A DNA stretch of 64,000 nt from Candidatus Dormiibacterota bacterium (GTDB lineage: Bacteria; Chloroflexota; Dormibacteria; CF-121), in contig DATBYO010000002.1 in assembly GCA_036513655.1 (NCBI GenBank), forward strand, positions 12,246-76,245, given 5' to 3'. The notes under the pieces are model-generated. The model worked only from the letters and a program-made list of their open reading frames with translations, was not told where the DNA came from and did no database searches. Below are positions 1-64,000 of this stretch, piece after piece (positions within the stretch are counted from its first letter, which is position 1; each line of letters starts with the position of its first letter). Both the position numbers and the translations under genes were made by a program.

Positions 1-478
<478 letters not shown>

Positions 479-479
479 C

Positions 480-1562
480 GTGAAGCGCAGCCCGTTCCTG
501 ATGCTGACCTGGTCTTCTCTGAAGGCCTATTTCCGCAACCGGGGGGCGATCTTCTTCAGCCTGCTGGTGCCCCTGATGATCATGGGCATCTTCGGCTTGA
601 TCAACTTCGGGAACAGCACGCCCAGCGTCAACATCGGCGTCGTCGACCAGGCCCACAATCAGGTCAGTAACAGGATCATCGACAATCTTCGGAGTATCAA
701 GGCGGTCAAGCTGCACCTGGGCAGCCTCGATGCCGAGAAGCGCGAGCTCACCCAGGGCAACCGGGACCTGGTCGCTGTCCTGCCGGCCTCCATCGGCCAG
801 GGTTCGACCGCCATCGCCGGCTACTACAACCAGGGCAGTCCCCAGAATTCACAGGTCGCGATTGCGATCATGAACCAGTTCATGGATCAGGCCTCCTTCG
901 CCCAGGCGGGTGTCGCGCCGGCCTTTACGCTGCAGGCCCAGCCGGTCCAGAGCCGTAACCTGACGTACGTCGATTTCCTGGTTCCGGGCATGATCGCCTT
1001 ATCGATCATGCAGACCGGGCTATTCGGCGTGGTGTTCACGTTCGTCCAATGGAAGCAGCGGGGGATCCTCCGTCGCCTGATGGCGACCCCGATGCGGGTT
1101 CGAGATTTCTTCTTCTCCCAGCTGGTCACCCGGCTGACGACGGTGGCGCTGCAGATCGTCGTCCTGCTGGCGGTGGGCTTCTTTGTCTTTCACTTCCACT
1201 TCGCGGGCAACCTCTTCTACCTGCTGATCGTTGGCATCATCGGCGGCGGCATCTTCCTGGCGATGGGGCTGGCCATCTCCGGCGCGTCCAAAAGTGAGGA
1301 GACGGCGGCGCCAATCGCCAACCTCGTCTCGCTGCCGCTGATGTTCCTCTCCGGCATCTTCTTCTCCCGCTCCAACATGCCGGAATGGCTGCAGACGATC
1401 ACGCAGTACTCGCCCTTGACCTACGTCTCTGACGCCCTGCGCAGTATCAGCGTCGATGGCGCCTCACTCTGGGCCATCCGTACCGACTTGCTGGGCATCT
1501 TCATCTGGCTGGGGGTCGCGGTCGTGCTCGCCACCCGGCTGTTCAAGTGGGAGGTGGTTTGA
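480..1562 (+). CDS. ABC-2 family transporter permease
   Basis: 360 aa with six predicted TM segments and ABC-2 type topology. A GTG start lies 2 nt after the ATPase stop, indicating an operon. Confidence 0.8.
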   Translation: MKRSPFLMLTWSSLKAYFRNRGAIFFSLLVPLMIMGIFGLINFGNSTPSVNIGVVDQAHNQVSNRIIDNLRSIKAVKLHLGSLDAEKRELTQGNRDLVAVLPASIGQGSTAIAGYYNQGSPQNSQVAIAIMNQFMDQASFAQAGVAPAFTLQAQPVQSRNLTYVDFLVPGMIALSIMQTGLFGVVFTFVQWKQRGILRRLMATPMRVRDFFFSQLVTRLTTVALQIVVLLAVGFFVFHFHFAGNLFYLLIVGIIGGGIFLAMGLAISGASKSEETAAPIANLVSLPLMFLSGIFFSRSNMPEWLQTITQYSPLTYVSDALRSISVDGASLWAIRTDLLGIFIWLGVAVVLATRLFKWEVV

Positions 1563-1963
1563 TGGCGGTTCAACTCAGTCCAAAAATGCAGGCCTTTACC
1601 CAGGAAGTCTTCCCCGCGCTCATTGGGACCACCCGCAAGGACGGTTCGGTCGAGATGGTGCCGGTCTGGTTCGAGCAAAAGGATGGGTCGTTCTGGATCA
1701 ACGGCGGCACGAATCGCGGGTGGTTCAAGCACCTCCAGCGCGACCCGCGGATCACCCTGCTGTTGATCGATCCCAAGGATATGTGGCGCTGGGCCCAGGT
1801 GGAAGGCAAGATGGTCAACTGGGCCGAAGATCCGGGCGGCGACCACATCAATCATCTATCCCACCGCTACTTGAAGAAGGATTACCAGGGCCCACGCACC
1901 GGCCGGATCAAGGTCCAGATCGAGCCGTTGCGCGTGACCGGCGCCATCGATGGCTGGGGGTAA
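1562..1963 (+). CDS. PPOX-class F420-dependent (pyridoxamine 5'-phosphate oxidase-like) enzyme, paralog 1
   Basis: Motifs AL/IGTTRKDGSVEMVPVWFE and DGSFWIN are typical of TIGR03618-type PPOX proteins. ATG at 1562 overlaps the permease stop (TGATG). Confidence 0.7.
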   Translation: MAVQLSPKMQAFTQEVFPALIGTTRKDGSVEMVPVWFEQKDGSFWINGGTNRGWFKHLQRDPRITLLLIDPKDMWRWAQVEGKMVNWAEDPGGDHINHLSHRYLKKDYQGPRTGRIKVQIEPLRVTGAIDGWG

Positions 1964-2360
1964 GAAGGCGGCGCTGAGCGCCGCGGTCCAGAAGCTGGCG
2001 GCGCTGCCGATCCTGATCATCGTCGCGACCAAGCGGGCCGATGGGTCGGTACAACTGAATCCGGTGTGGTTCGAGCTCAAGGACGGCTTCATCTGGCTAA
2101 ACAGCAACACCAACCGCAGTTGGCCGAAGAATCTCCAGCGCGACCGCGACGTCACGATGCTCCTCGTGGATCCGAAGACGCCGGACCGCTATGCCCAGAT
2201 CCGGGGGCGCCTGGTCAGCCTGATCCCGGACCCCAAGCACGAGTTCATCGATCGCCTATCCCATCGCTACACGGGGAAGAAGTTCCGCGAGCTCGAACCG
2301 GGCGAACACCGGGTCACCCTCAAGGTCCAGCCGGTCGGCGTGACCGGGCAGCTGATCTAG
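1950..2360 (+). CDS. PPOX-class F420-dependent enzyme, paralog 2 (tandem duplicate)
   Basis: About 45% identical to the preceding gene (VATKRADGSVQLNPVWFELKDGFIWLN). Its start overlaps the previous gene by 14 nt. Confidence 0.7.
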   Translation: MAGGKKAALSAAVQKLAALPILIIVATKRADGSVQLNPVWFELKDGFIWLNSNTNRSWPKNLQRDRDVTMLLVDPKTPDRYAQIRGRLVSLIPDPKHEFIDRLSHRYTGKKFRELEPGEHRVTLKVQPVGVTGQLI

Positions 2361-2370
2361 GCGCCCGCTG

Positions 2371-3903
2371 ATGCCGGAGCTGTTACCGGCCAACACCTGG
2401 GACGCTGACCCGACGCTGCGCTCCGTGCTCACGGTGTGGCTTCGACCCGCAACCCTGGCTCTGGCCGAGCCCGGACTCCGTGACATGGGTCGGGCCGCCG
2501 CCGAGGAGCTGCAGGCGTGGGGCGATGCCTGCGAACGCCAGCCGGCGTTCTTACGGTCGTTCAATGGTTGGGGCGAGCGCGTTGATGAGGTCGTCTGCCC
2601 TGACGCCTGGCGCCGGCTCGCGGCTGCCGGGGCACAAGCCGGGCTGGTCGCCCTGCCCTACGACGGCCTGGTGCGCTTCGGCGCGGATGCGCGCCTGGTG
2701 CAAGCGGCCCTTTGTTACCTGTTCGCGCCTTCGACCGCAACCTACTTATGTCCGGTGGCGATGACGGACGGGGCCGCCCGCGTGTTGCGCGACGCGGGAG
2801 GGGAGGGGCAGGCGCCCGAGGTGCTGCGTCATCTCGTCAGCCGCGATCCGGCCGAGGCGTGGACCTCGGGTCAGTGGATGACCGAGCGCCAGGGCGGCTC
2901 GGACGTCGGCCAGAACGCCGTGGTCGCCCGGCGGGACGGCGACGGGTGGCGGCTCTCCGGGCAGAAGTTCTTCTGCTCCAACATCGGCTGCGAGGTCGCG
3001 CTGGCGCTGGCCCGTCCTGAGGGCGCGCCGCCCGGCACCCGTGGCCTCGCGCTCTTCCTCGTGCCGCGCGATGGTCCAGACGGTCGCCGCAACCACTACC
3101 GGATCGACCGTCTGAAGGACAAGTTGGGGACGCGGGCGATGGCCACCGGCGAGGTGACCCTCGACGGCGCCCGGGCTGAGCTGGTTGGCGGGGCGGACCG
3201 CGGCTTCGCCCAGATGACGGCCATGCTCAATATCACGCGGTTGCACAATGCCGTAACCGCTGCGGCGACGATGCGTCGTGCCTTGATGCTGGCGACCGGG
3301 TACGCTGGCCAGCGCGAGGCGTTCGGTCGAAAGCTCGCGCAACATGCACTGCACGCCGAGGTGCTTGGGGAATTGGCCGCCGAAGCCGACGGTGCGCTCT
3401 ACCTCACGATGCGGATGGCGCAACTCCTTGGACGGATCGAGACGGGCGCGGCCGCGCCGGCTGACGCTGTGCTCTTTCGACTCGGGATCGCGCTCGCCAA
3501 GCTGTACACCGCCAAGCAGGCCGTGGCCGTCACCTCGGAGGCGATCGAGTGCTTTGGTGGCCAGGGCTACATGGAGGACACCGGGCTGCCGAGGTTGCTT
3601 CGCGATGCGCAGGTCCTGCCGATCTGGGAGGGGACGACCAGCGTGCTGGCGCTTGACGCGCTTCGCGTGCTGCGAAAGCCGGACGCGCTCGACGCCCTGG
3701 CCGCGGAACTCGATCGACTCGATGCGCCGGAGCGGGACGGCGCGCTCGACCTGGCGCGCACCGCCGGCGCACAAGAGGGCGATTCGGCGGAGCCTGGGGC
3801 GCGCCGTCTCGCGTTTTCCCTGGCTCGATCCTGGATGGGCGGCCTGCTTGGCCAGGCCGGCGTCGAGGTCAGGCTGCGAGGTATCGGGCCGCCGCAGCCG
3901 TAA
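2371..3903 (+). CDS. Acyl-CoA dehydrogenase family protein, AidB/isovaleryl-CoA dehydrogenase-like
   Basis: 510 aa. The ACAD middle domain ERQGGSDVG and the C-terminal EAIECFGGQGYMED motif match the AidB-like long ACAD subfamily. Confidence 0.8.
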   Translation: MPELLPANTWDADPTLRSVLTVWLRPATLALAEPGLRDMGRAAAEELQAWGDACERQPAFLRSFNGWGERVDEVVCPDAWRRLAAAGAQAGLVALPYDGLVRFGADARLVQAALCYLFAPSTATYLCPVAMTDGAARVLRDAGGEGQAPEVLRHLVSRDPAEAWTSGQWMTERQGGSDVGQNAVVARRDGDGWRLSGQKFFCSNIGCEVALALARPEGAPPGTRGLALFLVPRDGPDGRRNHYRIDRLKDKLGTRAMATGEVTLDGARAELVGGADRGFAQMTAMLNITRLHNAVTAAATMRRALMLATGYAGQREAFGRKLAQHALHAEVLGELAAEADGALYLTMRMAQLLGRIETGAAAPADAVLFRLGIALAKLYTAKQAVAVTSEAIECFGGQGYMEDTGLPRLLRDAQVLPIWEGTTSVLALDALRVLRKPDALDALAAELDRLDAPERDGALDLARTAGAQEGDSAEPGARRLAFSLARSWMGGLLGQAGVEVRLRGIGPPQP

Positions 3904-5122
3904 CAACGCGGACCGCCTGCACGATTTCGTTCACGGCGATCCACTCGTCGCTCACGTGCGCCTGCCGGATGTCACCGGGCCCATAGAGGATGGCCGGCGT
4001 TTCCGCTTCGTGGACCAGCAACCGCATATCGGATCCGTAGGGCGCGCCCACCAGCTCGGGAGGGACACCGAACTCGTCGGCATGCGCCGCCTGGAGCGCC
4101 ACAAACGCCGGCAGGTTGGCATCAACTTCGACCGCGTCGAACTGGCCACCGTACCACTCGAGCCGCGGCGGATGCTCGTTCAACCAGGCATCGCGCTGGG
4201 CGGCGTCGGCGAGCGCGGCGGCGAAGAGGCTGCGGACCTCCGCCGAAGCCGTGCCGACCGGCACGCCCACGCGGCCCTCACATTCGAGCTCGTCAGGAAC
4301 GGTGGACGACCACGAGCCCGCCCTGACCCGTCCGATGCTGAGCGCATAGGCGACCGGGTACTGGGCGAAGAGCGGATGCGTCTCCTGGTTGAGCGCGCGC
4401 TCCAACTGCCGGAGCCGCGCTTCGATGAGTTCGAACTTCTCGATGGCGCTGACGCCCTCGTAGCGCACCGAGGCGTGCGCGGAACGCCCACTGATTCGCA
4501 GCCGGAACGAGAGGGCGCCCGCCTGTGCCGGGATCAGCCGCAATCGGGTCGGTTCCAGGACATATGCCGCATCCGCTCGGTAGCCACGCTCGGCCATGGC
4601 AAAGCTGCCGATCCCGCCGTCCTCCTCGCCGACCACACTCTGGACCACCAGGCGACCACGGAGAGGAAGTCCGCTCTTCTTGAGCGCCGCGGCGGCGCTG
4701 ATGCCGACCGCCAGGCCGGCCTTCATGTCGCAGGCGCCCCGGCCAAAGAGGCGTCCGGCCTGAATGTGTCCCGACCATGGTGAGGCGCGCCACGCCTGGC
4801 GGTCGCCAACTGGAACGACGTCGACATGGCCATTGAGGATCAGTGAGCGCTCGCCTTTTTGACCGAGCAGGCCGGCTACCAGCACCGCTTCCGTCCGGTC
4901 CACCTCCATGCCGGGAAAACGCGGGTGAGCCTTGAGCTGGTCGAGGTCCGCCTCGAAACGATCGACCTCGAGGCCCGCCTCCTCGAGGAAAAGCGCGACC
5001 AGGTCCTGCACCGCACGCTCGTTGCCGGTCACGGATGGCACGCGGACGAGATCCTGCGCCAGCCGGATGCAGGCACCGGTGTCAAGCGCCTGGAGCGCCT
5101 TGCTCTCCGGCTGGACTGTCAC
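3869..5122 (-). CDS. M20 family metallopeptidase (ArgE/DapE/acetylornithine deacetylase-like)
   Basis: N-terminal IRLAQDLVRVPSVTGNE and motifs NGHVDVVP and GACDMKAG. The track ORF extends about 200 aa further upstream with Arg/Pro-rich junk. I place the start at the GTG at 5122, which overlaps the upstream gene stop (GTGA). Confidence 0.75.
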   Translation of the reverse strand: MTVQPESKALQALDTGACIRLAQDLVRVPSVTGNERAVQDLVALFLEEAGLEVDRFEADLDQLKAHPRFPGMEVDRTEAVLVAGLLGQKGERSLILNGHVDVVPVGDRQAWRASPWSGHIQAGRLFGRGACDMKAGLAVGISAAAALKKSGLPLRGRLVVQSVVGEEDGGIGSFAMAERGYRADAAYVLEPTRLRLIPAQAGALSFRLRISGRSAHASVRYEGVSAIEKFELIEARLRQLERALNQETHPLFAQYPVAYALSIGRVRAGSWSSTVPDELECEGRVGVPVGTASAEVRSLFAAALADAAQRDAWLNEHPPRLEWYGGQFDAVEVDANLPAFVALQAAHADEFGVPPELVGAPYGSDMRLLVHEAETPAILYGPGDIRQAHVSDEWIAVNEIVQAVRVVTAAAARYLAA

Positions 5123-6387
5123 AAGTGGGGAAATTGCTGCTGGCCGAAGGAGATCAGGTAATCGGGCAGGTTGAGCAGACCGGTGAGGGCGTAGACGGCG
5201 TTCCAGAAGACGGCGGTCACGGGGCCGCCCTGCCAGAGCAGGAAGAACAGCACCAGCAACGGCAGCATCCCGAGGCGAGCGGCTAAGATTCGGACCTCGA
5301 TCGAGAGCCAGGGCGCGATCATGCCGAACCCGTCGAAGGGCGGAAACGGCAGCAGGTTGAGGACCACCGCCGACATCTCCACGAACACCAGGAAGGCGAG
5401 GGTAGCCCAAAAGTGAGGGTCGCCGAAGGTTGGCATCCCGCTGAACACGAGGAATGGCCACCCGATGGCGATCGCGAACAACAAGTTGGCGAGCGGTCCG
5501 GCCGCGGAGGCCAGCGTCCGCCACCGGTCGTTGCGAATCGCTCTCTCGTTCAGGTAGACGGCGCCGCCCGGTAGCCCAATCCCACCCATCATCAGGAACA
5601 CGATCGGCAGGGCGATGCTGAGCACCGGATGCGTGTACTTGAGCGGATTTAGCGAGAGGTAACCCGCGGACGCCACCGACCGATCGCCACCCAGAAAGGC
5701 GATGAACGCGTGGCCGAACTCGTGAATGCACAACGACGTCACCCAGCCGCCGACGACGAGCAAGACGCTGAACAGCAACGTCAGGCCCGGAGCGATCCCC
5801 GTCCAGAGTCCGACGCCGCCGACGATCGTGGCGCCCAACGGGAGGGCGAAGACCGGACTGATCCCGACCACGCCGTCGAGCGAGGGAAGCGGTCGCTGCC
5901 GCGCACCCTTCGCTACCGACCCGGGAGCCGTCAGATATTGGCGGACGTCGTAAATCGTCAGCCCTGCGGCCTCGAGCCGCTGGGCGGTCGATGCAGAGTC
6001 CTTATAGAGGAGGGCCAGCAGGAGGTGCAGCGCGTCGACGCGGTAATGCCCCATCTGTTGCGCCTCGCGGTGCGCGTTGATCAGCAAGTACCGGGTCGCC
6101 GGTCCGATGGGGGCCGGTGCGGCCGGCAAGGCCGGATCCGCCTGCTGAATTTCCGGCAAATTGCGGAGCGCGTCGAGTTGGACATGGAGCGCCACCATGG
6201 CGCGGTGCGCTGAATTACGGGGTTGTAGGGCAATTGCGCCAAGTACGTGGATCGGCTCAGTCCGCGGCGCACCGCTCAGCGTCGCCAGCCGCTGCGCGAG
6301 CTCCACGACCTCACGGGCCGACGTGGTCAGCGGGATGTCCTGGGCGATCTGCTTGAGGGTCCAACCGTCGGCGGCGCTGCCGCCCAA
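5119..6387 (-). CDS. Clp N-terminal-domain protein fused to site-2 protease (M50 family metallopeptidase)
   Basis: Two Clp-N repeats (IHVLGAIALQ and ALHLLLALLYKD) precede a membrane M50 domain carrying HEFGHAF (HExxH) and the LNLLPFPPFDG motif. Confidence 0.75.
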   Translation of the reverse strand: MGGSAADGWTLKQIAQDIPLTTSAREVVELAQRLATLSGAPRTEPIHVLGAIALQPRNSAHRAMVALHVQLDALRNLPEIQQADPALPAAPAPIGPATRYLLINAHREAQQMGHYRVDALHLLLALLYKDSASTAQRLEAAGLTIYDVRQYLTAPGSVAKGARQRPLPSLDGVVGISPVFALPLGATIVGGVGLWTGIAPGLTLLFSVLLVVGGWVTSLCIHEFGHAFIAFLGGDRSVASAGYLSLNPLKYTHPVLSIALPIVFLMMGGIGLPGGAVYLNERAIRNDRWRTLASAAGPLANLLFAIAIGWPFLVFSGMPTFGDPHFWATLAFLVFVEMSAVVLNLLPFPPFDGFGMIAPWLSIEVRILAARLGMLPLLVLFFLLWQGGPVTAVFWNAVYALTGLLNLPDYLISFGQQQFPHL

Positions 6388-6407
6388 CGGTTGCGGCGTC
6401 GTGCTGC

Positions 6408-6569
6408 TCAGGTCGTCTTGACCGTGCCGATGCGCATCCGCAGACGGCCCTCGATTTGCCCCAGCAGCCAGGCGGCGAATTGCTCGTGGGACGGGTGTTG
6501 CTCTTTAACCAGTTCCAGCATCTCGTCGTGGATGAGGGTCAGTAGCTTCAGGAACTCGCTGTCGTCCAT
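6408..6569 (-). CDS. Small helical hypothetical protein (53 aa) upstream of and co-oriented with the M50 protease
   Basis: The internal ATG at 6569 has a strong SD (AGGAGGTGGGG) 4-5 nt upstream. The longer 72-aa track ORF lacks an SD. Confidence 0.5.
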   Translation of the reverse strand: MDDSEFLKLLTLIHDEMLELVKEQHPSHEQFAAWLLGQIEGRLRMRIGTVKTT

Positions 6570-6641
6570 TCCCCACCTCCTCGGCGGCCGGGTCTGAGCA
6601 GCCGGTTGGGCAATTGTAGACGGCAACGCCCAACAAAAAAA

Positions 6642-6661
6642 GCGGCCAGGTGGCCGCTTTT
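6642..6661 (-). terminator. Intrinsic terminator hairpin GCGGCC-AGGT-GGCCGC flanked by an A-tract and a T-tract (bidirectional-type)
   Basis: AAAAAAAGCGGCCAGGTGGCCGCTTTT lies about 20 nt downstream of the stop of the minus-strand small membrane protein gene. Confidence 0.7.
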
Positions 6662-6678
6662 GCCTCCGCAGCGCGCGG

Positions 6679-6933
6679 TCAGACGTCCGTGTGCTCGACT
6701 TCCGTCACCTCGGTGATGTGGTGGTGATGCCGGGTGCCACGGTACATCCCGCCGGCCAGCAGGTTGTAGGCGACGCCGACGATGGCCAGCAAGAGCAACA
6801 GAAAGATGAGGGATCCACCGATGTGGAACCCAAGGCCGAGCAACCACAAAACGACGAGAACGGCGACGATCGCCCAGATCAAGCTCGCCAAGAAAGCACC
6901 TCCGGTCGATGGGCCCACGTCATCCCCCACCAC
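6679..6933 (-). CDS. lmo0937-family small membrane protein with HHHH tail
   Basis: Core LIWAIVAVLVVLWLLGLGFHIGGSLIFLLLLLAIVG matches the lmo0937/DUF-type small two-TM proteins. Confidence 0.6.
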   Translation of the reverse strand: MVGDDVGPSTGGAFLASLIWAIVAVLVVLWLLGLGFHIGGSLIFLLLLLAIVGVAYNLLAGGMYRGTRHHHHITEVTEVEHTDV

Positions 6934-6991
6934 TTGATATTATCGATATCAATTATCATGAGTCGGCTGGGCTCGTAAGTCAAGGGACCAA

Positions 6992-8128
6992 ATGGCCGTA
7001 TCGCTTCCGCAAACCTACAAGCTGCCGGCGGTAGCGGATCCGGCGGAGCTGGCCGACCCGGCCGAGTCGGCTCGGGCGGCGGGGCTGCGCTACGTCTCAG
7101 ACCAGGGCCCGGGCATCCGGCGGAAGCGCGTGGGCAAGGCCTTTAGCTTCATCGCGACGGACGGCCGCCTTGTGCGTGACCGGGAGACCGTTCGGCGGAT
7201 CAAGAGCCTGGTCATTCCGCCCGCGTGGACCGATGTCTGGATCTGTCCCGATCCGCGAGGCCATTTACAGGCCACCGGCCGAGACGCCCGCAGACGAAAG
7301 CAGTATCGATATCACCCGCGCTGGCGTGAGGTTCGGGACGCCGTCAAATACGATCGCATGATCGACTTCGCCGCCGCATTGCCGCGGATTCGGCAGCGGA
7401 CCGACCGGGACCTCGAGCGTTCGGGCCTGCCGCGCGAGAAGGTGCTGGCAACGGTGGTCCGGTTGCTCGAAGAGACTCGCATCCGCGTCGGCAATGAAGC
7501 CTACCGAAAGGAAAACGGCTCTTATGGATTGACGACGCTGCGCAACCGGCACGTCGACGTGATCGGCTCGGAGGTGCGCTTTACGTTTCGGGGGAAGAGT
7601 GGGAAGCATCATCGCGTGGAGCTTCAGGATCGGCGTGTGGCACGGATCATCAAGCGGTTTCTCGAGATCCCCGGCCAGGAGCTCTTCAAGTACATGGACG
7701 AGAACGAAGAGCCAAAAGGGATCGAATCGGCCGACGTCAACGACTACCTGCGCGAGGTCAGCGGTGCGGACTTCACGGCGAAGGACTTCCGAACCTGGTC
7801 CGGCACCATCCTCGCGGCGCGCTTCCTTCGCGAGGCCATCGCAGAGGTGGCCGCGAAGCCGGACACGCACGCCGCGAAGAAGGAGTTGGTGCGGGCGATC
7901 GCGCGCGTGGCCGACGAGCTTGGCAATACCCCGGCCGTCTGCAAGAAGTGCTACATCCATCCGGCGGTGACCGCCGCCTACCTGGCCGGCGCGCTGAAGC
8001 CGATCACAGAAAAGGATGAGGACGACCCCTACAAGCTTTCCGCCGAGGAGCGTGACCTGCTCGCCCTCCTCAGCGCCGCGGCCGGCACCCCGCCACCGAG
8101 GAACGGCGGCCACAAGAATGCCGCCTGA
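6992..8128 (+). CDS. DNA topoisomerase IB (poxvirus/Deinococcus-type bacterial TopIB)
   Basis: 378 aa with GLTTLRNRHV and RFTFRGKSGKHH. The C-terminal active-site region CKKCYIHPAV resembles the SKxxYxHP tyrosine motif. Confidence 0.75.
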   Translation: MAVSLPQTYKLPAVADPAELADPAESARAAGLRYVSDQGPGIRRKRVGKAFSFIATDGRLVRDRETVRRIKSLVIPPAWTDVWICPDPRGHLQATGRDARRRKQYRYHPRWREVRDAVKYDRMIDFAAALPRIRQRTDRDLERSGLPREKVLATVVRLLEETRIRVGNEAYRKENGSYGLTTLRNRHVDVIGSEVRFTFRGKSGKHHRVELQDRRVARIIKRFLEIPGQELFKYMDENEEPKGIESADVNDYLREVSGADFTAKDFRTWSGTILAARFLREAIAEVAAKPDTHAAKKELVRAIARVADELGNTPAVCKKCYIHPAVTAAYLAGALKPITEKDEDDPYKLSAEERDLLALLSAAAGTPPPRNGGHKNAA

Positions 8129-8140
8129 ATCAGGCCGCTG

Positions 8141-8251
8141 CTACCGAGTGCTCAGCACCAGATATGTCGCGATCGAGGCGAGAACGATAAGGGCGATGAT
8201 CCCAATCGCCGCCAGCGCCGGCATCGATGCGTTGGTGCGGTCGGGTGCTTC
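8141..8251 (-). CDS. Possible small single-TM protein (about 36 aa)
   Basis: Not in the ORF track. ATG...TAG ORF MEAPDRTNASMPALAAIGIIALIVLASIATYLVLSTR in the TopIB/PlsC intergenic gap, with no clear SD. Confidence 0.25.
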   Translation of the reverse strand, partial: EAPDRTNASMPALAAIGIIALIVLASIATYLVLSTR

Positions 8252-8318
8252 CATGAGCATTCATCGTGCGCGATGAAATTGAAACCCTGATGAGGGAGCC
8301 CTATGAGTTCGCTAAGAG

Positions 8319-9062
8319 TCAGTACCAGTAGTTGGAGCCTTCGGCTGAGCCTGAGCCGGTCGGCGCCGGCTCGTCATGCAGGAGGCCCTTGGGACCGGCC
8401 AGCGTGCGGACGGCCTGCTCGACGCGGGCGATCAGACCGTCGTAGTCTTCGCCCGGCTGCGGGTAGATGGGGTCCCCGAACGTAATGCTGGCCGGGTGCC
8501 GGCGCGGGATCCGGCGGAAGCGCGGGAAGACTTCATAGAGGCCATCGATGTACGCGGGAACGATTGGCACGCCGGCGTCGATGGCCAGGATCGCGGCTCC
8601 CTTCTTGAAGGTCCCGATGTTGCCCGTCCGCGACAGCGTGCCCTCGGGGAAGATGACGACCGACCACTTATTGGCAAGGTGCTGCTTCAAGCGATCCAGC
8701 GCGGGCCGGGCGCCGCCCGCCCGAGGAATGGGAAAGGTGTTGATCAACAGCTGGGTCAGCGTCCCCTCCCACTTGCGCTTGAAGATCGAGTCGGCCGCCG
8801 CGACGACGAAGGCACGGAAGCGGAAACGATTCGGGAGTGCCTGCAGCATCACGACCGCATCCAGGGCGCTGCTGTGGTTGGAGACGAAGACGGCGCCCCC
8901 TTTGACGGCCCTGACCCGGTATCGGTCGATGACGGTGAGCGGGGAGAAGGCGCCCATCAATGGGAAGATGAGGAAGGTTTGGAGGACGGCACGGGCGACG
9001 CGGATGGGTTCGCTTTGAGTCCATGAGGGAACGGTGACCGGCGGCGGGGTCGTGGTTTCCAA
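8319..9062 (-). CDS. plsC: 1-acyl-sn-glycerol-3-phosphate acyltransferase (lysophospholipid acyltransferase)
   Basis: Acyltransferase motifs NHSSALD (HX4D variant), FPEGT and PIVP. Confidence 0.8.
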   Translation of the reverse strand: METTTPPPVTVPSWTQSEPIRVARAVLQTFLIFPLMGAFSPLTVIDRYRVRAVKGGAVFVSNHSSALDAVVMLQALPNRFRFRAFVVAAADSIFKRKWEGTLTQLLINTFPIPRAGGARPALDRLKQHLANKWSVVIFPEGTLSRTGNIGTFKKGAAILAIDAGVPIVPAYIDGLYEVFPRFRRIPRRHPASITFGDPIYPQPGEDYDGLIARVEQAVRTLAGPKGLLHDEPAPTGSGSAEGSNYWY

Positions 9063-9185
9063 TTCCCTCCCCTCCGGCGGCCCGCCCAGCTAAAGTAGGT
9101 GCGGGGGTGCCATGCCGGAACATCGCAAGCGTAGCAACCGGGCGCCGGTTGGGGAAGGTCCATTGAGGACCTTCGCGACGCCCTG

Positions 9186-10211
9186 ATGGCCCGCCCGCTT
9201 CGGGCGACCGAAGGCGTGTCCGCCGAGATCAGTCGAAACCTGGCCCTCGAACTCGTCCGGGTGACCGAGGCGGGAGCCCTGGCCAGCGCTCGCTGGATGG
9301 GCCGCGGGGACAAGAACACGGCCGACGGCGCCGCGGTCGATGCCATGCGGCGCGCCCTTGGCATGATCCCGATGGACGGCGTGGTCGTGATCGGCGAAGG
9401 GGAGAAGGACGAAGCGCCGATGCTCTACATCGGAGAGAAGATCGGCACCGGCGAGCCTCCACAGGTCGATGTCGCTGTCGACCCGATCGATGGCACGACG
9501 CTGCTCTCGAAAGGACTACCGAACGCGATCTCCGTGGTGGCGATGGCGGCCGGGCGCGGGTCGCTGTACGACGCCAAGCACGTCCACTACATGCACAAGA
9601 TCGCCACCGGCGCCGAGGCCGCCGGCTCGCTGAGCATCGATGATCCTGTGGCGGTCAACCTCCAGCGGGTCGCGCGAGCGAAGCGCATGCGGGTCAGCAA
9701 TCTCACAGTGGTCATCCTTGACCGGCCGCGCCACGAGGGGTTGATCAAGGAAGTCAGAGACACCGGCGCTCGGATCAAGCTGATCAGCGACGGGGATGTG
9801 GCGGGCGCCGTCATGACCGCTATCGACGGCACGGGTCTGGACCTTCTGATGGGGATCGGCGGGTCGCCCGAGGCGGTGCTGGCGGCCGCGGCGCTGAAGT
9901 GTCTCGGAGGCGAGATCCAGTGCAAGCTGTACGCGCGCAACCCGGAAGAGAAGGAGAAAGCGGAGGCCGAGGGCGCCGACTTCGCCCAGGTGCTTGGCGT
10001 CGACGACCTGGTCCGCAGCGACGACGTCTTCTTCGCCGCCACCGGGGTGACGGATGGCGAGGTGCTGCAGGGCGTCAAGTACCACATGAACTGGGCCGAG
10101 ACGGAATCGCTCGTCACCCGCAGCCGATCGGGGACCCTCCGCCGGATTTACGCGCGGCACCATTGGGGCTACAAGCAGCGGGAGTGGCTCGGCCAGCCGG
10201 ACGAAGGTTAG
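9186..10211 (+). CDS. glpX: Fructose-1,6-bisphosphatase class II
   Basis: GlpX-family motifs LALELVRVTEAGA, VDPIDGTT and GDVAG over 341 aa. Confidence 0.9.
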   Translation: MARPLRATEGVSAEISRNLALELVRVTEAGALASARWMGRGDKNTADGAAVDAMRRALGMIPMDGVVVIGEGEKDEAPMLYIGEKIGTGEPPQVDVAVDPIDGTTLLSKGLPNAISVVAMAAGRGSLYDAKHVHYMHKIATGAEAAGSLSIDDPVAVNLQRVARAKRMRVSNLTVVILDRPRHEGLIKEVRDTGARIKLISDGDVAGAVMTAIDGTGLDLLMGIGGSPEAVLAAAALKCLGGEIQCKLYARNPEEKEKAEAEGADFAQVLGVDDLVRSDDVFFAATGVTDGEVLQGVKYHMNWAETESLVTRSRSGTLRRIYARHHWGYKQREWLGQPDEG

Positions 10212-10218
10212 TATGGAT

Positions 10219-10256
10219 CTCCCTCCCCCCTTGCGGGGGAGGGTCGGAGTGGGGGC
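10219..10256 (+). repeat. GC-rich palindromic REP-like element, copy A
   Basis: TCTCCCTCCCCCC-TTGC-GGGGGAGGG-TCGGAGTGGGGG in the 45-bp convergent gap between the glpX stop and the CPBP stop. Confidence 0.7.
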
Positions 10257-10859
10257 TCAGTGGCGAAGCCGCCGGCGATAGACCAGGTACGGCCCCAGGC
10301 TGAGAAAGCCGCAGGTGATCGCGGCGTGGACGAGCACCGGGGCGAGTAACGACGGTGGCGACGGCTGCCAGAGATAGATCAGACCCAGGGCCAGGCCCGC
10401 AGCGCTGGCTCCGGCAACCTGGCGCCAGCCCCAGCGGTCGAGGAAGTGGTAGGCACCGAAGATCACGGTCGTCACCAGCACCGCAAGCGCCGGCGCACTC
10501 CACCATTGCGCCAGGCTGCCCTGCAGGAATCCGCGGAAGAACCACTCTTCGATCGGGGCGTTGAGCACCAGGTAATAGGCGCTCTGCACCAGCAGGTCGG
10601 GCTCGGTCGGAACAAACCAGCGGCCGCTCCGGCGCGACAGATAAATGTTGAACGCCGCGGCGATCGCAAACCCGGCCACCCCGGCAGGGACCGCCACGAG
10701 GAGGTCGCGAAGCGGATGGGTGATCACCAGCCCGAGGCTGCGCAGCGGCGTCCCTGACAGCCAGCTGAAGACGAACGGGACCAGGGTGAGGGGGACCAAC
10801 CGAAGGGGCAGGTCGAGGCGCATCCACGACCAGCTGCTCGCGACGGTCGTGCGTGTCAC
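10257..10859 (-). CDS. CPBP family intramembrane glutamic endopeptidase (CAAX protease/Abi)
   Basis: Motifs EEWFFRGFL (EExxxR), FGAYH (FxxxH) and HAAIT. Confidence 0.8.
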   Translation of the reverse strand: MTRTTVASSWSWMRLDLPLRLVPLTLVPFVFSWLSGTPLRSLGLVITHPLRDLLVAVPAGVAGFAIAAAFNIYLSRRSGRWFVPTEPDLLVQSAYYLVLNAPIEEWFFRGFLQGSLAQWWSAPALAVLVTTVIFGAYHFLDRWGWRQVAGASAAGLALGLIYLWQPSPPSLLAPVLVHAAITCGFLSLGPYLVYRRRLRH

Positions 10860-10879
10860 CTTCGGGGAAGGTCGTGCCG

Positions 10880-10917
10880 AATCCCCCTCCCCGTCTGGGG
10901 GAGGGTCGGGGTGGGGG
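10880..10917 (+). repeat. GC-rich palindromic REP-like element, copy B
   Basis: ATCCCCCTCCCC-GTCT-GGGGGAGGG-TCGGGGTGGGGG-TTAG, with the TTAG tail abutting the stop of the minus-strand Dabb gene. Confidence 0.7.
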
Positions 10918-11223
10918 TTAGTCCGAGTGATCGATGACGTACTGGATCGCTTCGCGCTGTGCCAGGATCGGCCGGATCAGATCCTGGATCACAGCCCGGT
11001 GATCGGGATGGTTTGCGTAGGTGGTCAGCCCTTCCTCGTCGCTGAAATCCGCGACCAGGGCGAAGTCGGCATTTCCGTCCTGGACGCCGAGGTCGCGGCC
11101 GAACCGATACGACTGGATGCACGGAATTTTTGCCGGCAGTTCATGTAGCGCGGCCTCGATCTTGGAGATGTCCTCGGCGGTGGCTTCCGGTTTCCAGCGG
11201 AAAAGGGCGACGTGGCGCAGCAC
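10918..11223 (-). CDS. Dabb-family stress-responsive A/B-barrel protein
   Basis: 101 aa with HVALFRWKPEATAEDI...ADFSDEEGLTTYANHPDHRAV. Confidence 0.75.
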   Translation of the reverse strand: MLRHVALFRWKPEATAEDISKIEAALHELPAKIPCIQSYRFGRDLGVQDGNADFALVADFSDEEGLTTYANHPDHRAVIQDLIRPILAQREAIQYVIDHSD

Positions 11224-11543
11224 CGGCGGCTAGGAGCGGATGGAGATCCCGGGCATCGTCGCCCGCTCGATCTCGGTTGGCGCCGACTCATCCATGGGCT
11301 GCATCCGGCGCGTGCTCGCGGCGAGGAACAGGAAACGCACCAGCGTGCGGCCGAGGCTCATGCGCATTCGAGCTTACCCGATCGCCTGCTGCTCGGCGGG
11401 TCTCCGCCCGCTCATGGTCGAGGCCGTGGATCCGCGAACGGTCGAGTCACGGGCAGCCCGATGGAAATCGTGCTGATGCCAATCGGAGGGCAAAAGGCCC
11501 CCAGGGAAACTCCGAGCATCGTGCGCCACTTTTGCGACACGAG

Positions 11544-12011
11544 TCAGGTGCCGCCGTCCGGACGTGTGCGGATTTCGCGGCCCAGCGGCTCGAGGGCCTC
11601 GGCGACGGCCGCCAGTTGGGCGGCTGACAGACGCTTGCCAAAATGCTCGCGGACCCCCTGGAGGTGGACCGGCCGGGCACGGCGGAGGCGGCTGGCGCCC
11701 GCCGGGGTCAGGATCGCGAACGTGCCCCGCCGGTCACCGGCACAGCTTCCTCGCTTGACCAGACCAGCCCGGGCCAGGCGGTCGACGAGCCGGGTGAGAC
11801 CGCTGCGGCTGAGGCGAACGCGTTCCGACAGCTCCGTCATTCGCAATCGGGTCCCCGGAGCCATCTTGAGCTGGACCAGGACGTCGAACTCCGCCAGCGT
11901 CATGTCGTCGCTTTTGAGGAGCTCCGTTTCCAGTTGGCGAAGCAGGGCGGCCTGGGCATCGAGAAAGGCGCGCCAGGCGCGCTCTTCGGCGGGTTTGAGC
12001 TCAGTGGCCAT
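11544..12011 (-). CDS. MarR family transcriptional regulator
   Basis: Winged HTH LTLAEFDVLVQL...SRSGLTRLVDRLARAGLV. It is divergent from yceI. Confidence 0.85.
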   Translation of the reverse strand: MATELKPAEERAWRAFLDAQAALLRQLETELLKSDDMTLAEFDVLVQLKMAPGTRLRMTELSERVRLSRSGLTRLVDRLARAGLVKRGSCAGDRRGTFAILTPAGASRLRRARPVHLQGVREHFGKRLSAAQLAAVAEALEPLGREIRTRPDGGT

Positions 12012-12096
12012 GTGGAATAGATTGTCTCACCGAATTGTTTGCAGTAGCGACTGTTGCATATACAACAATTTTGAGAGACCGGGAGGACAAAGCCAG

Positions 12097-12675
12097 ATGA
12101 AGTGGGCAATTGACGCGTATCACAGCAGTGTCACGTTTACGATCCGCCACATGATGTCGAAAGTGCGGGGTCAGATGAAGGTCAAGGAGGGCTGGATCGA
12201 GGTCGACGACGACAAGCTGAGCACGGCCAAGGTGGACGTTGTCCTGGATGCGGCGAGCATCGACACCGGAGTGGAGATGCGCGATAACCATCTGCGTAGC
12301 GCCGACGGTCACTTTGACGTCGCCAACTACCCGACCATCACCTTCAAGAGCACGCGAGTCGAGGGCAAGGATCCCTCCAACTTCAAGCTGATCGGCGACG
12401 TGACGATTCATGGCATCACCAAGGAAGTCGCGCTCGACGCGAGCTTCAACGGCGAGGGCAAGGACCCGTGGGGAAATCGTCGAGTTAGCTTCGATGCTGC
12501 GACCAGGCTAAACCGTAAGGACTACGACTTGACATGGAACCAGGCACTAGAGGCCGGCGGCTTCATCCTCGGTGATGAGGTCAAGCTCGAGATCGGCGTT
12601 GAGGCGATCCCGGCAGCGACGCCCGCCGAAGCCCAGAAGGAAATCGAAGCCGAAGCAGCGCTCGAGTCCCGCTAA
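12097..12675 (+). CDS. YceI family periplasmic/polyisoprenoid-binding protein
   Basis: ATG at 12097 with a GGGAGG SD. YceI motifs WAIDAYHSSVTF and GITKEV. The upstream 295 aa of the track ORF is spurious. Confidence 0.85.
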   Translation: MKWAIDAYHSSVTFTIRHMMSKVRGQMKVKEGWIEVDDDKLSTAKVDVVLDAASIDTGVEMRDNHLRSADGHFDVANYPTITFKSTRVEGKDPSNFKLIGDVTIHGITKEVALDASFNGEGKDPWGNRRVSFDAATRLNRKDYDLTWNQALEAGGFILGDEVKLEIGVEAIPAATPAEAQKEIEAEAALESR

Positions 12676-12691
12676 CCAACCCATTTCATTC

Positions 12692-12727
12692 AGCAGCCCG
12701 CCAGCGTTCTGGCGGGCTGCTTTTATT
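12692..12727 (+). terminator. Rho-independent terminator after yceI
   Basis: AGCAGCCCGCCAG-CGTT-CTGGCGGGCTGC followed by TTTTATT. Confidence 0.8.
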
Positions 12728-12766
12728 GCCCCAGGTGCGTCTTGATCGAGTCGATACAGTAAGCGG

Positions 12767-14161
12767 GTGATCGATGACGCGTGGGCCTTCAAACCAGCGC
12801 TGGCGCAGGCGCAGGCGATCGCACAAAAAGCCGTCAAGCCGGCTGAGCTGGTGGCGCTCTACTACGAGCGCATTGCGCGAATCGACCCGGAACTCAATGC
12901 CTACGTGCTGCTGACCCGCGAACTCGCCGAAAGCCAGGCAGCCGCCGCCGAAAAGCGAGTTATGCGCGGCGAGCGGCTCGGCCTGTTGGACGGAGTTCCA
13001 ATATCCATCAAGGAAACCGCCGCGCTCGCCGGCTATCGCAACAGTCTTGGCTCGCGAGTCTTCGAGAAATCCATTGCCCAGGTCGACGGCTTTGCCATCG
13101 GCCGGTTGAAGGACGAAGGCGCCGCGATCCTGGGCAAAACGAACGCGCCGGAGTTCGGCACCCGGCCGGTGACCGAAGGCCCGATGTTTCCGCCAGCCCG
13201 GAATCCCGTCGACAAGACCCGGACCGCCGGCGGCTCCAGCGGCGGGGCCGCCGCCGCCGTGGCTGCTGGTCTGTGTGCGCTCGGCCATGGCGGAGACGGT
13301 GGCGGCTCGATTCGAATCCCCGCTTCCTGTTGTGGCATCGTCGGGCTGAAACCATCGCGCGGCCGGATCTCAAGCGGCCCGGTGTTCGGTGAGGATTGGG
13401 CCGGGCTGTCCACGAGCGGCGTCGTCGCGCGGACGGTCGCTGACGCGGCCCTGGGTCTCGACGCGATGGCCGGCCATCTGCCGGGCGACCCCTACTGGGC
13501 GGAAACCTCGGAACCGTTTCTGCCCGCCGCTCAACGTCAGCCGACCAGGCTGCGCGTCGGCTGGACGATTGACGCGCCAGCCGCCGTTGACCCCGAGGTT
13601 GCGGCCGCCGTCGAGTCGGTCGCCGCCGAGCTTGCGCGCCTCGGCCATCGGGTCAGCCGAGTCCAGCCGGACCTCGGTCAGTTTCGCCCGCTGATCCAGA
13701 TCCTCGCGGTCACCGCCGTGGGCGCTTTACCGATCAGCAACCCGGAGAAGCTCGATCCCCTCAACCGTCGGATGCTGGAGGCGGCGCCGATGTCGACCGC
13801 CGTCGATTACCTGAATGCGCTGACCGAGTTGCACCAGCAGGCCCGACGGCTGATCGCGACATGGGATCAGATCGACGTGCTGCTCACCCCGACGCTGACC
13901 TATCCCGCCCCAAAGATCGGTGCGCTGGGCCAGGACGTCAACACCGCATCGGGCGAGTTTCTCGACTGGTTGAGTTTTACGCATCCCTTCAACTGCACCG
14001 GGCAGCCGGCGATCAGCCTTCCGCTGGCGACGTCGAAAGCCGGGCTCCCGATCGGCGTGCAATTGGTCGGGCGGCCGCGCGACGAATACAGCATCCTTTC
14101 GCTGGGCGCGCAGCTCGAGGCGGTGGTGCGACCGCCGGCGACTGTCGCAGCCGGCGCCTGA
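12767..14161 (+). CDS. Amidase (amidase-signature family)
   Basis: AS signature GGSSGGAAAAVAAGLCALGHGGDGGGSIRIPASCCGIVGLKPSRG. Confidence 0.85.
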   Translation: MIDDAWAFKPALAQAQAIAQKAVKPAELVALYYERIARIDPELNAYVLLTRELAESQAAAAEKRVMRGERLGLLDGVPISIKETAALAGYRNSLGSRVFEKSIAQVDGFAIGRLKDEGAAILGKTNAPEFGTRPVTEGPMFPPARNPVDKTRTAGGSSGGAAAAVAAGLCALGHGGDGGGSIRIPASCCGIVGLKPSRGRISSGPVFGEDWAGLSTSGVVARTVADAALGLDAMAGHLPGDPYWAETSEPFLPAAQRQPTRLRVGWTIDAPAAVDPEVAAAVESVAAELARLGHRVSRVQPDLGQFRPLIQILAVTAVGALPISNPEKLDPLNRRMLEAAPMSTAVDYLNALTELHQQARRLIATWDQIDVLLTPTLTYPAPKIGALGQDVNTASGEFLDWLSFTHPFNCTGQPAISLPLATSKAGLPIGVQLVGRPRDEYSILSLGAQLEAVVRPPATVAAGA

Positions 14162-14170
14162 GGCCCCACG

Positions 14171-15061
14171 ATGGCAACCGACTGGCTGCTGCTCGATGGG
14201 TCCAGCCTGATGTTCCGTGCATTCTTCGGCATCCCCGTCACCGCGTTCAAGGCGCCGGACGGCCAGCCGGTCAACGCCGTGCGCGGCTTCCTCGACATGC
14301 TGGCCCGGCTCATCACGGACCGTAAGCCAAAGGCGCTGGTCGTGGCGACCGATGAAGATTGGCGACCGGCGTTTCGCGTGGACGTGATCGCAAGTTACAA
14401 GACCGCGCGCCTCGAGCGCGGTGCGATGCCCCCCGAGCTCGAGCCACAGGAGCCGATTATCCACGCGGTTCTGCGCGCAATCGGCGTCGAGGTGATGGGT
14501 GCGAAGGGCTTCGAGGCCGAAGACGTGATCGCCTCGTTGCTGCCGAAGATCACGGGAAAGGTCGAGATCGTCACCGGTGACCGCGATCTTTTTTCACTGG
14601 TGCGCGATCCGGATGTGACCGTGCTCTATACGCAGCGTGGAATCGGCAACCTCCTGGTCGTCGATGAGGCGGAGGTCGAGCGTCGATACGGCATCCCGGG
14701 CCGTGCATACAGCGATTACGCGGTGCTGCGCGGCGACCCGTCAGACGGGCTTCCGGGTGTGCCCGGGGTGGGGGAGAAGACGGCCGCCCAGCTGGTGCGT
14801 CGATTCAAGGATCTGGACGGGATCATCGCCAGCGGCAAGCTCGGCGACTCGGCGAACGCGTACATCCAGCGAGCGCGTCGGGTCGGCGTCCCAGTGAGCA
14901 TCGCGCCCCTGCCAAAACCGCAGGGGACGCGGCCGGCCACACCTCGGGATCCTCAGGTGCTAGCAAAACTCGCGGAGACGTACGGCATTGGCGCCTCGAT
15001 CGACCGTCTGGTCCGGGCCCTCGCGGGACCGCCGGCCGCCGTCCGCGCGCGGTCGAAGTAA
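14171..15061 (+). CDS. Stand-alone 5'-3' exonuclease (FEN/Pol I N-terminal domain family)
   Basis: DGSSLMFRAFF, H3TH (GIPGVGEKTAAQLV) and acidic PIN residues. Confidence 0.8.
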   Translation: MATDWLLLDGSSLMFRAFFGIPVTAFKAPDGQPVNAVRGFLDMLARLITDRKPKALVVATDEDWRPAFRVDVIASYKTARLERGAMPPELEPQEPIIHAVLRAIGVEVMGAKGFEAEDVIASLLPKITGKVEIVTGDRDLFSLVRDPDVTVLYTQRGIGNLLVVDEAEVERRYGIPGRAYSDYAVLRGDPSDGLPGVPGVGEKTAAQLVRRFKDLDGIIASGKLGDSANAYIQRARRVGVPVSIAPLPKPQGTRPATPRDPQVLAKLAETYGIGASIDRLVRALAGPPAAVRARSK

Positions 15062-15475
15062 GTGCGCGGGACGGACCGGGATGCCCGCCGCGGTCCGCTC
15101 GCGTTTCTGACCGATCCAATCGCGCTGCAGCGCCTCGAGGGTGGCGTGCTGCTGGTGCTTTCCCTGCTGCTCTACTCGAGAGCCGGCACCTCGTGGTGGC
15201 TGTACCTGCTCCTGATCCTCGCGCCCGACCTCTTTATGCTCGGTTACCTGCGAGGCCCACAGGCTGGGGCCGCTCTCTACAATCTCGGTCACACCTGGCT
15301 GCTCCCGGGGATCCTGGCGGTGGCCGGATTGATTGGCAGCAGCAGCCTGATCGCGTCGCTCGCCATCATCTGGTTCGGTCACATCGGCGCCGACCGCCTG
15401 CTTGGTTACGGGCTCAAGCTGCCGGCGTCATTCCAGACGACCCACCTCGGGGCGATCGGCAAAAAGAGGCCGTAG
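15062..15475 (+). CDS. DUF4260 family membrane protein
   Basis: WWLYLLLILAPDLFMLGYL...ALYNLGHTWLLP matches DUF4260. Confidence 0.65.
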   Translation: MRGTDRDARRGPLAFLTDPIALQRLEGGVLLVLSLLLYSRAGTSWWLYLLLILAPDLFMLGYLRGPQAGAALYNLGHTWLLPGILAVAGLIGSSSLIASLAIIWFGHIGADRLLGYGLKLPASFQTTHLGAIGKKRP

Positions 15476-15623
15476 AAGGGACCACAGCGCGGGGAAAGCG
15501 GGAGGCCTCCTTCTACGGCGATGCCGTGGACGTCGTGACTGTCATAACGTGTGAACCGTTCGAGACGTTACGAGCCGTTTGGCCCATCCAGACCGTGCCG
15601 GGAGGGTCGTATAGTGGCCGCTG

Positions 15624-15893
15624 ATGCTCGACCCGAAACACCGCGTCGCGATCGAGTTCTGCGTTCCCTGAAACTACCTGGAGCAGGCCGTCGGTCTGGC
15701 GGCTGAGATCCTCGGAGCTTGGGCGCCCATCATGGTCGACGTCTGCCTGCGTTCGGGAAGCAAGGGACGCTTCGAAGTGACGCTCGACGACCGGCTGATC
15801 TTCAGCAAGGTCAAGCTCCACCGCTTCCCCAAGCCGGGTGAGATCCTCAAGCTGGCCGAGCCGGCACTCGGACCGCCGCTCGACTGGCGCTAG
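15624..15893 (+). CDS. SelW/Rdx-family selenoprotein (89 aa) with in-frame TGA (Sec) in a CxxU redox motif
   Basis: Absent from the ORF track because of the in-frame TGA at 15669-15671. Translation MLDPKHRVAIEFCVP-U-NYLEQAVGLAAEILGAWAPIMVDVCLRSGSKGRFEVTLDDRLIFSKVKLHRFPKPGEILKLAEPALGPPLDWR aligns along its full length with the Rdx/SelW family (CxxU, GxxGxFEV, LIFSK...RFP). ATG at 15624 follows an in-frame TAG. TAG stop at 15891-15893. Confidence 0.75.
15687..15703 (+). promoter_or_regulatory. Candidate bacterial SECIS hairpin 16 nt downstream of the UGA
   Basis: GCCGUC-GGUCU-GGCGGC: a 6-bp stem including one G-U pair, with the apical loop containing GGUC as in E. coli fdhF-type SECIS elements. 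Confidence 0.5.
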
Positions 15894-15937
15894 CGCACAA
15901 TTCACTGGTTCGCCGTCCACTTCCGTACCTGCTCGCC

Positions 15938-17089
15938 TTGTTGCTGGCGGCCGCGGCCTTCCAGTATTTCCGCCCGCTGCCGGTGACCGCCGCGAGCTTC
16001 ATCCTCCCGGCCACGGAGCGTCTCGGAACGGCGCCCACTTTACCCTGGCCGGCACAGGGCGAGGCCGCGCTATTCGTCGACGGGGTGGGCGAGGTGGGAA
16101 ACTCCGGCGGGCAGTCGCCCGTACCCATGGCCAGCACCGCCAAGTTGATGACCGCGTTACTCGTGCTCGAAGACCATCCCCTGGCGCTGAACGAACCGGG
16201 TCCGACCATCACTGTCACCCGGGCCGATGTCAGTACATACGTGACCGAACGAAACCAGAACGAATCGGTCGTTCCGGTGGTGGCCGGCGAGGAGCTCAAC
16301 GAGTTCCAGATGTTGCAGGGAGTGCTGCTGCCGTCGGCCAGTAACTTCGCGGCCATGCTGGCGAACTGGGACCTCGGCGGCGTCCCCGCCTTCGTCGAGC
16401 GCATGAATGCGAGGGCGGCGGCGCTGGGCATGAGCGCGACTCACTACGCCGATGTCAGCGGCTTCTCTCCGCAGAGCCTCAGCGTCCCGGCCGACCTGAT
16501 CAAGCTGGCCCAGACGGCGATGCGGCTGCCCGTGTTTGCCCAGATCGTCGCGCAGCCGCAGGCCACGCTGCCGGTCGCGGGTGTCGTTCGCAACCTCGAC
16601 ACTCTTCTCGGTCAGGGCGGCGTGGTCGGGATCAAGACGGGGCATACGGACCAGGCCGGCGGCTGCTTCGTGGTGGCGGCCGACCTGACCATCGATGGCG
16701 TAGGGACGCGCGTGTATGGCGCGGTGCTGGGCCAGCCCAATGCCCTGGCGGGCGCCTTCAAAGCAGCCAGCACACTGTTACAGGGGCTGGCCCCGGCCCT
16801 GCACCTCCGTCCAGTCGTGCGCCGCGACGACGTGGTCGCCCGATATCGCACGGCGTGGGATGAGGCCGGGGCGATCGTAGCCAGTCAGTCCGTCGCCTGG
16901 GTGCTGCCGGATGGGACGGCCGTCTCGCGCCGGGTGAAGCTGGACGACCTGCCGGCGATGGTGCCGGCCGGCACGCGGGTCGGGACGCTGTTCATCGAAG
17001 CCGGCTCCCACCAGGCCGAGGTTCCCCTGGTCATGGCCGCCGCGATCAACGGGCCGGACATCGGCTGGCGTCTGACGCACGGCTTCTAG
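15938..17089 (+). CDS. D-alanyl-D-alanine carboxypeptidase (S11 family penicillin-binding protein)
   Basis: SxxK (STAK), SxN (SASN) and KTG (KTGHT) motifs. TTG start in the track; the true start is uncertain. Confidence 0.8.
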   Translation: MLLAAAAFQYFRPLPVTAASFILPATERLGTAPTLPWPAQGEAALFVDGVGEVGNSGGQSPVPMASTAKLMTALLVLEDHPLALNEPGPTITVTRADVSTYVTERNQNESVVPVVAGEELNEFQMLQGVLLPSASNFAAMLANWDLGGVPAFVERMNARAAALGMSATHYADVSGFSPQSLSVPADLIKLAQTAMRLPVFAQIVAQPQATLPVAGVVRNLDTLLGQGGVVGIKTGHTDQAGGCFVVAADLTIDGVGTRVYGAVLGQPNALAGAFKAASTLLQGLAPALHLRPVVRRDDVVARYRTAWDEAGAIVASQSVAWVLPDGTAVSRRVKLDDLPAMVPAGTRVGTLFIEAGSHQAEVPLVMAAAINGPDIGWRLTHGF

Positions 17090-17096
17090 TGCTGCA

Positions 17097-17131
17097 CCTC
17101 CTCCCCGTCCGGGGGAGGGCAGGGTGGGGGT
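17097..17131 (+). repeat. GC-rich palindromic REP-like element, copy C
   Basis: CCTCCTCCCC-GTCC-GGGGGAGGG-CAGGGTGGGGG-TTAG between convergent gene ends. TTAG again supplies the stop of the minus-strand gene. Confidence 0.7.
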
Positions 17132-18231
17132 TAGCCTCCTCCCCAGGTGGACGGCTTGATGTCGATGCCGTCCGGGACGAAGAGGAGGCCAGCGCTGCGC
17201 CCGCTCCGGCCGGTGACGCCGTACTGCCAGACAATCGCGTTCGTCTTCGGGTCGACGATGATCACGCGATTCCGAAAGTCGTCATTGAGCGCGATCAGGC
17301 CATTGCTCAGCTCGATCGCGAGTGAGGGATGATCCAGCATGGCCGTGCCGGATCGGGGCGCATAGCGCCAGACGGCCCGTCCTTGTTTGGTCATGATCAG
17401 GATCTGCCCAGGCCGGGCGTAGTCGACCAGCAGGATGTTCCCGTCCGGGAGCATCTGCGCATCGGAGGGATAGCTGATGCCAGGCGCTCGCGTTGTCCAG
17501 TAGAGGGCGCCGTCCCAGCCGACTTCGCTCACCCACGCGCCCAGGATCTCGGTGATCAGGACATGGCCGTTCTCCAGCGGCGTGTCGCCGTTCGGCAAGC
17601 CGAAGCTCCTTGGCGGATTGTGGGCACAGTAGCCGGTGCGACCCAGCTGGCTCTTGACCGTTTTCGCGTCGTGGTTGACGAGGAGCACGCGGCAGTTGCG
17701 AATGTCCGCCACCCCGATGCTGCCGTCGGGCCACATGTAGGCATCGTCCGGACCGTTGAGATATCCCCGCGCGGATCCGCGATGTTCCGAAACGCCGTAC
17801 TGCCAGACGATCCGATGACTGGCATAGTCGACGAGCACGATGGCATGGGCTTCCTCCTCGTTGACGACGATCGATTTCCCATCCGGGGCATAGAAGGCGT
17901 CGTCGGGCCAGCGGAAGTGCTGGCCTGGCTGGAGGTCACCGGGCCGCGGAAACTCCCAGACGATCTGTCGGTCGGGGGTCACTTCGATCACCCGGTTGTT
18001 CGCGCGGTCGGCGATCAGGAGGTTGCCAGGCAGCACACCCGGGGCCGCGGTTGGTGGTGGCGCCTGTACCGTCAGCGGCGACGGTGAGGGCGGCGGAAGC
18101 TCCTCACCCTGTTGGGCCAGCTTCGCGCTTGATGACGAAGGCGTGGGCTGATTCGCGCAGGCGGTCAGCGCCAGAACCAGAAGGAAATGAAGCGGCAAAA
18201 CAGAAACCTGTTGCCTAAGGGATGCCGCCAC
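17131..18231 (-). CDS. Lipoprotein with beta-propeller-type repeats (NHL/YVTN-like)
   Basis: Signal peptide plus lipobox LALTAC. Repeated IVWQYG / DG...LLVDY motifs over 366 aa. Confidence 0.6.
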   Translation of the reverse strand: MAASLRQQVSVLPLHFLLVLALTACANQPTPSSSSAKLAQQGEELPPPSPSPLTVQAPPPTAAPGVLPGNLLIADRANNRVIEVTPDRQIVWEFPRPGDLQPGQHFRWPDDAFYAPDGKSIVVNEEEAHAIVLVDYASHRIVWQYGVSEHRGSARGYLNGPDDAYMWPDGSIGVADIRNCRVLLVNHDAKTVKSQLGRTGYCAHNPPRSFGLPNGDTPLENGHVLITEILGAWVSEVGWDGALYWTTRAPGISYPSDAQMLPDGNILLVDYARPGQILIMTKQGRAVWRYAPRSGTAMLDHPSLAIELSNGLIALNDDFRNRVIIVDPKTNAIVWQYGVTGRSGRSAGLLFVPDGIDIKPSTWGGG

Positions 18232-18317
18232 GTTGCCCGGAAGTATAGGTGAGGAAGTTGAATAGCGGCTGACCTGGAGAGCGGCCTTCAGTGCTAGTCT
18301 GAAATGAGGGCTGGACC

Positions 18318-18449
18318 ATGGGATTCACGAGCAAACCAGTCAGGGTCATCGAAGTGCCGGAACCGATGTCGGAGCCGCTGCTGGCGCCCGAGAGCGAGCC
18401 GCAGCGGACCGAGAGAGAAGAAGAGGTTCCGGTCACTACTCCGGCATGA
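18318..18449 (+). CDS. Small acidic Pro/Glu-rich peptide (43 aa), translationally coupled to the downstream gene
   Basis: ATG at 18318 with a GAGGG SD 7 nt upstream. Encodes MGFTSKPVRVIEVPEPMSEPLLAPESEPQRTEREEEVPVTTPA. Its stop overlaps the next start (ATGA). Confidence 0.45.
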   Translation: MGFTSKPVRVIEVPEPMSEPLLAPESEPQRTEREEEVPVTTPA

Positions 18450-19042
18450 TCCCGGCGGTCGGTTACCGATTCTGGCGGGTCGACCCGGATGACGCCTGGA
18501 CACGCGGCCGGCTGCAATCGCCAGTGGCGGAAACCCTGTGGCCGCCGCTGGAGCGGCTGGACGCAGAATGTCAGACGCGTCCCGGCCTGCGCCTCGCCCG
18601 CGCGGGGTTGCACCGGCACGATCAGGAGCAGGTCTCGCCGGAGCCGGGTTGCAGTTGCGGCATCTACGCGTACCACGACATCGCCCCGATGACCCGGGCG
18701 CTGCGGGAAGAGCCCTACATGTTCGGGGGAGCGGTCCTGTGTTGGGGTCGGATCGTGATCCATCCCGAGGGCATGCGCGCGCAACACGCGCGGCCTCTCG
18801 CGCTCTGCCGGCCCGAAAGCCCTGGAGTGCAGCAACGCACGGCCGTCCTCCTCCGGGAGGTCACCAAAGAATACGCGATCCCGTTGCTCGAGCTCCGCGA
18901 CCTGGTGGCCTACGCCAGCGAGTTCGGGGCCAGCTACAAACCCGAGCCTCCGCCGCCGTCACGGCACGGTTTGGACCGCGTCCGACATGCGCTGTCGTGG
19001 CGTCAGATGATCCGCCGCCTGGGGAAAGCGGTCGGCGGGTAG
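18446..19042 (+). CDS. Hypothetical protein with conserved-looking Cys/His pattern (GYRFW...H...CSCGIYAY...WGRIVIHPEG)
   Basis: 198 aa with no family recognised. ATGA coupling to the upstream peptide gene. Confidence 0.6.
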   Translation: MIPAVGYRFWRVDPDDAWTRGRLQSPVAETLWPPLERLDAECQTRPGLRLARAGLHRHDQEQVSPEPGCSCGIYAYHDIAPMTRALREEPYMFGGAVLCWGRIVIHPEGMRAQHARPLALCRPESPGVQQRTAVLLREVTKEYAIPLLELRDLVAYASEFGASYKPEPPPPSRHGLDRVRHALSWRQMIRRLGKAVGG

Positions 19043-19118
19043 CCAGGCCGAGTCACCTACTGGCCTCGCTGACCTCGTAGATCTCGTTCGCACCGGCACG
19101 GCCGTCGAGCGATCATGT

Positions 19119-20024
19119 ATGCCGTCGCGGATTTCCCCGCCTGGCCCGTCATACCGGTGCATGCCGGACGGAGCCCCGACGCACCTCCTTCCCGGGCTGG
19201 ACTGGCTGGTCAAGCTCGGCTTCGGGATGATCCTGGCTTCGGCTGGTGTCCTGCTGATCCGCCCTCCGCGCCGGCGAGCGGTGCGCTTTGCGTTAGGCAT
19301 CTTCATCATCGAAGCCGGCGCCCTGGTCGCGATTCGCGGCATCGTGGCCGCGAGTACCTCGCACTGGTGGCAATACCTGATGCCGTTCGCGCTGGTGCTT
19401 GTCCCGGGAATCTTCATCGCGGTCGTCCTGACCCGCTTGCGGTGGTGGCGGCGCGTCGGCTTCACGCCGGTGCGTGAGTGGCGGGCGCCGCACCTGGCGA
19501 TTCCGCTGTTAGTGATGCTCGCCCTGCCCATCGTCGGCTTGTCGGGGCGAGGCATCATGGCGACGACCGCGCTGGTGGTCAGCCTGCAGGTCGGCTTCAT
19601 GCTGATCGACATCTTCATGGAGGAGGTCACCTATCGCGGCGTCATCCTTGAGGCGCTCGCCGGATTCAGTGATGGTTCGCGTGTGTTGCTCTCCGCCATC
19701 CTCTTCGGCCTGAGCCACATCGACAACCTCTTCCTTCCCGGCGCGGATGAGCTCGGCGTCGCTTATCAGATCTTCGAGGCGGCACTCGTGGGCATCCTCT
19801 TCGGTGCGGCGCGACTACGCATGAACACCATCTGGCCGGTGATGGCCGTGCACGCGATGTACGACTTCATGCTCATCCTGGCGTTCGGTCACGCCTTTCC
19901 GGTGGCACCCACCCTGCCCGGTTTTGCGGTGGACACCGTCGTCAACCTCGGGCTCGCCTGCGTCGGGTTGGCATTGCTCCGCCCGCGGCACGCCCGCAGG
20001 GCGGTCAGTGAGGAGGCGGCCTGA
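19119..20024 (+). CDS. CPBP family intramembrane metalloprotease (second paralog)
   Basis: Motifs EEVTYRG, FGLSH and HAMYD. The start is uncertain (GTG at 19119 or downstream ATG). Confidence 0.75.
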   Translation: MPSRISPPGPSYRCMPDGAPTHLLPGLDWLVKLGFGMILASAGVLLIRPPRRRAVRFALGIFIIEAGALVAIRGIVAASTSHWWQYLMPFALVLVPGIFIAVVLTRLRWWRRVGFTPVREWRAPHLAIPLLVMLALPIVGLSGRGIMATTALVVSLQVGFMLIDIFMEEVTYRGVILEALAGFSDGSRVLLSAILFGLSHIDNLFLPGADELGVAYQIFEAALVGILFGAARLRMNTIWPVMAVHAMYDFMLILAFGHAFPVAPTLPGFAVDTVVNLGLACVGLALLRPRHARRAVSEEAA

Positions 20025-20025
20025 G

Positions 20026-21150
20026 GTGAAACTGGGGCGTGGGCACGGCATCACCGTCGCGATCGGCGTCAGTGCGGTGCTCGCTTTCATCGATCTCCAG
20101 TGGTCCTTTACGCTCCACTACCGGCTCGCGCAGCCAGACTTCTTTGTCTACTACCTGGCCGCCCAGATCGGCCGGGTGCAGGGGTGGGCGGCGATGTACG
20201 ACCCCGCCGTCTTCCTGCCGCCGGTCACAGCTGCCATCGGCAAACCACTGCCGTATCTGAATCCGCCGGAACTCGCCTGGCTGGTGACGCCATTGAGCTT
20301 CCTCCCGTATTCCGTCGCCGGCTGGATCTGGACCGGGGTTCTGGCGGCCGCCTTTGGGCTGGTGTGGCACCTGGTCGCGCCCGGACGCGGGCTGATACAC
20401 CTCATTCACGGCGTGGCCGCCGCGGTCCTCCTGCCCGTCTTCGTCGGCGTCCTGTTCGGCCAGATCAGCCTGGTGATCGTTGCTGCCGTCGCCCTCTCAT
20501 GGTGGCTGGTCTCGCAGGGGCGCCCCTGGCTCGCCGGCCTGGCGCTCAGTGCGCTCATCCTGAAGCCGCAAATCGCCTTCCTGGTGCCGATCTCGCTTCT
20601 CCTCGCGGGGTACGGGCGTGTCTTCGTCGCGTGGCTCGCTGCCAGCCTGCCGCTCGCGATGCTGGCGCTACTGGCCACCGGCACCGCGGTGTTCCAGCAC
20701 GTGTTGCAGTCGCTCGATTTCGTCAAGGGCGTACCGGGACCGATCCAGTCTTCATTGCTCCGTCAGCTGCCCCTCCCGGTGGCGCTGATCGGAATCGCGG
20801 GGGTTTTAGGCATATCGGCGTTCGTCGTCTGGCGCGGGCGCGGTAACGGTCCTTCCGGTCCGATTGCCATCGGTCTGCTCAGCAGCCTTCTGGTCAGCCC
20901 GTACGCCAACTTTTACGACCTCTCGGCTCTTGTGCTGGCAGCCTGGCTCATCCTGCGCTTGAATCCGCCACGCTGGCAGCAGGCCGTTACCCTGGGCATG
21001 TACGCGCCCCTCTATGGGGCGCCCATCTGGCCAATCGTCACCCTGGCCTGTCTCTGTGGATGGCTCGTCAGCCTAACGGTTCTCAGCCTGCATGAGCCAC
21101 GCCGAGTCAGCGAGGCTGACAATCGGCTCATCGATCGACGATCGGCTTAA
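20026..21150 (+). CDS. DUF2029-family membrane glycosyltransferase (PimE/GT87-like mannosyltransferase)
   Basis: Multi-TM protein with PYANFYDLS and ILKPQIAFL. I place the start at the GTG immediately after the upstream stop; the upstream 34 aa of the track ORF overlap the previous gene. Confidence 0.7.
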   Translation: MKLGRGHGITVAIGVSAVLAFIDLQWSFTLHYRLAQPDFFVYYLAAQIGRVQGWAAMYDPAVFLPPVTAAIGKPLPYLNPPELAWLVTPLSFLPYSVAGWIWTGVLAAAFGLVWHLVAPGRGLIHLIHGVAAAVLLPVFVGVLFGQISLVIVAAVALSWWLVSQGRPWLAGLALSALILKPQIAFLVPISLLLAGYGRVFVAWLAASLPLAMLALLATGTAVFQHVLQSLDFVKGVPGPIQSSLLRQLPLPVALIGIAGVLGISAFVVWRGRGNGPSGPIAIGLLSSLLVSPYANFYDLSALVLAAWLILRLNPPRWQQAVTLGMYAPLYGAPIWPIVTLACLCGWLVSLTVLSLHEPRRVSEADNRLIDRRSA

Positions 21151-21152
21151 GC

Positions 21153-22823
21153 TTGCTGACCGGAATGAGTGTCGGCGCGGACGTCATCGTTGTCGGCGCA
21201 GGGCTCGCCGGACTGGTTGCCACGGCTGAACTCGCCGCTGCCGGTCGTCGCGTGATGCTGCTGGAGCAGGAACCCGAGCCCTGGCTCGGTGGGCAGGCCT
21301 TCTGGTCGTTTGGTGGCCTCTTCCTCGTCAACTCGCCCGAGCAGCGGCGGCTTGGCGTTCGCGATTCGCAGGAGCTGGCGCTGAAGGACTGGATAGCCAC
21401 GGCCGGTTTCGACCGGCAGGAAGACCATTGGCCGCAGAGATGGGCCGAGGCGTATGTGGCCTTCGCCGCTGGCGAAAAGAGGTCGTGGTTACGATCACAA
21501 GGGATCGGATTCTTTCCGGTTGTGGGCTGGGCGGAGCGAGGCGGGTACGGACCGGCTGGCCCGGGGAATTCGGTGCCGCGCTTCCATGTGACCTGGGGGA
21601 CCGGCCCTAGCGTGGTGGCGCCCTTCGAGCGGCGGGTGCGCGACGCAGCGGCTCGCGGGCTCGTCACCATCCTGTTCCGGCATCGAGTCGATGCGCTGAC
21701 CGTTACCCGTGGCGTCGTCGATGGGGTGCGCGGCGCGATCCTCGAACCGGGGTCGGTGGAGCGGGGGAGACCCAGTTCGCGTGTCCAGGTCGGGGAGTTC
21801 GAACTGCAGGCGCAGGCCGTCATCGTGACCTCGGGCGGGATCGGTGGCAGCCACGACCTCGTTCGCAAGAACTGGCCCGCACGGCTCGGAGAACCGCCGC
21901 GCCAGATGTTGACGGGGGTGCCCGCCCATGTCGACGGCCGCATGCTGGGGATCACGGAGACCGCCGGCGGGACTGTAATCAACCGCGATCGGATGTGGCA
22001 CTACGTCGAGGGCATTCAGAACTGGAGTCCGATCTGGCCAGACCACGGGATCCGCATCCTGCCCGGTCCTTCGTCGATGTGGTTCGACGCCCTTGGGAAT
22101 CGCCTGCCGGCGCCGCTCTTCCCCGGCTTCGACACGCTCGGCACGCTCGAGTACCTGAGGAAGACCGGCTTTGACTATTCGTGGTTCGTGCTGACCCAGC
22201 AAATCATCAAGCGCGAGTTCGCGCTTTCCGGGTCGGAGCAGAATCCCGACCTGACGAACAAGGACATTCGCCTGCTCGTACGGCGGGTGGTCTCGAAGTC
22301 CGGTCCGGCGCCGGTTGAGGCGTTCAAGGAACACGGTACCGACTTCATCGTCGCGAACAACCTCGGCGATCTCGTGCGCGGGATGAATGCCCTCACTGAC
22401 GAGCCCCGCCTCGACCCCGACACGTTGGAGCGCGAAATCATAACCCGCGACCGCGAGGTCAACAACGGTGTGACCCAGGACGCGCAGATCCTCGCGATTC
22501 GGGCGGCGCGACGCTACCTTGGTGATCGGCTGATCCGGGTCGCGACACCGCATCGACTCCTCGATCCAGCGGCGGGCCCACTGATCGCGGTGCGCCTCCA
22601 GATCCTGACCCGCAAGACGCTGGGCGGCCTTCAGACCGATCTGTCCGGGCGCGTCCTGCGATCCGACGGAACGCCGCTACCCGGCCTCTACGCCGCGGGC
22701 GAGGTCGCCGGCTTTGGGGGAGGAGGGATGCACGGCTACCGATCGCTGGAGGGCACCTTCCTGGGCGGCTGCCTGTTCTCTGGACGCACGGCCGGCCGAA
22801 CCGCGGCGGCTTCGGTGGCTTGA
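21153..22823 (+). CDS. FAD-binding dehydrogenase (fumarate reductase/succinate dehydrogenase flavoprotein-like)
   Basis: N-terminal dinucleotide-binding fold DVIVVGAGLAGLVAT and a C-terminal GEVAGFGGGGMHGYRSLEG motif. Confidence 0.75.
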   Translation: MLTGMSVGADVIVVGAGLAGLVATAELAAAGRRVMLLEQEPEPWLGGQAFWSFGGLFLVNSPEQRRLGVRDSQELALKDWIATAGFDRQEDHWPQRWAEAYVAFAAGEKRSWLRSQGIGFFPVVGWAERGGYGPAGPGNSVPRFHVTWGTGPSVVAPFERRVRDAAARGLVTILFRHRVDALTVTRGVVDGVRGAILEPGSVERGRPSSRVQVGEFELQAQAVIVTSGGIGGSHDLVRKNWPARLGEPPRQMLTGVPAHVDGRMLGITETAGGTVINRDRMWHYVEGIQNWSPIWPDHGIRILPGPSSMWFDALGNRLPAPLFPGFDTLGTLEYLRKTGFDYSWFVLTQQIIKREFALSGSEQNPDLTNKDIRLLVRRVVSKSGPAPVEAFKEHGTDFIVANNLGDLVRGMNALTDEPRLDPDTLEREIITRDREVNNGVTQDAQILAIRAARRYLGDRLIRVATPHRLLDPAAGPLIAVRLQILTRKTLGGLQTDLSGRVLRSDGTPLPGLYAAGEVAGFGGGGMHGYRSLEGTFLGGCLFSGRTAGRTAAASVA

Positions 22824-22845
22824 TCCCGGATCGTGTCCGGACCGT

Positions 22846-22880
22846 CATTAGCTATTTAGCAAATTAGCTAAAATAGATAC
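22846..22880 (+). promoter_or_regulatory. AT-rich palindromic operator/promoter island upstream of the ArsR operon
   Basis: CATTAGCTATTTAGCAAATTAGCTAAAATAGATA: two copies of ATTAGCTA, each containing the palindrome TAGCTA, set in an otherwise 68% GC context. Confidence 0.55.
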
Positions 22881-22883
22881 GAG

Positions 22884-23186
22884 ATGAGTGAGACCGCCGT
22901 TTTTCGGGCGCTGGCGGATCCCACCCGCCGTCAGATCCTCCAGTACCTCAAGACGGGCGAGCTGGCCGCGGGCGAGATTGTCGACCGGCTCCCAATCAGC
23001 GGGCCGTCCGTTTCCCGGCATCTTGCCATCCTCAAATCGGCCGGACTCGTGAATGAGCGCCGGGCGGGAAATCGCATCCTCTACCGCCTCGACGCCGACC
23101 GGCTCGCACTGACCGTCACCGATTTCATCAGCGCCGTCTGTCCCGCTCAGATCGTCCTGCGGCGCCGGGGGCGAGGCGCCCGATGA
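22884..23186 (+). CDS. ArsR/SmtB family transcriptional regulator
   Basis: LADPTRRQILQYL...ISGPSVSRHLAILKSAGLV. Confidence 0.85.
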   Translation: MSETAVFRALADPTRRQILQYLKTGELAAGEIVDRLPISGPSVSRHLAILKSAGLVNERRAGNRILYRLDADRLALTVTDFISAVCPAQIVLRRRGRGAR

Positions 23187-24133
23187 GGATCGCCATCACC
23201 GGTGGTACCGGTTTTGTCGGACGACACCTGGCGCGAGAGCTTGTTCGTGGCGGCCATGAGGTCGTCCTCGTGGCCAGAGGCGTTGATCGGCGCGATCCGA
23301 CGGTGGTCCAACTGCCAGGTGTCCGCACCGCCCAGGCCGGCCTGACGGATATTCAAGCCCTGCGGGATGCATTTGTCGGCTGCGACGCCATCGCCCACTG
23401 TGCCGGGATCAATCGTCAGATCGGCTCACAGACGTACGCCGCAGTGCATGTGGCGGGGACCGCCAACGTCGTGACCGCTGCCAAGGATGCCGGGGTCCCG
23501 AAGATCGTCATGTTGAGTTTTCTGCGAGCACGGCCCGCCTGCGGCTCGGGTTACCACGAGTCGAAATGGGCGGCTGAGGAGCTCGTTCGCAAGAGTGGCC
23601 TCGATTACACGATCGTGAAGGCGAGCATGACCTTCGGTCGGGGCGATCACATGCTCGACCATCTGAGCCACCTGCTCTACACAATGCCGATATTCGTGAC
23701 GGTGGGACTACGCGAGAAGGCGGTGCGACCGGTCGCTGTCCAGGATGTTGTGAAGGTCCTGATGGTTGCCGTGATCGAGAATCGGCTCTCGCGGAAAACG
23801 GTGGCGGTGATGGGGCCGGAGGCGGTTCGGCTGAGCGACGTGGCCCATCGGGTCGGTCTCCTGATCGGCAAACGCCTGCTGATCGTCCCAGCTCCGCCAG
23901 CCATTAATTACGCCGTGGCCCATGTCGCCGAGTGGTCGATGAAGGTTCCGCTGGCCTCAGTCGCGCAGGTCCGGATGCTGAACGAAGGATTGACGGAGCC
24001 GTGGGGGACCGTCGATTCGTTGCCGGACGACCTGATTCCTCGAACGCCCCTATCAGAAGATGTGCTTCGCGCTGGGCTGCCTCCAGCCGGACCATTCACG
24101 CGGGCCGACTTGCGCATACCGGGGGTGGTCTAA
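23183..24133 (+). CDS. NAD-dependent epimerase/dehydratase (atypical SDR, NmrA/NDUFA9-like)
   Basis: IAITGGTGFVGRHLAREL Rossmann motif. Overlaps the arsR stop by 4 nt. Confidence 0.75.
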   Translation: MRIAITGGTGFVGRHLARELVRGGHEVVLVARGVDRRDPTVVQLPGVRTAQAGLTDIQALRDAFVGCDAIAHCAGINRQIGSQTYAAVHVAGTANVVTAAKDAGVPKIVMLSFLRARPACGSGYHESKWAAEELVRKSGLDYTIVKASMTFGRGDHMLDHLSHLLYTMPIFVTVGLREKAVRPVAVQDVVKVLMVAVIENRLSRKTVAVMGPEAVRLSDVAHRVGLLIGKRLLIVPAPPAINYAVAHVAEWSMKVPLASVAQVRMLNEGLTEPWGTVDSLPDDLIPRTPLSEDVLRAGLPPAGPFTRADLRIPGVV

Positions 24134-24894
24134 TGTCCGACTTGTTCACCGTCGAGGCTGTGATCCGGCGCCGCCTGCTCGTCAACTTTCGGGTAAGACC
24201 CGACATCCTGGCGCAAACCCTGCCGTTGCCGTTCGAGCCACGATTGGTACGCGGTTGGGGCATGGCGGGGATTTGCCTCATCGGTCTCGGCGATTTGCGG
24301 CCGGGCGGAGTGCCCGCCGTCCTCGGCCTGCGGACGGAAAACGCGGCACACCGCATCGCCGTTGAGTGGAACGATGAAACTGGTCGGCGCCAGGGCGTCT
24401 ACATTCCCCGCCGCGACACGAACTCGGCAGTCGTGCGAGCCCTTGGGGGGCGCTTCTTTCCCGGCGTCTACCGCCAGGGGACCTTTTCGATCAATGAGGA
24501 CGAGGGCTTCGTCAGCGTTCGCGTGCACTCTGCCGACGGCCGGGCCAACGCCTTCGTGTCCGGACACGTCAGCGATCGCCTTGCCAAGGGCTCAATCTTT
24601 GAGTCTCTTGACGAAGCGTCCAAGTTCTTCGAAGTGGGCAGTCTTGGTTTCTCGCCGAGCGCAGACCCCAACCGTCTGGACGGGTTGGAGCTGGTGTCGA
24701 AATGGTGGAAGGTGCAGTCTCTTGAGGTCGAAACGGTCGAGTCAGCCTTCTTTGGTGATACGGTGCTGTTCCCGGCGGGGTCCATCGAGTTCGACTCGGC
24801 GCTCATCATGCGCGCGATACCGTGTCGTTGGGAATCCCACGGCCCGATCGAGCCGTCGCCCATCGTCGCTGTCGCTAGCGGCTTGCTCGGCTAG
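24134..24894 (+). CDS. DUF2071 family protein
   Basis: VNFRVRPDILAQTLPLPFEPRLVRGWGMAGICLIG matches the DUF2071 N-terminus. ATG overlaps the upstream stop (TAATG). Confidence 0.6.
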
Positions 24895-26315
24895 AGGACG
24901 AGGGCCATCGGGCTCTGCAGGAGGCGCTTAACTTCCTGCAGGAATTGCGCGGCGGTCACCCCATAAAAGACCCGGTGATCGACGGATAGCGTGACGCGCA
25001 TCCGCTTGCCGGGCACCACCCGGCCGTCTTTGACGACCGCCTTGTCTTCGATCGCGCCGATCGCCAGGATGCCCGAATCGGGCGGGTTGATGATTGCGGT
25101 GAACTGGTCGACGTCGTACATGCCGAGGTTGGAGATGCTGAAGGTATTGCCGAGGTAGTCCTGAGACGAGGCCTTGTTCGTGCGGGCGCGCTCGATCAGC
25201 TGCTTCGACTCTTTCGCGATCTCCTTGAGCGGCTTCTGGTCGGCGTTGCGCAGCACCGGCACGATCAGGCGGTCGGGAAGACCGACGGCGATCCCGATGT
25301 TGATGTCGCGCTTGCGCTCGATCCGGCCGTCAGCCCATGAGGCGTTGACCTCGGGGAATTTCGTCAGGGCCAGCGCTACCGCCTTGACGACCAGGTCATT
25401 GAGGCTGATCGCCTCCGACTTGTCGACCGCCTCGTTGAACATCTGGCGGAGGCGGACCGCGTCGTCCATGGCGATCTCGGACGTAACGTAGAAATGCGGC
25501 GCCGAGAACATGCTCTGGGCGAGCCGCATCGCAATCGTTGACTGCATCTTGGAGAGCTCGACCACTTCGACCTCACCGGTGGGACGCGCGGTGGGTTGCC
25601 GCGCCTCGCCTCTGGGAGCAACGGCGGTGGGTGCGCCGGCCGCCTGCGGTTGGGCCGTCTGCTGCGCCGCGGCCTCGACATCTTCTTTGGTGATCCGTCC
25701 GCCCGGGCCAGAGCCTTGTACGCGGCTCAGGTCGACGTCGTGTTCTTCGGCGAGGCGCCGGGCGACCGGGGAGACGCGCTGGCGCTCGCCATTTTCTTGC
25801 TGAGCCGGCCGGCGAATGACATTCAACGCGGCCTGCGCGGCGGCACCGACTTCGGTGCGGTCGTCGGGTCCGCCGTGCGGGTACTGTTCCCCGCCGGCAT
25901 CGGCGGCCGCCTGGGCGGTTGCCGCCACAGCGTTATCGGCCTGCGCGACGTGCGCTTCCGGCTTGGTCGCTTGCGGCTTTGGTGCTTCGGCGGTGGCGGG
26001 CTTGGGGCCTTGGGTCGGCTCGGCCGCTCCCGCCTGGCCCTGCGCGGCGGCCGGCTTGTCAGACTTGGCTGCCGGTTGGCCCTCGCCACCGATCTCGGCG
26101 ATGACGGCCCCGATGGGCGCACTTTCGCCTTCGGGAACGAGGATCTTGCTCAGCTTGCCGGAGGCGTAGGCCTCGACCTCAATGTTCGCCTTGTCGCTCT
26201 CGATCTCGACCAGCGGCTCGCCTTTGACGACCTGGTCACCCTCTTTCTTCAGCCAGCGCAGGATCTTGCCGGTCTCCATGGAGTCCGACAGCCGCGGCAT
26301 CTGGACGCTGGCCAT
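24891..26315 (-). CDS. 2-oxoacid dehydrogenase E2 component (dihydrolipoamide acyltransferase)
   Basis: Lipoyl domain (EIESDKANIEVEA), PSBD (SPVARRLAEEHDVDLSRVQGSGPGGRI) and a catalytic DHRVFYG motif. Confidence 0.9.
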   Translation of the reverse strand: MASVQMPRLSDSMETGKILRWLKKEGDQVVKGEPLVEIESDKANIEVEAYASGKLSKILVPEGESAPIGAVIAEIGGEGQPAAKSDKPAAAQGQAGAAEPTQGPKPATAEAPKPQATKPEAHVAQADNAVAATAQAAADAGGEQYPHGGPDDRTEVGAAAQAALNVIRRPAQQENGERQRVSPVARRLAEEHDVDLSRVQGSGPGGRITKEDVEAAAQQTAQPQAAGAPTAVAPRGEARQPTARPTGEVEVVELSKMQSTIAMRLAQSMFSAPHFYVTSEIAMDDAVRLRQMFNEAVDKSEAISLNDLVVKAVALALTKFPEVNASWADGRIERKRDINIGIAVGLPDRLIVPVLRNADQKPLKEIAKESKQLIERARTNKASSQDYLGNTFSISNLGMYDVDQFTAIINPPDSGILAIGAIEDKAVVKDGRVVPGKRMRVTLSVDHRVFYGVTAAQFLQEVKRLLQSPMALVL

Positions 26316-27295
26316 CAGTTCTTTCCGAGCAGTGCTCTGGCCGTCACGATCACGTCCGCCTTGCCCGGGAAAGCGATCTTCTCCAGCCGCTTGTTGTAGG
26401 GCGCCGGAACCTCGGCGGCGCCGATCCGCGCGACCGGCGCATCGAGGTAATCGAACGCCTCCTCATAGACGCGTGAGGCAATCTCCGAACCGACCCCGTA
26501 GGAGCGCCAGCCCTCTTCGACGGTGATCAGCCGGCTCGTCTTCTTGACCGACTCGATCACGGGCGCCATGTCGAGCGGCCGCAGCGCCCGCATGTCCACC
26601 ACCTCGGCGCTGATGCCTTCTTTCTCGAGCTCGCTGGCGGCGTCCATGGCGACGATCAGCATGCGCGAGTGCGCGCAGATCGTGATGTGCTCGCCGGGTC
26701 GTTTGACCTCATTCTTGTCAAGGGGCACCAGGTGCTCGCCGTCAGGGACCTCCCCCTTGACCGCGTAGGTGCCTTCGTTCTCGATGAACATCACCGGATT
26801 GTCGTCCCGGATGGCGGATTTCAGCATGCCTTTGGCGTCGGCCGGGGTGCCGGGCGCGACCACCTTCAGGCCGGGGACGTGCGCAAACCAGTTCTCGTGG
26901 CTGTGCGAGTGCTGCGCCCCCAGCTGGTGACCGCCGCCACCGGGCGTCCGGATCACGAGGGGGACCTTGGTTCCGCCACCGAACATGTAGCGGATGTGCG
27001 CCGCGGCATTGACCACCTGGTCCATCGCGACCATGATGAAGTTGACCGTCATCATCTCCGCGACCGGCCGCAGCCCTGACATCGCGGCTCCGATCGCGGT
27101 GCCGATGATGATCTCCTCGGCGATCGGTGTGTCGAGCACGCGCTTCTCGCCGAACTCCTTCATCAAGCCGCGCGTGACCTTGAATGATCCGTCGTAGAGG
27201 CCGATGTCCTCGCCGAGCAAAAACACCGATTCGTCGCGCTTCATCTCCTCGCGAAGCGCCTGGTTGAGGGCGTCGCGCATGGCAAGGACGGCCAT
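26315..27295 (-). CDS. 2-oxoacid dehydrogenase E1 component beta subunit (transketolase-like)
   Basis: 326 aa matching pyruvate/branched-chain E1 beta. Overlapping start/stop with the flanking operon genes. Confidence 0.9.
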   Translation of the reverse strand: MAVLAMRDALNQALREEMKRDESVFLLGEDIGLYDGSFKVTRGLMKEFGEKRVLDTPIAEEIIIGTAIGAAMSGLRPVAEMMTVNFIMVAMDQVVNAAAHIRYMFGGGTKVPLVIRTPGGGGHQLGAQHSHSHENWFAHVPGLKVVAPGTPADAKGMLKSAIRDDNPVMFIENEGTYAVKGEVPDGEHLVPLDKNEVKRPGEHITICAHSRMLIVAMDAASELEKEGISAEVVDMRALRPLDMAPVIESVKKTSRLITVEEGWRSYGVGSEIASRVYEEAFDYLDAPVARIGAAEVPAPYNKRLEKIAFPGKADVIVTARALLGKN

Positions 27296-28311
27296 CAGCT
27301 CGCCGCCTCGTCGGCGTAGACGTCGCGATAGAGATCCTTCGGGTCCGGGTCGGGACTCTGCTCCGCGAACTTCACCGCCTCCTCGACCTGGGCGGTGACC
27401 TCTTCATCGATCTTCTGGATCTCCTGGTCGTTGATCATCTTCTGCTTCTTCATGTACTCGCCGAGGCTGAGGATGCCGTCGCGGGTCTGCCATTCCTTGA
27501 TCTCTTCCTTGCCCCGGTAGGTATCCGGGTCGGACATCGAGTGACCGCGGTAGCGGTAGGTCACGCACTCGAGCAGGCTGGGCTCGTGTTTCTCGCGCGC
27601 CTGGGCCAGCAGCTGGTCGGTGATCCGGCGGACGGCCAACACGTCCATGCCGTCGACACGCTCGCCGGTCATGTCGTAGGCGCAGGCCTTCTTCCAGATC
27701 TCGGTGACGGCCGAGGCGCGGCTGACCGCCGTGCCCATGCCGTAGAGGTTGTTGACGCAGACGAAGACCATCGGCAAGTGCCAGAGCTTGGCGACGTTCA
27801 GCGACTCATGGAAGGCGCCGATGTTGGTCGCGCCATCGCCGAAGATGCTCATCACCACCTCGTCGGTGCCCTGATAGTTGATGGCGTACCCGCTCCCACA
27901 GGCGATCGGCAGGGCCTGGCCGACGATGGCATAGCCGCCATAGAAACGGTGCTCCTGGCTGAAGAGATGCATCGATCCGCCCCGGCCGTGCGATGTGCCG
28001 GTCTCCTTGCCGAAGAGCTCGGCCATCACCGCTTTCGGGTCGATCCCCTTGGCGATCGCGTGGCCGTGCTCCCGGTAGGTGCTGTAGACGTAATCCTTCG
28101 GCCGAAGTGCCGAGATCGTGCCGACGATGGTCGCCTCCTCGCCGATGTTGAGATGACAGAAGCCGCCGATCTTGGCCGCCTGGTACATCTCGGCGGTCTT
28201 CTCCTCGAAGCGCCGGATGAGCAGCATCTCACGGTAGAGCTTGAGCAGGGTTTCTCTGTCGGAAAGGGAAGCCTTCGAGCGGCTCTCGGCGGCTCGCTGC
28301 TCGACTTTCAT
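27295..28311 (-). CDS. 2-oxoacid dehydrogenase E1 component alpha subunit (TPP-dependent)
   Basis: TPP-binding GDGATNIG...N motif and the YRYRGHSMSDP phosphorylation-loop motif. Confidence 0.9.
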   Translation of the reverse strand: MKVEQRAAESRSKASLSDRETLLKLYREMLLIRRFEEKTAEMYQAAKIGGFCHLNIGEEATIVGTISALRPKDYVYSTYREHGHAIAKGIDPKAVMAELFGKETGTSHGRGGSMHLFSQEHRFYGGYAIVGQALPIACGSGYAINYQGTDEVVMSIFGDGATNIGAFHESLNVAKLWHLPMVFVCVNNLYGMGTAVSRASAVTEIWKKACAYDMTGERVDGMDVLAVRRITDQLLAQAREKHEPSLLECVTYRYRGHSMSDPDTYRGKEEIKEWQTRDGILSLGEYMKKQKMINDQEIQKIDEEVTAQVEEAVKFAEQSPDPDPKDLYRDVYADEAAS

Positions 28312-28391
28312 GACGGCTCCTGGGACCCGCGGGGGGAGAGTCGGTGCAAAACCCCCCTATTGTAGTGGCGGAGGGCGCAAATTCTGGAGCG

Positions 28392-28805
28392 TCAGGCCCG
28401 AGTTGCCGGGTCCATCCGGACGCCATTAGGGGAATACCCTTTCTGGGCGTGGCGCGCCGTGACAACCGTCTTGATGTTGCCGCGGACGTTGAAGTCGCCG
28501 ACGACCTCCATGAAGCGGGGATCGAGTAGCGTGACGAGGTCATCGAGGATCCGGTTGACTGCCGCCTCGTGGAACACTTCCTGGTCGCGGAACTTGTTGA
28601 TGTAGAGCTTGAGCGACTTGAGCTCGACAAGCTTCTGGTCGGGGATGTAGCGAATCCGGATCGTTGCGAAATCCGGGAAACCGGAATCCGGCGCCAGGCA
28701 GGTGAACTCGGGGATGGTGAAGTCGATCTCGTAGTCGCGCGTAGGCGTGTCGTTGGGGACGGCCTCGAGCGTCGACTCGGCGATCATCTTTGCGCCGTAT
28801 TTCAT
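28392..28805 (-). CDS. queF: NADPH-dependent 7-cyano-7-deazaguanine (preQ0) reductase
   Basis: Motifs [21 protein letters not shown] and [10 protein letters not shown], including the catalytic Cys. Confidence 0.85.
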
Positions 28806-28843
28806 CCCCGTAATGCTACGACGGCTTCAATCGTCAGTCCGAG

Positions 28844-29899
28844 TCAGGGCGTCACGGTGAAGGCGGTTCGTGAGCTGGTGACGGCGCCGTCGCCATTGGT
28901 CAGCTGGATGACGTAGTCCTGGACGGCGCGGCCGGCCGCCACCTTTACCGTCAGGGTGGACGGGTTGACCACGGCGGCCGCGAGGCCATCGAACTCGCCG
29001 GCGGGGCTCGCCAGTGGAACGAAGTGCACCCGCAGCGTAGCCCCCGCGAGAAAGCCGGCGCCCTGGATCGTGACCAGCGTGTCTTGCGCCGTCGAGGCGC
29101 GGGTGGGGCTCACCGACTGAACGCTGGGTCCTCCGGTTGGGGCGCTGGTGCTGTCGCTGCCGCGCAGGACGAGTGTGCCGGGGAGCGGGGCGAGTGGCTT
29201 GACCGTTCCGCTCTGGCCACGCCACTGCCCGATGTCGTTCAGGCACAGATTGATCGGGAGGGCTTTCCCGCCGATGGTCAGCACGCCCAGCACCTTCCCG
29301 CCGGGCCCGATGACGGGGCCGCCGAGATTGCCCGGCAGGTCGTCGACGCGGAGGACCAGCTGCGTCGCGCTTTGTTCCGTGAGGAAGGCGGGCGTTGAGG
29401 TTCGCAGGTTCGCCACCTTCGGGCTGGCGAGGAGCACCACCGGGTCGCCGAGCTGCAATGTCGTCGGATCGCCAAACGCGATCGGCGTTCCATCGCCGGC
29501 CGCGCGAATCTGCGCGACGCCGAGGGCGGCATCGATCCCGATCACGCGCACCTGGTGCATGCCCCCGGTGTTGTCGACGAGGCGCAAGCCCTCGCTCCCG
29601 CTGACCAGGCTGGCGGCAGTAAGGAAGTCGCCCTGCGTGTCAATCAGGAAGGCGGTGCCAAAGGTGTGATCGTTGACGATGGTCATCACGCCGTCGAGAT
29701 CCCGGTCGAGCTCGTCCGGCAGGAGCACGGCGGCCGGTGGGGGCGTCGGCGTTGGGGTCGGCACCGGGGTCGGCGTCGGGCGCGCTGCCTCCAATCGCTG
29801 AACGGCGGTCGGGATCAGCACGGCCAGTCCCGCCAGGACGAAGCCGATGGCGAGCGCCGCGAGCACTTGGTCCAGCCGGTTCCGGGGAATACGACCCAC
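28844..29899 (-). CDS. Membrane-anchored trypsin-fold (S1C/Trypsin_2-like) protein with substituted catalytic His and Ser (likely pseudoprotease) plus a C-terminal Ig-like domain
   Basis: GTAFLIDTQGDFLTAASLV aligns to GSGFVIxxxGxILTNAHVV with H>S. PGNLGGPVIGPGGKVLGV aligns to PGNSGGPL with S>L. The Asp region is retained. Confidence 0.65.
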   Translation of the reverse strand: MGRIPRNRLDQVLAALAIGFVLAGLAVLIPTAVQRLEAARPTPTPVPTPTPTPPPAAVLLPDELDRDLDGVMTIVNDHTFGTAFLIDTQGDFLTAASLVSGSEGLRLVDNTGGMHQVRVIGIDAALGVAQIRAAGDGTPIAFGDPTTLQLGDPVVLLASPKVANLRTSTPAFLTEQSATQLVLRVDDLPGNLGGPVIGPGGKVLGVLTIGGKALPINLCLNDIGQWRGQSGTVKPLAPLPGTLVLRGSDSTSAPTGGPSVQSVSPTRASTAQDTLVTIQGAGFLAGATLRVHFVPLASPAGEFDGLAAAVVNPSTLTVKVAAGRAVQDYVIQLTNGDGAVTSSRTAFTVTP

Positions 29900-29965
29900 A
29901 CTCCTTCAACGAAGCAAGGGCGTGCTTTCTTGGAGGCGTCCCGGCTTTCCGATACATTCATCACG

Positions 29966-31165
29966 ATGCGGCTGCGGAATACCGAAACGAACGCAGTCCA
30001 GCCGCTCGAGCCCACTGCCCAACCGGTCGGGATCTATGTCTGCGGGATCACCCCCTACGACACGACCCATCTGGGCCATGCCTTCACCTATGTCGTGTTC
30101 GACGTGCTCGTCCGAGTGCTGCGTGGCGCCGGTCAACGGGTCCGTTATGTGCAGAACGTGACCGATGTCGACGATGACATCATCCGGCGGGCGCGCGAGC
30201 TCGGCACCACCTGGGATCACCTCGCCGACAAGGAAACCGCCCTCTACGAGGACGACATGGCGGCCCTCAACGTGCTGGCACCCGACGTGTTCCCCCGGGC
30301 CAGCCAGACCATCCCCAAGATCATCGCGATGATCGTGAAGCTCGAAGCGCGGGGCCATGCCTACCAGCGCGACGGAAACGTCTATTTCCGCGTGGGGAGC
30401 GTCGCCGACTACGGGCGCTTGAGCCGGCTGAGTCGCGAGGAGATGATCACCCTGTCTGCCCAGCGGGGCGCGGATCCGAATGACCCACGAAAGCAGGACC
30501 CGCTTGATTTCGTGCTGTGGCAGGCAAGCGCGCCGGACGAACCGCGCTGGGAGAGCCCCTGGGGCGTGGGCCGCCCGGGCTGGCATATCGAGTGCTCGGC
30601 GATGGCCCTGGAATACCTGGGCCCACAGGTCGACATCCACGGTGGCGGCGCCGACCTGATCTATCCGCATCACGAAAGCGAGATCGCGCAATCGGAGTCG
30701 GTGACCGGGGTGCGGCCCTTCGCCCGGATCTGGATGCACGTGGGCATGCTCCGTTATCAGGGAGAGAAGATGAGCAAGTCCCTGCGTAATCTGGTCCTGG
30801 TTCGTGACCTGCTGCGGCGCTACGACGCCGACAGCATTCGGGTCTTGTTGCTCCGCCACCACTATCGCGAACCATGGGAATACACCGAGGGCCAGCTCGA
30901 GGATGCCGCCGCCTGGACCAAGCGCCTGCGTGAGGCCGTGAGTCGCGTGGACAATGGCGGCGCAGACAGCGCGCTGGCCGTGCGCACGGCGCTGGAGAAC
31001 GACCTGGATACCGCGGGCGCCCTGCGCGTGCTCGAAGAGGCGGTGGGCAGCGGTGCCAGCGGCTGGGGAGCCGCCGCTGACCTGCTCGGGCTGCGGCTCA
31101 ACGCTCAGCAGGACGAGGGGACAGAAATGAAAAAGGCGCTCGGGTGGCGAGCGCCTTTCTCTTGA
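29966..31165 (+). CDS. mshC: Cysteine--1-D-myo-inosityl 2-amino-2-deoxy-alpha-D-glucopyranoside ligase-like (MshC-type CysRS paralog lacking anticodon-binding domain)
   Basis: YVCGITPYDTTHLGHA (HIGH), YVQNVTDVDDDI, GRPGWHIECSAM and KMSKS in about 400 aa; it aligns closely with mycobacterial MshC. Confidence 0.75.
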   Translation: MRLRNTETNAVQPLEPTAQPVGIYVCGITPYDTTHLGHAFTYVVFDVLVRVLRGAGQRVRYVQNVTDVDDDIIRRARELGTTWDHLADKETALYEDDMAALNVLAPDVFPRASQTIPKIIAMIVKLEARGHAYQRDGNVYFRVGSVADYGRLSRLSREEMITLSAQRGADPNDPRKQDPLDFVLWQASAPDEPRWESPWGVGRPGWHIECSAMALEYLGPQVDIHGGGADLIYPHHESEIAQSESVTGVRPFARIWMHVGMLRYQGEKMSKSLRNLVLVRDLLRRYDADSIRVLLLRHHYREPWEYTEGQLEDAAAWTKRLREAVSRVDNGGADSALAVRTALENDLDTAGALRVLEEAVGSGASGWGAAADLLGLRLNAQQDEGTEMKKALGWRAPFS

Positions 31166-31246
31166 TGGGGGAGAGAAGCCTGGTTAGTAATACGGGCGAA
31201 GCGCCAGCCGTATTCGTAACGATGTCGCGGCCGGGTGACGCTGGGC

Positions 31247-31675
31247 TTACGTGCTCTTGAGGACGCGGTGAACCCGAGGTAACCCGGTGGGTGGGAACGG
31301 CGGCAGATCCGTTGGACCCCGGCGCTGCAGCTCTTGCCGCAGCGCGGCGGTTTCCGTGACCAGTCGCTCGATGTCGATCGTCATGCAACTCGGCCGGTAG
31401 GCCTCCAGCTTGTCGAGCCCATGGCCGAGCTTGGCCACCGCCCCGCGCCAGTTGCCACGGCGCCAGTGATAAAAGCCCACGCCGACCTGAAGGATGCCCT
31501 GGTAGAGGTAGCGCACGGCGTCGGGCTCATCGATCCAGATGCCCTCCAGTGTCTCGTGCTGCTCGAAGAATTCCTGCCGGTTGAACTCCTCGATCCCGTG
31601 CAGCAACGCATCCGGTGGCGCGTCGTCGCAGCGTGCGGTGCGAATCGGTGCCGTCTTCTTTACGTGCGGCGTCAC
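31247..31675 (-). CDS. DUF309 domain protein
   Basis: FNRQEFFEQHETLEGIW...ILQVGVGFYHWRRGNWRGA. Confidence 0.65.
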   Translation of the reverse strand: MTPHVKKTAPIRTARCDDAPPDALLHGIEEFNRQEFFEQHETLEGIWIDEPDAVRYLYQGILQVGVGFYHWRRGNWRGAVAKLGHGLDKLEAYRPSCMTIDIERLVTETAALRQELQRRGPTDLPPFPPTGLPRVHRVLKST

Positions 31676-31697
31676 GGGAGCGCGGAGGGCTCAGCGG

Positions 31698-32918
31698 TCA
31701 CGCCGGGCTCTGGCCGGCGACTGAGGCCCGAACGCTGTCGCCGTCGGGCGATGCGCCAGGCAGCTCCAGATAGAAGGTTGTGCCCTTGCCTTCGAGGCTG
31801 TTTGCCCAGGCGCGTCCCCCGTGCGCCTCGGCCACCCGGCGCAGCAAGTAGAGCCCCAGGCCCTCGCCGCGGGCCGGCTGCTCTTCCGCGAGTGGCGCGA
31901 AGAGCTCGGCCAGGCGGTCGGCCGACATCCCGGGACCATCGTCCTTCACGATCAACTGACAGCGGTCGCGGCTCGCCTGCCGCAGCCGGAGCTGCACCAC
32001 CGTAGCGCTGTGCGCGTGCTTGAACACGTTGTGGAGCATCTCGTCGAGCGCCGCCTCGAGCAGCGTCGCATCGCCCCAGACATCCGCCTGTGTGTCGAGT
32101 TGGACCCGCAGCTCCATCCCGACATTCGCCATCCGCTCGCGGATGCGCTGCGCCGCCGACTGGGCGACGGCCCCCAGTGAAACGCGGACGGTGAACGTCA
32201 GGTCGAGCGGCAGCCGGGAGAGCAGCAATACCTGGTCCGCGACGCGCATCAGCGTTTCCGACTGGAGGGCCAGGCGTTGCGCCACCACCGACATCTGGTC
32301 GGCTGGGACCTCGTTGTTATTCAGCATGTCGGCGTAGCCGCGCAGGATCGCCAGTGGTTCCTTCACCTCGTGCGAGGCGAGCCGCATGGCTGACACCGGC
32401 GTGCGTGACTGGCCATTGCGCTTGGACTCGGGTTGCAGTCGTGGCCCAAGCAACCCGGCCACGACCAGGAGGACGTCCTGGTCGTCTGGCGTGAAGATTC
32501 GGGCGCCTTTGCCGAGTACCGCCAGGGTACCGGCGGCCTCCCCGGTGCTCCCGCGCCAGGAAGTGCCCAGGTAGCTCACGATGCCGAGCTGTTGGCGCAT
32601 CGCCAGGCTTTTGAATGGCTGGCGTTTTCCGGCATCACGAACATTGATGATGCCGCCGTCGTTTTCCTCGTCGACCGCAGCAAACGTCGCCTCGAGCGGG
32701 AGGCGGAGCCCCGGCTCGATGGCGGGCCCGCTCTCGACGACGGCGGCCATGATCTCGAGCGCCTGTTCATCGATCTTGCCCAGGAACGCGGCGCGGGCAT
32801 CGAGGGCCTGCAGCAGGCAATTCAGCGCGTGGTCGATGACTTCGGGAAGGGGCCGGTTGAGATTGGCGACCACCAGGCGGCGGACGAGGCTCAGGGATGA
32901 CTGGTGGTCAGGGCTCAT
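31698..32918 (-). CDS. GAF-domain sensor histidine kinase
   Basis: N-terminal GAF domain, H-box MRLASHEVKEPLAIL and HATPase motifs (DDGPGM, GLGLYL). ATG at 32918. The additional 193 aa of the track ORF read through the REP elements and are spurious. Confidence 0.8.
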   Translation of the reverse strand: MSPDHQSSLSLVRRLVVANLNRPLPEVIDHALNCLLQALDARAAFLGKIDEQALEIMAAVVESGPAIEPGLRLPLEATFAAVDEENDGGIINVRDAGKRQPFKSLAMRQQLGIVSYLGTSWRGSTGEAAGTLAVLGKGARIFTPDDQDVLLVVAGLLGPRLQPESKRNGQSRTPVSAMRLASHEVKEPLAILRGYADMLNNNEVPADQMSVVAQRLALQSETLMRVADQVLLLSRLPLDLTFTVRVSLGAVAQSAAQRIRERMANVGMELRVQLDTQADVWGDATLLEAALDEMLHNVFKHAHSATVVQLRLRQASRDRCQLIVKDDGPGMSADRLAELFAPLAEEQPARGEGLGLYLLRRVAEAHGGRAWANSLEGKGTTFYLELPGASPDGDSVRASVAGQSPA

Positions 32919-32954
32919 GAAGGGGCGCCCACGGTTATAACACGGCCGACCCCT

Positions 32955-33025
32955 GTGAATTCCCTCCGGCTCCGGGGGAGGGTCAGCCCACGTGATTCCC
33001 TTCCCCTCCGGGGGAGGGTCAGGGT
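32955..33025 (+). repeat. GC-rich palindromic REP-like elements, tandem copies D1 and D2
   Basis: TTCCCTCCGGCTCCGGGGGAGGGTCAGCCC-ACGTGA-TTCCCTTCCCCTCCGGGGGAGGGTCAGGGTGGCGG in the divergent HK/PHP intergenic region. Confidence 0.65.
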
Positions 33026-33057
33026 GGCGGCCACATACCACATAAAATGGGCGACCA

Positions 33058-33936
33058 TTGGCAAAGGTATCCAACGGGCGCGCGAACCTGCACCTGCACA
33101 CGATCTTCAGTGACGGAGAGCTCCCGCCGGCCGAGATCGTGGCCGCCCACGCCGCGGCGGGGTTCGAAGTCATCGCCCTGACCGACCACGACACATTGGC
33201 CGGGATCGACGCCATCGGCGGCCTGGAGGGACATGGCGTGCGGGCGATCTCGGGTGTCGAGCTGTCGATCGAGGATGAACCAGGCCGTGGCCTGGTCGAC
33301 ACCCATTTGCTCGGGTACGGATTTGGCCTCAACAACCGGCGCTTGCGCAATCGTCTCCACGAAGCCAGCGAGGCCCGCGAGGCGCAGAAGGTGGAAACGG
33401 TGCGCCGGCTGGCAGCGGCCGGCTTCAAGGTTGCGTGGGAGGCGGTGCGCGCCCGTGCGCGCGGCAACGTCGGCAAGCCGCATATCGTGGCGGCCATCGA
33501 GGCCGCGCAGCCCGGCGTCGCTCGCGAAGACCTCTATGCCCTGATGGGTCCGGGTGGCATGGCTCATGTGCCACGCGCCAAAGAACTCTCGCTCGATGAG
33601 GCGGTGGACCTGGTCACCGCCGCCGGCGGCGTCACGGTGCTGGCGCACCCCGGCGTGTACGATCACGTTCCCGATCTGGAGGTGCTGTTTCGAACCTGCG
33701 CCGTTGCCGGCGTGCTCGGACTGGAGGTCACCTACCCGCAGGCCCCGGACGATCCCTATGGGCCGAAGAGTGCGGTGTTGATGGAACGCTTCTCGAAGGC
33801 GGCCACCTCCTACGGCTGGGTGGCGACCGGCGGCGACGATTTCCATGGGCCGCAGGTGACGCCGCTGATCCGGCTGGCGGGCTGGACCGCGACGCCGGCG
33901 ACCTGCGCGGACGAGCTGTTGCAGCGCAGGCCCTAA
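33058..33936 (+). CDS. PHP-domain metal-dependent phosphoesterase (TrpH/YcdX-like)
   Basis: Motifs NLHLHTIFSDG, ALTDHDT and VLAHPG. Confidence 0.8.
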   Translation: MAKVSNGRANLHLHTIFSDGELPPAEIVAAHAAAGFEVIALTDHDTLAGIDAIGGLEGHGVRAISGVELSIEDEPGRGLVDTHLLGYGFGLNNRRLRNRLHEASEAREAQKVETVRRLAAAGFKVAWEAVRARARGNVGKPHIVAAIEAAQPGVAREDLYALMGPGGMAHVPRAKELSLDEAVDLVTAAGGVTVLAHPGVYDHVPDLEVLFRTCAVAGVLGLEVTYPQAPDDPYGPKSAVLMERFSKAATSYGWVATGGDDFHGPQVTPLIRLAGWTATPATCADELLQRRP

Positions 33937-33941
33937 GGCGC

Positions 33942-35396
33942 TTAGCGGGTCGTCAGGAAGCGGGTGATGGCCTCGACGACGGCGTCGGGGCGGTCGAGCG
34001 GAAGGAAGTGCCCACCGGGGTCGATGATCTCGACCGTCGCGTCGCGCAGCTTCTGCTGGAGCGTCTCGGCCCAGCGTGGGTCGAGGAACGTATCGTTGGC
34101 GCCCCAGAGGATCAGGGTCGGGGTGTCGATCTCCTGGATGTGGTTCGAGCGGCTCGTCAGGTCGCGGTTGTTCAGCGCCCGCGCCGCCCGCAGGTAGGCC
34201 CGGTGCCCGCCAAGATCCTGGAAGGGACGGGTCCACTCATTTACGATCTCATCGGTGACGCGTCCCTCGGTCACCATGCCGGCCTCGAGTCCCTTGCGCA
34301 GGCCGTTGCGTAAGTCGATGTTCACCATGATCTGATCCCAGACCGGCTCTTTGAGGCGCGCAATGTCGGCCACCGGCCAGTTGCTGTCGACGACGCTATC
34401 GATCAAGATCAGCCGCGCCACCCGCTGTGGTTCGTCGACTGCCATCAGCTGGGCAACGCCGCCGCCGATGTCGTGGCCGACCACCGCCGCCTGGTGTACA
34501 CCGACCGATTCCATGAAGGCGACCATGTAACGCGCCTGGGCGGCAATGGAGAGATCGGCGTCCAGGCGCTTGTCGGAATCGCCGTAACCCAGCAGGTCGG
34601 GGGCCAGCACATCGAAGGTTGCGGACAACGGACCGATGACATCGCGCCACAGATAAGACGAGCTGGGAATTCCGTGCAGCAGGACGAGCGGTGGGCCCTG
34701 CCCCTGGCGCAGGTAGGCGACATCACCCGCGAACGTCCGGATCTTCCGCTTGTTCCGGGCCAATGGAGCCGTGCTGATGAGCTCGGTGGTCATGGGCGGG
34801 GAAACGGTGGGCGTGGCGGTCCGCTCGAGTGGTGACGGAGGCGGGGCAAAGCGCGCGGGCGGTTCCGGAGCTCCGGGCGGCGCCGCCTCCTGCTGGGCGA
34901 GTGGTGTGCCTTGAGGCGGCGCGGTCTGCCATGCCGGCGGCTGCGGTTCGGGGGCTCGCCGATGCAGGATCACGTTGGTCGAGCTGGCTCGGGCGATCAG
35001 CTGGTTCTGCTGGTCCAGGATCTCCGCCTCAGCCACGGCGATCTGTTGTCCGCGATGGACGATCCGGCCGATCGACCGAAGCATGCCGGTCTCGGCGGTG
35101 ACGGCCTTGATGAAGTTGACATGCAGCTCGGCTGTGGTGAACGACTCGCCCGCCGCAAGCGTGCTGAAGACTGCGAACCCCATGGCGCTGTCGGCGAGCG
35201 ACGTGAGGGCGCCGCCGTGCACGACATTGTTCGGGTTATAGAGGTCGGTCCTGGCAGGCATCTCGAATGTCGCACTGCCATCGGACACGGCGACGAATCG
35301 CATGCCGAGGAGACGGATGTAGGGCGGAGGAGGCCCAGCACCACGGAGCGCGGCCTCGAGCAGGTCACGACCGGACATCTCCGCCGGGCCGGACAT
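33942..35396 (-). CDS. Fusion protein: PaaI/hotdog-fold thioesterase - Pro/Ala-rich linker - alpha/beta hydrolase
   Basis: The N-terminal 150 aa match the PaaI thioesterase family (NPNNVVHGGALTSLADSAMG). A 55-aa Pro-rich linker follows. The C-terminus carries HGIPSSSYLW...GHDIGGG (nucleophile elbow) and a ...GGHF tail. Confidence 0.7.
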   Translation of the reverse strand: MSGPAEMSGRDLLEAALRGAGPPPPYIRLLGMRFVAVSDGSATFEMPARTDLYNPNNVVHGGALTSLADSAMGFAVFSTLAAGESFTTAELHVNFIKAVTAETGMLRSIGRIVHRGQQIAVAEAEILDQQNQLIARASSTNVILHRRAPEPQPPAWQTAPPQGTPLAQQEAAPPGAPEPPARFAPPPSPLERTATPTVSPPMTTELISTAPLARNKRKIRTFAGDVAYLRQGQGPPLVLLHGIPSSSYLWRDVIGPLSATFDVLAPDLLGYGDSDKRLDADLSIAAQARYMVAFMESVGVHQAAVVGHDIGGGVAQLMAVDEPQRVARLILIDSVVDSNWPVADIARLKEPVWDQIMVNIDLRNGLRKGLEAGMVTEGRVTDEIVNEWTRPFQDLGGHRAYLRAARALNNRDLTSRSNHIQEIDTPTLILWGANDTFLDPRWAETLQQKLRDATVEIIDPGGHFLPLDRPDAVVEAITRFLTTR

Positions 35397-35479
35397 GGCC
35401 GCATTCTATAGCGTGCTCAGCGGCGCTTCGCGGCCGTCAGGCCGCGCGCTATCGCGCGTAATTTGTGCAGCTACGCGTT

Positions 35480-35505
35480 TTTGTCTCTCTGTAACCGAAC
35501 TTTTG
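35480..35505 (+). promoter_or_regulatory. Inverted repeat GTAACC-N11-GGTTAC in the divergent intergenic region (candidate operator)
   Basis: CTGTAACCGAACTTTTGGTTACGGA lies in a 210-bp, comparatively AT-rich gap upstream of the LysM-CHAP gene. Confidence 0.35.
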
Positions 35506-35606
35506 GTTACGGACCTGAGGTAACGGAGATGTGACGGTCGTGTCATAGCTCGTCGCGCCGATGCAAGCCCTCGTGACCCCGGGGAGTTGGTCCTGTGTAG
35601 GCCGTA

Positions 35607-36605
35607 GTGGAGCGGTCATTAGGGAGGGGAAAAGGGGGACTTCGTCTGAAGTACGCCGCGCCGCGCTTTGCAACTCATTCGGCAGCGTTGTTGATGGCAG
35701 CCGCGATGCCCTGGCTGGTTCTCCATGTACCGGTCGGCGCCTCGCCGGCCATGGCTGGTGGAACCGTCCCCGGGGCGGCCGTCGCCCAGGCGCCCTTCGG
35801 CCGGGCGGTGGACGGCATGGCATGGTCCATGAGTGGTTCGCTGGTCATTCCAGCGATGCCCGTGACCCCGGCGGGTGAGAAGCACCGCGACATCATTCAT
35901 TACCCGGCGGTCGATGGGGACACGCTTCGGGCGCTGGCCACGAAGTACGGACTATCGGTGAACACGCTGCTCTGGTCGAATCCCAACCTGGTCGACAAAC
36001 TGACGGCCGGTCAAGACGTGGTGATTCCGCCCGTCGACGGTGTGCTCGTCAAGGTCACATCGAGCGATACGGTCGCGTCCCTGGCGCAGAAGTACCGCGC
36101 GGAGTCGGACGCCATCATCGAGTTCAACCTGTTGCGCCATCCGGAGACGCTGCCCATCGATGACTACCTGATGGTGCCCTATGGGGTCGGTCCTGAGCCG
36201 GCTTCGGTTCCGCAGCCCGTCGCCCACACCGTCAGCGCGGGTAAGCGCTCCTGGTACGTCACGCCGGTCTACTCGTCGGGTGGTGGCTTCTATCCCTTCG
36301 GACAGTGCACCTGGTATGTGAACACGCGCCGGCCTGCGCCATGGGGTGGGAATGCCTGGCAATGGTTCGGGCGCGCCCGGGCCTATGGTCGTCCGGAAGG
36401 GCCGACCCCGCGCGTCGGCGCCATCATGGTCACCTGGGAGTCACCCTACTGGGGCCATGTTGCCTACGTCGAGCAGGTTTACGCGGACGGCAGCTGGCTC
36501 GTCTCAGAAATGAACTACGCCAGTCCCACGGGCGGTGGCTGGGGACGGGTCAGCTACCGGCACGTGCTTCCGGGAACGGTTCCCCTGATCGGCTTCATCT
36601 ACTAA
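35607..36605 (+). CDS. LysM-LysM-CHAP domain peptidoglycan hydrolase (secreted)
   Basis: Two LysM repeats (DGDTLRALATKYGLSVNTLL and SDTVASLAQKYRA). CHAP catalytic motifs FGQCTWYV and WGHVAYVE. Long signal peptide ending AMA. Confidence 0.8.
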   Translation: MERSLGRGKGGLRLKYAAPRFATHSAALLMAAAMPWLVLHVPVGASPAMAGGTVPGAAVAQAPFGRAVDGMAWSMSGSLVIPAMPVTPAGEKHRDIIHYPAVDGDTLRALATKYGLSVNTLLWSNPNLVDKLTAGQDVVIPPVDGVLVKVTSSDTVASLAQKYRAESDAIIEFNLLRHPETLPIDDYLMVPYGVGPEPASVPQPVAHTVSAGKRSWYVTPVYSSGGGFYPFGQCTWYVNTRRPAPWGGNAWQWFGRARAYGRPEGPTPRVGAIMVTWESPYWGHVAYVEQVYADGSWLVSEMNYASPTGGGWGRVSYRHVLPGTVPLIGFIY

Positions 36606-37962
36606 CGAACGCCGGAGCTTCCTCTTCAATGAGGCGGCCAACCGCCAGCAGGCGCGCCTCGTCATTCCATCGCCCAACCACTTGCATGCCGATTGGTAGC
36701 CCGGCGGCGGCGCCGAAGGGTACCGACAACGCCGGCAGGCCGGTCAGGTTGAAGGGCGCCGTCAGGCGCACCAGCGCGCCGTCGACCGGCTCCTCGCCGG
36801 AGCGCCAACGCACGGTGCGATCGCCGACGGCCGGGGCGGTGATCGGCGTCGTGGGCAACAGCAGCACATCGACGTCATGGAAGACATGTCCGATCGCGGC
36901 CCGGATCCGGGCGCGCATGCGCTGGGCCAGTACGTAGTCGGCGCCCGCCACGAGTGCGCCCAGCTGCAGTCTCACCCGGACGTCGGCGCCATACGCTCGC
37001 GGCCTAGCGCGGATCCACGCCCAATGGAACGCACTCGCCTCGGCACGGAGCGTGACCAATTGGGTCGCCACCGTCCACTCCATTTCTGGGATCCGAACGT
37101 CGCGGACGCGCAGTCCTCGCCGGCGCAGGGCTCTGGCCGCGGCGTCAACTTGGCGCGCCACCAGCGGCCGCACGTTCTGGACGATCGGTCCCCGCAGAAT
37201 CCCGACCCGCAGCCCTCGGGTCGGCACCCGCCGCGCCGGCGCGTGCGTGCCGGAGAGCACCTCAAACAGCAGGGCGGCGTCGTCGACGGTCCTGGCGAGC
37301 GGACCGGCGTGGTCAAGGGACCACCCCAACGGGACGGTTCCGGCCAGCGGGATGGCGCCGAAGGTCGGCTTCAAGCCGACGCAGCCGCAGAGGGAGGCCG
37401 GGATCCGGATCGACCCGCCGGTGTCGGACCCGAGGGCGCCCGCGCAGAGCCCCGCCACCACCGCGATCGCCGACCCCCCGCTCGAGCCGCCCGGGCTGCG
37501 GAGGGGATCGTGGGGATTGCGGGCGATCCCCCACCAGGGATTGGCGGTGGTGACGCCGTAGGCGAACTCGTGCAAGTTGGTCTTCCCGAAGATGATGGCG
37601 CCGGCAGCCCGAAGCCGGGCGACGCCGGCGGCGTCGCGCTTCGGCACCCAGTCCCGCAGGATCCGCGACCCGGCCGTGGTTCGCAAGCCGCGGGTCGCGA
37701 ACAGGTCCTTGACGGCAATCGGCACCCCCAGCAGGGCGCCGGCCTCGCCGCTGGCCAGCCGCCGCTCAGCCTGCTGGGCCTCCCGCCGCGCCCGCTCGTC
37801 GGGCACCGTGATGTAGGCGTGGAGCGCTCCCGCCTCCTCGATGCGCCGGGTGTAGGCGTCCACCAACTCGACGGGCGATACCTGCCGCTGTCGCAGCGAG
37901 CGGGCGACCTGGACGAGCGGCGCCGACGTCAGCGGCTCAGCCGCCCTCATCGAGATCCTCAA
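36595..37962 (-). CDS. Amidase (amidase-signature family; GatA/AtzE-like)
   Basis: GGSSGGSAIAVVAGLCAGALGSDTGGSIRIPASLCGCVGLKPTFG. Confidence 0.85.
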   Translation of the reverse strand: MRISMRAAEPLTSAPLVQVARSLRQRQVSPVELVDAYTRRIEEAGALHAYITVPDERARREAQQAERRLASGEAGALLGVPIAVKDLFATRGLRTTAGSRILRDWVPKRDAAGVARLRAAGAIIFGKTNLHEFAYGVTTANPWWGIARNPHDPLRSPGGSSGGSAIAVVAGLCAGALGSDTGGSIRIPASLCGCVGLKPTFGAIPLAGTVPLGWSLDHAGPLARTVDDAALLFEVLSGTHAPARRVPTRGLRVGILRGPIVQNVRPLVARQVDAAARALRRRGLRVRDVRIPEMEWTVATQLVTLRAEASAFHWAWIRARPRAYGADVRVRLQLGALVAGADYVLAQRMRARIRAAIGHVFHDVDVLLLPTTPITAPAVGDRTVRWRSGEEPVDGALVRLTAPFNLTGLPALSVPFGAAAGLPIGMQVVGRWNDEARLLAVGRLIEEEAPAFVSR

Positions 37963-38098
37963 GCGGTATCGGGGCTCTCAGTTGTTCGACCAGCGCCAGG
38001 TACCGCTTCCATGCTGGCAGCAGGGCAGCAACGTCGGCGGCGGTCAGCCGAAGCCCGGCGGCCCGCCCGACGGCGGCCAGGCGTTCCCTCTCCGTCAC
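37949..38098 (-). CDS. Small GatC/AtzG-like (DUF4089-type) protein overlapping the amidase start
   Basis: Not in the track as such. The GTG (or upstream TTG) frame encodes VTERERLAAVGRAAGLRLTAADVAALLPAWKRYLALVEQLRAPIPLEDLDEGG. Its stop lies 12 nt inside the amidase gene (GATGAGGGCGGCTGA). Confidence 0.5.
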
Positions 38099-38287
38099 CG
38101 CCAAAGTATGCAATCCGTGACGGCAGGCCGGTGATCGGCTCCATCACCACTTGCGAGTGCGAAATGGTTTGACAAGAGCGATTGCGGCGGCCTATTCTGG
38201 CGACTGCCGTCACCGGCTCGTGGGGAGGCGCAGGATGGCGGTGGCGCTGCCGTTCATCCAACTTTCATTGCTGAGGAGCCCGAAACA

Positions 38288-39709
38288 ATGCTGCTTGTGG
38301 AAGTCCGCCGCCTCGATATCGCGCCGACTACCGACCAGTTCTGGACGATCGTGTCCCGGGTCAACGGCCCTGAGTTCATGGGCGTTCTCTATCGGGCGCG
38401 CGAGGCGATCTTCGACAGCGCCGGCATCACCTTCACGATCGACCTCCTGAACAAGTTCCTGCAGTTCGACGTCACCAAGAGCTGGTCCGCGGCGGATGAG
38501 GGTGAGCTCTTCATGGGGTCGGCGTCCGTTGTCGGTTGGTTGCGGGTCCGCCGCCCGGGCTCGGCGACGTTGCGCGAGCTGCGCTCCGACGACATCCACT
38601 TCATGGAGCTTGAGCACGCGGCAAAGCCCGCGTTCGTCGAGGTCGGCGTCGCCTACCGCGCCGGCGCCGAGAAGGTCAGAACGGATTTCTTGAAGCGGAT
38701 CCGCACCGCGGCCCAGGAAGCGCTCGGCCAGGAGGTGGGGACGCCATCATCGTGGCCGGTCCTCGCTCCCGTTGGCAGCCACAACTTCGACGCGATCCGC
38801 AAGTCCCGCCAGGCGACGGTCGAGGCCACAGCCGAAGAAAGCCAGGCGATGGCGGCCTTCACCACACCAGAGATTCGGGCGCTGATCCGCGACCTCGAAC
38901 GGGTCGGCTCGCTCACCGTATCGGATTTGCCCAAGGTGTTGGGTGAAGCCCAGGGAACGGCCGTCGCCGGTCGCCTTGGCGAGTTGCGGAATCTCGGCCT
39001 GATCCAGTCCGAATACGTCATCGTGTGCTCGCGCACCGGCAATGCGGTGCTGCGCACGGATGATCCCAACAAGCTGCAGAAGATGGCGCCGGATTGGATG
39101 AAGTGCGCCTGCGGCCGGCCGCTCAACGAGGAGCGGGTCGACCAGGTGATCATGCCCACCGATCGTGCCACCGCCCTCAACGACAAGGGCCGCTGGATGA
39201 CGACCCTGGCGACGGCGATCCTCCCCAAGCTGGGCATCAGCCGCGAGCAGGTCATCATCGAATCCAGCCCGGCGGGGACGGATATCGTTCTGGACCTGAG
39301 CGGTGACCTCGTCCTGGTGGTGCTCAAGGATCGGGAGTTCAACCTGGCGGATGCCTACGGCTTCAACGCCAAGGTCTCCCGCATCAAGGCCGCCGAGGGC
39401 GTGATCGTGAGCAACGAAGGTCTGTCGGGTGATGCGAAGAAGCTCGTCCAGGAAGAACTCGGTCCGCAGCGTGCGCGGATCACCGACCCCTTCCGGATTT
39501 CCTTCGTGGAGGGCGTCCAGGGCCTCGAGCACGAAATGGGACGAGTCGTGGAGCGGCGTCGCCGGCAGTACTTCCTGCGGGCGCTCGGCGATCTGGCCAC
39601 CATCCAGGGACTCAACATCGGTCAACTGGCACTGGCCAAAGTCGAAGCCGGCGGCCGCGCCGGCAAAGAAGCCGCCATCGCCCAAGAACCCGTGGCAGCG
39701 GAAGCTTAG
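38288..39709 (+). CDS. Hypothetical 473-aa protein with a central HTH-like segment, a Cys cluster (C-x14-CxC) and a C-terminal PD-(D/E)xK-like nuclease-fold signature
   Basis: GAGGAG SD 12 nt upstream of the ATG. No family recognised. Segments ...LGELRNLGLIQSEY... , CSRTGNAVL...DWMKCACGRP and DIVLDLSGDLVLVVLKDRE. Confidence 0.6.
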   Translation: MLLVEVRRLDIAPTTDQFWTIVSRVNGPEFMGVLYRAREAIFDSAGITFTIDLLNKFLQFDVTKSWSAADEGELFMGSASVVGWLRVRRPGSATLRELRSDDIHFMELEHAAKPAFVEVGVAYRAGAEKVRTDFLKRIRTAAQEALGQEVGTPSSWPVLAPVGSHNFDAIRKSRQATVEATAEESQAMAAFTTPEIRALIRDLERVGSLTVSDLPKVLGEAQGTAVAGRLGELRNLGLIQSEYVIVCSRTGNAVLRTDDPNKLQKMAPDWMKCACGRPLNEERVDQVIMPTDRATALNDKGRWMTTLATAILPKLGISREQVIIESSPAGTDIVLDLSGDLVLVVLKDREFNLADAYGFNAKVSRIKAAEGVIVSNEGLSGDAKKLVQEELGPQRARITDPFRISFVEGVQGLEHEMGRVVERRRRQYFLRALGDLATIQGLNIGQLALAKVEAGGRAGKEAAIAQEPVAAEA

Positions 39710-39910
39710 CGCCGGCTTAGCGGCCGAAGGCCGCCGCGCTTTCGCGCGAATGAGGGCGGGCGCCGCATGCCGTTCGTGCGAGCACACGAGCGCACGTTCT
39801 TATGCGCGAGTGCGCCGCGAACGGCTGGACGGCGCACCCGCCCGGTTCAGTCTCCGTGTAACTTGAATTAGCAGGCGTATTCGTGCAACCCGACCGCGTA
39901 CTGTATTGAT

Positions 39911-40102
39911 ATGCGTATCGGCAGCCTGATTCTTGGCCTGATTGCCATCGTTGCTGGCGGTGTCTGGATCCTGCAGGGTTCGGGCGTGCTGCCGGGAAGT
40001 TTCATGACGGGCCAGAGCATGTGGCTCATCATCGGCATCATCGTCGCGCTCGTCGGACTGGCGCTGGCTTACAACGGGATCCGCCGGCCCGCCCGGCGGT
40101 AA
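39911..40102 (+). CDS. Small two-TM membrane protein
   Basis: MRIGSLILGLIAIVAGGVWILQGSG...LIIGIIVALVGLALAY. Its end lies 4 nt before the Mo-enzyme start. Confidence 0.5.
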   Translation: MRIGSLILGLIAIVAGGVWILQGSGVLPGSFMTGQSMWLIIGIIVALVGLALAYNGIRRPARR

Positions 40103-40106
40103 CCGC

Positions 40107-41531
40107 TTGATCCGGTCGCGCCCGCTGCTCGTCGGCCTTTGCGCCGGCGCGCTGGCCGTGGGAGCCGACTACCTCGCGCATGCCTTGTTCGCGGTGCCGC
40201 TCCTGCCCGAACAGGCCGGCTACGTCCTGCTCAAGCTCTTGCCGCTCGCGACCTTCGAGAACCTGCTGAAGGCGCTGGGTGTGCTGGCCCGTCCACTGCT
40301 CCTGATCGGAGCGACGCTGGTCATCATCGCGGCCTACGGGGTTGCGGCCTGGCTGATCGCGCGGCTGCTGCCGCGCATCTGGGTGCTGGTCGTGAGCGCT
40401 GCGGTACTGGTCGTCAGCATCGTCGTCGCGATCGTTGCGCTCTCTCCGGGCGATTCGGTGGCTGGAGTCGTCGTCGAGGTGGTGCTGCTGGCCGGCATGG
40501 TCCCGATCGTCGACGTCATCTTCGGGCAGTTGTCGTCGACCCCGGTGAACGAGGACCGCCGGATCCTGCTGCGCAACCTCTTCTACGGTGCGGTCGGCAT
40601 CGCCGTGCTCGGAATCGGCTACGCGACCGTGCGCCGGTTCGCCACGGCGCTGGCCATCACGGAGGGCAACCGCGCCGGCAGCGAGGTCACCAACGTCAAC
40701 GACTTCTACGTCGTCTCCAAGAATATCGGTGGCGACCCCGTAGTCGACGCCGGAAGCTGGCGTCTCAACCTCCCGACACGGTCGCTCAGCTACGACGAGC
40801 TCCTCAAGCTGCCGGCGGAGACCGTCGAGTTGACGCTGGAGTGCATCAGCAACGATATCGGTGGCACGCTGATCAGCAACGGGATCTGGAAGGGCCCGCG
40901 GGTCAGCGAGGTCCTGGCCCTGACCACGGTTCCCTCCGACGCCACCTGGTTGCTGATGGAAAGCGCCGACGGCTACACGGAGAGCTTTCCGCTGCGCGAG
41001 TTGACGCCGGCCCACCTGCTCGCCACCCACCTCAACGGCGCACCCCTCAACCCGCAGCACGGGTTCCCGGCGCGCTTCATCTTTCCGGGCCACTACGGCA
41101 TGAAGCAGCCCAAGTGGGTCACCAGGATCCGCTTTTCCGCGAGCGACCAGCCCGGCTACTGGGAACGCAATGGCTGGGACGAGCGGGCGATCGTCAAGAC
41201 GATGTCTCGGATCGATCGGCCGCAGGACGGCGTGGCGCTGGCCGCCGGCACGGTGCAGTTTGCCGGGATCGCGTTTGCCGGGGACCGCGGCATCAGCGGT
41301 GTTGAGCTGAGTTGGGACGGCGGCCGGTCCTGGCAGGCCGCCGTGCTGCAGACCGAATTCTCCCCCTACGCCTGGCGCTTCTGGCAGCTCAGCACCAGCC
41401 TGCCTGCCGGACATTACCGGGTGAGCGTCCGCGCCCGCGATGGGCAGGGAACATTACAGTCGTCGACGCCGGCGCCCACGCTTCCGAACGGTGCCGACGG
41501 CTATCACGCGATCGGCGTCGATCTCGCCTAA
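40107..41531 (+). CDS. Membrane-anchored molybdopterin-dependent oxidoreductase (sulfite oxidase/MsrP-YedY family)
   Basis: N-terminal 5-TM domain followed by an Oxidored_molyb domain (FPARFIFPGHYGMKQPKWVTRIRF) and a Mo-co dimerisation-like C-terminus. Confidence 0.75.
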   Translation: MIRSRPLLVGLCAGALAVGADYLAHALFAVPLLPEQAGYVLLKLLPLATFENLLKALGVLARPLLLIGATLVIIAAYGVAAWLIARLLPRIWVLVVSAAVLVVSIVVAIVALSPGDSVAGVVVEVVLLAGMVPIVDVIFGQLSSTPVNEDRRILLRNLFYGAVGIAVLGIGYATVRRFATALAITEGNRAGSEVTNVNDFYVVSKNIGGDPVVDAGSWRLNLPTRSLSYDELLKLPAETVELTLECISNDIGGTLISNGIWKGPRVSEVLALTTVPSDATWLLMESADGYTESFPLRELTPAHLLATHLNGAPLNPQHGFPARFIFPGHYGMKQPKWVTRIRFSASDQPGYWERNGWDERAIVKTMSRIDRPQDGVALAAGTVQFAGIAFAGDRGISGVELSWDGGRSWQAAVLQTEFSPYAWRFWQLSTSLPAGHYRVSVRARDGQGTLQSSTPAPTLPNGADGYHAIGVDLA

Positions 41532-41650
41532 CGTTCTCAGGCGCCTCTCAGGATGGCTTCAGCCGGACGCCGAGGCCAGCCCACTACCGTAAGGTTCGAG
41601 GTCGCCGGAAAAGCATGAGCCGTCGCGTTGTAGCTGGCAGGGAGAGGAAC

Positions 41651-41824
41651 ATGTCCTCAAACGCGACGCTGAGGTGGGCGTCGGTACTGGGCACGCTGCT
41701 GCTGGCGCTGCTCTCGGGTGGCGTCGTTGCCACAGCGCCCAAGCCGGCCGAGGCGCCCCTGCACCCGACCGTCACCGTGCTGCCGAGTGATGCCACGGTC
41801 CAGAGTGAAAGCCATGTCTCGTGA
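41651..41824 (+). CDS. Small secreted peptide (57 aa) with signal peptide
   Basis: GGAGAGG SD, then MSSNATLRWASVLGTLLLALLSGGVVATAPKPAEA|PLHPTVTVLPSDATVQSESHVS. Overlaps the apbE start by about 11 nt. Confidence 0.45.
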   Translation: MSSNATLRWASVLGTLLLALLSGGVVATAPKPAEAPLHPTVTVLPSDATVQSESHVS

Positions 41825-42674
41825 ACTCACGACCCGCCATTTCGACGCGCTCGGTTCCACCTGCGAGCTGCTGAGTCTCGGCAGCGGGCAGGCGGCGCTC
41901 GAGCGTTGCGAGCGATGGATCCGCGATGCTGAGGCCCGTTTCACCAGGTTCCTCCCCGATAGCGAGTTGGCCGGCCTGAATACCAGCGATGGTCGGTACG
42001 TCCCGGTCAGTGCCGAAATGTTCGCGATGCTGCAGGCGGCACTCTGGGCATTCCAGGAAAGCGCCGGTCTCGTCAACGCCGCCGTCCTGCCCGCACTGGT
42101 CGCTGCCGGCTACGATCGGCCGTTCCGGCAAGGCCTGACGGAGCCCTCCGTTCTCAACGGGACGCAATTGCCGCCGCTTCCCGAGGTCCTGATCCTTGAC
42201 CCGGCGACGCGCTCCGCGGCGCTCGCCCCGGGCGCGGCGCTCGACCTGGGCGGGATCGTGAAGGGCGCCCTCGCCGATGCCCTCATTGATGAGCTCGGTG
42301 AGGATGCCGTCTGTAACCTGGGGGGCGATCTCCGCGTACGTGGAGCAGGGCCTGAGGGTGATGGGTGGCACATTGGCCTCTGTGATGGATCGGTCGTGGC
42401 GCTCCCCAATGGAGCGGTCTGCACCAGCGGCACGACCAGCCGGCGCTGGGGACACTCGATGCATCATCTGATCGATCCGCGCACCGGGCTACCGGCCCGA
42501 TCCGACGTCGCCGAAGTCTCCGTGGTGACGGACACGGCGCTGCGCGGTGAGGTCTACGCGAAGAGCGCGCTCCTGATGGGTGCGGCCGCCGGCACAGACT
42601 TTCTCGAGGCCAGGCGCGTGCACTACGCCACGGTGACGGCCCCCGGGACCGGGGTGCTTCCGGCGGCGGCGTGA
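41814..42674 (+). CDS. FAD:protein FMN transferase (ApbE family), apparently lacking a signal peptide
   Basis: ApbE motifs LDLGGIVKG and TSGTTSRRW...HLIDPRTGLP. ATG at 41814. Confidence 0.8.
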   Translation: MSRELTTRHFDALGSTCELLSLGSGQAALERCERWIRDAEARFTRFLPDSELAGLNTSDGRYVPVSAEMFAMLQAALWAFQESAGLVNAAVLPALVAAGYDRPFRQGLTEPSVLNGTQLPPLPEVLILDPATRSAALAPGAALDLGGIVKGALADALIDELGEDAVCNLGGDLRVRGAGPEGDGWHIGLCDGSVVALPNGAVCTSGTTSRRWGHSMHHLIDPRTGLPARSDVAEVSVVTDTALRGEVYAKSALLMGAAAGTDFLEARRVHYATVTAPGTGVLPAAA

Positions 42675-43216
42675 GTATTGACCAGTTCCTCTGGCTGACG
42701 TCGCGCGCGGCGGCGCTGACGGCCTTCTTCGTCCTGTCGGCGGCGCTCGTCACCGGCCAGGCAATGCGGAGCGCGATGTTCGAAGGGGCCATGCGCAATC
42801 GCGATCTCTCCAACCTGCACCGGTTCCTGACGGTGTGCTGGGTCCCGCTCGTTGGCCTCCACGTGCTGGCGATCACACTGGACGCGGTGGCACGGGTCAG
42901 TCCGATCGACCTCGTCATCCCATTCCGGGTCTCCTATGCTGCCGTCGCGATCGGCCTGGGCACCATCGGATTCGACCTCCTGATCGTCATCACCGTGACC
43001 AGCTACATGCGGCGGCGTCTCGATCCGATCGCCTGGCGGTGGCTGCACCGCCTCTCCTATCTGATGTTCGCCCTCTTTGCCCTCCACGCTCTGTTGGCCG
43101 GCACGGATTTCTCGCGCCCCGTCGTCCTGGCTCCGGCTGCCGGTGTGATCGCCTTCATTGCCATCGTGAGCCTGGCTCGGCTCGCATTCGGTCGCATGGA
43201 AACGACCCCCCGTTAG
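42671..43216 (+). CDS. Ferric-reductase-like transmembrane heme-b protein (MsrQ/YedZ-like)
   Basis: 6-TM protein with conserved His pairs (HVLAITLDA; HRLSYLMFALFALHALL). The GTG start overlaps the apbE stop (GTGA). Confidence 0.7.
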   Translation: MSIDQFLWLTSRAAALTAFFVLSAALVTGQAMRSAMFEGAMRNRDLSNLHRFLTVCWVPLVGLHVLAITLDAVARVSPIDLVIPFRVSYAAVAIGLGTIGFDLLIVITVTSYMRRRLDPIAWRWLHRLSYLMFALFALHALLAGTDFSRPVVLAPAAGVIAFIAIVSLARLAFGRMETTPR

Positions 43217-43229
43217 ACTCGTCGGCACG

Positions 43230-43997
43230 ATGCAGGACTGGCACCGGGCGATTGCCTTCATGCGCGCCGTCGATGAGCGAGCCGCTGAGGAAGTGGTGCC
43301 GTTTCGCTGGGGCCGGGCGCTGATCAACCGTCGTCTTGACCGGGTACACGATCTCAACTTTCTGATCGTGGACCGGCTCGACGGCGCCGACGCAGCCGGT
43401 CTAGCCGCGGAAGCGGATCGGATCCAGGGCGAAGCCGGCCTGTCACACCGGCGCCTCAATGTGGACGATCCGCCCGCCGCCGACCGACTCGCCGTCGGCT
43501 TCGAAGCGCTGGGGTACACACCGGAACGATTTGTGATCATGGCGCACCGCCGGCGCCCGGTCCAGGTCGTCGACACCGGAAGTGTTCGCCAGGTCGGCTG
43601 GGACGTTCTTCGACCGGCCCGAGAGCGCCAGATCGCCAGCCAGCCCTGGGGCAAGGACCCGGCCGTGGTCCAGCAGATCCTGGCCAAGCATGAGTTGACC
43701 GCGAAGGGCACGAGGACGCAGTATTTCGCGGTGGTCATCGATGGCCTGGCGGTGTCATCGTGCGAGCTCCGCACCGATGGCGCGACGGCCCAGCTGGAAA
43801 CGGTGGAGACGCTCGAACATTTCCGTAAACGTGGCTTCTCGCGGGCGGTCGTCAGCGCGGCGCTCGAGGCGGCACGCGGATATGAGTTCGTGTTTCTCGT
43901 GACCGACGCGGGCGACTGGCCGCAGCAGTTCTATCGCGGGCTCGGCTTCGACGACGTCGGTATCGAGTCGAGGTTCCTGCGATTCGTCGATGCCTGA
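43230..43997 (+). CDS. GNAT family N-acetyltransferase (two-domain)
   Basis: C-terminal GNAT motifs HFRKRGFSRAVVSAALEAARG...VFLVTDAG...FYRGLGF. Confidence 0.7.
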   Translation: MQDWHRAIAFMRAVDERAAEEVVPFRWGRALINRRLDRVHDLNFLIVDRLDGADAAGLAAEADRIQGEAGLSHRRLNVDDPPAADRLAVGFEALGYTPERFVIMAHRRRPVQVVDTGSVRQVGWDVLRPARERQIASQPWGKDPAVVQQILAKHELTAKGTRTQYFAVVIDGLAVSSCELRTDGATAQLETVETLEHFRKRGFSRAVVSAALEAARGYEFVFLVTDAGDWPQQFYRGLGFDDVGIESRFLRFVDA

Positions 43998-44724
43998 CCA
44001 GCCCACCCTGAGCCAGGCCTGGGAGTCCGTCGCGAAGCAATGGTTGGCGTGGGCGCGCAAGCCGGGCCATGACAGCTACTGGCGTTTTCACCGGGATCCC
44101 TTCTTCGCGCTGTTGCCGCCGCCCGGTCGCCTCACCATCGACATTGGATGCGGCGAGGGGCGCGTCGCTCGAGACCTCAAGTCGATCGGTCATAACGTGA
44201 TCGCGGTGGACGCCTCGCCCACCATGGTGCGGTTCGCAAGGGAAGCGGATCCGTCGATGCAGGTGGTCGTCGCCGACGCCGCCCGGTTGCCGTTCGAGGA
44301 TGGTGTTGCTGATCTTGCAGTTGCGTTCATGTCGCTGCACGACGTGGACGACATGCCCGCGGCTATCGGCGAAGCTGCACGTGTCCTCGGGGGCGGAGGG
44401 GTGCTGGCCATGGCACTTGTCCACCCCATCAACTCTGCCGGTCAGTTCGAGAGCCTGGCGCCCGACGCGCGGTTTGTCATCGAGGGCTCGTATCTCGATC
44501 CGCACCGCTACCAGGAGACGATCGAGCGGGATGGTCTGCCGATGACGTTCAATAGCTGCCACCGGCCACTGGCCGCCTACTTCGAGGCCCTGGAGCGCGC
44601 CGGCTTGCTGGTCGAAACGCTTCGTGAGTTGACCGTCGACGCGTCATCGGTGAGCGAGCGCGCGGACCGCGCTCGGTGGCTGCGGGTTCCGCTCTTCCTC
44701 GACCTGCGCGCTCGCAAACGCTAG
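43990..44724 (+). CDS. Class I SAM-dependent methyltransferase
   Basis: Motif I LTIDIGCGEGRVA, motif II VVVADAARLPF. Overlaps the upstream gene by 8 nt. Confidence 0.8.
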   Translation: MPDQPTLSQAWESVAKQWLAWARKPGHDSYWRFHRDPFFALLPPPGRLTIDIGCGEGRVARDLKSIGHNVIAVDASPTMVRFAREADPSMQVVVADAARLPFEDGVADLAVAFMSLHDVDDMPAAIGEAARVLGGGGVLAMALVHPINSAGQFESLAPDARFVIEGSYLDPHRYQETIERDGLPMTFNSCHRPLAAYFEALERAGLLVETLRELTVDASSVSERADRARWLRVPLFLDLRARKR

Positions 44725-44769
44725 GCTGGGATCGAAGCGTCGTAACAGGCGGCCAATTCCAGGAGGGCT

Positions 44770-45108
44770 GTGATGCGGGTCATGGATGTCGTCAACGAAG
44801 CCAAAGGCGCGATGCGGGCGTCGGAAGTGTTCGGCGCGCCGTACGAAAAGAACGGGATCACGATCATTCCGGCGGCGAAGATCTCCGGCGGCGCGGGCGG
44901 TGGTGGCAATGAAGGCCAGCCGCAGGCGGGAGGCGCCGGTTTCGGGGTTTCGTCACGCCCGGTAGGCGCGTTCGTGATCAAGGACGGTGAGGTCAGCTGG
45001 CAGCCGGCCCTCGACCTGAATCGGGTCATCCTGATGGGCCAGGTCGTCGCCATCGTCGCGCTGCTGACCGCACGGGCGATCGTCAAAGCGTTGGCGAAGC
45101 GCCCCTGA
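44770..45108 (+). CDS. GerW/YtfJ-family protein
   Basis: GITIIPAAKISGGAGGGGN...GAGFGVSSRPVGAFVIKDGEVSW pattern. Confidence 0.6.
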   Translation: MMRVMDVVNEAKGAMRASEVFGAPYEKNGITIIPAAKISGGAGGGGNEGQPQAGGAGFGVSSRPVGAFVIKDGEVSWQPALDLNRVILMGQVVAIVALLTARAIVKALAKRP

Positions 45109-46358
45109 TGGCCAGTCCGACCACGATCGACCTCGACCTGCAGTCCGTTCGCCGGCAATTCCCCTCGCTCGCCCTCAAGGTCGAGGGACAGGCGGTCGTC
45201 TATCTCGACAATCCCGCCGGGACGCAGGTGCCGCAGCGGGTCGTCGACCGCGCAGCCAGTTACTGGCGGACGATGAATGCAAATCAGGGCGGCACCTTTG
45301 CAACCAGCCAGCGATCCGACGCGCTCATTGCCGAGGTGCGTCAAGCGGTGGCGACCTTCCTCAATGCCGCTTCCCCGGACGAGATCGTCTTCGGCCCCAA
45401 CATGACGACCATCACCTTCGCCCTCAGCCGCGCGATCGGGCGCGAGCTGCGACCGGGCGATGAGATCGTCGTGACCCGGCTCGATCACGACGCCAACGTC
45501 GCACCCTGGCTGTCGCTGCAGGAGCGCGGCGTGACGGTGCGGTTCGTCGACATCCGGGTGCCCGAGTGCACGCTCGACATGAGCGACCTTCAGCGTCAGC
45601 TGAGCGCGCGGACCCGGCTGGTCGCGGTCACGCACGCGTCGAACGCCGTGGGAACCATCCCGGACCTGGCCGCGGTGTCCCGTGCGGCGCACGCCGCCGG
45701 GGCCTGGCTCTGGGTCGACGCCGTGCACTATGGGCCGCACGGCCCGATCGACGTCCGTGCCATCGACTGCGACTTCCTGGTGTGTTCGAGCTACAAGTTC
45801 TACGGGCCGCACCAGGGGATCCTCTATGGGCGCCGCGACCTCCTGGAGCGGCTCCGTCCCTACAAGGTCCGACCGGCGAGCGACGACGTGCCGACCCGCT
45901 GGGAGACTGGCACGCAGAACCACGAGTGTCTCGCGGGCGTGCTCGGTGCGCTCGAATACCTGGCCGACCTCGGTGGTGCCGACCACGTGGTCCGGCCGGC
46001 ATTGGAGGCCGCCATGGACCGCATTCGCGCCCACGAACGGGCGCTGGCGGCGCGGCTGATCGGCGGCCTGCTGCAGATTCCGGGTGTCAAGCTCTACGGC
46101 ATCACCACGCCGGAAGAGCTCGACCGCCGGGTGCCGACCGTGTCTCTGACATGGCCGCCGCATCGACCGGAAGCCCTCGCCCGCTGGCTCGCGAGCCACC
46201 AGGTCTTTACCACCAATGGCGATCACTACGCGACCGAGCTGATGAGGAAGCTGGCCCTCGTCGACGCGGGCGGCACGTTACGGATCGGGATCGCCCACTA
46301 CAACACCGCCAGCGAAGTCGACCTCGTGCTCGAGCTGCTCGCGGGCTACCGGCCCTAG
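45108..46358 (+). CDS. Class V aminotransferase / cysteine desulfurase-like PLP enzyme (TIGR01976-type)
   Basis: PLP-lysine region CSSYKFYGPHQG and an N-terminal LDNPAGTQVP. Confidence 0.75.
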   Translation: MASPTTIDLDLQSVRRQFPSLALKVEGQAVVYLDNPAGTQVPQRVVDRAASYWRTMNANQGGTFATSQRSDALIAEVRQAVATFLNAASPDEIVFGPNMTTITFALSRAIGRELRPGDEIVVTRLDHDANVAPWLSLQERGVTVRFVDIRVPECTLDMSDLQRQLSARTRLVAVTHASNAVGTIPDLAAVSRAAHAAGAWLWVDAVHYGPHGPIDVRAIDCDFLVCSSYKFYGPHQGILYGRRDLLERLRPYKVRPASDDVPTRWETGTQNHECLAGVLGALEYLADLGGADHVVRPALEAAMDRIRAHERALAARLIGGLLQIPGVKLYGITTPEELDRRVPTVSLTWPPHRPEALARWLASHQVFTTNGDHYATELMRKLALVDAGGTLRIGIAHYNTASEVDLVLELLAGYRP

Positions 46359-46368
46359 CCTGCGTCGA

Positions 46369-47205
46369 TCAGACGCTGATCAGGAGCACGCCGGTCAGCG
46401 CCAGCCCGATGCCGGCCTGCTGCAGGCGGGCCATCCGCTCGTTCAGGACGATCCGGGCCAGCACGACGGTCGCCACCGGGTAGAGCGACGAGAGAATGGA
46501 AACGATGCTCAACAGGCCGATGGTGGTGGCAAACGCGAAGAAGACGTCGGCCGCCACGTCGAGCACGCCGACCGCAAACAGGGCGGGTAGATCGGGTAAT
46601 GGGACCCTGATGCGCGATCGGAACACGAGCCCGAGCACCATCAGGGCGCCCACGCTCCCAGCTCGGGTGGCGAGCACGCCCCACAGCGGATCCGGCCGGC
46701 TCGCGTAGCGGATGGCGACCAGGAACAGGCCGAACGCGAGGGCCGCGAGCAGCGCCAGGCCGACGCCGGGAACGAGCCGCCGCCCCGGCTCCGACGGTCG
46801 ACGATCGAAGGCCAGCAGGGCAATCCCGGCCAGGGTGATGAGCATGCCGCCGAACTGCAACGTGGTCGGTCGCTCGCCGAGTGACAGCCCGACCAGCAGC
46901 GGGACCACCGGGCCCGTCGCGGCGATGGTCGAGACGACGCTGACCACCCCGATGGCCATTCCGCGGTAAGCCGCCGACAGCCCGACCAGGCCGACGAGCC
47001 CCGCCACCACGCCGGCGATGATCCAGGGGCCGGGCTTGACGGGAACCCCGCGGATAACGACCAGCGCGGCGATCAGGAGGAGGGTCGGCGGCTGGGAGAC
47101 GAACAGCACCGCGAGCGCGCCCAGGCGCCTCGTCTTGAATCCCCCGACGAAGTCGCCGACGCCCCAGGAGAGGCTGGCGGCAAGGGCCAGCAGAACCGCG
47201 GTCAG
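46369..47205 (-). CDS. EamA/DMT family transporter
   Basis: Two EamA repeats over 10 TM segments. The start codon is uncertain (no ATG/GTG near the upstream stop); the alternative-frame 334-aa ORF is junk. Confidence 0.65.
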   Translation of the reverse strand: MTAVLLALAASLSWGVGDFVGGFKTRRLGALAVLFVSQPPTLLLIAALVVIRGVPVKPGPWIIAGVVAGLVGLVGLSAAYRGMAIGVVSVVSTIAATGPVVPLLVGLSLGERPTTLQFGGMLITLAGIALLAFDRRPSEPGRRLVPGVGLALLAALAFGLFLVAIRYASRPDPLWGVLATRAGSVGALMVLGLVFRSRIRVPLPDLPALFAVGVLDVAADVFFAFATTIGLLSIVSILSSLYPVATVVLARIVLNERMARLQQAGIGLALTGVLLISV

Positions 47206-48305
47206 TGAGCCACCCGACGGACCGATGTCCGGGCGAGGAGGTCTCCCAGGCGCTGGCGCCGGCCGTTGCGCAGCACGAGAACGGCATCGATCGGCCAGAG
47301 GAGGAGCAGGACGCCGACCAGGTTGCGCACGGCCGCCCGCCACCAGCCGGGGACGCCACCGTTCGGTCCGTAGACCGAGACGCCCATCAAGGTCTTGCCG
47401 ATGGTCTGGCCGGTTCGCGCTTCAGACGGCACCCGATAGAGCAGGGCCACCGTGGCCAGCAGCACGAGCCCTTCCGGGTCGAGCACGATCTCGGTTTTGT
47501 CGATGCCCGAAACCGCTGTCAGGATCAGGATCGTTACGCCAAAGACGATGGCGAGGTCGATCAGGCCGGCCCAGAGCCGCCGGACGATGGGGTACTGTCG
47601 CCAGCTGGTTTCGTTCCGCCCGCGCCAGAAGAGGGCGGCTTCGACCGAATCCGCCATGTCACGACGCACGCCCAGCACGATCGGCTCGAGGACACTGAGA
47701 GCCCCACGACGTGCGAGCCAGCGCACCGACAGGACCACCGCCAGCGCCGCCAGGGTCGTGACTGCGATCACGAAGAAGCGATGCTCGGCCCGGTGGAACA
47801 GCCGCACCGCCGGCTGCCCGACGAGCGCCCCCAGCCCGACGAATAACGCGATGTACACCACGACCGACGGGATGAGACCTGCAGCAAACGTCAGGCGGGG
47901 CATTTTGCTGACGCCCGCGACCTGGGTGGTGTTGATGCGGAGTCCCGGGATGAGCCGGCCGATGAACACCGCCGGCGCCCCGCCCCGTTGGAGCAGGTGG
48001 GTGGCGCGCTCCAGTGCGGGCCGAAAACCCAGGGCCTCCGCCACTTTCATCAGGGCCGGCCGACCCACCGCGGCGAACACCTCACGGCCGAGCATGGCGC
48101 CCAGGATGGTGGCCGCCAGCAGCGCCGCCACCATGGGGATGGGATCCACGGTGTCGCTGGCGATGGCGATGCCGGCGATCATCAGCAGCAGATCGCCGGG
48201 CGCGAACGGAACCGGGATCCCGCTCTCCTCGATGAAAACGAGCCCCGCGATGACGGCGATCAGCAGGTCACCGCTCAAGCTGCCGATGGAGGTGATGGGG
48301 TTCAT
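47202..48305 (-). CDS. DedA (SNARE-associated) - RDD domain fusion membrane protein
   Basis: N-terminal DedA motifs (GIPVPFAPGDLLLMIAG and VFIGRLIPGLR). The C-terminal RDD domain (RRLWAGLIDLAIVFGVT ... RRQRLGDLLARTSV) carries conserved R, D, D residues. Confidence 0.7.
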   Translation of the reverse strand: MNPITSIGSLSGDLLIAVIAGLVFIEESGIPVPFAPGDLLLMIAGIAIASDTVDPIPMVAALLAATILGAMLGREVFAAVGRPALMKVAEALGFRPALERATHLLQRGGAPAVFIGRLIPGLRINTTQVAGVSKMPRLTFAAGLIPSVVVYIALFVGLGALVGQPAVRLFHRAEHRFFVIAVTTLAALAVVLSVRWLARRGALSVLEPIVLGVRRDMADSVEAALFWRGRNETSWRQYPIVRRLWAGLIDLAIVFGVTILILTAVSGIDKTEIVLDPEGLVLLATVALLYRVPSEARTGQTIGKTLMGVSVYGPNGGVPGWWRAAVRNLVGVLLLLWPIDAVLVLRNGRRQRLGDLLARTSVRRVAH

Positions 48306-48349
48306 GGCGCGGATTCCACTTACGTTTTACTTTGTGGCAGGCGGTTGGG

Positions 48350-49936
48350 CTAAGCGATCAATTCGCGGATCAAGGGGATCGGCAGAGCTCCGCAGCCAAG
48401 AAAGGCATCGTGGAAACGTTTGAGCGTGTAGCCGGGGCGGCGCTGCATGTCACCCCGGAGCTCGAGAATCAGGAGCTTGCCCAGCGTGTAGTTGAGGTAC
48501 ATCGGGTCCCAGGCACCGCGGGTTGCCTCACGGGTGGCGGGTAGCTCGGTCATGAACCCGACGGATTGGAAGAGGCGGATGGCGTCCGGCATCGTCATCC
48601 CCTGGCAGTGCAGGCCGAGGGCGACGAGGAACCGGCAATCGCGGAGCAGCGCCTCCAGGCGCTGCCCCAGCAGCTGCTTGGGATCCGTGGAATAGCCGAT
48701 CTCCAGCATCATCGCTTCGACGTAGTGCGCGAAGCCTTCGCCGGTGCTGTAGGTCCAGAAGACGCGTCGCGTCAGGGATGCCGCGTGCCGCTCGTACAGG
48801 CCCTGGACGTAGTGACCCGGATACGCCTCGTGGATCGACGCGCCTTCCAGCGTCGCGTAATTGAGGTAGCGCAACCATTCCTCGCTTTTGGCCTCACCCC
48901 AGTCGGCGCCGGGCACCGTCACCCAGTAGTAGCTGTCGGTGGCCACGGTTTCGAGCGGTCCAGCGTTGTCCATGGCGGCGCTGACGTAGGCGGCATAGGA
49001 CGGCGTCGGCTGCACCAGGCAGCGGCCGTCGCTGGGGAGGGACACCACGTCGCGCTCTACGATGAAGGCTCGAAGACGGTCGAGGATCGCCGTGACGTCG
49101 CCGATGATGGATGTCGCCGTCGGATGGTGATCTTCCAACCGGGCGACCGCCGCGGGCACACCTTCGCCTGGGGCAATCTGTTCCGCCGCGGCCTCGGCGG
49201 CGGCTCGGTTCCGGTCGACATCGGCGCGCACCATGCGCTCGAGCGCCGCGACATCGAGCTGGACCAGCTCGCGCAAGCCCAGCAGGCGCAGGAATTTGGC
49301 CTCGCCGAGGGCGTAAGCCTCGTTCGCGGTGGCGCGCTTCGCTTTCAGGAACGAGGCAAAATCCCTGGTCTTTAGAGCCGCTTGGTCGAGGGCGTTGCGC
49401 GTCTGCGCGTCGTCGCGCGCGGCGGCCCGCACCTCGCCATCGAGGTACTCGATCTGTCCCTCGACCGCCTGGATGGCGACCTCGAGGTTTGGCCTGGGAA
49501 GCGCCGCCTCCAGGTTGTCACGGGCGGCCTCCAGGAATCCGCCATACCCGAGGAGATGGCGGCGCAGGGCGGCCAGCCGGTCGCCCAGCGGGGCATACGG
49601 TCGCTTCAAATAGAAGCTGACGTCCAACTCGCTCGAGCCGGCGTAAAACATCGGCTCAAAAAACGGGAGTCGCAGCTCGGTGAGCTCGAAGCGGGCCGCT
49701 TGCAGCTGGGCGGCCAGCGCCCGGCGATCGACCGCCTGGTCCGGAGTGAGTCCCGAGCCCGCCTCGATGGTGGAGAGGTGCCGATCGATCTCGGCGACGC
49801 GCGCGGTGATCGCCGTGCTGGAGTGGTCGCCAACCACTCCGTCGAAACGGTGATCGCCGACGGATCGGGCGTGGGTGGGTGAAAACCGGAAAAAGCCGTC
49901 GATCACCTGCCGCTCGGTCGTCGCCCAATCGCCCAC
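48350..49936 (-). CDS. DUF885 family protein (putative metallopeptidase-like, HEAYPGH motif)
   Basis: 528 aa with the IHEAYPGHYVQ motif characteristic of DUF885. Confidence 0.7.
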   Translation of the reverse strand: MGDWATTERQVIDGFFRFSPTHARSVGDHRFDGVVGDHSSTAITARVAEIDRHLSTIEAGSGLTPDQAVDRRALAAQLQAARFELTELRLPFFEPMFYAGSSELDVSFYLKRPYAPLGDRLAALRRHLLGYGGFLEAARDNLEAALPRPNLEVAIQAVEGQIEYLDGEVRAAARDDAQTRNALDQAALKTRDFASFLKAKRATANEAYALGEAKFLRLLGLRELVQLDVAALERMVRADVDRNRAAAEAAAEQIAPGEGVPAAVARLEDHHPTATSIIGDVTAILDRLRAFIVERDVVSLPSDGRCLVQPTPSYAAYVSAAMDNAGPLETVATDSYYWVTVPGADWGEAKSEEWLRYLNYATLEGASIHEAYPGHYVQGLYERHAASLTRRVFWTYSTGEGFAHYVEAMMLEIGYSTDPKQLLGQRLEALLRDCRFLVALGLHCQGMTMPDAIRLFQSVGFMTELPATREATRGAWDPMYLNYTLGKLLILELRGDMQRRPGYTLKRFHDAFLGCGALPIPLIRELIA

Positions 49937-50018
49937 GGCCCTAGAGGCTAGCAGGTGAATACCCTGGAACCGTCACAGGGGTCGTAAGGGGGCGCTGTTA
50001 CGTTGGCGTCACCTCCTC

Positions 50019-51560
50019 ATGATCCAGCCGTCATCGCCGCGCAACTCCCTGTCACAAGTTCGCCGGTTGGTGGCCGGTCTCTCCGCCGGCCTGGCGCTGA
50101 CGGTCCTCCCGGGTGTTTCGCCCTGGGCAGGAGCCAACGGTGCGCACCTCGATGGCCAGGTCCTGAGGGCCATGTCGCAGGGGGAGCGGGTTCGGGTCAT
50201 CATGATCGCCCGCGGTGACCTAAACCTGCTCGACGCTGACCTGCGGCGGACCGGTATCACGCAGACGGCGACGGTGCCAGTCGGCCACGGCATCGCCACC
50301 GAACTGACGCCCGCGCTGGTCCAGCACTTCAGCCATGACCCCAACGTCGTGCGCATCATCTATGACGCCCCCGTGAGGCTTTCGGAATCCCCGTTCGATC
50401 CCGCCGGGATGGCGACCGTGTACGCGAGCGTCGTCGGCGCCAGCGGGGACCGATCGGACGATCACCGGCGCACCGGGCGCGGTACCGGCATCGGCATCGC
50501 GGTCATCGATAGCGGGATCGCGCCTCACGCCGACGTCAACCCTCGGGTCATCGCGAGTGTCAACTTCAACCCCACTGTGACCGGCTCCGGCGACGCGTTC
50601 GGTCACGGGACCGCGGTAGCCGGCATCATTGCCGGCGACGGCACGGCCGGTGGCGGCCGGTACATGGGCATCGCGCCCCAGGCCAACCTGATCAACCTCC
50701 GGGTCAATGACGGCACTGGCGCGGCACCGACCTCGGCCATCCTCAATGCGATCCTCTGGGCCGTCGCCAACCAGGATCGCTACAACATCCGGGTCATCAA
50801 CCTCTCCCTGCTCGCGTCGGTCGCGGAGAGCTACCGGACGAGCCCGATCGATGCCGCGGTCGAGTACGCATGGCTGCATGGCATCGTCGTCGTGGTGGCG
50901 GCGGGCAACCTCGGTCCACAGAGTTCGCTCTACGCGCCGGCGAATGATCCGTACGTCATCACCGTCGGCGCAACCGACGATCACGGCACCGTCGCGGTCG
51001 CCGACGATACGCTCGCCCGGTTCTCCAGCTACGGCATCACCCAGGACGGCTACACCAAGCCCGACCTGGTCGCGCCCGGCGTGCACATCGTGACGGCGCT
51101 GGCGCCGGGCAGTAGCTTCGCCCTCAACCATCCCGACCACCTGGTCGGCAGCCAGTACATCGAGCTCAGCGGGACATCTGTCGCGAGCCCGATCATCGCC
51201 GGCATCGCGGCCCTCTACCTGCAGCGAAACGCCGAGGTCCGGCCCGGCCAGTTGAAGGCCAGCCTTCGTGCCACGGCGCAGGCGCTCCCATTCGTGGGCA
51301 GCGGCTCGGGATATCCGGACGCAGCCCGGGCGCTGGCGCAGGCGCGCCCGGCGGGCAACGCGGATCTCGGCCTTCAACCGAACAACTACCTGAAACTCAT
51401 GTACCGGCAGGCCAAAAAATTGGGAAGCCTGACGCAGGTCTCGTGGGACAGCGTCTCGTGGGACAGCGTGTCCTGGGACAGCGTCTCGTGGGATAGCGTC
51501 TCGTGGGACAGCGTCTCCTGGGACAGCGTCTCCTGGGACGCGGTGAGCTGGAGCAACTGA
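50019..51560 (+). CDS. S8 family subtilisin-like serine peptidase with I9 propeptide and C-terminal (SWDSV)x7 repeat
   Basis: Catalytic triad motifs VIDSGI (Asp), HGTAVAGII (His) and GTSVASPIIAG (Ser), plus a signal peptide. Confidence 0.85.
   Translation: MIQPSSPRNSLSQVRRLVAGLSAGLALTVLPGVSPWAGANGAHLDGQVLRAMSQGERVRVIMIARGDLNLLDADLRRTGITQTATVPVGHGIATELTPALVQHFSHDPNVVRIIYDAPVRLSESPFDPAGMATVYASVVGASGDRSDDHRRTGRGTGIGIAVIDSGIAPHADVNPRVIASVNFNPTVTGSGDAFGHGTAVAGIIAGDGTAGGGRYMGIAPQANLINLRVNDGTGAAPTSAILNAILWAVANQDRYNIRVINLSLLASVAESYRTSPIDAAVEYAWLHGIVVVVAAGNLGPQSSLYAPANDPYVITVGATDDHGTVAVADDTLARFSSYGITQDGYTKPDLVAPGVHIVTALAPGSSFALNHPDHLVGSQYIELSGTSVASPIIAGIAALYLQRNAEVRPGQLKASLRATAQALPFVGSGSGYPDAARALAQARPAGNADLGLQPNNYLKLMYRQAKKLGSLTQVSWDSVSWDSVSWDSVSWDSVSWDSVSWDSVSWDAVSWSN
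51441..51545 (+). repeat. 15-bp tandem repeat x7 (TCGTGGGACAGCGTC) encoding SWDSV pentapeptide repeats
   Basis: Seven head-to-tail copies with 1-3 substitutions at the 3' end of the S8 peptidase gene. Confidence 0.9.
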
Positions 51561-51562
51561 TC

Positions 51563-52276
51563 ATGAACGGGGGGCGACTCTCGACCGGCGCCCGCGGCTA
51601 CGTCGCCGCGGTGACCCTCGCGGCCGTGCTGACCACCGGTGTGTTGTGGCAGGCGGAGGGTGCGGCGATCAGCCTCGTTTCGGTCCTGCTGATCACCGGC
51701 CTCGGCATGCTGGCGCACGCCTACCCGATTCAGGGCTTCCGCCACCAGGCCTACCAGATGACGTTGCCTTTCATCGTGCTCGCGGCGGCATTGTTCAGCA
51801 CGGCCGAACTGATCGCCTTTATCGTGTTGATCCACCTCGCCGAGCAAGTTCGGCTTCGCCGGCGCCTCCATATCCAGTGGTTCAACGCCTGCAACTATCT
51901 CCTCAGCGCCGTGATCGCGGCGGCTCTGTACCATGGTGCCGGCGCCCTCCTGGCGGATGGCGCGCTGGGGCATGTCGCGGCTGCGCTGGCGGCGGCGTGC
52001 ATCTTTATCCTGATCAACCGCGTCTTGCTGACGGGTGTGCTCTGGCTGGCCCGCGGCCTTTCCCCGGTCGCCTCCGGCCTCTTCCGGCCGGAGCTGCTCG
52101 CCGCCGATCTCGTCATCGCCTGGACGGCCGGCCCGATGCTCGTCCTGGCGCTCCTCGTGGGGCCGTGGATGATCCTGGTCACCGCCTGCCCGTTAGTGCT
52201 GGGCCGTCCGGCGCTCACGACGCTGCTGGCCCGGCAGGACGAGCCCGCCCACCAGATTCGAAGGGAGGCGGCCTGA
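51563..52276 (+). CDS. Stand-alone polytopic membrane sensor-like domain protein (paralog of the GGDEF N-terminal domain)
   Basis: ATG 3 nt after the S8 stop. The 237-aa multi-TM protein is homologous along its length to residues 1-230 of the downstream GGDEF protein (shared ...HQ.Y..T..F...AAA.L...Y..L..L.AHL.E..R.R..W.I..FN..N.L pattern). Confidence 0.6.
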   Translation: MNGGRLSTGARGYVAAVTLAAVLTTGVLWQAEGAAISLVSVLLITGLGMLAHAYPIQGFRHQAYQMTLPFIVLAAALFSTAELIAFIVLIHLAEQVRLRRRLHIQWFNACNYLLSAVIAAALYHGAGALLADGALGHVAAALAAACIFILINRVLLTGVLWLARGLSPVASGLFRPELLAADLVIAWTAGPMLVLALLVGPWMILVTACPLVLGRPALTTLLARQDEPAHQIRREAA

Positions 52277-52279
52277 GGA

Positions 52280-53515
52280 ATGCCGATGGGTGATCTGCCG
52301 CGTTCGGCACGCCGCTTCGTCGTCAGCATCCTGGTCGTCGCGGTCACCACGGCCATCGTTAGCGTCGCGATCGCGCCGCCTCGCCTGGAGCAGGCGCCGG
52401 TGGCCTTGATGCTGCTGGTGTGCGCCATCGTTGCCCAGCAGTTCAAGGTGAAGAGCCCGAAGCACCAGTCCTACTACACGACGACCATCTTTTTCTTTGC
52501 TGCGGCGGTGCTGCTGCGCCCCGCCTATGTAGTTCTGATCGTCCTGCTCGCCCACCTCGTCGAGCTCCTCCGCGTCCGCTACCGCTGGTACATCCAGGCG
52601 TTCAACGTCGCGAACTTCCTGATATGCGCGGTGGTCGCTGGAGCGATCTTCAGCTTGGGTCAGTCGCGTCATGACGCGGGAGGCGGCCGGGCGGCGCTCT
52701 ATGCCGCGCTTGCCGGCCTGACGTTCGTTGCCCTGAACCACCTCCTGACCGCGCTCGTGATCATGTGGGCACGAGGCGTTCCGATCTCGCGCGCGGGCAC
52801 CATGGAGTGGGAGAACCTGGGAACGGACCTCGCCCTGATGTCGGTCGGTGCACTCGGTTCGTTGCTGTGGCTCACGAACCCATGGCTGGCGCCCCTCTGT
52901 CTCGGGCCGCTGTTTCTGATTTACCGGTCGCTGCTCGTCGCAAACCTGCAGGAAGAGGCGCGGACCGATCCCAAGACCGAGCTGGCCAACATGAAGCACT
53001 GGAACCAGTTGGCGCAGGCGGAGATCGAGCGCGCCCGTCGCTTCCGCCGTCCGCTCAGCGTGGTCCTGGCCGACTTCGACCTGCTGCGTGACGTCAACAA
53101 CCGGCATGGCCACCTGATGGGGGACGAGATGATTCGGCGGGTAGCCGACGCCATTCGAGCAGCGGTGCGTGAGTACGACGTGCCCGCCCGTTTCGGTGGC
53201 GACGAGTTCGTCGTCCTTATGCCGGAGACCACCCTCCCGGAAGCGATGACCGTCGCTGAGCGGATCCGACAAGGGGTCGAGTCGATCGTGTTAAAGGGGG
53301 CGGCGGGCTCGAGTCTTGCGGCCAGCGTCAGTGTTGGGGTCGCGCTCTTCCCCGGCCATGGTCGAACGACCACGGATCTGCTGGCCGCCGCCGACCGCGC
53401 CGTCTACCAGGCGAAAGCGTTGGGCCGCAATCGTGTCTGCGCCTTCGCCGACGGTGATGGCGAGCGCCCGCGCCCCTTCCGCGTTCCGGCAGCGGCGAGG
53501 CTCGAGGCGAGCTAG
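52280..53515 (+). CDS. Diguanylate cyclase (GGDEF) with N-terminal polytopic membrane sensor domain
   Basis: RFGGDEFVVL active site and RxxD I-site-like RRPLS... region. 411 aa. Confidence 0.85.
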   Translation: MPMGDLPRSARRFVVSILVVAVTTAIVSVAIAPPRLEQAPVALMLLVCAIVAQQFKVKSPKHQSYYTTTIFFFAAAVLLRPAYVVLIVLLAHLVELLRVRYRWYIQAFNVANFLICAVVAGAIFSLGQSRHDAGGGRAALYAALAGLTFVALNHLLTALVIMWARGVPISRAGTMEWENLGTDLALMSVGALGSLLWLTNPWLAPLCLGPLFLIYRSLLVANLQEEARTDPKTELANMKHWNQLAQAEIERARRFRRPLSVVLADFDLLRDVNNRHGHLMGDEMIRRVADAIRAAVREYDVPARFGGDEFVVLMPETTLPEAMTVAERIRQGVESIVLKGAAGSSLAASVSVGVALFPGHGRTTTDLLAAADRAVYQAKALGRNRVCAFADGDGERPRPFRVPAAARLEAS

Positions 53516-53811
53516 GGGGACTTCTTCGGCCGGCGGCTTCCACGCCGGTCGGCATGGGCGCGCATGAAGGTGTAGGTCTTCTCAGCGGCGTAGCCCTTCT
53601 TGACCGCATCCTGGATGCGCGGCCAGAATTCTTCCTTCACCCAATTGCGCGCGACCAGCACCTCGACGCCGGCGAGGCGAAGGTCTCCCTTATCCAGGTC
53701 GGACGTCGTATCACCGCGCTGCAGGGCGCGCACCGCATCCAGGCTGAGGTTCGGAAGGAGCCATCCGTGCGGGATGAGGACCTCTGCCTGCCCGCGAGGC
53801 TCATCTGGCAC
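53512..53811 (-). CDS. Hypothetical protein (about 100 aa)
   Basis: The C-terminal 100 aa of the track ORF; upstream residues overlap the GNAT gene on the other strand. No family recognised. Confidence 0.35.
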   Translation of the reverse strand: MPDEPRGQAEVLIPHGWLLPNLSLDAVRALQRGDTTSDLDKGDLRLAGVEVLVARNWVKEEFWPRIQDAVKKGYAAEKTYTFMRAHADRRGSRRPKKSP

Positions 53812-53862
53812 GGAGCAACTATAAACGGCGGTTGCTCGCACCGCCGCTATCCTTGGTGGTCG

Positions 53863-54471
53863 ATGGCGCCCCTGGGACCGACCACACTGAGCGGGAAGCA
53901 CATCCGGCTCGAGCCGATGCGGCCGACGCACGCGGCGGCACTGCTCGAGGCGGGGCGGTCCAGTGAGATCTGGGAGTGGATGCCGGCTCGGCCGGTAACG
54001 GGGGACACGATGGCCGGCTGGCTCGAGAAGGCGATGGTGGCCGAGTCCCAGGGTCGTGAGTACCCGTTCGTCGTGGTCCGCCTCGAGGATGGCCGCATCA
54101 TCGGCAGCTCCCGCTACCTTGACGTTCAGGAAGACGACCGGACCGTCGAGATCGGCTGGACCTGGTACTCACCCGATGCCTGGGGCGGCGTGGTGAATCC
54201 CGAGGCGAAGTACTTATTGATGCGCCATGCCTTCGACGACTGGCGCGCGATCCGGGTGGCGTTGAAGACCGACGTTCGCAACCTCCACTCGCAGGCCGCC
54301 ATCAAGAAGCTCGGCGCAAGCTTCGAGGGCACGCTGCGCAACCAGCGGATCCGCCCCGACGGCAGCTATCGCGACACGGTCGTCTTTTCGGTCATCGAAC
54401 GCGAGTGGCCGGCGGTGAAGCTGGGGCTCGAGCAGCGCATCACACGGCTTACTCCACCGGCCAGAGATTGA
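53863..54471 (+). CDS. GNAT family N-acetyltransferase (RimJ/RimL-like)
   Basis: Internal ATG (MAPLGPTTLSGKHIRLEP...). Acetyltransferase motifs VEIGWTW and LRNQRI. The upstream 103 aa of the track ORF are spurious. Confidence 0.75.
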   Translation: MAPLGPTTLSGKHIRLEPMRPTHAAALLEAGRSSEIWEWMPARPVTGDTMAGWLEKAMVAESQGREYPFVVVRLEDGRIIGSSRYLDVQEDDRTVEIGWTWYSPDAWGGVVNPEAKYLLMRHAFDDWRAIRVALKTDVRNLHSQAAIKKLGASFEGTLRNQRIRPDGSYRDTVVFSVIEREWPAVKLGLEQRITRLTPPARD

Positions 54472-54772
54472 GCGTCGGGTTGCGCCGCGGCGCCTTCGAC
54501 GCGCGCCGCTTTGCGCCACCCTGCAGCACCTGGAGGCTGGGTTCGTCTTTGCGTCGCGTCCGATAGCCGCTGGCGACCCGGGCCGCCGCCGCCTGGACCG
54601 CCCCGATCATTTCCTGGGCCGCCACCTCGGGGCTGCGCAGGGACTGCTCATCGAACGGGACCAGCTCGCTGATGCAGATCTGCCGCTGTGGATCGACGAT
54701 GACGACCGCGACAAAGGGCTCTTCACTTGTAATGCTCGGATGGATCTGTGACCACGGGATGACATTGCCCAT
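54449..54772 (-). CDS. Hypothetical protein (107 aa)
   Basis: ORF only; no family recognised. Overlaps the GNAT 3' end by about 20 nt. Confidence 0.35.
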   Translation of the reverse strand: MGNVIPWSQIHPSITSEEPFVAVVIVDPQRQICISELVPFDEQSLRSPEVAAQEMIGAVQAAAARVASGYRTRRKDEPSLQVLQGGAKRRASKAPRRNPTLNLWPVE

Positions 54773-54818
54773 GGCGCGAGGTTAACCCCCGGTTTTGACA
54801 GCTGTCTGTCGCAACCGC

Positions 54819-57800
54819 CTAACGCGGGACTTCTTCTTCGATCTCGTCGCGGGTGGACCCGTTCGCCGGCGCCGCCTCCGCCGATGCGGGAATCAGCGCC
54901 GGGCCGGGAAGCCGAATGATGGTCCAGTCCTCGGCCTTTTCGGCGCGATCGGCGAGCCCTTCGTCCTTCGAGAAGAGGATGATCTGGTGCTCCCGGCCGA
55001 GGCGGCCCAGCTCCTCGAGCGCCGCTCGCATCCGCCGGCGATCCGCGTGCACCAGCGCCTCGTCGAGCAACAGGGGTGGTGGCTCCGCGTTTCCACCGAT
55101 GATGCGCGCCAAAGCCAGCCGCTCCAGGAGATAGATCAAGGAGCGGGTGCCGAGACTGAGGTTGTCGACATCCTTATAGACCCGCTGGTCCTGGGTCTTC
55201 ACCGACAGTGCCAGGTCTTCCCCGATGCGGACATCCCGATACCGGCCGTTGGTGATCGGCGCCAGTTGACCCTGCAGCTGCGACTTGAGCCGTGGGATCA
55301 CCGCCCGTCGGACCGACTTGGCCGCCGCTTCCAGGGTGTCGATGGCGAGATCGTAGGCGTGGGCTTCGACTTCGAGCTCCTGGAGCTGTTCGCGGGTGGT
55401 GGCGATCTCCTCTTCGAGGGCGGCGACGTCGCCGGTCTGGGTCAACCGGTCGTTCAAGAGCTCTTCGGCGCGCGCCCGCTCCTCCTGGGCCCGCTCCTTG
55501 GCGCCGCGGTGCTGGTCGCGCTGGCGTTCCAGCTCGGCCAGCGGCAGGGTGGCGAACTCGGCCGCGCGCGCCGGGTCGACGCTGGGGCTAACCTCGGCCA
55601 GCTGATGGTCCAGGTCTTCGACGAGCTGGCGGAGCGATGCCCCTTCGTCGGCGGACGTCGCGCCTCGCTGCCCCTCCAACTCGGCCAGCTTGGCGCTCGA
55701 CGCCCGATAGGCCTCCCCGTGGATGACCCCGGCGTCCCAGGCCTGGGCCGCTCGCTCCATATCGGTCTCCGTGATCCCGGCCGGGCCGTAGATGGCCGCA
55801 AGCTGTCGGGCGTAGTCCTCGGCCTTGCCGCGCTCGGTTGCCGAACGCTGTCCCGGCGCGCGTAGCTGCTCGAGCTGGGCGTCCAGCTGCTCGATTCGGG
55901 TGCGCACCTGCTGGGCCGTCCGAGCGGCTTCGCAGCTGGCAATGAAATCGCGGGCGGCCCCAAGCGCCTCTCGGCGGTCGAAACCCAGCCGGTCCAGCAG
56001 GCTGTGCAATTGCTGTCGAAGCGTTTCGCGGCGCTGATCCATCTCGGATTCCGCCCGCGACGCCTCGAGCGACCGCTGGCTGCTGGCGTTCCAGGCAAGG
56101 GTGTCCTGGGCCAGCGATTCGATCTCTCTGGCGATCTCGTCGACGGCCTCCTCGGTCGGCGCGGGCTGCGGCATGCCCCACGAGCCCACCAGCTCGCGGA
56201 GGCTGCGGCCCGCAAGCTGCGCCCGCTCCTCCAACTCGGTGGCCTGCCGATCGAGCTCGAGTCGGGTGGCGTCGTAGCGCACCTTCTGAAGGTGCTCGAC
56301 GAGCGCCTGCTGCAGTTCCGCCGAGCTCCGCACGCCCCACGGCTGGAGGATTTCTCGCCGCTTGACCCGAGCCTCGTCCTTCGCCCGGAGGCGGCGATCG
56401 ACCTCACGCACGGCCGCGCCCCGCACCCAGATGCCGATGCCGGTCGAGAGCACGCCCATGCCGAGCAGAAAGAAGGCGGCGCCGCTCAGGGGAAGCGGCA
56501 TCCCCCCTTGCAGGGCGAGAAATGCCACGAGGATGGCCATCGCCGTCAGCAGCAGGCCGCCGAGCATCGCCCCCAGGAAGGTGCGCTGCCGGCTGCGGGC
56601 CCGCTCGGCCATCGCCTCTTCACGCCGCATCGACTCCTCCGCCTGCTGGCCGGATTTGATGACGTCGGGCACCTCTTTGTAGCGCGCGATGTCGTGTTTG
56701 AGCTGCTCCAGGCGTGGGGGTAGCTCGGCGCCCGCCCGGCGCCGGGCCTCGAGCGCGACGTTATGGCGCTCCCGCCACTCCGAATAGACCCGCTGGAATT
56801 CCATCTGGCGAGCCGGCCAGTCCAGGTTCTGTCCGATCAGGCCCGGGTGGCGCTCCGCGATCCGCCGCGCCTCCTCGGCCGCCGACTGGGCGCGAAGGTG
56901 AACGTCGGGCGCCTGGGTGTCGGCCACGTTGAGCGTGGAAAGCAGCTCGCGCACAGCCGGCTCCTCCGCGAGCGCCGCCGCGTCGATGCCGCGGGCTCGC
57001 GTCTCATGGCCTTGTGCGTCGGCGTTGAGCTTCTGCCGCTCGGCTTCGAGCTGCTGCACCTGGGCGATGGTGTTCGCGGCGCGACCCTCGAAGTCCTCCT
57101 GAGCCTCCCGAGTCGCTCGCAGGTGGCTGCGAAGGTCCTGGACCTCGGCCTGGCGATCGAGGGGAAACATCGCGAAGCGGGTGTGCTCCTCCTGCCGGCC
57201 GCGTTCCTCGGCGATCACCTGCTCCAGCGCGTCGACCCGCTCCAGGCGATGACGCGCCTCGGCGAGGCGAGAGGCAAGCACCGCGGCCTCGAGCGTTTGC
57301 ACGATCCCGAGCTCCGCCTCGGTCAGGGCGGAGACGGTCTCCCGCTTCTGTGCCAGCTCGTCGACGGCGGCGCGGGCCTGACGCGCCGTCGTGAGCTGCC
57401 GCTCCAGGTCGGTGAGGTGACCTTCGAGGTCGTGAAGTGGGCCGGTGCGCCCACGCGGCTTTCCAATCCGGCGGGCCCGCTCCTGGCGCAGCCGATCGAG
57501 CACGCGCTGCGCCGTCCGGTCGGGATGCGCCGAGTCGGCCAGGGCGACGATCGCTTCCTTGATGCTGCCGGCGTCTTCGAGACGTAGGACCTCGCTTCGC
57601 GAGATACAGGCGGTGTTCGTGTAGATATCGCGGCTGACACCGAGCAGCTGGCGTCCGACTTGCAGGCCACCGGAGGCATCCCGTTCGAAGCGCTCGCCGA
57701 GCTCGGCACCGGTGTTGACGTCGATGACGCGGACCGTCTCCGCGTCGAGATCGCGCTCGACCCGGAGCTGCGTCCCATCTTCCAGTTCCACCTCGAGCGC

Positions 57801-58031
57801 CAACCCGAAGTTGCCACCTTGCCAGGGACGCCAGCGGTCGGCGCGCTCCACCAGCGCCGTCCGGGCGTGATCGCCCGACTGGAGGCCGTAGAGGCCGGTG
57901 ACGATAGCCTCCTGCAGTGTCGATTTGCCCGCCTCATTGGGCCCCACGACCAGGTTCATCGTGGGACCGAAGCGCAGGTCCATTCCTTGCAGGCTGCCGA
58001 AGCCCTCGATCTCGATCCGTGTCAGGCGCAT
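54819..58031 (-). CDS. SbcC/Rad50-like AAA ATPase with two transmembrane helices inserted in the coiled-coil region (YhaN/SbcE-like)
   Basis: Walker A GPNEAGKST, ABC signature LSLGTRSLIYL and Walker B/D-loop LLLDEALVHAD. A hydrophobic TFLGAMLGGLLLTAMAILVAFLAL...AAFFLLGMGVLSTGIGIWV segment sits mid-protein. 1070 aa. Confidence 0.8.
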   Translation of the reverse strand: MRLTRIEIEGFGSLQGMDLRFGPTMNLVVGPNEAGKSTLQEAIVTGLYGLQSGDHARTALVERADRWRPWQGGNFGLALEVELEDGTQLRVERDLDAETVRVIDVNTGAELGERFERDASGGLQVGRQLLGVSRDIYTNTACISRSEVLRLEDAGSIKEAIVALADSAHPDRTAQRVLDRLRQERARRIGKPRGRTGPLHDLEGHLTDLERQLTTARQARAAVDELAQKRETVSALTEAELGIVQTLEAAVLASRLAEARHRLERVDALEQVIAEERGRQEEHTRFAMFPLDRQAEVQDLRSHLRATREAQEDFEGRAANTIAQVQQLEAERQKLNADAQGHETRARGIDAAALAEEPAVRELLSTLNVADTQAPDVHLRAQSAAEEARRIAERHPGLIGQNLDWPARQMEFQRVYSEWRERHNVALEARRRAGAELPPRLEQLKHDIARYKEVPDVIKSGQQAEESMRREEAMAERARSRQRTFLGAMLGGLLLTAMAILVAFLALQGGMPLPLSGAAFFLLGMGVLSTGIGIWVRGAAVREVDRRLRAKDEARVKRREILQPWGVRSSAELQQALVEHLQKVRYDATRLELDRQATELEERAQLAGRSLRELVGSWGMPQPAPTEEAVDEIAREIESLAQDTLAWNASSQRSLEASRAESEMDQRRETLRQQLHSLLDRLGFDRREALGAARDFIASCEAARTAQQVRTRIEQLDAQLEQLRAPGQRSATERGKAEDYARQLAAIYGPAGITETDMERAAQAWDAGVIHGEAYRASSAKLAELEGQRGATSADEGASLRQLVEDLDHQLAEVSPSVDPARAAEFATLPLAELERQRDQHRGAKERAQEERARAEELLNDRLTQTGDVAALEEEIATTREQLQELEVEAHAYDLAIDTLEAAAKSVRRAVIPRLKSQLQGQLAPITNGRYRDVRIGEDLALSVKTQDQRVYKDVDNLSLGTRSLIYLLERLALARIIGGNAEPPPLLLDEALVHADRRRMRAALEELGRLGREHQIILFSKDEGLADRAEKAEDWTIIRLPGPALIPASAEAAPANGSTRDEIEEEVPR

Positions 58032-58061
58032 GAGCGACTCACCACGATGTCCAAAGCAGAG

Positions 58062-59156
58062 TCATTCGTCGAAGGCATCGAGCGCCAGCTGCAACGCGCG
58101 GCCAACGGCCTCTTCCTCCTGGCGGGACCCCTGCTTGTGGTCGACCAGCTTGCGCACCATCTCCCCACGGCTGGTGAATTCTTGAGCGGCGGCACCGAGG
58201 TCGTGGGAGACGCGCGAGTGGTCCTGGAACTCGAGATAGGCGAATCCATCGCTACACTCGGTTGAGAGCATCTGGGGATCGAGGTTCAGCGCCCGGTCGC
58301 GCTCACCCACGAGGCTGGCCCGGAGCACGGCGCCGTCCAGTCGCTTGCTCTCCCGCATCGCCATCACCGCGTCGCGGACGTGGTCGAGGGTCGTCATCCC
58401 GGTGATGTCGATCGTCTCCTGGGCAAACTGCCGCTGGTTGATGTCTTCCAGCAAAACCTGGACGCCCCCACCGTCATCGATGGTCACCAGCGCCGTGCAG
58501 TGCCGTCCGGTCTCGCTCCAGCCAAGCGGCTCCGGGCTACCAGGGTAGGTGATCGAGTCCTTCGTGCCGGCGTCGTGGTAATGCCCGAGGAGCGCATGCC
58601 GGAACCCGGCCTCCTCGACCTGGGCGGGCAGGATCGGCTTGTAGGGTGTGATGCCTGGCGGCACCTGGCTCATGTCGGAGGCGTGCAGTAGCAGCAGGTG
58701 CGTTCCCTCTTCCTGCCGGACGAAATCACGCAGCGGCGCGTCCGGCACGTCGGGCCGCATGAAGCCGGCGGTCCAGATGTGGACGTTGCCGTAGCGGTAG
58801 GCGTGCAGGTCTTCGTGGGCCGCGATGGTGACATTCTCGGGCCAGCGGAGGTAGCGGTAGGGGGAGCTCGCGACGGCCGGATCGGTGTGGCCGGGGGCAA
58901 TCAGTACCGGCAGCCCCGACTGACCCAACGTCTGCACGATGAAGCTGGCGGTTTCGCGAGTCACATGATCCTGTTCGAACAGGTCGCCGCCGCAGGTGAT
59001 CAGGTCGGCCTGCGCCTCGCGGGCCCGCTGGACGATCCGTTGCAAGGCCGAGCGGAGATCCTCGCGGCGTCGTTGGGCGCCGACGCCAAACAGGCGCTCA
59101 CTGGCGAAGGATCGGTCGAGATGCAGGTCGGCGAAATGGAGCAGGCGAAGGGCCAC
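58062..59156 (-). CDS. SbcD/Mre11-family metallophosphoesterase (DNA repair exonuclease, YhaO/SbcF-like)
   Basis: Calcineurin-like motifs LHFADLHLD, GGDLFE and GHYHD. It lies immediately upstream of, and co-oriented with, the SbcC-like gene. Confidence 0.8.
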   Translation of the reverse strand: MALRLLHFADLHLDRSFASERLFGVGAQRRREDLRSALQRIVQRAREAQADLITCGGDLFEQDHVTRETASFIVQTLGQSGLPVLIAPGHTDPAVASSPYRYLRWPENVTIAAHEDLHAYRYGNVHIWTAGFMRPDVPDAPLRDFVRQEEGTHLLLLHASDMSQVPPGITPYKPILPAQVEEAGFRHALLGHYHDAGTKDSITYPGSPEPLGWSETGRHCTALVTIDDGGGVQVLLEDINQRQFAQETIDITGMTTLDHVRDAVMAMRESKRLDGAVLRASLVGERDRALNLDPQMLSTECSDGFAYLEFQDHSRVSHDLGAAAQEFTSRGEMVRKLVDHKQGSRQEEEAVGRALQLALDAFDE

Positions 59157-59235
59157 AAATCCCCCGTAACCACGCGAATTCGGCCTGGCGCGATGGCATA
59201 GGCGAGCGGAAAAGCAGCGCCCATTATAAAGGTTG

Positions 59236-59278
59236 GGCCGAATTTGTTCCGCATCAGCCGGTCCAATTCGGAACAGCC
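59236..59278 (+). promoter_or_regulatory. Candidate operator: inverted repeat TGTTCCG-N16-CGGAACA with flanking AATT(C)GG motifs (a third GAATTCGG at 59176-59183)
   Basis: GGCCGAATTTGTTCCGcatcagccggtCCAATTCGGAACAGCC in the 140-bp divergent region between sbcD-like and the WYL regulator. Confidence 0.4.
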
Positions 59279-59296
59279 TCTACACTGAGCAAGAAA

Positions 59297-60259
59297 ATGG
59301 GCTCCTTCGAGAAGGGTGACCGCGGCGCCCGGATCCTGAAGATCCAGACGTTGCTCCAGGGTAATCCGCACGGCTTGACCACCGGCGAGATCGCCCGCCG
59401 CACCGGGGTCAACCCGCGCACCACCTATCGCGACGTTCGGGCACTCGAAGCCATGAACGTGCCGGTCTACGAGGACCACGGCCGGATCGCGATCGACCCG
59501 AACTACTTCGTCGCCCCGGTCAAGTTCACCCTCCGCGAGGCGATGGCCCTGCTGATGGGCGTTCGCCTGATGCACCGGCATCGTGACCAGGCCGATCCCG
59601 ACGTCGCCGACGCGTTCACCAAGCTGGCGGCGGTCCTCCCGGCGCCCGTCGCGGAGTACGTCCACGCCACCGTGCGGCAGATGGCCGATCGCCCGTCGAA
59701 CCCGACCTATTCGCGGGTCCTGCAGACGATCGCGCTCAGCTGGGCTGGTCACAAGACGGTCCGGATCTGGTATCCGAGCGCGAACCACGAGGCGAAGCCG
59801 CGCGTGATCGAGCCGTACTTTCTTGAGCCATCGCTGATCGGACACAGCAGCTACGTGGTTGCGCGCGATCGCGGGCTGAAGGAAATGCGAACCTTCAAGC
59901 TGGAACGCATCACCCGTGCCGAGCCGATGACCGAGACCTATCAGATTCCTCCAGAGTTCGATGTCAACAGATACCTGGCCGGAGCCTGGGGCATCTTCCA
60001 CTCCGGCGAGCCGGTAGCGGTGCGTCTGCGCTTCTTTTCGCCGGCGGCCGCGCGCGTGAAGGAATCAATCTGGCATCCATCGCAGAAGCTCAGCGATGGG
60101 CCGAAGGGTTCGGTCAACATGACGGTCACCGTGACCGGGACGCTCGAGATCACGCCCTGGATCCTCGGATGGGGTGATGCCGTCGAGGTCATCGCCCCCG
60201 CGGACTTGCGCAAGAAGATCAGCGACGTCGGTACGAAAATGGCAGCGCGCAACAAATAG
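59297..60259 (+). CDS. WYL-domain transcriptional regulator (HTH-WYL-WCX; PafBC/DeoR-like)
   Basis: N-terminal HTH (LTTGEIARRTGVNPRTTYRDVRALE), WYL core (TVRIWYPSANHEAKPRVIEPYFL...YVVARD...MRTFKLERI) and a C-terminal extension. Confidence 0.8.
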   Translation: MGSFEKGDRGARILKIQTLLQGNPHGLTTGEIARRTGVNPRTTYRDVRALEAMNVPVYEDHGRIAIDPNYFVAPVKFTLREAMALLMGVRLMHRHRDQADPDVADAFTKLAAVLPAPVAEYVHATVRQMADRPSNPTYSRVLQTIALSWAGHKTVRIWYPSANHEAKPRVIEPYFLEPSLIGHSSYVVARDRGLKEMRTFKLERITRAEPMTETYQIPPEFDVNRYLAGAWGIFHSGEPVAVRLRFFSPAAARVKESIWHPSQKLSDGPKGSVNMTVTVTGTLEITPWILGWGDAVEVIAPADLRKKISDVGTKMAARNK

Positions 60260-60269
60260 GAGGATGAGG

Positions 60270-60635
60270 GTGGACGTCTTTCAGGCGGTCGCGAAATTGA
60301 AGCCATCGCGGATCTGGGACGGCGTGCTCGCGCGCGTCGTCAATGGTGAGAGGCTTTCGATCGGCTTCGTCGACATCGACCCCAATGTGCAGGTTCCCGA
60401 ACACCGGCACGAGAACGAGCAGGTCGGGTTCGTCCTACGCGGTTCGGTGACCATGGTGGTCGGCGGCAAAGCACGCGAGCTCCAGGTGGGGGAGACGTAC
60501 ACGATCACCAGCCAGGTTCCCCACTCCGCCAAGGCCGGCGCCGAGGGGGTGTCGGTGGTGGACGTCTTCGCGCCGGTTCGTGAGGATTGGACGACCAAGC
60601 CTACGGTCGAACCGTTCCCCGGACGGTGGCCATAG
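60270..60635 (+). CDS. Cupin domain protein
   Basis: Cupin motifs PEHRHENEQVGFVLRG ... YTITSQVPH. GTG start 6 nt after an AGGAGG SD. Confidence 0.7.
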   Translation: MDVFQAVAKLKPSRIWDGVLARVVNGERLSIGFVDIDPNVQVPEHRHENEQVGFVLRGSVTMVVGGKARELQVGETYTITSQVPHSAKAGAEGVSVVDVFAPVREDWTTKPTVEPFPGRWP

Positions 60636-60639
60636 GGAG

Positions 60640-60677
60640 ATCTCCCTCCGGGGGAGGGTCGGGGGCGGGGCGTCAGC
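60640..60677 (+). repeat. GC-rich palindromic REP-like element, copy E
   Basis: AGATCTCCCTCC-GGGGGAGGG-TCGGGGGCGGGG-CGTCAG between convergent cupin and SDR genes. Confidence 0.7.
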
Positions 60678-61460
60678 CTAAAAGAGGCCGCCGTACTCCC
60701 CGCCGTCGACGGAGAGCGTGGTTCCGGTGATGAAGCTCGCGCCGTCGCCGGCCAGGAACACGACCGCCGCTGCCAGCTCATCCGGGCGTCCATGCCGGCC
60801 CAATGGGATGTTGCGCAAGCTCCGCGCGGTGAACTCCTTCGGATCGACATTGAGCTTGAGCGCTTGGTGACGGTTTTCTTCGACGATGCGATCGGTTTCA
60901 AATCGGCCGGTGAGAATGGAATTAACGCGAACCTCGGGCGCGGCCTCTTTCGCCAGGGTCTTTCCCATCGCGACCACCGCCGGCCGCAAGGCGTTCGAGA
61001 GCACGAGATTGTCGACCGGCTGATGCGCGGCGATGGAGGTGAGGTTGACGATGGCGCCTCGGCCGCGACGCAGCGCCGGGAGTGAGGCCCGCGTGAGGCG
61101 AACCGCGCTCATCAACACCAGGTCGATGGCTTCGGCCCATGCGTGGTCGTCCAGCTCCGCAACGGTGCCGAGGATGGGCCCCCGGGTGTTGTTGACCAGC
61201 ACCTCCAGCCCGCCCAGGGTCGCGGTCGCCCACTCGACGAGCTCGCGGCATTGGTCAGCCTGCCTGAGATCCGCCACCCGGGCGACGACGTCGTGACCCT
61301 CCTTGCGAAGTGCTCGCGCGGCGGCCTCAATCCGCGCGTCGTCGCTCGAGGCGATGGCGACCCGGCAACCCTCGGCCGCCAGCGCTCGGGCCGAGGCGAA
61401 GCCCAGGCCCCGGCTGGCTGCGGTCACCAGCGCGCGCCGTCCCCGAAGTCCGGTTTCCAC
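60678..61460 (-). CDS. SDR family oxidoreductase (3-oxoacyl-ACP reductase-like)
   Basis: TAASRGLG cofactor motif and catalytic S...YxxxK region (NNTRGP... pattern). 260 aa. Confidence 0.8.
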   Translation of the reverse strand: METGLRGRRALVTAASRGLGFASARALAAEGCRVAIASSDDARIEAAARALRKEGHDVVARVADLRQADQCRELVEWATATLGGLEVLVNNTRGPILGTVAELDDHAWAEAIDLVLMSAVRLTRASLPALRRGRGAIVNLTSIAAHQPVDNLVLSNALRPAVVAMGKTLAKEAAPEVRVNSILTGRFETDRIVEENRHQALKLNVDPKEFTARSLRNIPLGRHGRPDELAAAVVFLAGDGASFITGTTLSVDGGEYGGLF

Positions 61461-61497
61461 CGGGCAATACTATGCGGGGGCGTGCGGGAACGGCAGG

Positions 61498-61707
61498 CTA
61501 GGCCGCGGCGCGGGGTTGCTTGCCGCAGGCGGGACACGCGGTGCCCGCCTTGAGTTCCGCCCGCTTAAAGGCGTGACCGCCGCAGTGCGGGCAGAGCGCG
61601 CCGGGTCGCAGCGGATGGGCCTGTTCGGCCTTCTGCATCCGCTCGCGCAGGTGACTGTCGTCTTCCTTGTCGATGAAGCGCGGATCGGTGGGCGTCTGCG
61701 TGCTCAT
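61498..61707 (-). CDS. Small zinc-ribbon protein (CxxC...CxxC)
   Basis: 69 aa with CPHCGG...CPACG. The ATGA overlap with the upstream UDG gene suggests coupling. Confidence 0.5.
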   Translation of the reverse strand: MSTQTPTDPRFIDKEDDSHLRERMQKAEQAHPLRPGALCPHCGGHAFKRAELKAGTACPACGKQPRAAA

Positions 61708-62450
61708 GCGGCCTTCAACTCGTGTAGCTCAAACTGCTCGGGCCGGATCCGGTCGCCCAGGGCGCGCCCGATGACCTCCGGATGAAGGTCGACGCCGCGC
61801 TGAAACGGGTGCACGCTCAGAATCGCCGGCGCCGTGCGATCGCCGATCTGTACATCGAGCACCCGCCCATGAAGGGTGGTCATTGGGGCCCAACCGTCCC
61901 AGGTCCGCATCGTGCGCCACCACAGGTGGCGAGCCACGGGTCCACCCATGGCGACGACGATTTGCGGGGCGATGCTCGCCAGCAAGCTCTGCAGGTGGCG
62001 GTCCACACACTGGTTGACGGCGTCGTCGGTGACGAGGTCGGGGTTCTCCGTCGGGCAGCGAACCGCCCAGGTATGGAACGCGAAGTCCAGGACATCGCGC
62101 TTGCCAAGTTTCTGCCCGAGCCGGCGGCGGGCGCCCAGTAGCACGGCGCGCACGAACTGGTAGTACGGCAGGGGCGTGTCGGCGGTCATGTGGTGCTCGA
62201 GCGCCGCTTCGTGATCGAGCCATTCGGTGAACGCCTCGTTGCTCGCGCTGGCGGCGTCCAGCGGGCTCGGACTGATGAAGACGATCGGCGCCTGCGGGTT
62301 TCCGAAGCCGACCTGCGGCCGGCGAAGCGGCTGAGCCAGGCGCTCGCAGGGGCTGTCGGCGCCCCGATCGGACTCCGCGATCGCGCAGCCGTGCAACCGC
62401 TTGAGCGCGTCGGAACCGAAGAACTGCAGGTACTGCTGGCCCTTGCTCAC
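61704..62450 (-). CDS. Uracil-DNA glycosylase superfamily protein (family 4/5-like, four Cys)
   Basis: GNPQAPIVFISPSP (the GxPG(A)-type active-site motif) and the LSVHPF (HPS-like) motif. GTG start proposed at 62450; the upstream part of the track ORF overlaps the rhodanese gene. Confidence 0.65.
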   Translation of the reverse strand: MSKGQQYLQFFGSDALKRLHGCAIAESDRGADSPCERLAQPLRRPQVGFGNPQAPIVFISPSPLDAASASNEAFTEWLDHEAALEHHMTADTPLPYYQFVRAVLLGARRRLGQKLGKRDVLDFAFHTWAVRCPTENPDLVTDDAVNQCVDRHLQSLLASIAPQIVVAMGGPVARHLWWRTMRTWDGWAPMTTLHGRVLDVQIGDRTAPAILSVHPFQRGVDLHPEVIGRALGDRIRPEQFELHELKAA

Positions 62451-62506
62451 GCTGCTGAAAATGACGGGGAGTGGCCGGTGAAGCTTGCGCCCCTTAAGAT
62501 TCCTCG

Positions 62507-62827
62507 ATGGCCAATGTCCCCGCCGTGGACGTCGTCCAGCTGCGAGAGCGGCTTGCGGCCAGGCCCGCGCCTTTCCTGCTGGATGTCCGGGAGCCCTGGG
62601 AGTACCTGGCCGGACACGTTCCGGAAGCGCAGCTGATCCCACTCGGTGAGTTGGAGCAGCGGGTCAGCGAGGTGCCGCGCGATCGACCGGTGCTGGCCAT
62701 CTGCCACAGCGGGCAGCGGAGCCTGGCGGCGGCGGGCTATCTCATCCAGCTCGGCTACTCCGCCGTCAGCAACGTCGACGGCGGCACCGCCGCCTGGATC
62801 GAGCGCGGATACCCGGTCGAACGCTAA
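62507..62827 (+). CDS. Rhodanese-like domain protein (single-domain sulfurtransferase)
   Basis: Active-site loop CHSGQRS. 106 aa. Confidence 0.85.
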   Translation: MANVPAVDVVQLRERLAARPAPFLLDVREPWEYLAGHVPEAQLIPLGELEQRVSEVPRDRPVLAICHSGQRSLAAAGYLIQLGYSAVSNVDGGTAAWIERGYPVER

Positions 62828-63069
62828 TCCGTCAGCTGCAGCTGGGTGGCGTCAAAGCGCCGGACGGTGCCGGCGCGCACCGATTGCGCCAGGTGCTTCC
62901 AGGCATCGGGGTCGGTGATCCAGGCGCGCGCCACCACGATCGATGACCCGTCGATGATCAAGGTGCCGGTGCCCTCGATGAGCTCGACCGGCGCCAGCTG
63001 GAGGGCCCGCACCTTCTCCGGCGACAGGTTCTCCGCAAGGACCTGCCGGTTGATCTCGATCCGCGCCAC
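62824..63069 (-). CDS. Hypothetical small protein (81 aa)
   Basis: ORF convergent with rhodanese, overlapping it by 4 nt. No family recognised. Confidence 0.35.
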   Translation of the reverse strand: MARIEINRQVLAENLSPEKVRALQLAPVELIEGTGTLIIDGSSIVVARAWITDPDAWKHLAQSVRAGTVRRFDATQLQLTD

Positions 63070-63203
63070 GCTGGGCAGTGTACGGCGGAAGGTTCGCGGC
63101 GCCTGCGACAGACAGCTGTCGAAACGGGCTGCTTGACTCTCGGAGTGAGCCCAATCACCATGAACACGACCAATCGTCCCTTACATGTCTTCAAGGAGTC
63201 CAA

Positions 63204-64000
63204 GTGAACGTTCTGGAACTGGTCCTCGTCGTCGTGCTGGTGGCCGCCCTGCTCGGCCTGCTGGCTCTCCTGATCCGGCGGCCGACCGGTTCCGGACCAT
63301 CCGAGGCGGTGCTCGCGGCGCTGGCCGACCTCGGAGCCCTCAAGTCCCACGTCGAGACGGTCGGGAACCAGCAGAGCGCGCTCGCGCAGTCGCTCGGCGT
63401 CCTGCAGACGGCGGTCCAAGGCGTCGAAACCAAAGTGCTGGAGAGCTCGGCGGGCGTGCGGAACGCTCTGGGCAAGGATCTGTCCGACGCTCGGATCGCC
63501 GTCGAGCGATTAAAGGTCGACGCCGAGGAACGCCGCAGAATGGAAGAGGACGTGCAGGCGTCGGCGCGGCGGATCGAGACCGTCCTCCTGGGTAGCCGCA
63601 CGCGTGGCGCCGCCGGCGAGAACATCCTTCAGGACGCGTTCCGCCAGTTCCCCGCGGAGATGATCGACATGAACTTCCGCGTCAACGGCAAGGTCGTCGA
63701 GTACGCGCTGATCCTCGCCAACGGCAAACGCCTGCCGATCGACAGCAAATGGCCGTCACCGGAGCTGCTCGACCGGCTCAGCGATGGCTTGCAGGAGCCG
63801 GCCAAGGAGACGGCGCTGGTCCAGGAGATCGAACGGGTGCTCCGCCTGAAAGTCCGTGAGGTTCGCCAATACATCGATCCTGCGGCCACGCTGGCCTTCG
63901 CGGTTGCCGCCGTCCCCGACCCGGTCTTCAATGCCTGCCGTCGCGCGCACCTCGAGGCCTACCGCGAAGGCGTGATCCTGATGCCGTACAGCATGACGAT
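63204..64000 (+). CDS. rmuC: DNA recombination protein RmuC (3'-truncated at window edge)
   Basis: GTG at 63204 with an AAGGAG SD 6 nt upstream. N-terminal TM segment, then a coiled-coil, then RmuC motifs (VEYALILANGKRLPIDSKWP, ILMPYSMT). No stop codon before the window end, so it is not in the ORF track. Confidence 0.8.
   Translation, partial: MNVLELVLVVVLVAALLGLLALLIRRPTGSGPSEAVLAALADLGALKSHVETVGNQQSALAQSLGVLQTAVQGVETKVLESSAGVRNALGKDLSDARIAVERLKVDAEERRRMEEDVQASARRIETVLLGSRTRGAAGENILQDAFRQFPAEMIDMNFRVNGKVVEYALILANGKRLPIDSKWPSPELLDRLSDGLQEPAKETALVQEIERVLRLKVREVRQYIDPAATLAFAVAAVPDPVFNACRRAHLEAYREGVILMPYSMT

Follow-up and report, generated by a model that had tools for sequence, protein, structure and literature searches.

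The six palindromic elements found in the window, by which we mean the whole stretch of 64,000 nt analysed here, are probably variously decayed copies of the intrastrand-triplex class BoxC/PIT/TMECO, behaving as a non-coding selfish or near-neutral DNA repeat. The DNA comes from a soil bacterium of the Candidatus Dormibacterota. In Escherichia coli the repeat was first named BoxC, later PIT element and then TMECO. To our knowledge, this class has been on record since the 1990s without a known function or mechanism of spread, and we know of no enzyme or copying process that serves it.

An earlier note on this DNA had described six palindromes, and all six were confirmed at its coordinates, on the + strand and well beyond chance expectation (Table 1): the core patterns gave 4-5 matches, against 0.01 and 0.17 expected by chance per window. 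An nhmmer profile trained only on 24 elements taken from relatives recovered precisely el1-el6 (E 3e-8 to 0.013) and no further site on either strand of the window. Run over 922 kb of real sequence, a triplex scanner called 220 elements, against 0 in shuffled sequence, and no Rfam family was matched by the elements. At 6 per 64 kb, the copies are some 10-20 times as dense as in E. coli K-12 (23 per 4.6 Mb). All six copies lie in gaps between called genes and they are of unequal quality, el1, el2 and el3 being near-intact, el5 having two defects, el4 being truncated and el6 degenerate.

Table 1. Arms, pairing and gene context of the six elements. Triads are counted with the H arm antiparallel to R; WC, Watson-Crick.
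Element	Position	Strand	Y arm	Loop 1	R arm	Loop 2	H arm	Pairing	Triads	nhmmer E	Gene context
el1	10221-10255	+	CCCTCCCCC 10221-10229	CTTGC	GGGGGAGGG 10235-10243	TCG	GAGTGGGGG 10247-10255	9 WC pairs	8/9	3e-8	45-nt gap, glpX (+, stop 10209-10211) / CPBP protease gene (-, stop 10257-10259)
el2	10885-10917	+	CCCTCCCC(G)	TCT	GGGGGAGGG 10897-10905	TCG	GGGTGGGGG 10909-10917	1 WC mismatch	9/9	2.9e-6	adjoins Dabb stop (TTA 10918-10920), 57 nt upstream of CPBP start (10823); both genes -
el3	17099-17130	+	(T)CCTCCCC	GTCC	GGGGGAGGG 17111-17119	CA (2 nt)	GGGTGGGGG 17122-17130	8-nt register, 1 WC mismatch, 0 triad mismatches	8/8	1.4e-5	41-nt gap, S11 peptidase stop (17087-17089) / PQQ-propeller gene stop (TTA 17131-17133)
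el4, truncated	32962-32982	+	CCCTCC	GGCTCC	GGGGGAGGG, then TCAGCCCACG		no third arm (G-rich tail)			0.01, model positions 8-34 only	139-nt divergent gap, histidine kinase gene (-, start 32918) / PHP gene (+, start 33058)
el5	32998-33030	+	CCCTTCCCC	TCC	GGGGGAGGG 33010-33018	TCA	GGGTGGCGG 33022-33030	two defects: 1 WC and 1 triad mismatch	8/9	1.2e-4	same gap as el4; second of the direct tandem pair el4-el5
el6, degenerate	60644-60670	+	CCCTCC directly before R		GGGGGAGGG	TCG	degenerate tail GGGGCGGGG	6-bp stem, 3-nt loop	7/9	0.013	42-nt gap, cupin gene (+, ends 60635) / SDR gene (-, stop 60678-60680)

The unit is about 40 nt long and is read on one strand. It consists of a T-rich 5' edge (ATYT, with the variants ATCT, ATTT and AATT), a 9-nt pyrimidine arm Y, a loop of 3-6 nt and a complementary 9-nt purine arm R, followed by a loop of 2-3 nt, a 9-nt G/T arm H mirroring R, and a variable 3' edge. 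What the earlier note overlooked is that the G-rich tail mirrors the purine arm of the hairpin, T standing in for A, so that the unit is composed of a pyrimidine arm, a loop, a purine arm, a loop and a reverse-Hoogsteen arm. Three elements (el1, el2, el5) show this block layout exactly, el3 does so with its shorter second loop, and el4 and el6 represent decayed copies. The BoxC/PIT/TMECO class is marked by purine-motif triads (G.GC, A.AT, T.AT) with no more than one mismatch, a pattern that the window elements show overall (Table 1), whereas reading the same hairpins on the reverse strand gives a triad score of just 1-4.

Y/R hairpins whose purine arm departs from the consensus are informative about the third arm. 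Their triad scores are bimodal, with 51 elements at 9/9, none at 8 and the remainder at 7 or below. In all 51 of these 9/9 variants H matches the R arm of its own element better than it matches the consensus one, and the mirror register beats the parallel one in 36 of the 36 variants that have asymmetric arms; when H arms are permuted, a mean of 10 out of 51 reach 9/9. On this comparison of sequences, the third arm is under constraint and the three-strand register covaries across subtypes.

The G-runs had also been thought able to form G-quadruplexes, and Kaplan et al. 2016 read the E. coli elements in this way (PMC5100583). In this view, four G-tracts from the R and H arms would assemble into a G4 in competition with the hairpin, and this G4 would control replication or transcription. 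The folding itself is possible for el2, el3 and el6, which carry four G3+ tracts (G3+ N1-7) and for which ViennaRNA with G4 energies prefers the G4, and the CD spectra of E. coli HPG2 oligonucleotides shifted between K+ and Li+/Mg2+ (PMC5100583). However, a canonical G4 motif is missing from el1, el4 and el5, and the three-tetrad motif is absent from 6 of 10 variant subtypes (16 of 34 elements), all of which keep 9/9 triads, so that the G4 is not the conserved feature. The mirroring of A in the R arm by T/A in the H arm is not something that a G4 would predict, and the 18 imino signals in NMR of TMECO oligonucleotides were interpreted as a triplex and not a G4 (PMC4666352). We thus regard a G4 switch as very unlikely to be the basis of the family. 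The E. coli HPGQ motifs, described as a 'G-quadruplex-hairpin-duplex switch', share with our elements a block of four G-tracts and, 5' of it, a conserved C-rich stretch that can form a hairpin (PMC5100583). They appear to be the BoxC/TMECO elements of E. coli, although the two are equated by description only and PMC5100583 makes no mention of BoxC. Whereas that study reads HPGQ as G4, the comparative evidence here favours the triplex register, rather than G4 or a bare hairpin, as what is maintained.

Because its G-rich tail would supply the third strand of a purine-motif intrastrand triplex, the element can be assigned to the BoxC/PIT/TMECO class (PMC4666352). The published TMECO pattern, CCCTCNCCC N3-6 GGGNGAGGG N3 GGGNGAGGG, is a class II purine-motif triplex (Holder et al. 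2015, PMC4666352), and the same repeats are the PIT (potential intrastrand triplex) elements of Hoyne and Maher 2000 and 2002, as cited in PMC4666352. E. coli oligonucleotides form a triplex seen by CD and NMR, with a Tm of 70-82 C; in vivo DMS footprinting in E. coli revealed no stable triplex (PMC4666352). Of 5426 complete E. coli genomes, 5425 contain the published 36-mer from that species, with a median of 19 sites in each. Elements of the window share with this class the 9-nt Y arm, the loop of 3-6 nt, the 9-nt R arm, the loop of about 3 nt and the antiparallel 9-nt reverse-Hoogsteen arm. In both cases the repeats are intergenic and multi-copy, some copies have a single mismatched triad, presence varies between close relatives and no mobile-element gene is associated. 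The strict published TMECO regex has 0 matches in the window, every copy being 2-3 substitutions off. The apparent subtype here is CCCTCCCCC / GGGGGAGGG / GGGTGGGGG, whereas the E. coli arms are CCCTC(T/G)CCC / GGGAGAGGG / GGGTGAGGG; at one triad, T.A.A of E. coli gives way to C.G.G in all three strands. This main difference is compensated on all three arms (third-arm position 6 is G, the duplex C/G), which makes the window repeat a sister subtype and not the E. coli sequence family itself. Further differences are the host (Dormibacterota against Proteobacteria) and the arrangement, as E. coli copies occupy both strands with inverted pairs, whereas those of this lineage are single or in direct tandem on one strand.

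The class extends far beyond these two hosts. A 21-mer query that does not include the left, Y arm matched at least 120 stretches in many phyla, and the Y arm was present anyway in 119 of 126 matches. The 21-mer together with the Y arm was found in at least 12 phyla, in taxa including Alpha-, Beta-, Gamma- and Deltaproteobacteria, Chloroflexota, Dormibacterota, Armatimonadota, Nitrospirota, Planctomycetota, Verrucomicrobiota, Bacteroidota, Bacillota and Spirochaetia.

Comparison of orthologous gaps indicates gain and loss of copies. Variability was judged by presence or absence at element-bearing orthologous gaps only. At the glpX gap, the window and relative L136 have a copy, whereas L130 and L132-135 have none. 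The CPBP-Dabb gap contains one in the window, L136, L183 and L190 but not in L130 or L132. Most of the 64 S11 gaps read are empty; the window and L193 have a copy there, and L208 and L227 retain decayed ones. Filled and empty gaps were also seen at several other sites, and relatives carry copies where the window has none. The insertion polymorphism among relatives expected from the earlier note is thereby borne out. In most relatives the stop codons of the S11 and PQQ-propeller genes overlap as CTAG, and copies lie flush against stops because empty gaps in relatives often have overlapping convergent stop codons. Three copies had been said to abut a minus-strand stop codon, and this holds for el1 (TCA, 1 nt beyond the element), el2 and el3 (both TTA, 0 nt), while the true stop next to el6 (CTA) is 8 nt off. 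The proposed contexts, four convergent and one divergent, needed amendment: the divergent gap stands, only el1, el3 and el6 lie between convergent genes, and el2 separates two minus-strand genes.

The position of four of the five loci directly after stop codons would also suit an element acting in RNA, either as a 3' UTR hairpin that guards the mRNA against 3' exonucleases or as a terminator, bidirectional or independent of a U-tract, located between convergent genes. RNA hairpins of about -21 to -25 kcal/mol are predicted on both strands for el1-el3, and in the cross-phylum set 30-36% of elements lie within 80 nt of ORF 3' ends, against 13% of random positions. However, there is no T-run, and a terminator scan of 8-19 kb that called a classic terminator at 12692-12721 called none of el1-el3. 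The hairpins are followed by TCG and G-runs and none of the elements shows the hairpin plus T-run pattern, so the earlier view that they are not classical terminators was upheld. Orientation is set by the strand and not by gene direction, and a stabilising role would explain neither the third arm nor the fixed strand. Element-free relatives have overlapping convergent genes, so no terminator or stabiliser signal is needed there. Purine-motif triplexes cannot form in RNA (PMC4666352), which leaves covariation of the H arm unexplained at the RNA level, and PIT elements had no promoter or terminator activity in E. coli according to the citation of Hoyne and Maher 2002 in PMC4666352. An RNA-level function is thus quite unlikely as the primary one, but with four of five loci at gene 3' ends an RNA-level by-effect may exist.

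All 13 distinct sites of the syntenic region share one orientation, which is not predicted by a purely neutral model. A further reading of the elements is a co-transcriptional pause site, at which the G-rich non-template strand would fold behind RNA polymerase, stabilise an R-loop and end transcription of the upstream + gene. At about 7 of 10 mapped sites in the region the element does follow closely on a + strand gene and is in sense orientation to it. Nevertheless, el2 is placed between two minus-strand genes and el4/el5 in a divergent gap, the copy in relative L231 keeps the same orientation inside a minus-strand ORF, and the cross-phylum set has no left/right asymmetry relative to ORF ends. 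We consider such a pause site extremely improbable.

The strict one-strand orientation in this lineage would be expected of a mechanism acting on one strand, such as that of REP sequences, which are mobilised in trans by a REP-associated tyrosine transposase (RAYT) reading the hairpin on single-stranded DNA. Like REP and REPIN sequences, the elements are short GC-rich palindromes, interspersed in intergenic regions and variable among close relatives, and in other phyla 70 of 81 close pairs are inverted doublets resembling REPINs. Unlike them, they begin with the ATYT edge and have no GTAG/CTAC head, recur with the same arms across at least 12 phyla while a REP family is confined to one species, and include in the conserved unit a third, mirror-symmetric and covarying arm for which a REP origin does not account. 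The cognate RAYT proposed earlier was not found: no Y1 transposase/RAYT is present among the called genes of window positions 1-61.5 kb or of the relatives' loci, and no recurrent gene, transposase included, lies within 1.5 kb of 216 elements elsewhere. The earlier REP/MITE-like label is therefore right in that this is a genuine interspersed non-coding palindromic repeat family, but a lineage-specific REP element is unlikely. As to a MITE, filled and empty sites compared by inspection show no target duplication and no TIR beyond the hairpin.

Copies may also become part of proteins. One copy in L231 lies in frame inside the linker of an E2 acyltransferase, and one element in L136 runs through the C-terminus of CPBP. 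In-frame translated copies within genes are a property of the Rickettsia palindromic elements (RPE), which are 100-150 nt long, lineage-specific and without a triplex arm; unlike in RPE, intragenic copies are exceptional in the family described here. Enterobacterial RU/MITE repeats also occur inside genes (PMC2759123). The spurious ORF translations that had been attributed to the elements in the window were likewise supported.

The BoxC/PIT/TMECO assignment suggests how such copies might behave. In the single-stranded state Y and R would pair into a hairpin, and H would then turn back into the major groove, antiparallel to R, by way of reverse-Hoogsteen triads (G.GC and T.AT), a folding demonstrated in vitro (CD, NMR, polymerase stop) solely for E. 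coli oligonucleotides (PMC4666352). Copies would be gained and lost at gene boundaries, probably by a process acting on the folded single strand, and would persist only where they are harmless, i.e. between stop codons, in intercistronic gaps and in disordered protein linkers. The chief consequence for the host would then be local sequence instability rather than gene regulation. It is possible, though doubtful, that the Dormibacterota unit is an active strand-specific mobile element, copied into one strand (e.g. the lagging-strand template at the replication fork) by an enzyme or host process that recognises the folded hairpin and third strand and not the sequence.

These results extend the BoxC/PIT/TMECO class as an abundant repeat beyond Proteobacteria, here into an uncultured soil phylum, and point to a fast turnover of copies at gene boundaries, with absorption into coding sequence possible. 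Recognising the unit in annotation removes spurious ORFs and accounts for unusual C-terminal tails. A strand bias that turned out to track replication direction would point to a single-strand propagation mechanism. Should the strand-specific mobile reading be true, an intrastrand triplex would be the recognition structure for DNA mobility, and the spread across phyla of a 30-year-old orphan repeat class would be accounted for.

All six copies of the GC-rich palindromic repeat described in the earlier note (el1-el6, listed in the table) are present, and all lie on the + strand. The core patterns occur four and five times in the window against chance expectations of 0.01 and 0.17, and a profile HMM trained on 24 elements of relatives only, window sequence excluded, found exactly six sites (E 3e-8 to 0.013) and no further site on either strand. 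The linker of the window's E2 gene (about 25600-25660) was considered as the site of a possible seventh, decayed copy; the profile gave it no support and the candidate was rejected. Gene calls and Pfam hits place the elements in three convergent gaps, one co-directional and one divergent, and not in the four convergent and one divergent that had been claimed. The proposed contact with minus-strand stop codons at three copies is borne out, the stop beginning 1, 0 and 0 nt past el1, el2 and el3; at el6 the true minus-strand stop is 8 nt distant. Translation through the elements does generate spurious peptides, as had been suspected: a 599-aa frame contains PPPEGKG.../PPPEPEGI. Long mechanical ORFs crossing elements or opposite-strand genes are found at 31698-33497 (-), 10114-10827 (-) and 11212-12675 (+); these are artefacts of GC-rich sequence, and the real histidine kinase start is at 32918. 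The window sequence belongs to an 88.7-kb contig of a soil metagenome (ENA ERZ27314128, k141_2503863). Its GlpX is 89% identical to a protein of a Candidatus Dormibacteraeota MAG, and the remaining named relatives carry the labels Chloroflexi or Limnocylindrales.

Copies of the triplex-type repeat in the window, with their state and gene surroundings
Copy	Position	Strand	State	Surroundings
el1	10221-10255	+	nearly intact	between glpX (+) and CPBP/Rce1-like protease gene (-)
el2	10885-10917	+	nearly intact	between 3' end of Dabb gene (-) and 5' end of CPBP gene (-)
el3	17099-17130	+	nearly intact	between S11 D-Ala-D-Ala carboxypeptidase gene (+) and PQQ-like propeller gene (-)
el4	32962-32982	+	G-rich tail lost	first of direct tandem pair with el5; divergent gap, histidine kinase gene (-) / PHP gene (+)
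el5	32998-33030	+	two defects	second of direct tandem pair with el4; same gap
el6	60644-60670	+	6-bp stem, degenerate tail	between cupin gene (+) and SDR gene (-)

The element consists of three blocks: a pyrimidine arm, its complementary purine arm and a G-rich tail that mirrors the purine arm but has T in place of each A, as in GGGGGAGGG followed by TCG and GGGTGGGGG. Aligned antiparallel to the purine arm, the tail matches every position of GGGGGAGGG/GGGTGGGGG as a purine-motif triad, either G.GC or T.AT. This layout is that of the class II intrastrand triplex of the E. coli repeats known as BoxC, PIT or TMECO, and the window elements very probably belong to this class. The published TMECO pattern, CCCTCNCCC N3-6 GGGNGAGGG N3 GGGNGAGGG, occurs 3610 times across 262 proteobacterial genomes (PMC4666352). 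By CD and NMR, E. coli oligonucleotides fold into a triplex with a Tm of 70-82 C; polymerase stops in front of the triplex formed by the isolated strand, no stable triplex was detected in vivo, and the motif had no promoter or terminator activity and is tied to local genomic variability (PMC4666352). Of 5426 complete E. coli genomes, 5425 contain the published type A 36-mer; the median is 19 places per genome, and no feature is annotated at its sites. Compared with the E. coli BoxC/TMECO regular expression, the window copies are two to three substitutions off and give no strict match. The principal difference carries compensating changes on each of the three strands, the window having C:G plus a third-arm G where E. 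coli has T:A plus A; for this reason we filed the family as a sister subtype of the BoxC/PIT/TMECO kind, separate from the sequence family of E. coli. The kind has already been described; what is new here is the subtype and phylum, some extra comparative evidence and one strand bias. Hairpin energies were not distinctive against shuffles of equally GC-rich sequence (z +0.3 to -2.2), and folding energy was therefore not used as evidence.

The third arm covaries with the hairpin. For every pyrimidine/purine hairpin in the fetched loci with a purine arm other than the common one, the sequence downstream was scored for triads over nine positions, and the scores were bimodal: 51 elements reached 9/9, none 8, and the others 7 or fewer. 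In all 51 the consensus purine arm was a poorer fit to the third arm than the element's own, the mirror register beat the parallel one in 36 of 36 elements with asymmetric arms, and after permutation of third arms among elements about 10 of 51 scored 9/9. Of the 51 full-score elements, the 17 of GGGGGGAGG type may be the common type read in a shifted register; the remaining 34 represent eight other purine-arm types, with such arm pairs as GGGAGAGGG with GGGTGAGGG, GGGGGAAGG with GGATGGGGG, and GGGGAGGGG with GGGGTGGGG. The earlier note had suggested that the G-runs could form G-quadruplexes. ViennaRNA does predict a competing G-quadruplex for el2, el3 and el6, and such a structure is possible in these copies, but G-quadruplex potential is not maintained across arm pairings: the canonical three-tetrad motif is absent in six of ten pairings (16 of 34 elements), with 9/9 triads kept. 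The feature maintained is mirror symmetry, i.e. triplex potential, and not the potential for G-quadruplexes.

The family is spread widely across phyla. The 21-mer GGGGGAGGGTCRGRGTGGGGG, from which the left arm was left out, was searched for in one genome per GTDB species and matched at least 120 stretches. The matches listed include Alpha-, Beta-, Gamma- and Deltaproteobacteria as well as Chloroflexota, Dormibacterota, Armatimonadota, Nitrospirota, Planctomycetota, Verrucomicrobiota, Bacteroidota, Bacillota and Spirochaetia. Although outside the query pattern, CCCTCCCCC (at most one mismatch) stands directly upstream in 119 of the 126 21-mer matches listed. Contigs classed as viral or proviral in IMG/VR, which may be phage genomes or host flanks of prophages, added 35 matches, 32 with the pyrimidine arm. 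A triplex scanner found 220 elements in the 922 kb of 21-mer loci plus window and none in shuffled copies. Searching the literature for this precise variant returned nothing for 15-mers and only eukaryotic noise for shorter strings. Close pairs in the cross-phylum set are inverted in 70 of 81 cases, and an alphaproteobacterial chromosome (OZ251449.1; loci L043, L057, L066 and L076) carries REPIN-like inverted pairs 13-120 nt apart, whereas in the window all copies stand alone except for one direct tandem pair. At three fetched loci (L007 7060-7301; L050 5305-6782; L107, two copies about 227 nt apart) elements lie within longer repeats; these embedded copies have identical 25-40-nt flanks on both sides and recur every ~180-230 nt, as if larger units had been duplicated in tandem.

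The comparison with REP elements made in the earlier note was reasonable as a guess at lifestyle; membership fails, since the 5' head is ATYT and not GTAG and the family is not confined to one lineage; nor was a RAYT gene found among the gene calls, which cover 61.5 kb of the window. All-against-all blastp of genes within 1.5 kb of 216 elements revealed no recurring gene family besides one ABC-transporter ATPase-like cluster (judged from an example sequence), the sole cluster spanning more than three loci. Some 1.5-6 kb from el6, a gene for a 1070-aa SMC/AAA_23 protein (54819-59156, -) lies beside one for a 364-aa metallophosphatase (59297-60259, +), which by domain content we read as a putative SbcC/SbcD-like pair, and a WYL-domain regulator gene adjoins them. 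SbcCD cleaves DNA hairpins. Rfam gave no match at gathering thresholds over the entire window and nothing on the elements at E<=10 in 10.1-17.3 kb, and no tRNAs were found. The view that the hairpin is not a classical terminator holds: the terminator scan, run over 8-19 kb, flags none of el1-el3 but does flag 12692-12721 (an intrinsic terminator after the YceI gene, 12692-12727, +, with a 13-bp GC stem and TTTATT), and element-free relatives manage without the element.

Comparison with syntenic loci of relatives confirmed the suspected insertion polymorphism, orthologous gaps being filled in some and empty in others. In the gap 3' of glpX, the window and L136 (GlpX identity 92%) have an element; none is present in L130 (96%) or L132-L135 (93%), whose glpX and CPBP genes share 4 nt (L130 1424-1427; L132 1973-1976), nor in L126-L129, whose 75 kb contain no elements. 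At the CPBP-Dabb gap, the window, L183 and L190 have a copy and L136 has a degenerate one of the GGGAGAGGG type; L130 and L132 have none. Downstream of S11, 64 gaps were read: the window and L193 have the element, L208 and L227 decayed copies, and in many relatives (L205, L210, L241, L244 and others) the convergent S11 and PQQ stops overlap as CTAG. The S11 loci hold 24 elements in 661 kb. Element-free relatives thus have zero-length gaps where the window bears elements. Having inserted into such a gap, the element could persist only exactly between the two stops, hence the copies flush against stop codons.

Relatives in turn have elements at sites empty in the window: between amidase and exonuclease genes, after the topoisomerase IB gene and, in L183 and L190, immediately after the homologue of terminator 12692-12721. 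The topoisomerase gene itself (6992-8128, +; Top1B_N_bact and Topoisom_I) is kept in the relatives' syntenic loci. The CPBP gene, which in the window lies between the direct repeats el1 and el2 (10211-10918), is absent from L127 and L128 (GlpX 89%), where 13 nt separate glpX from Dabb (L127 11023-11037; L128 1680-1694); since closer relatives have CPBP without elements, gene and elements were not gained together. Downstream of glpX, L126 carries IS110-type (DEDD_Tnp_IS110 and Transposase_20), IS256-type (Transposase_mut) and rve integrase genes (11249-16214); its Dabb gene is apparently truncated, and the junction carries no triplex element.

Survival is limited to harmless positions, which include some within coding sequence. 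The window CPBP ORF ends 1 nt before el1, and that of L136 (1063-1668, -) reads through the glpX-gap element, ending ...RAPTLPSPASGGGKIPL, 13 residues longer than in element-free relatives. L231 has an intact in-frame element (about 5100-5145) in its E2 dihydrolipoamide acyltransferase gene (4390-5751, -), in the linker before the catalytic domain and translated as ATPTPTLPRERGREMD; apart from this insertion, the 453-aa ORF runs colinear to the 474-aa E2 of the window (24891-26315, -).

The G-rich strand is the window's + strand in every element: six in the window, 24 in the relatives' 80 syntenic loci and two in L136, or 13 distinct sites after flank clustering (two-sided binomial p about 2e-4). 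The orientation is the same in convergent gaps, the divergent gap, the minus/minus gap and the copy within a minus-strand ORF. Because GC skew on the + strand is weakly positive (0.018) and a rough tally of gene calls puts about 57% of the coding sequence there, replication direction is the obvious candidate explanation. Across phyla, element strand showed no link with local GC skew (54 vs 73; single elements in strongly skewed loci, 7 vs 16), 8-kb loci being a weak proxy for replication direction, and single elements of E. coli K-12 MG1655 divide 8 vs 5 by our count from the published Table 1.

We propose that the element would act at the DNA level while its G-rich strand is single-stranded, that some copy-in process would propagate it, and that it may be selfish or near-neutral, with local instability as its main effect. 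Taken as a whole, a DNA-level, copied-in, selfish or near-neutral triplex repeat is the reading we find fairly likely for this family.

Follow-up and report, generated by a model that had tools for sequence, protein, structure and literature searches.

A SelW-like gene with a conserved in-frame UGA and a constrained SECIS-like hairpin points to selenocysteine use in Dormibacterota-type soil bacteria

Our analysis points to a selenoprotein gene in a 64-kb stretch of DNA from a Dormibacterota bacterium (the window). One locus on its plus strand is very probably a single gene for a selenocysteine (Sec)-containing SelW-like thiol/selenol oxidoreductase, in which a TGA at codon 16 would be translated instead of ending the protein. 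The sequence-only reading of this DNA had already proposed that this UGA encodes Sec, and the proposal is now backed by a family match that runs across the TGA, by a TGA that all 50 related loci share at this codon, by distant homologues with Cys at this place and by a constrained hairpin in the coding sequence. On a wider scale, the gene gives indirect but strong evidence that UGA is decoded as Sec by Dormibacterota-type soil bacteria and by many Acidimicrobiia. The features of the gene are collected in Table 1.

Table 1. Elements of the proposed selenoprotein gene, in window coordinates unless a locus is named
Feature	Position	Strand	Basis or remark
SelW-like (Rdx family) selenoprotein CDS, predicted	15624..15893	+	89 codons including the putative Sec-UGA, plus TAG stop
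ATG start codon	15624..15626	+	start-position comparison in orthologues
In-frame UGA, codon 16, probably read as selenocysteine	15669..15671	+	TGA conservation
Redox motif Cys13-Val14-Pro15-Sec16 (TGC GTT CCC TGA), Sec16 predicted	15660..15671	+	invariance and structural alignment
71-aa truncated product HEY4844117.1, CTG read as Met	15678..15893	+	exact look-up; annotation artefact
SECIS-like hairpin GGCCGUC-GGUCU-GGCGGCU	15686..15704	+	7 pairs including a terminal G.U; apical loop 15693-15697
Register-shifted hairpin loci	L004:2244-2303, L007:3046-3105, L011:3046-3105, L020:442-501, L022:3046-3105		folding
TATAGT, -10-like box (tentative)	15610..15615	+	8 nt before ATG

Read through the TGA, the frame gives MLDPKHRVAIEFCVP*NYLEQ...LDWR, 89 codons in all, of which 73 follow the TGA (15669-15671) before a TAG at 15891-15893; the coordinates and the translation agree with those proposed from the sequence alone. 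The GC content at third codon positions (GC3) of this frame is 0.87 before the TGA and 0.85 after it, the level of the real genes in this window, whose overall GC content is 67%. At this place the mechanical ORF list contains a tail of 53 aa (15732-15893), an antisense ORF of 135 aa and nothing else. The sequence-only reading had described the ORF track as empty here, which is right for the full frame but not for its 53-aa remnant. The antisense ORF (15513-15920, minus strand) spans the entire selenoprotein gene and is most likely spurious, since its GC3 is 0.68 versus 0.85-0.87 in the sense frame. TGA terminates 29 of the 62 predicted genes in the window, being their commonest stop, so the genetic code used here is the standard one.

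The predicted protein belongs to the Rdx family. When the stop is replaced by C, the translation matches Pfam Rdx PF10262 with E=6e-17 and 62.1 bits (cutoff 22.6), residues 7-77 aligning with model positions 1-71 of 74, unbroken across the TGA. In a profile search it also scores 54.8 bits with NCBIfam TIGR02174 CXXU_selWTH (cutoff 34.2). With the equivalog NF041051 SelTWH_Campy it reaches 73.5 bits, under the cutoff of 88, and thus represents a different subfamily from SelTWH_Campy. The full-length relationship to SelW/Rdx suspected at first sight is therefore confirmed by two family models, PF10262 and TIGR02174, both above cutoff and with a match that crosses the TGA. The best sequence matches in the PDB, 3DEX and 2FA8 (E about 3e-10), carry a CTQC motif that aligns with CVP-TGA, the second Cys falling on the TGA; the codon thus stands at the second Cys place of the CxxC/CxxU motif, just as the sequence-only reading had it. 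To look at the fold, we used an AlphaFold2 model of a Cys orthologue, P0018, which is 53-57% identical to the window protein and is not that protein itself. The model (pLDDT 90.7) has the order β1(7-14), CVPC(14-17), α1(20-37), β2, β3, β4, α2, with its CxxC at the β1/α1 junction. Foldseek places 2FA8, 2OBK and 3DEX at the top (TM 0.80-0.83, rmsd about 1 Å), and mouse SelW and thioredoxins at lower ranks. By analogy with this model, the window protein is predicted to adopt a thioredoxin-like β-α-β-β-β-α fold.

Is the TGA read through, or does it stop translation? We compared 50 related loci, 47 from a scan of one genome per species and 3 metagenomic contigs from an exact-protein look-up, whose proteins are 51-92% identical to the window protein; the codon alignment comprises 48 distinct sequences. 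The close relatives (78-92% identity) are soil metagenome-assembled genomes (MAGs) labelled 'Chloroflexi bacterium CF_xx' or 'Candidatus Dormiibacterota'. The distant ones (51-61%), two of them complete chromosomes (NZ_CP171622.1, Actinospongicola halichondriae; NZ_CP133888.1, Salinilacustrithrix flava), bear the labels Acidimicrobiia or Actinomycetota. The TGA at codon 16 is kept in 50/50 of these loci, across two phyla, within the context IE[FY]CVP-TGA-[ND]Y. The 48 aligned sequences all have TGA here and never TAA or TAG, and a further contig, L052, also has TGA. Distant homologues with solved structures (3DEX, 2FA8 and other Cys forms of the PDB) have Cys aligned to the TGA. Hence, at the position that the sequence-only reading had singled out for a comparison of Cys and Sec among orthologues, we find TGA throughout the related loci and Cys in the distant PDB homologues.

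The sequence on both sides of the TGA evolves as a coding sequence. In the codon alignment, the amino acids of codons 2-15 and 17-89 are conserved while their synonymous sites vary. For example, the C, V and P of the redox motif are invariant as amino acids in 48/48 sequences and use 2, 4 and 3 synonymous codons, respectively; Asp3 is encoded by GAT in 24 sequences and GAC in 22, and Pro4 uses 4 codons. Since the protein is kept over codons 2-15 and the synonymous sites are free, the stretch before the TGA is translated. Codon 1 is ATG, GTG or TTG in 40/48 orthologues, the remaining 8 having M two codons upstream, and 21 orthologues have in-frame stops 1-7 codons upstream of the start. After the TGA, the first ATG, GTG or TTG may come as early as codon 19 or as late as codon 78, and a single orthologue lacks one altogether. 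The position of such a start wanders, so re-initiation is not conserved.

A second signature is found at the RNA level. The sequence-only reading had placed a GGUC-loop hairpin 16 nt after the UGA, and we find its core (GCCGUC-GGUCU-GGCGGC, loop GGUCU) at 15687-15703, beyond a 15-nt spacer after the TGA. Bacterial selenoprotein genes are expected to have a stem-loop right after the UGA, with a small apical loop that contains a G (PMC1088965, PMC13326102), and the hairpin at 15686-15704, which starts 15-16 nt after the UGA, has this form. The segment GCCGTCGGTCTGRCGG is nearly invariant across both phyla, third codon positions included. The codon entropy of the hairpin codons GCC GTC GGT CTG is 0.41 bits for Ala22, 0.15 for Val23, 0.57 for Gly24 and 0.00 for Leu25 (mean 0.28), whereas 17 other conserved four- or six-fold codons range from 0.79 to 2.00 bits (mean 1.42). 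Every hairpin codon lies below every control codon (Mann-Whitney p=0.0013). Gly24 is GGT in 42/47 sequences and Leu25 is CTG in 48/48; the invariant Gly48 is GGC in 19 of the 48 orthologues, GGT in 12, GGA in 9 and GGG in 8. Judged from their synonymous sites, the hairpin codons are under constraint at the level of RNA.

The pairing itself is also conserved. Nearly all 48 distinct sequences retain the core pairs, which join alignment columns 20-24 to columns 30-34, and the one variable pair, columns 23-31, is always paired (U-A in 24 sequences, U-G in 23, C-G in 1). RNAalifold retains 3 pairs, and the shuffle control for covariation is flat (246/500). Because the stem hardly varies, tests of covariation are uninformative here, and we used the entropy of synonymous sites instead. 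In five sequences the usual hairpin is lost. In four loci (L004, L007, L011 and L020) three shared substitutions, GAG to GAC, GCC to GCG and GGT to GGC, two of them synonymous and the third replacing Glu by Asp, disrupt the usual stem but at the same time create a perfect stem of 6 bp that lies 4 nt upstream and has the loop GGUCG (-12.0 kcal/mol). Independently, the usual hairpin of L022 is broken and a perfect 6-bp replacement lies 4 nt upstream, with the loop CGUGC (-10.0 kcal/mol). The shift of register in these five sequences suggests that the thing conserved is a hairpin with a G-rich loop about 20 nt past the UGA. In some of the Acidimicrobiia sequences, the predicted fold has a one-base bulge under the core stem.

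The folding energies of the single sequence tell less. The 7-bp form at 15686-15704 is the minimum free energy structure in a 33-nt context (-11.3 kcal/mol), but single-sequence folding found no stability above that of shuffled sequences (z = 0.30 and 0.85). The 62-nt fold favours a competing triloop, and alternative folds are close in energy. The support for the hairpin is thus comparative and not thermodynamic. Rfam gave no SECIS match in the window at the gathering threshold, nor in 15600-15800 at E<=10; the only hits, V_AS7 and sR14, were chance ones. Bacterial SECIS elements are poorly represented in Rfam.

The gene is recognised by family but is systematically truncated in databases. The sequence-only reading had called it unannotated, and this must be nuanced: its last 71 codons are the GenBank protein HEY4844117.1, entitled 'MAG TPA: Rdx family protein [Candidatus Dormibacteraeota bacterium]', which starts at codon 19 and is encoded on a 93.4-kb contig, and what is missing from the record is the 18 N-terminal codons with the CxxU site. 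By exact look-up, the 53-aa form is found on 7 metagenomic contigs, and the full-length form with X at position 16 has no exact match. Close relatives, many of them in JGI, go under the name 'selT/selW/selH-like putative selenoprotein'. Two protein searches listed 239 distinct homologues, of which 237 are 50-72 aa long, begin after the UGA and are without CxxU. The only two listed homologues that exceed 72 aa are P0018 and P0121. P0018 (L051:27-299) has TGT at this position with an unchanged hairpin sequence, and its contig is a singleton of 798 bp; given the singleton contig and the intact hairpin, the TGT is a recent change or an error. P0121 (L052:1103-1369) really has TGA, given as W by its source, and was apparently called under another genetic code. 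We considered the use of Cys orthologues as a control for the hairpin and rejected it, because P0018 keeps the hairpin and P0121 is really TGA. Correct models of these genes require a translation exception at the UGA.

How could such a gene be expressed? We propose that translation begins at the ATG at 15624 and that the ribosome would pass the UGA at 15669 without terminating, owing to the mRNA hairpin at 15686-15704, which lies 15 nt downstream and exposes a GGUCU loop. By analogy with E. coli fdhF, this hairpin may be bound by SelB and may tether the complex of SelB, GTP and Sec-tRNA(Sec) to the ribosome, so that Sec would become residue 16. The product is expected to fold into the thioredoxin-like β-α-β-β-β-α arrangement with Cys13 and Sec16 at the β1/α1 junction, where the two residues could alternate between the selenol/thiol state and a selenenylsulfide.

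Upstream of the gene, the A/T-rich box TATAGT stands 8 nt from the ATG. For 19 of the closer orthologous loci we looked at the 45 nt that precede the start codon, and most of those listed have an A/T-rich TGATAC, TGATAG or TATATT at a distance of 9-12 nt, in DNA that is otherwise G+C-rich. A scan for promoters returned no complete -35/-10 match. At normal spacing there is no good Shine-Dalgarno sequence, and a GGGAGGG ends 17 nt upstream of the start. A -10-like box this near the start, together with the lack of a well-spaced Shine-Dalgarno sequence, suggests that the mRNA could be leaderless or have a very short leader.

We also considered the gene neighbourhood as a clue to function. In close relatives (JGI contigs L001-L003, which are syntenic with the window) the order is 5'-3' exonuclease, DUF4260, the gene and Peptidase_S11. 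The neighbours in Acidimicrobiia are PGI/PMM/Trm112, acyl-CoA dehydrogenase or flavin oxidoreductases. Close relatives and Acidimicrobiia have no partner in common, and we rejected the neighbourhood as a functional clue. Elsewhere in the window, a 15-bp tandem repeat at 51438-51539, present in 6.8 copies with 91% matches, codes for (VSWDS)n at the C-terminal end of a Peptidase_S8 subtilase (ORF 50019-51560). A long ORF at 11212-12675 on the plus strand has a GC3 of 0.74, and the first two thirds of its translation are Arg/Ser-rich. Given this low GC3 and composition, it is probably not one gene; the same region of the syntenic contig L057 has a MarR gene on the minus strand and a 192-aa YceI gene. 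At 54819-59156 on the minus strand, a 1070-aa AAA_23/SMC_N protein adjoins a 364-aa metallophosphatase, a pair that looks like an SbcC/SbcD-like nuclease and adjoins a WYL-domain regulator (59297-60259).

The machinery for Sec insertion was sought in the DNA at hand. ARAGORN found no tRNA-Sec, nor any tRNA gene, in the 64-kb window or in 49 loci. With approximate E. coli SelA, SelB and SelD sequences as queries, tblastn gave no match in the window or the fetched loci (about 370 kb). The extra flanks of the contigs of 84-89 kb that we reached via window proteins contain no sel genes. A scan of the window and the 370 kb of loci for a second selenoprotein gene, defined by an in-frame TGA with coding signal to either side of it, plus a GGU-loop hairpin, returned off-frame and antisense noise only. 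In the class Acidimicrobiia, all 84 complete Actinomarina genomes have selA, selB, selC and selD, which documents the Sec machinery in one order of this class (bioRxiv 10.64898/2026.04.03.716425). Our search of the literature found no paper linking Dormibacterota with selenocysteine, selenoproteins or selenium.

Several other explanations of these observations must be weighed. The TGA could be a true stop. The product would then be a protein of 71 aa begun at CTG 15678 or one of 53 aa begun at ATG 15732, and the 15 codons before the TGA would be untranslated or form a small ORF of their own. This is how 237/239 listed homologues have been called, including HEY4844117.1 for this same gene. We nevertheless regard it as very unlikely: the short forms are without strand β1 and without the CxxU/CxxC site that define the Rdx family, the Pfam match runs unbroken across the TGA, codons 2-15 show the synonymous pattern of translated sequence, and the next start wanders from codon 19 to 78 and is absent in one orthologue. 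It is even harder to believe that an error of sequencing or assembly produced the TGA, or that the gene is a recent pseudogene. A single window cannot exclude a change of TGC or TGT to TGA by error, and one related contig does read TGT, but the TGA recurs in 50 loci that were assembled independently, come from many samples and span two phyla, and purifying selection acts on either side of it. The occurrence of TGA in so many independent loci rules out the sequencing error that the sequence-only reading had kept as a caveat. Error, pseudogene, a change of the genetic code and a short protein from a downstream start thus appear poorly supported, in view of the conserved TGA, the translated upstream codons, the wandering starts and the use of TGA as an ordinary stop.

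The alternatives that accept the recoding concern the residue that is inserted. The hairpin could recode the UGA to an amino acid other than Sec, for example to Cys, delivered by a SelB-like factor and a non-canonical tRNA whose anticodon is UCA, or to Trp or Cys by near-cognate decoding. Work of the Soll laboratory reportedly revealed SelB-dependent insertion of Cys at UGA in some bacteria, which would provide a precedent. The Sec machinery was not located in the window or the fetched loci, and one metagenomic variant has TGT with its hairpin intact, both of which would fit this idea. Yet, the TGA stands where an established family of selenoproteins has its canonical Sec site (PMC1088965), and related Acidimicrobiia possess the Sec machinery. 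Furthermore, TGA is found in 50/50 loci even though a single base change gives Cys, and such strict retention of TGA, with Cys one base away, implies that Cys is not equivalent. We therefore consider insertion of another residue unlikely. In a more exotic variant of the same idea, these genomes may be without canonical Sec machinery and the hairpin may direct some other residue to the UGA. Insertion of Sec remains the reading that we favour.

Insertion of Sec at this codon could have implications for the ecology of these bacteria. We put forward, tentatively and at somewhat less than even chances, that Dormibacterota (candidate phylum AD3, aerobic soil oligotrophs) could be a phylum so far unrecorded as Sec-decoding, sharing with Acidimicrobiia a SelW-like clade in which Sec would be obligate and whose SECIS elements, near-identical in nucleotides between the two phyla, would be able to move by 4 nt in register through coordinated substitutions. 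If this is true, selenium joins the trace-element needs of abundant and mostly uncultured soil lineages. The value of the finding lies in fixing a widespread truncation and in pointing to the use of Sec in Dormibacterota; knowledge of the mechanism of Sec insertion and of the function of SelW-like proteins is unchanged by this gene.

The closest known systems are the SelW-like selenoproteins of bacteria. Those with a CxxU motif have been known since 2004-2005 and were catalogued by Zhang, Gladyshev and co-workers. They count among 25 bacterial selenoprotein families and, in organisms that use Sec, have few Cys homologues or none; among the Sargasso Sea sequences they form the most abundant selenoprotein family, with 48 Sec and 7 Cys forms (PMC1088965, PMC1794560). 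The gene described here resembles them in its domain, in the CxxU at β1/α1 and in a UGA followed by a small hairpin with a G in the loop, and in both that family and this clade Sec forms dominate and Cys forms are rare. It differs from them in that its clade comes from Dormibacterota-type soil MAGs and Acidimicrobiia, and in details of the hairpin. The Cys-form Rdx structures (2FA8 Atu0228, 3DEX SAV_2001, 2OBK, 2OKA and 2P0G) share with the predicted product its fold, the position of the motif and 22-35% identity, but they have CxxC (CTQC) without recoding, whereas here a UGA goes with a constrained mRNA hairpin. Mammalian selenoprotein W (2NPB) has the Rdx fold and the CxxU motif too. The structural match to it is much lower, however (TM 0.63), and its SECIS lies in the 3' UTR and works with SBP2 and eEFSec, whereas the putative element described here is inside the coding sequence.

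At the RNA level the comparison is with the SECIS of E. coli fdhF, whose sequence is confirmed by 5413 genome records of E. coli with 99-100% identity. Both elements lie directly past the UGA within the ORF, both have a GGUCUG apex in the same frame (Gly-Leu) and both have a short, G+C-rich stem. In contrast with fdhF, the apex here is 3 nt (one codon) farther from the UGA, and the predicted loop is GGUCU closed by C-G, where fdhF has GGUC closed by A-U. The bulged U of fdhF has no evident equivalent here, and the binding of SelB is putative. Taken as a whole, these comparisons suggest that the gene adds a lineage to the known SelW-like family, whose description it appears to fit in every respect tested.

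Follow-up and report, generated by a model that had tools for sequence, protein, structure and literature searches.

The window, i.e. the whole stretch of 64,000 nucleotides of Candidatus Dormiibacterota DNA that was analysed, contains two overlapping genes on the forward strand: an ORF for 43 amino acids (18318–18449) and, directly downstream, an ORF for 198 amino acids (18446–19042). Exact copies of both products are present in GenBank from a Candidatus Dormibacteraeota MAG, where HEY4844120.1 (43 aa) and HEY4844121.1 (198 aa) are each named 'hypothetical protein'. The small ORF is preceded by the Shine–Dalgarno sequence GAGGG (18306–18310, + strand) with a 7-nt spacer to its ATG at 18318, and its TGA stop codon (18447–18449) overlaps the ATG start codon (18446–18448) of the larger ORF; both elements had been described in a first reading of the locus made from the sequence alone, and both are confirmed by our analysis. 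GAGGG or a near variant of it is kept at the Shine–Dalgarno position in most orthologues. Immediately 5′ of the small ORF, a TG-n-TA-nnn-T block followed by GAAA..GAGGG is conserved in 19 orthologous loci, and this conservation points to the extended −10-like element TGCTAGTCT (TGnTAnnnT, 18292–18300, + strand) as the putative promoter of the pair. Scans for a strict sigma-70 consensus promoter and for terminators found none, and Rfam returned no RNA element match at E ≤ 1. A gene for a CPBP-type intramembrane protease lies 77 nt downstream of the pair. When the loci L001–L087 were compared by tblastn, the closest locus, L005, was the only one with CPBP and GT87 neighbours; the remaining orthologues and paralogues lack them. 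Neighbouring genes vary among the paralogue groups, and each group keeps its own chromosomal position. The window holds no second copy of the pair; several paralogous copies are present in the MAGs CF_36 (L018, L032 and L033) and CF_18 (L017 and L035), and CAVWFJ010000003 carries two copies 13 kb apart.

The product of the small ORF is MGFTSKPVRVIEVPEPMSEPLLAPESEPQRTEREEEVPVTTPA, a microprotein with a pI of 4.4 that contains 8 proline and 9 aspartate plus glutamate residues. The ORF is a genuine gene under purifying selection: across 19 orthologous loci its pN/pS is 0.159, versus 2.1–2.3 when the same DNA is read in its two other frames, and its variable sites are distributed 13/10/38 over codon positions 1/2/3. 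At the same 19 loci, the 198-aa ORF has a pN/pS of 0.146. Within the microprotein, codons 1–20 show a pN/pS of 0.094 versus 0.215 for the tail. These codons include the conserved motif KPVRVIEVPEP (residues 6–16; 18333–18365, + strand), which is predicted to form a β-strand and may dock on the partner protein. The core of the peptide family can be written as P-x-R-x-[IV]-x-[VI]-(x)-E-P, and in an alignment of 32 peptide and domain pairs from two phyla (A3) the residues P7, E15, P16, P20 and P28 do not vary and R9 hardly does. The Pro/Glu-rich tail (residues 17–43; 18366–18446, + strand) keeps its composition and is variable in sequence. Each of the 57 distinct homologous peptides contains 19–38% proline, while their net charge ranges from −10 to +10. 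The 'acidic' character first ascribed to the peptide therefore applies to this clade but not to the family, in which only the proline content is constant. Among the same 57 peptides the tail contains no cysteine, no conserved serine or threonine and no conserved C-terminus. Charge complementarity between the peptide tail and the domain was not found; the correlation is positive (rho +0.57) and reflects a lineage effect. In rare cases peptide and domain are fused in-frame, and a tail-like segment acts as the linker between them (P0075, P0087 and P0194). A further fusion, L114, results from a deletion that left the peptide motif PSRTITVEP only ~10 residues from strand β1 of the domain; the tail is lost and the ORF is intact.

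The tiny gene and its 198-residue neighbour form a strongly conserved two-gene unit, whose distribution spans large phages and a minimum of two bacterial phyla. Upstream of the domain gene, a homologous microprotein is encoded in Dormibacterota, Thermoleophilia (Actinomycetota) and large phages, and most loci of Thermoleophilia/Solirubrobacterales encode a peptide of the form xLPGPSRTITVEPIExP followed by a Pro-rich tail. In all 30 Dormibacterota-type loci with a readable junction the same small ORF overlaps the domain gene by ATGA or GTGA (confirmed in L032 and L035). Viewed from the peptide side, a metagenome scan with the back-translated PSRTITVEP motif as query gave 71 peptide-like matches, of which 59 were usable in that they had enough downstream DNA. 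The domain was encoded downstream in 56 of the 59, and two of the three exceptions have a truncated domain. The co-occurrence in other genomes, which the sequence-only reading had singled out for checking, hence holds from the domain side as well as from the peptide side. In six of nine phage loci a homologous small ORF lies directly 5′ of the domain gene, in one of them (L173) as a 126-aa protein with the motif at its end. In a seventh phage locus, L180, the motif is fused in-frame and, as in L114, directly to strand β1 of the domain, and the N-terminus of the tandem paralogues reads PIVHTIEVGEIIAARTWKV. Many relatives of the domain are encoded without a peptide (e.g. L053, L055, L058, L062 and gp5 of phage GiJojo), are membrane-anchored or are fused to other domains.

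The ATGA overlap (18446–18449, + strand) is the likely site of translational coupling, presumably by termination–reinitiation. The purine-rich stretch closest to the downstream ATG, GAAGAGG (18420–18426), lies ~19 nt before it, too distant for an independent Shine–Dalgarno sequence of the 198-aa ORF. The proposal of a translationally coupled pair is upheld. In the metagenome set, 27 junctions have a −4 overlap (NTGA), 28 have gaps of +4 to +21 and one is anomalous or in-frame; about half of the Actinomycetota-type junctions are such gaps, with no overlap. Phage junctions are GTGA or TAATG, and GTGA/TAATG or the 4-nt overlap was checked in L173, L174, L177 and L179. A programmed frameshift or readthrough that would yield one protein was rejected because the junction types differ in this way: the −4 overlaps put the second ORF in the −1 frame, the +4 to +21 gaps leave it in any of the frames, and phages have TAATG. 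The junctions compared also share no common slippery site.

The 198-aa protein consists of an α/β domain of ~165 amino acids and a C-terminal basic helix, and contains the segments GYRFW, LHRHDQEQ, GCSCGIYAY and VLCWGRIVIHPEG. A sequence search identified 53 homologues, and the family profile covers 9,794 clusters at 50% identity. The family has no match in Pfam, NCBIfam, PHROGs, PADLOC or the PDB, and a word-index homology search with 145 family sequences added neither names nor annotation. The AF2 model has a mean pLDDT of 80.6, with ~90 or higher in the core, and displays a long β-hairpin with strands 92–105 and 109–121. Two Foldseek searches of the PDB gave no significant match, and since no solved structure resembles the fold, no function can be transferred by homology. 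The sole library family with any signal is DUF7666 (PF24703), an uncharacterised domain found in proteins of phages and giant viruses, which 2 of 145 family representatives match marginally (best E 0.003). Several of its members are also among the weak Foldseek matches in BFVD (E 0.009–0.08, TM 0.32–0.35), and like the family studied here it occurs in viruses and has no assigned function. However, the window protein, the other 143 representatives and ten further relatives do not match it, and the best structural matches in BFVD are not DUF7666 members but unnamed phage proteins (A0A6J5RL70, E 6e-9; A0A1J0GW93 of Streptomyces phage BRock, E 7.5e-7). The literature search found no paper that mentions DUF7666 or the motif strings.

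To describe the conserved residues we counted them over the 145 family representatives, which yields the pattern C42 ... C69-x-C71-G72 ... W100-G101 ... H106 ... R111. Cys42 (18569–18571, + strand) is cysteine in 144 representatives and histidine in one. The stretch C69-S-C71-G72 (18650–18661, + strand) begins the signature CxCG[IL]YA; position 69 is occupied by 143 Cys, 1 His and 1 Gly, and C71 and G72 are invariant in 145 of 145. The third stretch, W100-G101-x4-H106-x2-G109-x-R111 (18743–18778, + strand), lies at the turn of the long β-hairpin. Here G101 is invariant, position 111 is arginine in 141 and lysine in 4 representatives, and H106 is histidine in 136 of 145 and otherwise Y, S, G, E or F; it is missing from the GiJojo homologue. 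Because the cysteines are exchanged for histidine and H106 is replaceable, we read C42, C69, C71 and H106 as putative metal ligands and not as a catalytic Cys/His dyad. Three to four jointly conserved Cys/His ligands with interchangeable Cys and His are the hallmark of a structural zinc (metal) domain, and C42, C69 and C71, with H106 as a possible fourth ligand, probably form a metal site, most plausibly for zinc. The sequence-only reading had instead proposed a core of the order His-then-Cys. This order does not exist, since the histidines of 'LHRHD' (H56 and H58) lie in a variable loop (residues 45–59; 18578–18622, + strand) that is unconserved in alignment A1 and has a pLDDT <50, and the conserved H106 is located downstream of the cysteines.

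Domain architecture and gene neighbourhood suggest a DNA-related role of the 198-aa domain, because in some relatives it replaces the DNA-binding domain of resolvases and in phages it adjoins replication genes. A resolvase catalytic domain needs a DNA-binding domain at its C-terminal side, and the 198-aa domain stands where the C-terminal HTH would follow the resolvase catalytic domain, as seen in P0064 and five to six loci from distinct MAGs (L036, L040, L042, L043, L056 and apparently L037). In phages, the pair is surrounded by genes for DNA polymerase, dNMP kinase, helicase loader, primase-helicase, RecT, HNH endonucleases and DNA methyltransferases. Phage early regions also contain many unrelated host-takeover genes, which counts against the idea of DNA binding. 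When compared to the zinc domains of serine recombinases, e.g. the zinc β-ribbon of large serine recombinases, the domain is likewise β-rich, putatively Cys-ligated and found C-terminal to a resolvase catalytic domain. This is an analogy and not a homology, as there is no sequence similarity or detectable fold similarity, the ligand pattern is C...CxC...H here but CxxC...CxxC there, and most members of the 198-aa family are stand-alone proteins paired with a microprotein.

Taken together, we tentatively favour, at somewhat less than even confidence, a two-subunit zinc-domain complex composed of a strand-donating microprotein and a metal-binding, probably DNA-associated domain. The autonomous two-gene operon would give rise to two polypeptides in coupled amounts. 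The first would be the 43-aa Pro-rich microprotein, in which sequence constraint appears confined to the N-terminal P-x-R-x-I-x-V-(x)-E-P; the second would be the 198-aa protein, whose ~165-aa domain would bind a metal, probably zinc, via Cys42, Cys69 and Cys71 and likely His106. Ribosomes that terminate at the TGA of the microprotein would reinitiate at the overlapping ATG, so that synthesis of the domain would depend on that of the microprotein and roughly match it in frequency. The conserved segment of the microprotein may then add as a β-strand to the N-terminal strand β1 of the domain (GYRFWRV). The pair would hence resemble a protein 'split' in two, the microprotein being a subunit that can detach and the Pro-rich tail corresponding to, or left over from, a flexible linker. 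In the AF2 model of the natural fusion P0087 the peptide part is undocked at a pLDDT of ~50, with only 3 of 73 MSA rows covering it. A mechanistic analogy is offered by the donor-strand complementation of chaperone-usher pili; here too a short segment of alternating, β-strand-like pattern is encoded apart from the domain, and in some relatives of the present family the segment is fused beside the edge strand of the domain. The system described here differs in that it is cytoplasmic, lacks secretion signals and is unrelated in sequence, and complementation is only proposed for it. The domain itself would most likely be a macromolecule-binding module, probably for DNA, and not a Cys/His hydrolase. 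Two counterpoints belong to this model, namely that binding through the motif alone gives no reason why a free Pro-rich tail is retained, and that peptide-less relatives exist.

A bolder version, which we consider possible but somewhat less probable, would see in the pair an ancient two-component module common to soil bacteria (Dormibacterota and Thermoleophilia) and large phages. Its zinc-binding, DNA-interacting domain of a new fold would have its sheet completed in trans by a removable 'key' microprotein, which would thereby switch replication, recombination or another DNA transaction. 'New' here denotes the lack of a characterised relative and is no claim of demonstrated new biology. The 198-aa protein represents a large portion of protein 'dark matter', with ~9,800 clusters at 50% identity outside every curated library, and offers three testable handles, i.e. 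a near-obligate microprotein partner marked by a 9-residue motif, a probable Cys3(His) site and links to DNA transactions. To our knowledge, conserved functional microproteins of <50 amino acids are seldom recognised in bacteria, and a peptide that has stayed with its partner across phyla and viruses is well suited for learning how they work, e.g. through strand donation or as a regulatory subunit that can detach. Should the domain prove to be a new DNA-binding or replication-associated module, this would help to annotate thousands of phage and actinobacterial genes.

We consider toxin–antitoxin, leader-peptide and RiPP readings of the locus less likely than the two-subunit complex. The first of these, a toxin–antitoxin-like or inhibitor/effector pair in which a potent domain, e.g. 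one acting on DNA, is neutralised by binding of a labile, disordered microprotein, appears unlikely but is the most probable of the three. The small upstream gene, the 4-nt overlap and probably a promoter of its own constitute a typical type II layout, several paralogous copies occur per genome, phages carry copies, and the very long maintenance of the split state would suit a subunit that is degraded separately. On the other hand, toxin, antitoxin and defence models in PADLOC, Pfam and NCBIfam gave no match, nor did PHROGs, and the peptide has no DNA-binding fold. Moreover, in-frame fusions join peptide and domain, many relatives are peptide-less, membrane-anchored or fused elsewhere, and each paralogue keeps a stable syntenic position in the core genome under strong purifying selection. 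A weak initial fold match to the ADP-ribosyltransferase DarT (Foldseek E 0.14, TM 0.34), which could have indicated a toxin, was dropped because a better model failed to reproduce it; DarT was absent from the matches and Tpt1 appeared at E 0.74. The family has no conserved catalytic glutamate of the kind found in DarT- or Tpt1-like enzymes (H-Y-E or R-S-E motif), with E or Q at position 113 and a variable residue at position 108.

More doubtful still is a regulatory leader, according to which the small ORF would be a slow, EF-P-dependent Pro-rich uORF, often ending in Pro-stop, that gates reinitiation while the peptide itself is functionless. Such a role would account for a tail that is constrained in composition (19–38% Pro with PP/PEP/APP runs) and unconstrained in sequence, and is consistent with the retention of the stop/start overlap in bacteria and phages and with the lack of a separate Shine–Dalgarno sequence near the downstream ATG in the window. 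However, the N-terminal motif is conserved as amino acids across phyla and phages (pN/pS 0.094; P7, E15 and P16 invariant), it is remote from the stop codon, near which arrest motifs usually act, it is retained within the protein in in-frame fusions, and about half of the Actinomycetota-type junctions are gapped.

Very improbable is a RiPP-like system, in which the microprotein would be a precursor with conserved leader and variable core and the 198-aa protein a modifying or processing enzyme or a chaperone. While the conserved N-terminal and hypervariable C-terminal segments resemble leader and core, the genes are tightly paired and a CPBP-type protease gene lies nearby in the window, this neighbourhood is not conserved beyond close orthologues, and the searches matched no family of known RiPP enzymes, RREs or transporters. 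The tail furthermore offers no cysteine, conserved Ser/Thr or conserved C-terminus, links the two parts of fused proteins in-frame and is missing through deletion from L114, whose ORF is kept, and the conserved cysteines of the 198-aa protein behave like metal ligands. The stable core-genome positions, the fusions, the peptide-less relatives and the lack of toxin, defence or RiPP matches argue against precursor–enzyme and toxin–antitoxin readings alike.

The least probable reading has the 198-aa protein act through C71 as nucleophile, as a Cys/His hydrolase or transferase akin to papain, NlpC/P60 or L,D-transpeptidases. The invariant C71 followed by an invariant glycine and the 94% conserved H106 are outweighed by three equally conserved, His-exchangeable cysteines, a histidine replaced in some representatives by Y, S, G, E or F, the unconserved histidines of LHRHD, a C71 at the start of a β-strand in the AF2 model, no Pfam or NCBIfam match to such families even at E ≤ 1 and no fold match in the PDB. 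The likeness to permuted papain folds or L,D-transpeptidases that had been noted from the sequence is accordingly not borne out. For L,D-transpeptidases (YkuD, PF03734), the required H...(S/T)xGC(I/V)R(N) with its upstream histidine is replaced here by CxCG[IL]YA with the conserved histidine downstream, and for papain-like and NlpC/P60 proteins, including permuted ones, C71 would have to be positioned at the N-terminus of a helix.

As to mobile elements, the plasmid collection contained no match, and the 198-aa protein of the window had none in phage GenBank entries; a relative of it matches four Streptomyces phages.

The gene pair consists of a small ORF of 43 codons, whose ATG at 18318 (+) is preceded at a distance of 7 nt by the Shine-Dalgarno sequence GAGGG (18306-18310, +) and whose product MGFTSKPVRVIEVPEPMSEPLLAPESEPQRTEREEEVPVTTPA has a pI of 4.4, and of an ORF of 198 codons (18446-19042, +), the start ATG of which is overlapped by the TGA of the small ORF as ATGA. 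Both ORFs, the Shine-Dalgarno sequence and the overlap are hence present as the sequence-only reading had described them. GenBank holds exact copies of both products (HEY4844120.1 and HEY4844121.1) as neighbouring 'hypothetical proteins' of a Candidatus Dormibacteraeota MAG. Since the window has a G+C content of 66.7% and harbors long spurious ORFs on both strands, an ORF alone is weak proof of a gene and a conservation test was needed. For 19 orthologous loci with 85–94% protein identity, pN/pS was 0.159 for the small ORF, 2.3 and 2.1 in its two alternative frames and 0.146 for the 198-aa ORF, and the variable sites of the small ORF were distributed over codon positions 1, 2 and 3 as 13, 10 and 38. 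The small ORF is a real gene. It occurs in every Dormibacterota-type locus fetched, ends as ATGA or GTGA over the start of the larger gene and is kept even beside paralogues whose large protein is just 40–55% identical to that of the window. The GAGGG and a TGnTAnnnT block (18292-18300, +) upstream of the small ORF are also conserved, which suggests that the pair has its own promoter; a strict sigma-70 scan found none upstream of the pair, and Rfam gave no match for it.

A scan of the genome collection with a profile of the domain, i.e. the alpha/beta part of the 198-aa protein, returned 80 loci, of which the close ones belong to Dormibacterota (including MAGs labelled 'Chloroflexi CF_') and the distant ones (31–37% identity) to Solirubrobacterales/Thermoleophilia of the Actinomycetota. 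When every frame 5' of the actinobacterial domain genes was inspected, an ORF of 27–69 aa was found with xLPGPSRTITVEPIExP followed by a proline-rich tail; its product can be aligned with that of the small Dormibacterota ORF. P7, E15, P16, P20 and P28 do not vary among 32 concatenated pairs and R9 hardly does, giving the peptide core P-x-R-x-[IV]-x-[VI]-(x)-E-P. Conversely, with the peptide as the starting point, metagenomes were scanned with back-translated PSRTITVEP. A proline-rich continuation was found in 71 of the 80 matches, and the downstream DNA was long enough to judge in 59 of these. The co-occurrence of both ORFs, which the sequence-only reading had named as a check, held in 56 of the 59; two exceptions carry a truncated domain (L089 and L115) and L121 alone lacks it. 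The junctions comprise 27 with a 4-nt overlap and 28 in which a short spacer (+4 to +21 nt) separates the ORFs. Peptide net charges extend from -10 to +10, whereas the proline content always falls within 19–38%, so the family is defined by the motif and the proline-rich tail; the acidity noted from the window peptide is correct there but is no family trait. In L115 (Ga0207706_10415320) a normal microprotein ORF precedes a domain that stops ~50 residues in and is followed in frame by GNAT/RimJ-like acetyltransferase sequence, the product of either a rearrangement or a chimeric assembly. In one Solirubrobacterales clade without the microprotein, the position immediately 5' of the domain is taken by the gene of another conserved protein (...RVVTSDRELADRVRAAGA...; L053, 3686-3964; L058, 3687-3962).

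Rare natural in-frame fusions bear on how peptide and domain are related. P0075 (SITITVEPVAPP...), P0087 (EPSRTVWIDPAP...) and P0194 join both via a proline-rich segment, and L114 carries the deletion product PSRTITVEP-LRRPRTPDL-IEPVIGYRLW. Two tandem paralogues on IMG/VR contig 3300022665_001368 (L180, 161-688 and 685-1341), which start with PIVHTIEVGEIIAARTWKV and IHEIKVGAITGMRVWRV and overlap by 4 nt, each have the motif fused straight to beta1, the N-terminal strand of the domain, and no separate microprotein. The distance from motif to beta1 is one tight turn in L114 and L180. The simplest reading of these sequences is that the motif would form a strand pairing with beta1, provided in trans by the microprotein in most lineages. 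Relatives with a zinc ribbon ahead of the domain (P0092, P0108, P0123, P0136 and P0159) also possess a Pro/Glu-rich linker, so proline-rich linkers on the N-terminal side of the domain form a general theme. Charge complementarity of peptide tail and domain was not found, and the AF2 model of P0087, with just three informative MSA rows, left the N-terminal 40 residues disordered.

Searches of Pfam, NCBIfam, PHROGs, PADLOC and the PDB sequences returned nothing for the 198-aa protein. At the level of 50% identity, a profile built from 31 homologues retrieved 9,794 clusters with E<=1e-3, of which 3,453 remained at E<=1e-10; when 145 representatives were compared with Pfam, NCBIfam and PHROGs, the only matches were to fused domains and, marginally in two of them, to DUF7666. 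The alpha/beta core, modelled by AF2 with confidence, opens with a strand at 4-11 and short strands, which lead into the CxCG strand at 73-76 and a helix; a long hairpin formed by 92-105 and 109-121 and two to three helices complete it. Foldseek found no match among solved structures (best E 0.14 for the first and 0.33 for the better model); a match to DarT appeared with the first model only and was absent with the better one. In BFVD, phage proteins without a name rank first (E 6e-9 and 7.5e-7), and DUF7666 proteins follow as weak matches. Among the 145 representatives R8, W32, P65, C71, G72 and G101 are invariant, C42 is Cys in 144 and His in one, C69 is Cys in 143, His in one and Gly in one, H106 is His in 136 and otherwise Y, S, G, E or F, and R111 is Arg in 141 and Lys in four. 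Since the three cysteines are equally conserved and exchange with His, this ligand-like pattern points to a metal site rather than a nucleophile. The proposed 'His-then-Cys' active site is absent, because the 'LHRHD' histidines lie in a variable loop with pLDDT <50. Further architectures include GNAT, C-terminal transmembrane anchors (many domain proteins terminate in one or two such helices), GcvH-like plus SCP2 C-terminal domains in some Solirubrobacteraceae members (P0110, P0143, P0169 and P0187) and, in one subfamily, a C-terminal ~YDPRxFxPKRKGG(x)2 past a low-complexity linker (P0090, P0094, P0114, P0116, P0124, P0127, P0128, P0172, P0173 and P0200).

The domain is also encoded on nine IMG/VR phage contigs of 12–115 kb (eight of them 56–115 kb), with a motif-bearing ORF directly 5' of it in six. 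The small-ORF products read MSEVGKPKEKITITPKVEPVP... (L174 and L175), MSQVGEPTKIVTIEPAESPVP...EKVPA (L177), ...GTPREKIRIEPLEVP...EKVPA (L179), MSQIGAPQRVIIVDPVFEPVP... (L178) and MARIGEPNRWWDEPEDDP...VPA (L181). In L173 the C-terminus of a 126-aa protein (2381-2761), overlapping the domain gene by 4 nt, consists of IGDPQRVIIADPV and a Pro/Glu tail; its extra N-terminal region has no Pfam match. The junctions checked in L173, L174, L177 and L179 are GTGA, TAATG or a 4-nt overlap. The phage pair resides within clusters for replication and DNA metabolism: L177 has a dNMP kinase upstream and a DNA polymerase starting 2 nt past the domain gene, and L179 a helicase loader upstream and an HNH endonuclease and DNA methyltransferase downstream; in L173, RecT lies 5' of the pair, whose 3' end is overlapped by a CHC2-primase/AAA_25 helicase gene, while DNA methyltransferases (L174 and L178) or an HNH endonuclease (L176) lie nearby in others. 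Streptomyces phage GiJojo gp5 (PP725410.1, 2196-2918) keeps the three cysteines, has H106 replaced by Gly and 'WG' by 'SG', and has an acidic 54-aa ORF (2915-3079) on its downstream rather than its upstream side, with a 4-nt overlap. A fusion to a serine-recombinase (resolvase) catalytic domain is seen in P0064 and at five to six loci that belong to distinct Solirubrobacterales MAGs (L036, 3488-4498; L040, L042, L043, L056 and apparently L037). Here the domain occupies exactly the C-terminal place usually taken by the HTH DNA-binding domain, and no microprotein gene is present; the fusion may represent a novel type of recombinase or a mobile element. Together with the mildly basic character of the domain (mean charge +3.8), the resolvase fusions and phage clusters favour, as context, a DNA-related binding role.

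We tentatively propose, as the most likely of the mechanisms considered, that the operon would yield the microprotein and then, via termination-reinitiation at the ATGA, the domain in coupled amounts, that the P-x-R-x-I-x-V-E-P strand would join the domain sheet beside beta1 to build a two-subunit protein, that C42, C69, C71 and probably H106 would hold zinc and that the domain would contact DNA or another macromolecule. A toxin–antitoxin or inhibitor–effector pair would suit the architecture, the copy number and the presence in phages, but the fusions, the peptide-less relatives, the stable synteny and the lack of a family match make it unlikely. That the small ORF is a regulatory proline-rich leader is quite unlikely, since its N-terminal motif is conserved as amino acids and becomes fused to the domain. 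A RiPP precursor with its enzyme is highly improbable, as there is no known enzyme or RRE, accessory genes and modifiable residues are not conserved and the tail serves as a linker. The 198-aa protein is hardly a Cys/His hydrolase, given the exchange of cysteines with His, the variable LHRHD histidines and the absence of a family or fold match. The resemblance to papain-like enzymes and L,D-transpeptidases suggested from sequence was not borne out: no defining feature of either, nor of ADP-ribosyltransferases, known toxin–antitoxin families or RiPP systems, is found in the pair, and DUF7666 is at best a remote relative of the domain and equally uncharacterised. Hence, the coupled microprotein and domain form a conserved module without a characterised relative, and it is solely in this sense new; a literature search found no paper with the motif strings or DUF7666. 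The module spans two phyla and phages with thousands of clusters, has an obligate microprotein and is testable, its function being proposed from sequence and context.

Each Dormibacterota paralogue group has its own constant chromosomal position, with a D,D-carboxypeptidase upstream in the group of the window, SCP2 and a GDE-like glycosidase upstream in a second and LysM/LexA downstream in a third. As neighbours are not kept across groups, the pair is self-contained rather than a segment of some larger conserved operon. The gene for a CPBP/Rce1-like intramembrane protease (19119-20024, +; PF02517, E 1.9e-16) begins 77 nt past the pair and overlaps a GT87 glycosyltransferase gene (19924-21150, +; E 2.6e-20); among the loci L001-L087 both are shared only by the window and its closest locus L005, and they probably lie outside the module. 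The divergent gene for a 366-aa PQQ/NHL-type beta-propeller (17131-18231, -), probably a secreted protein or lipoprotein in view of its hydrophobic N-terminus and Pro/Ser-rich linker, precedes the pair at only around half of the orthologous loci. In one Dormibacterota group, stand-alone SCP2 and GDE/MGH1-like glycosidase genes lie directly 5' of the pair (L001, 201-2699; L003, 1484-3864; L035), and this SCP2 neighbour and the SCP2 fusions may reflect coincidence or a functional link.
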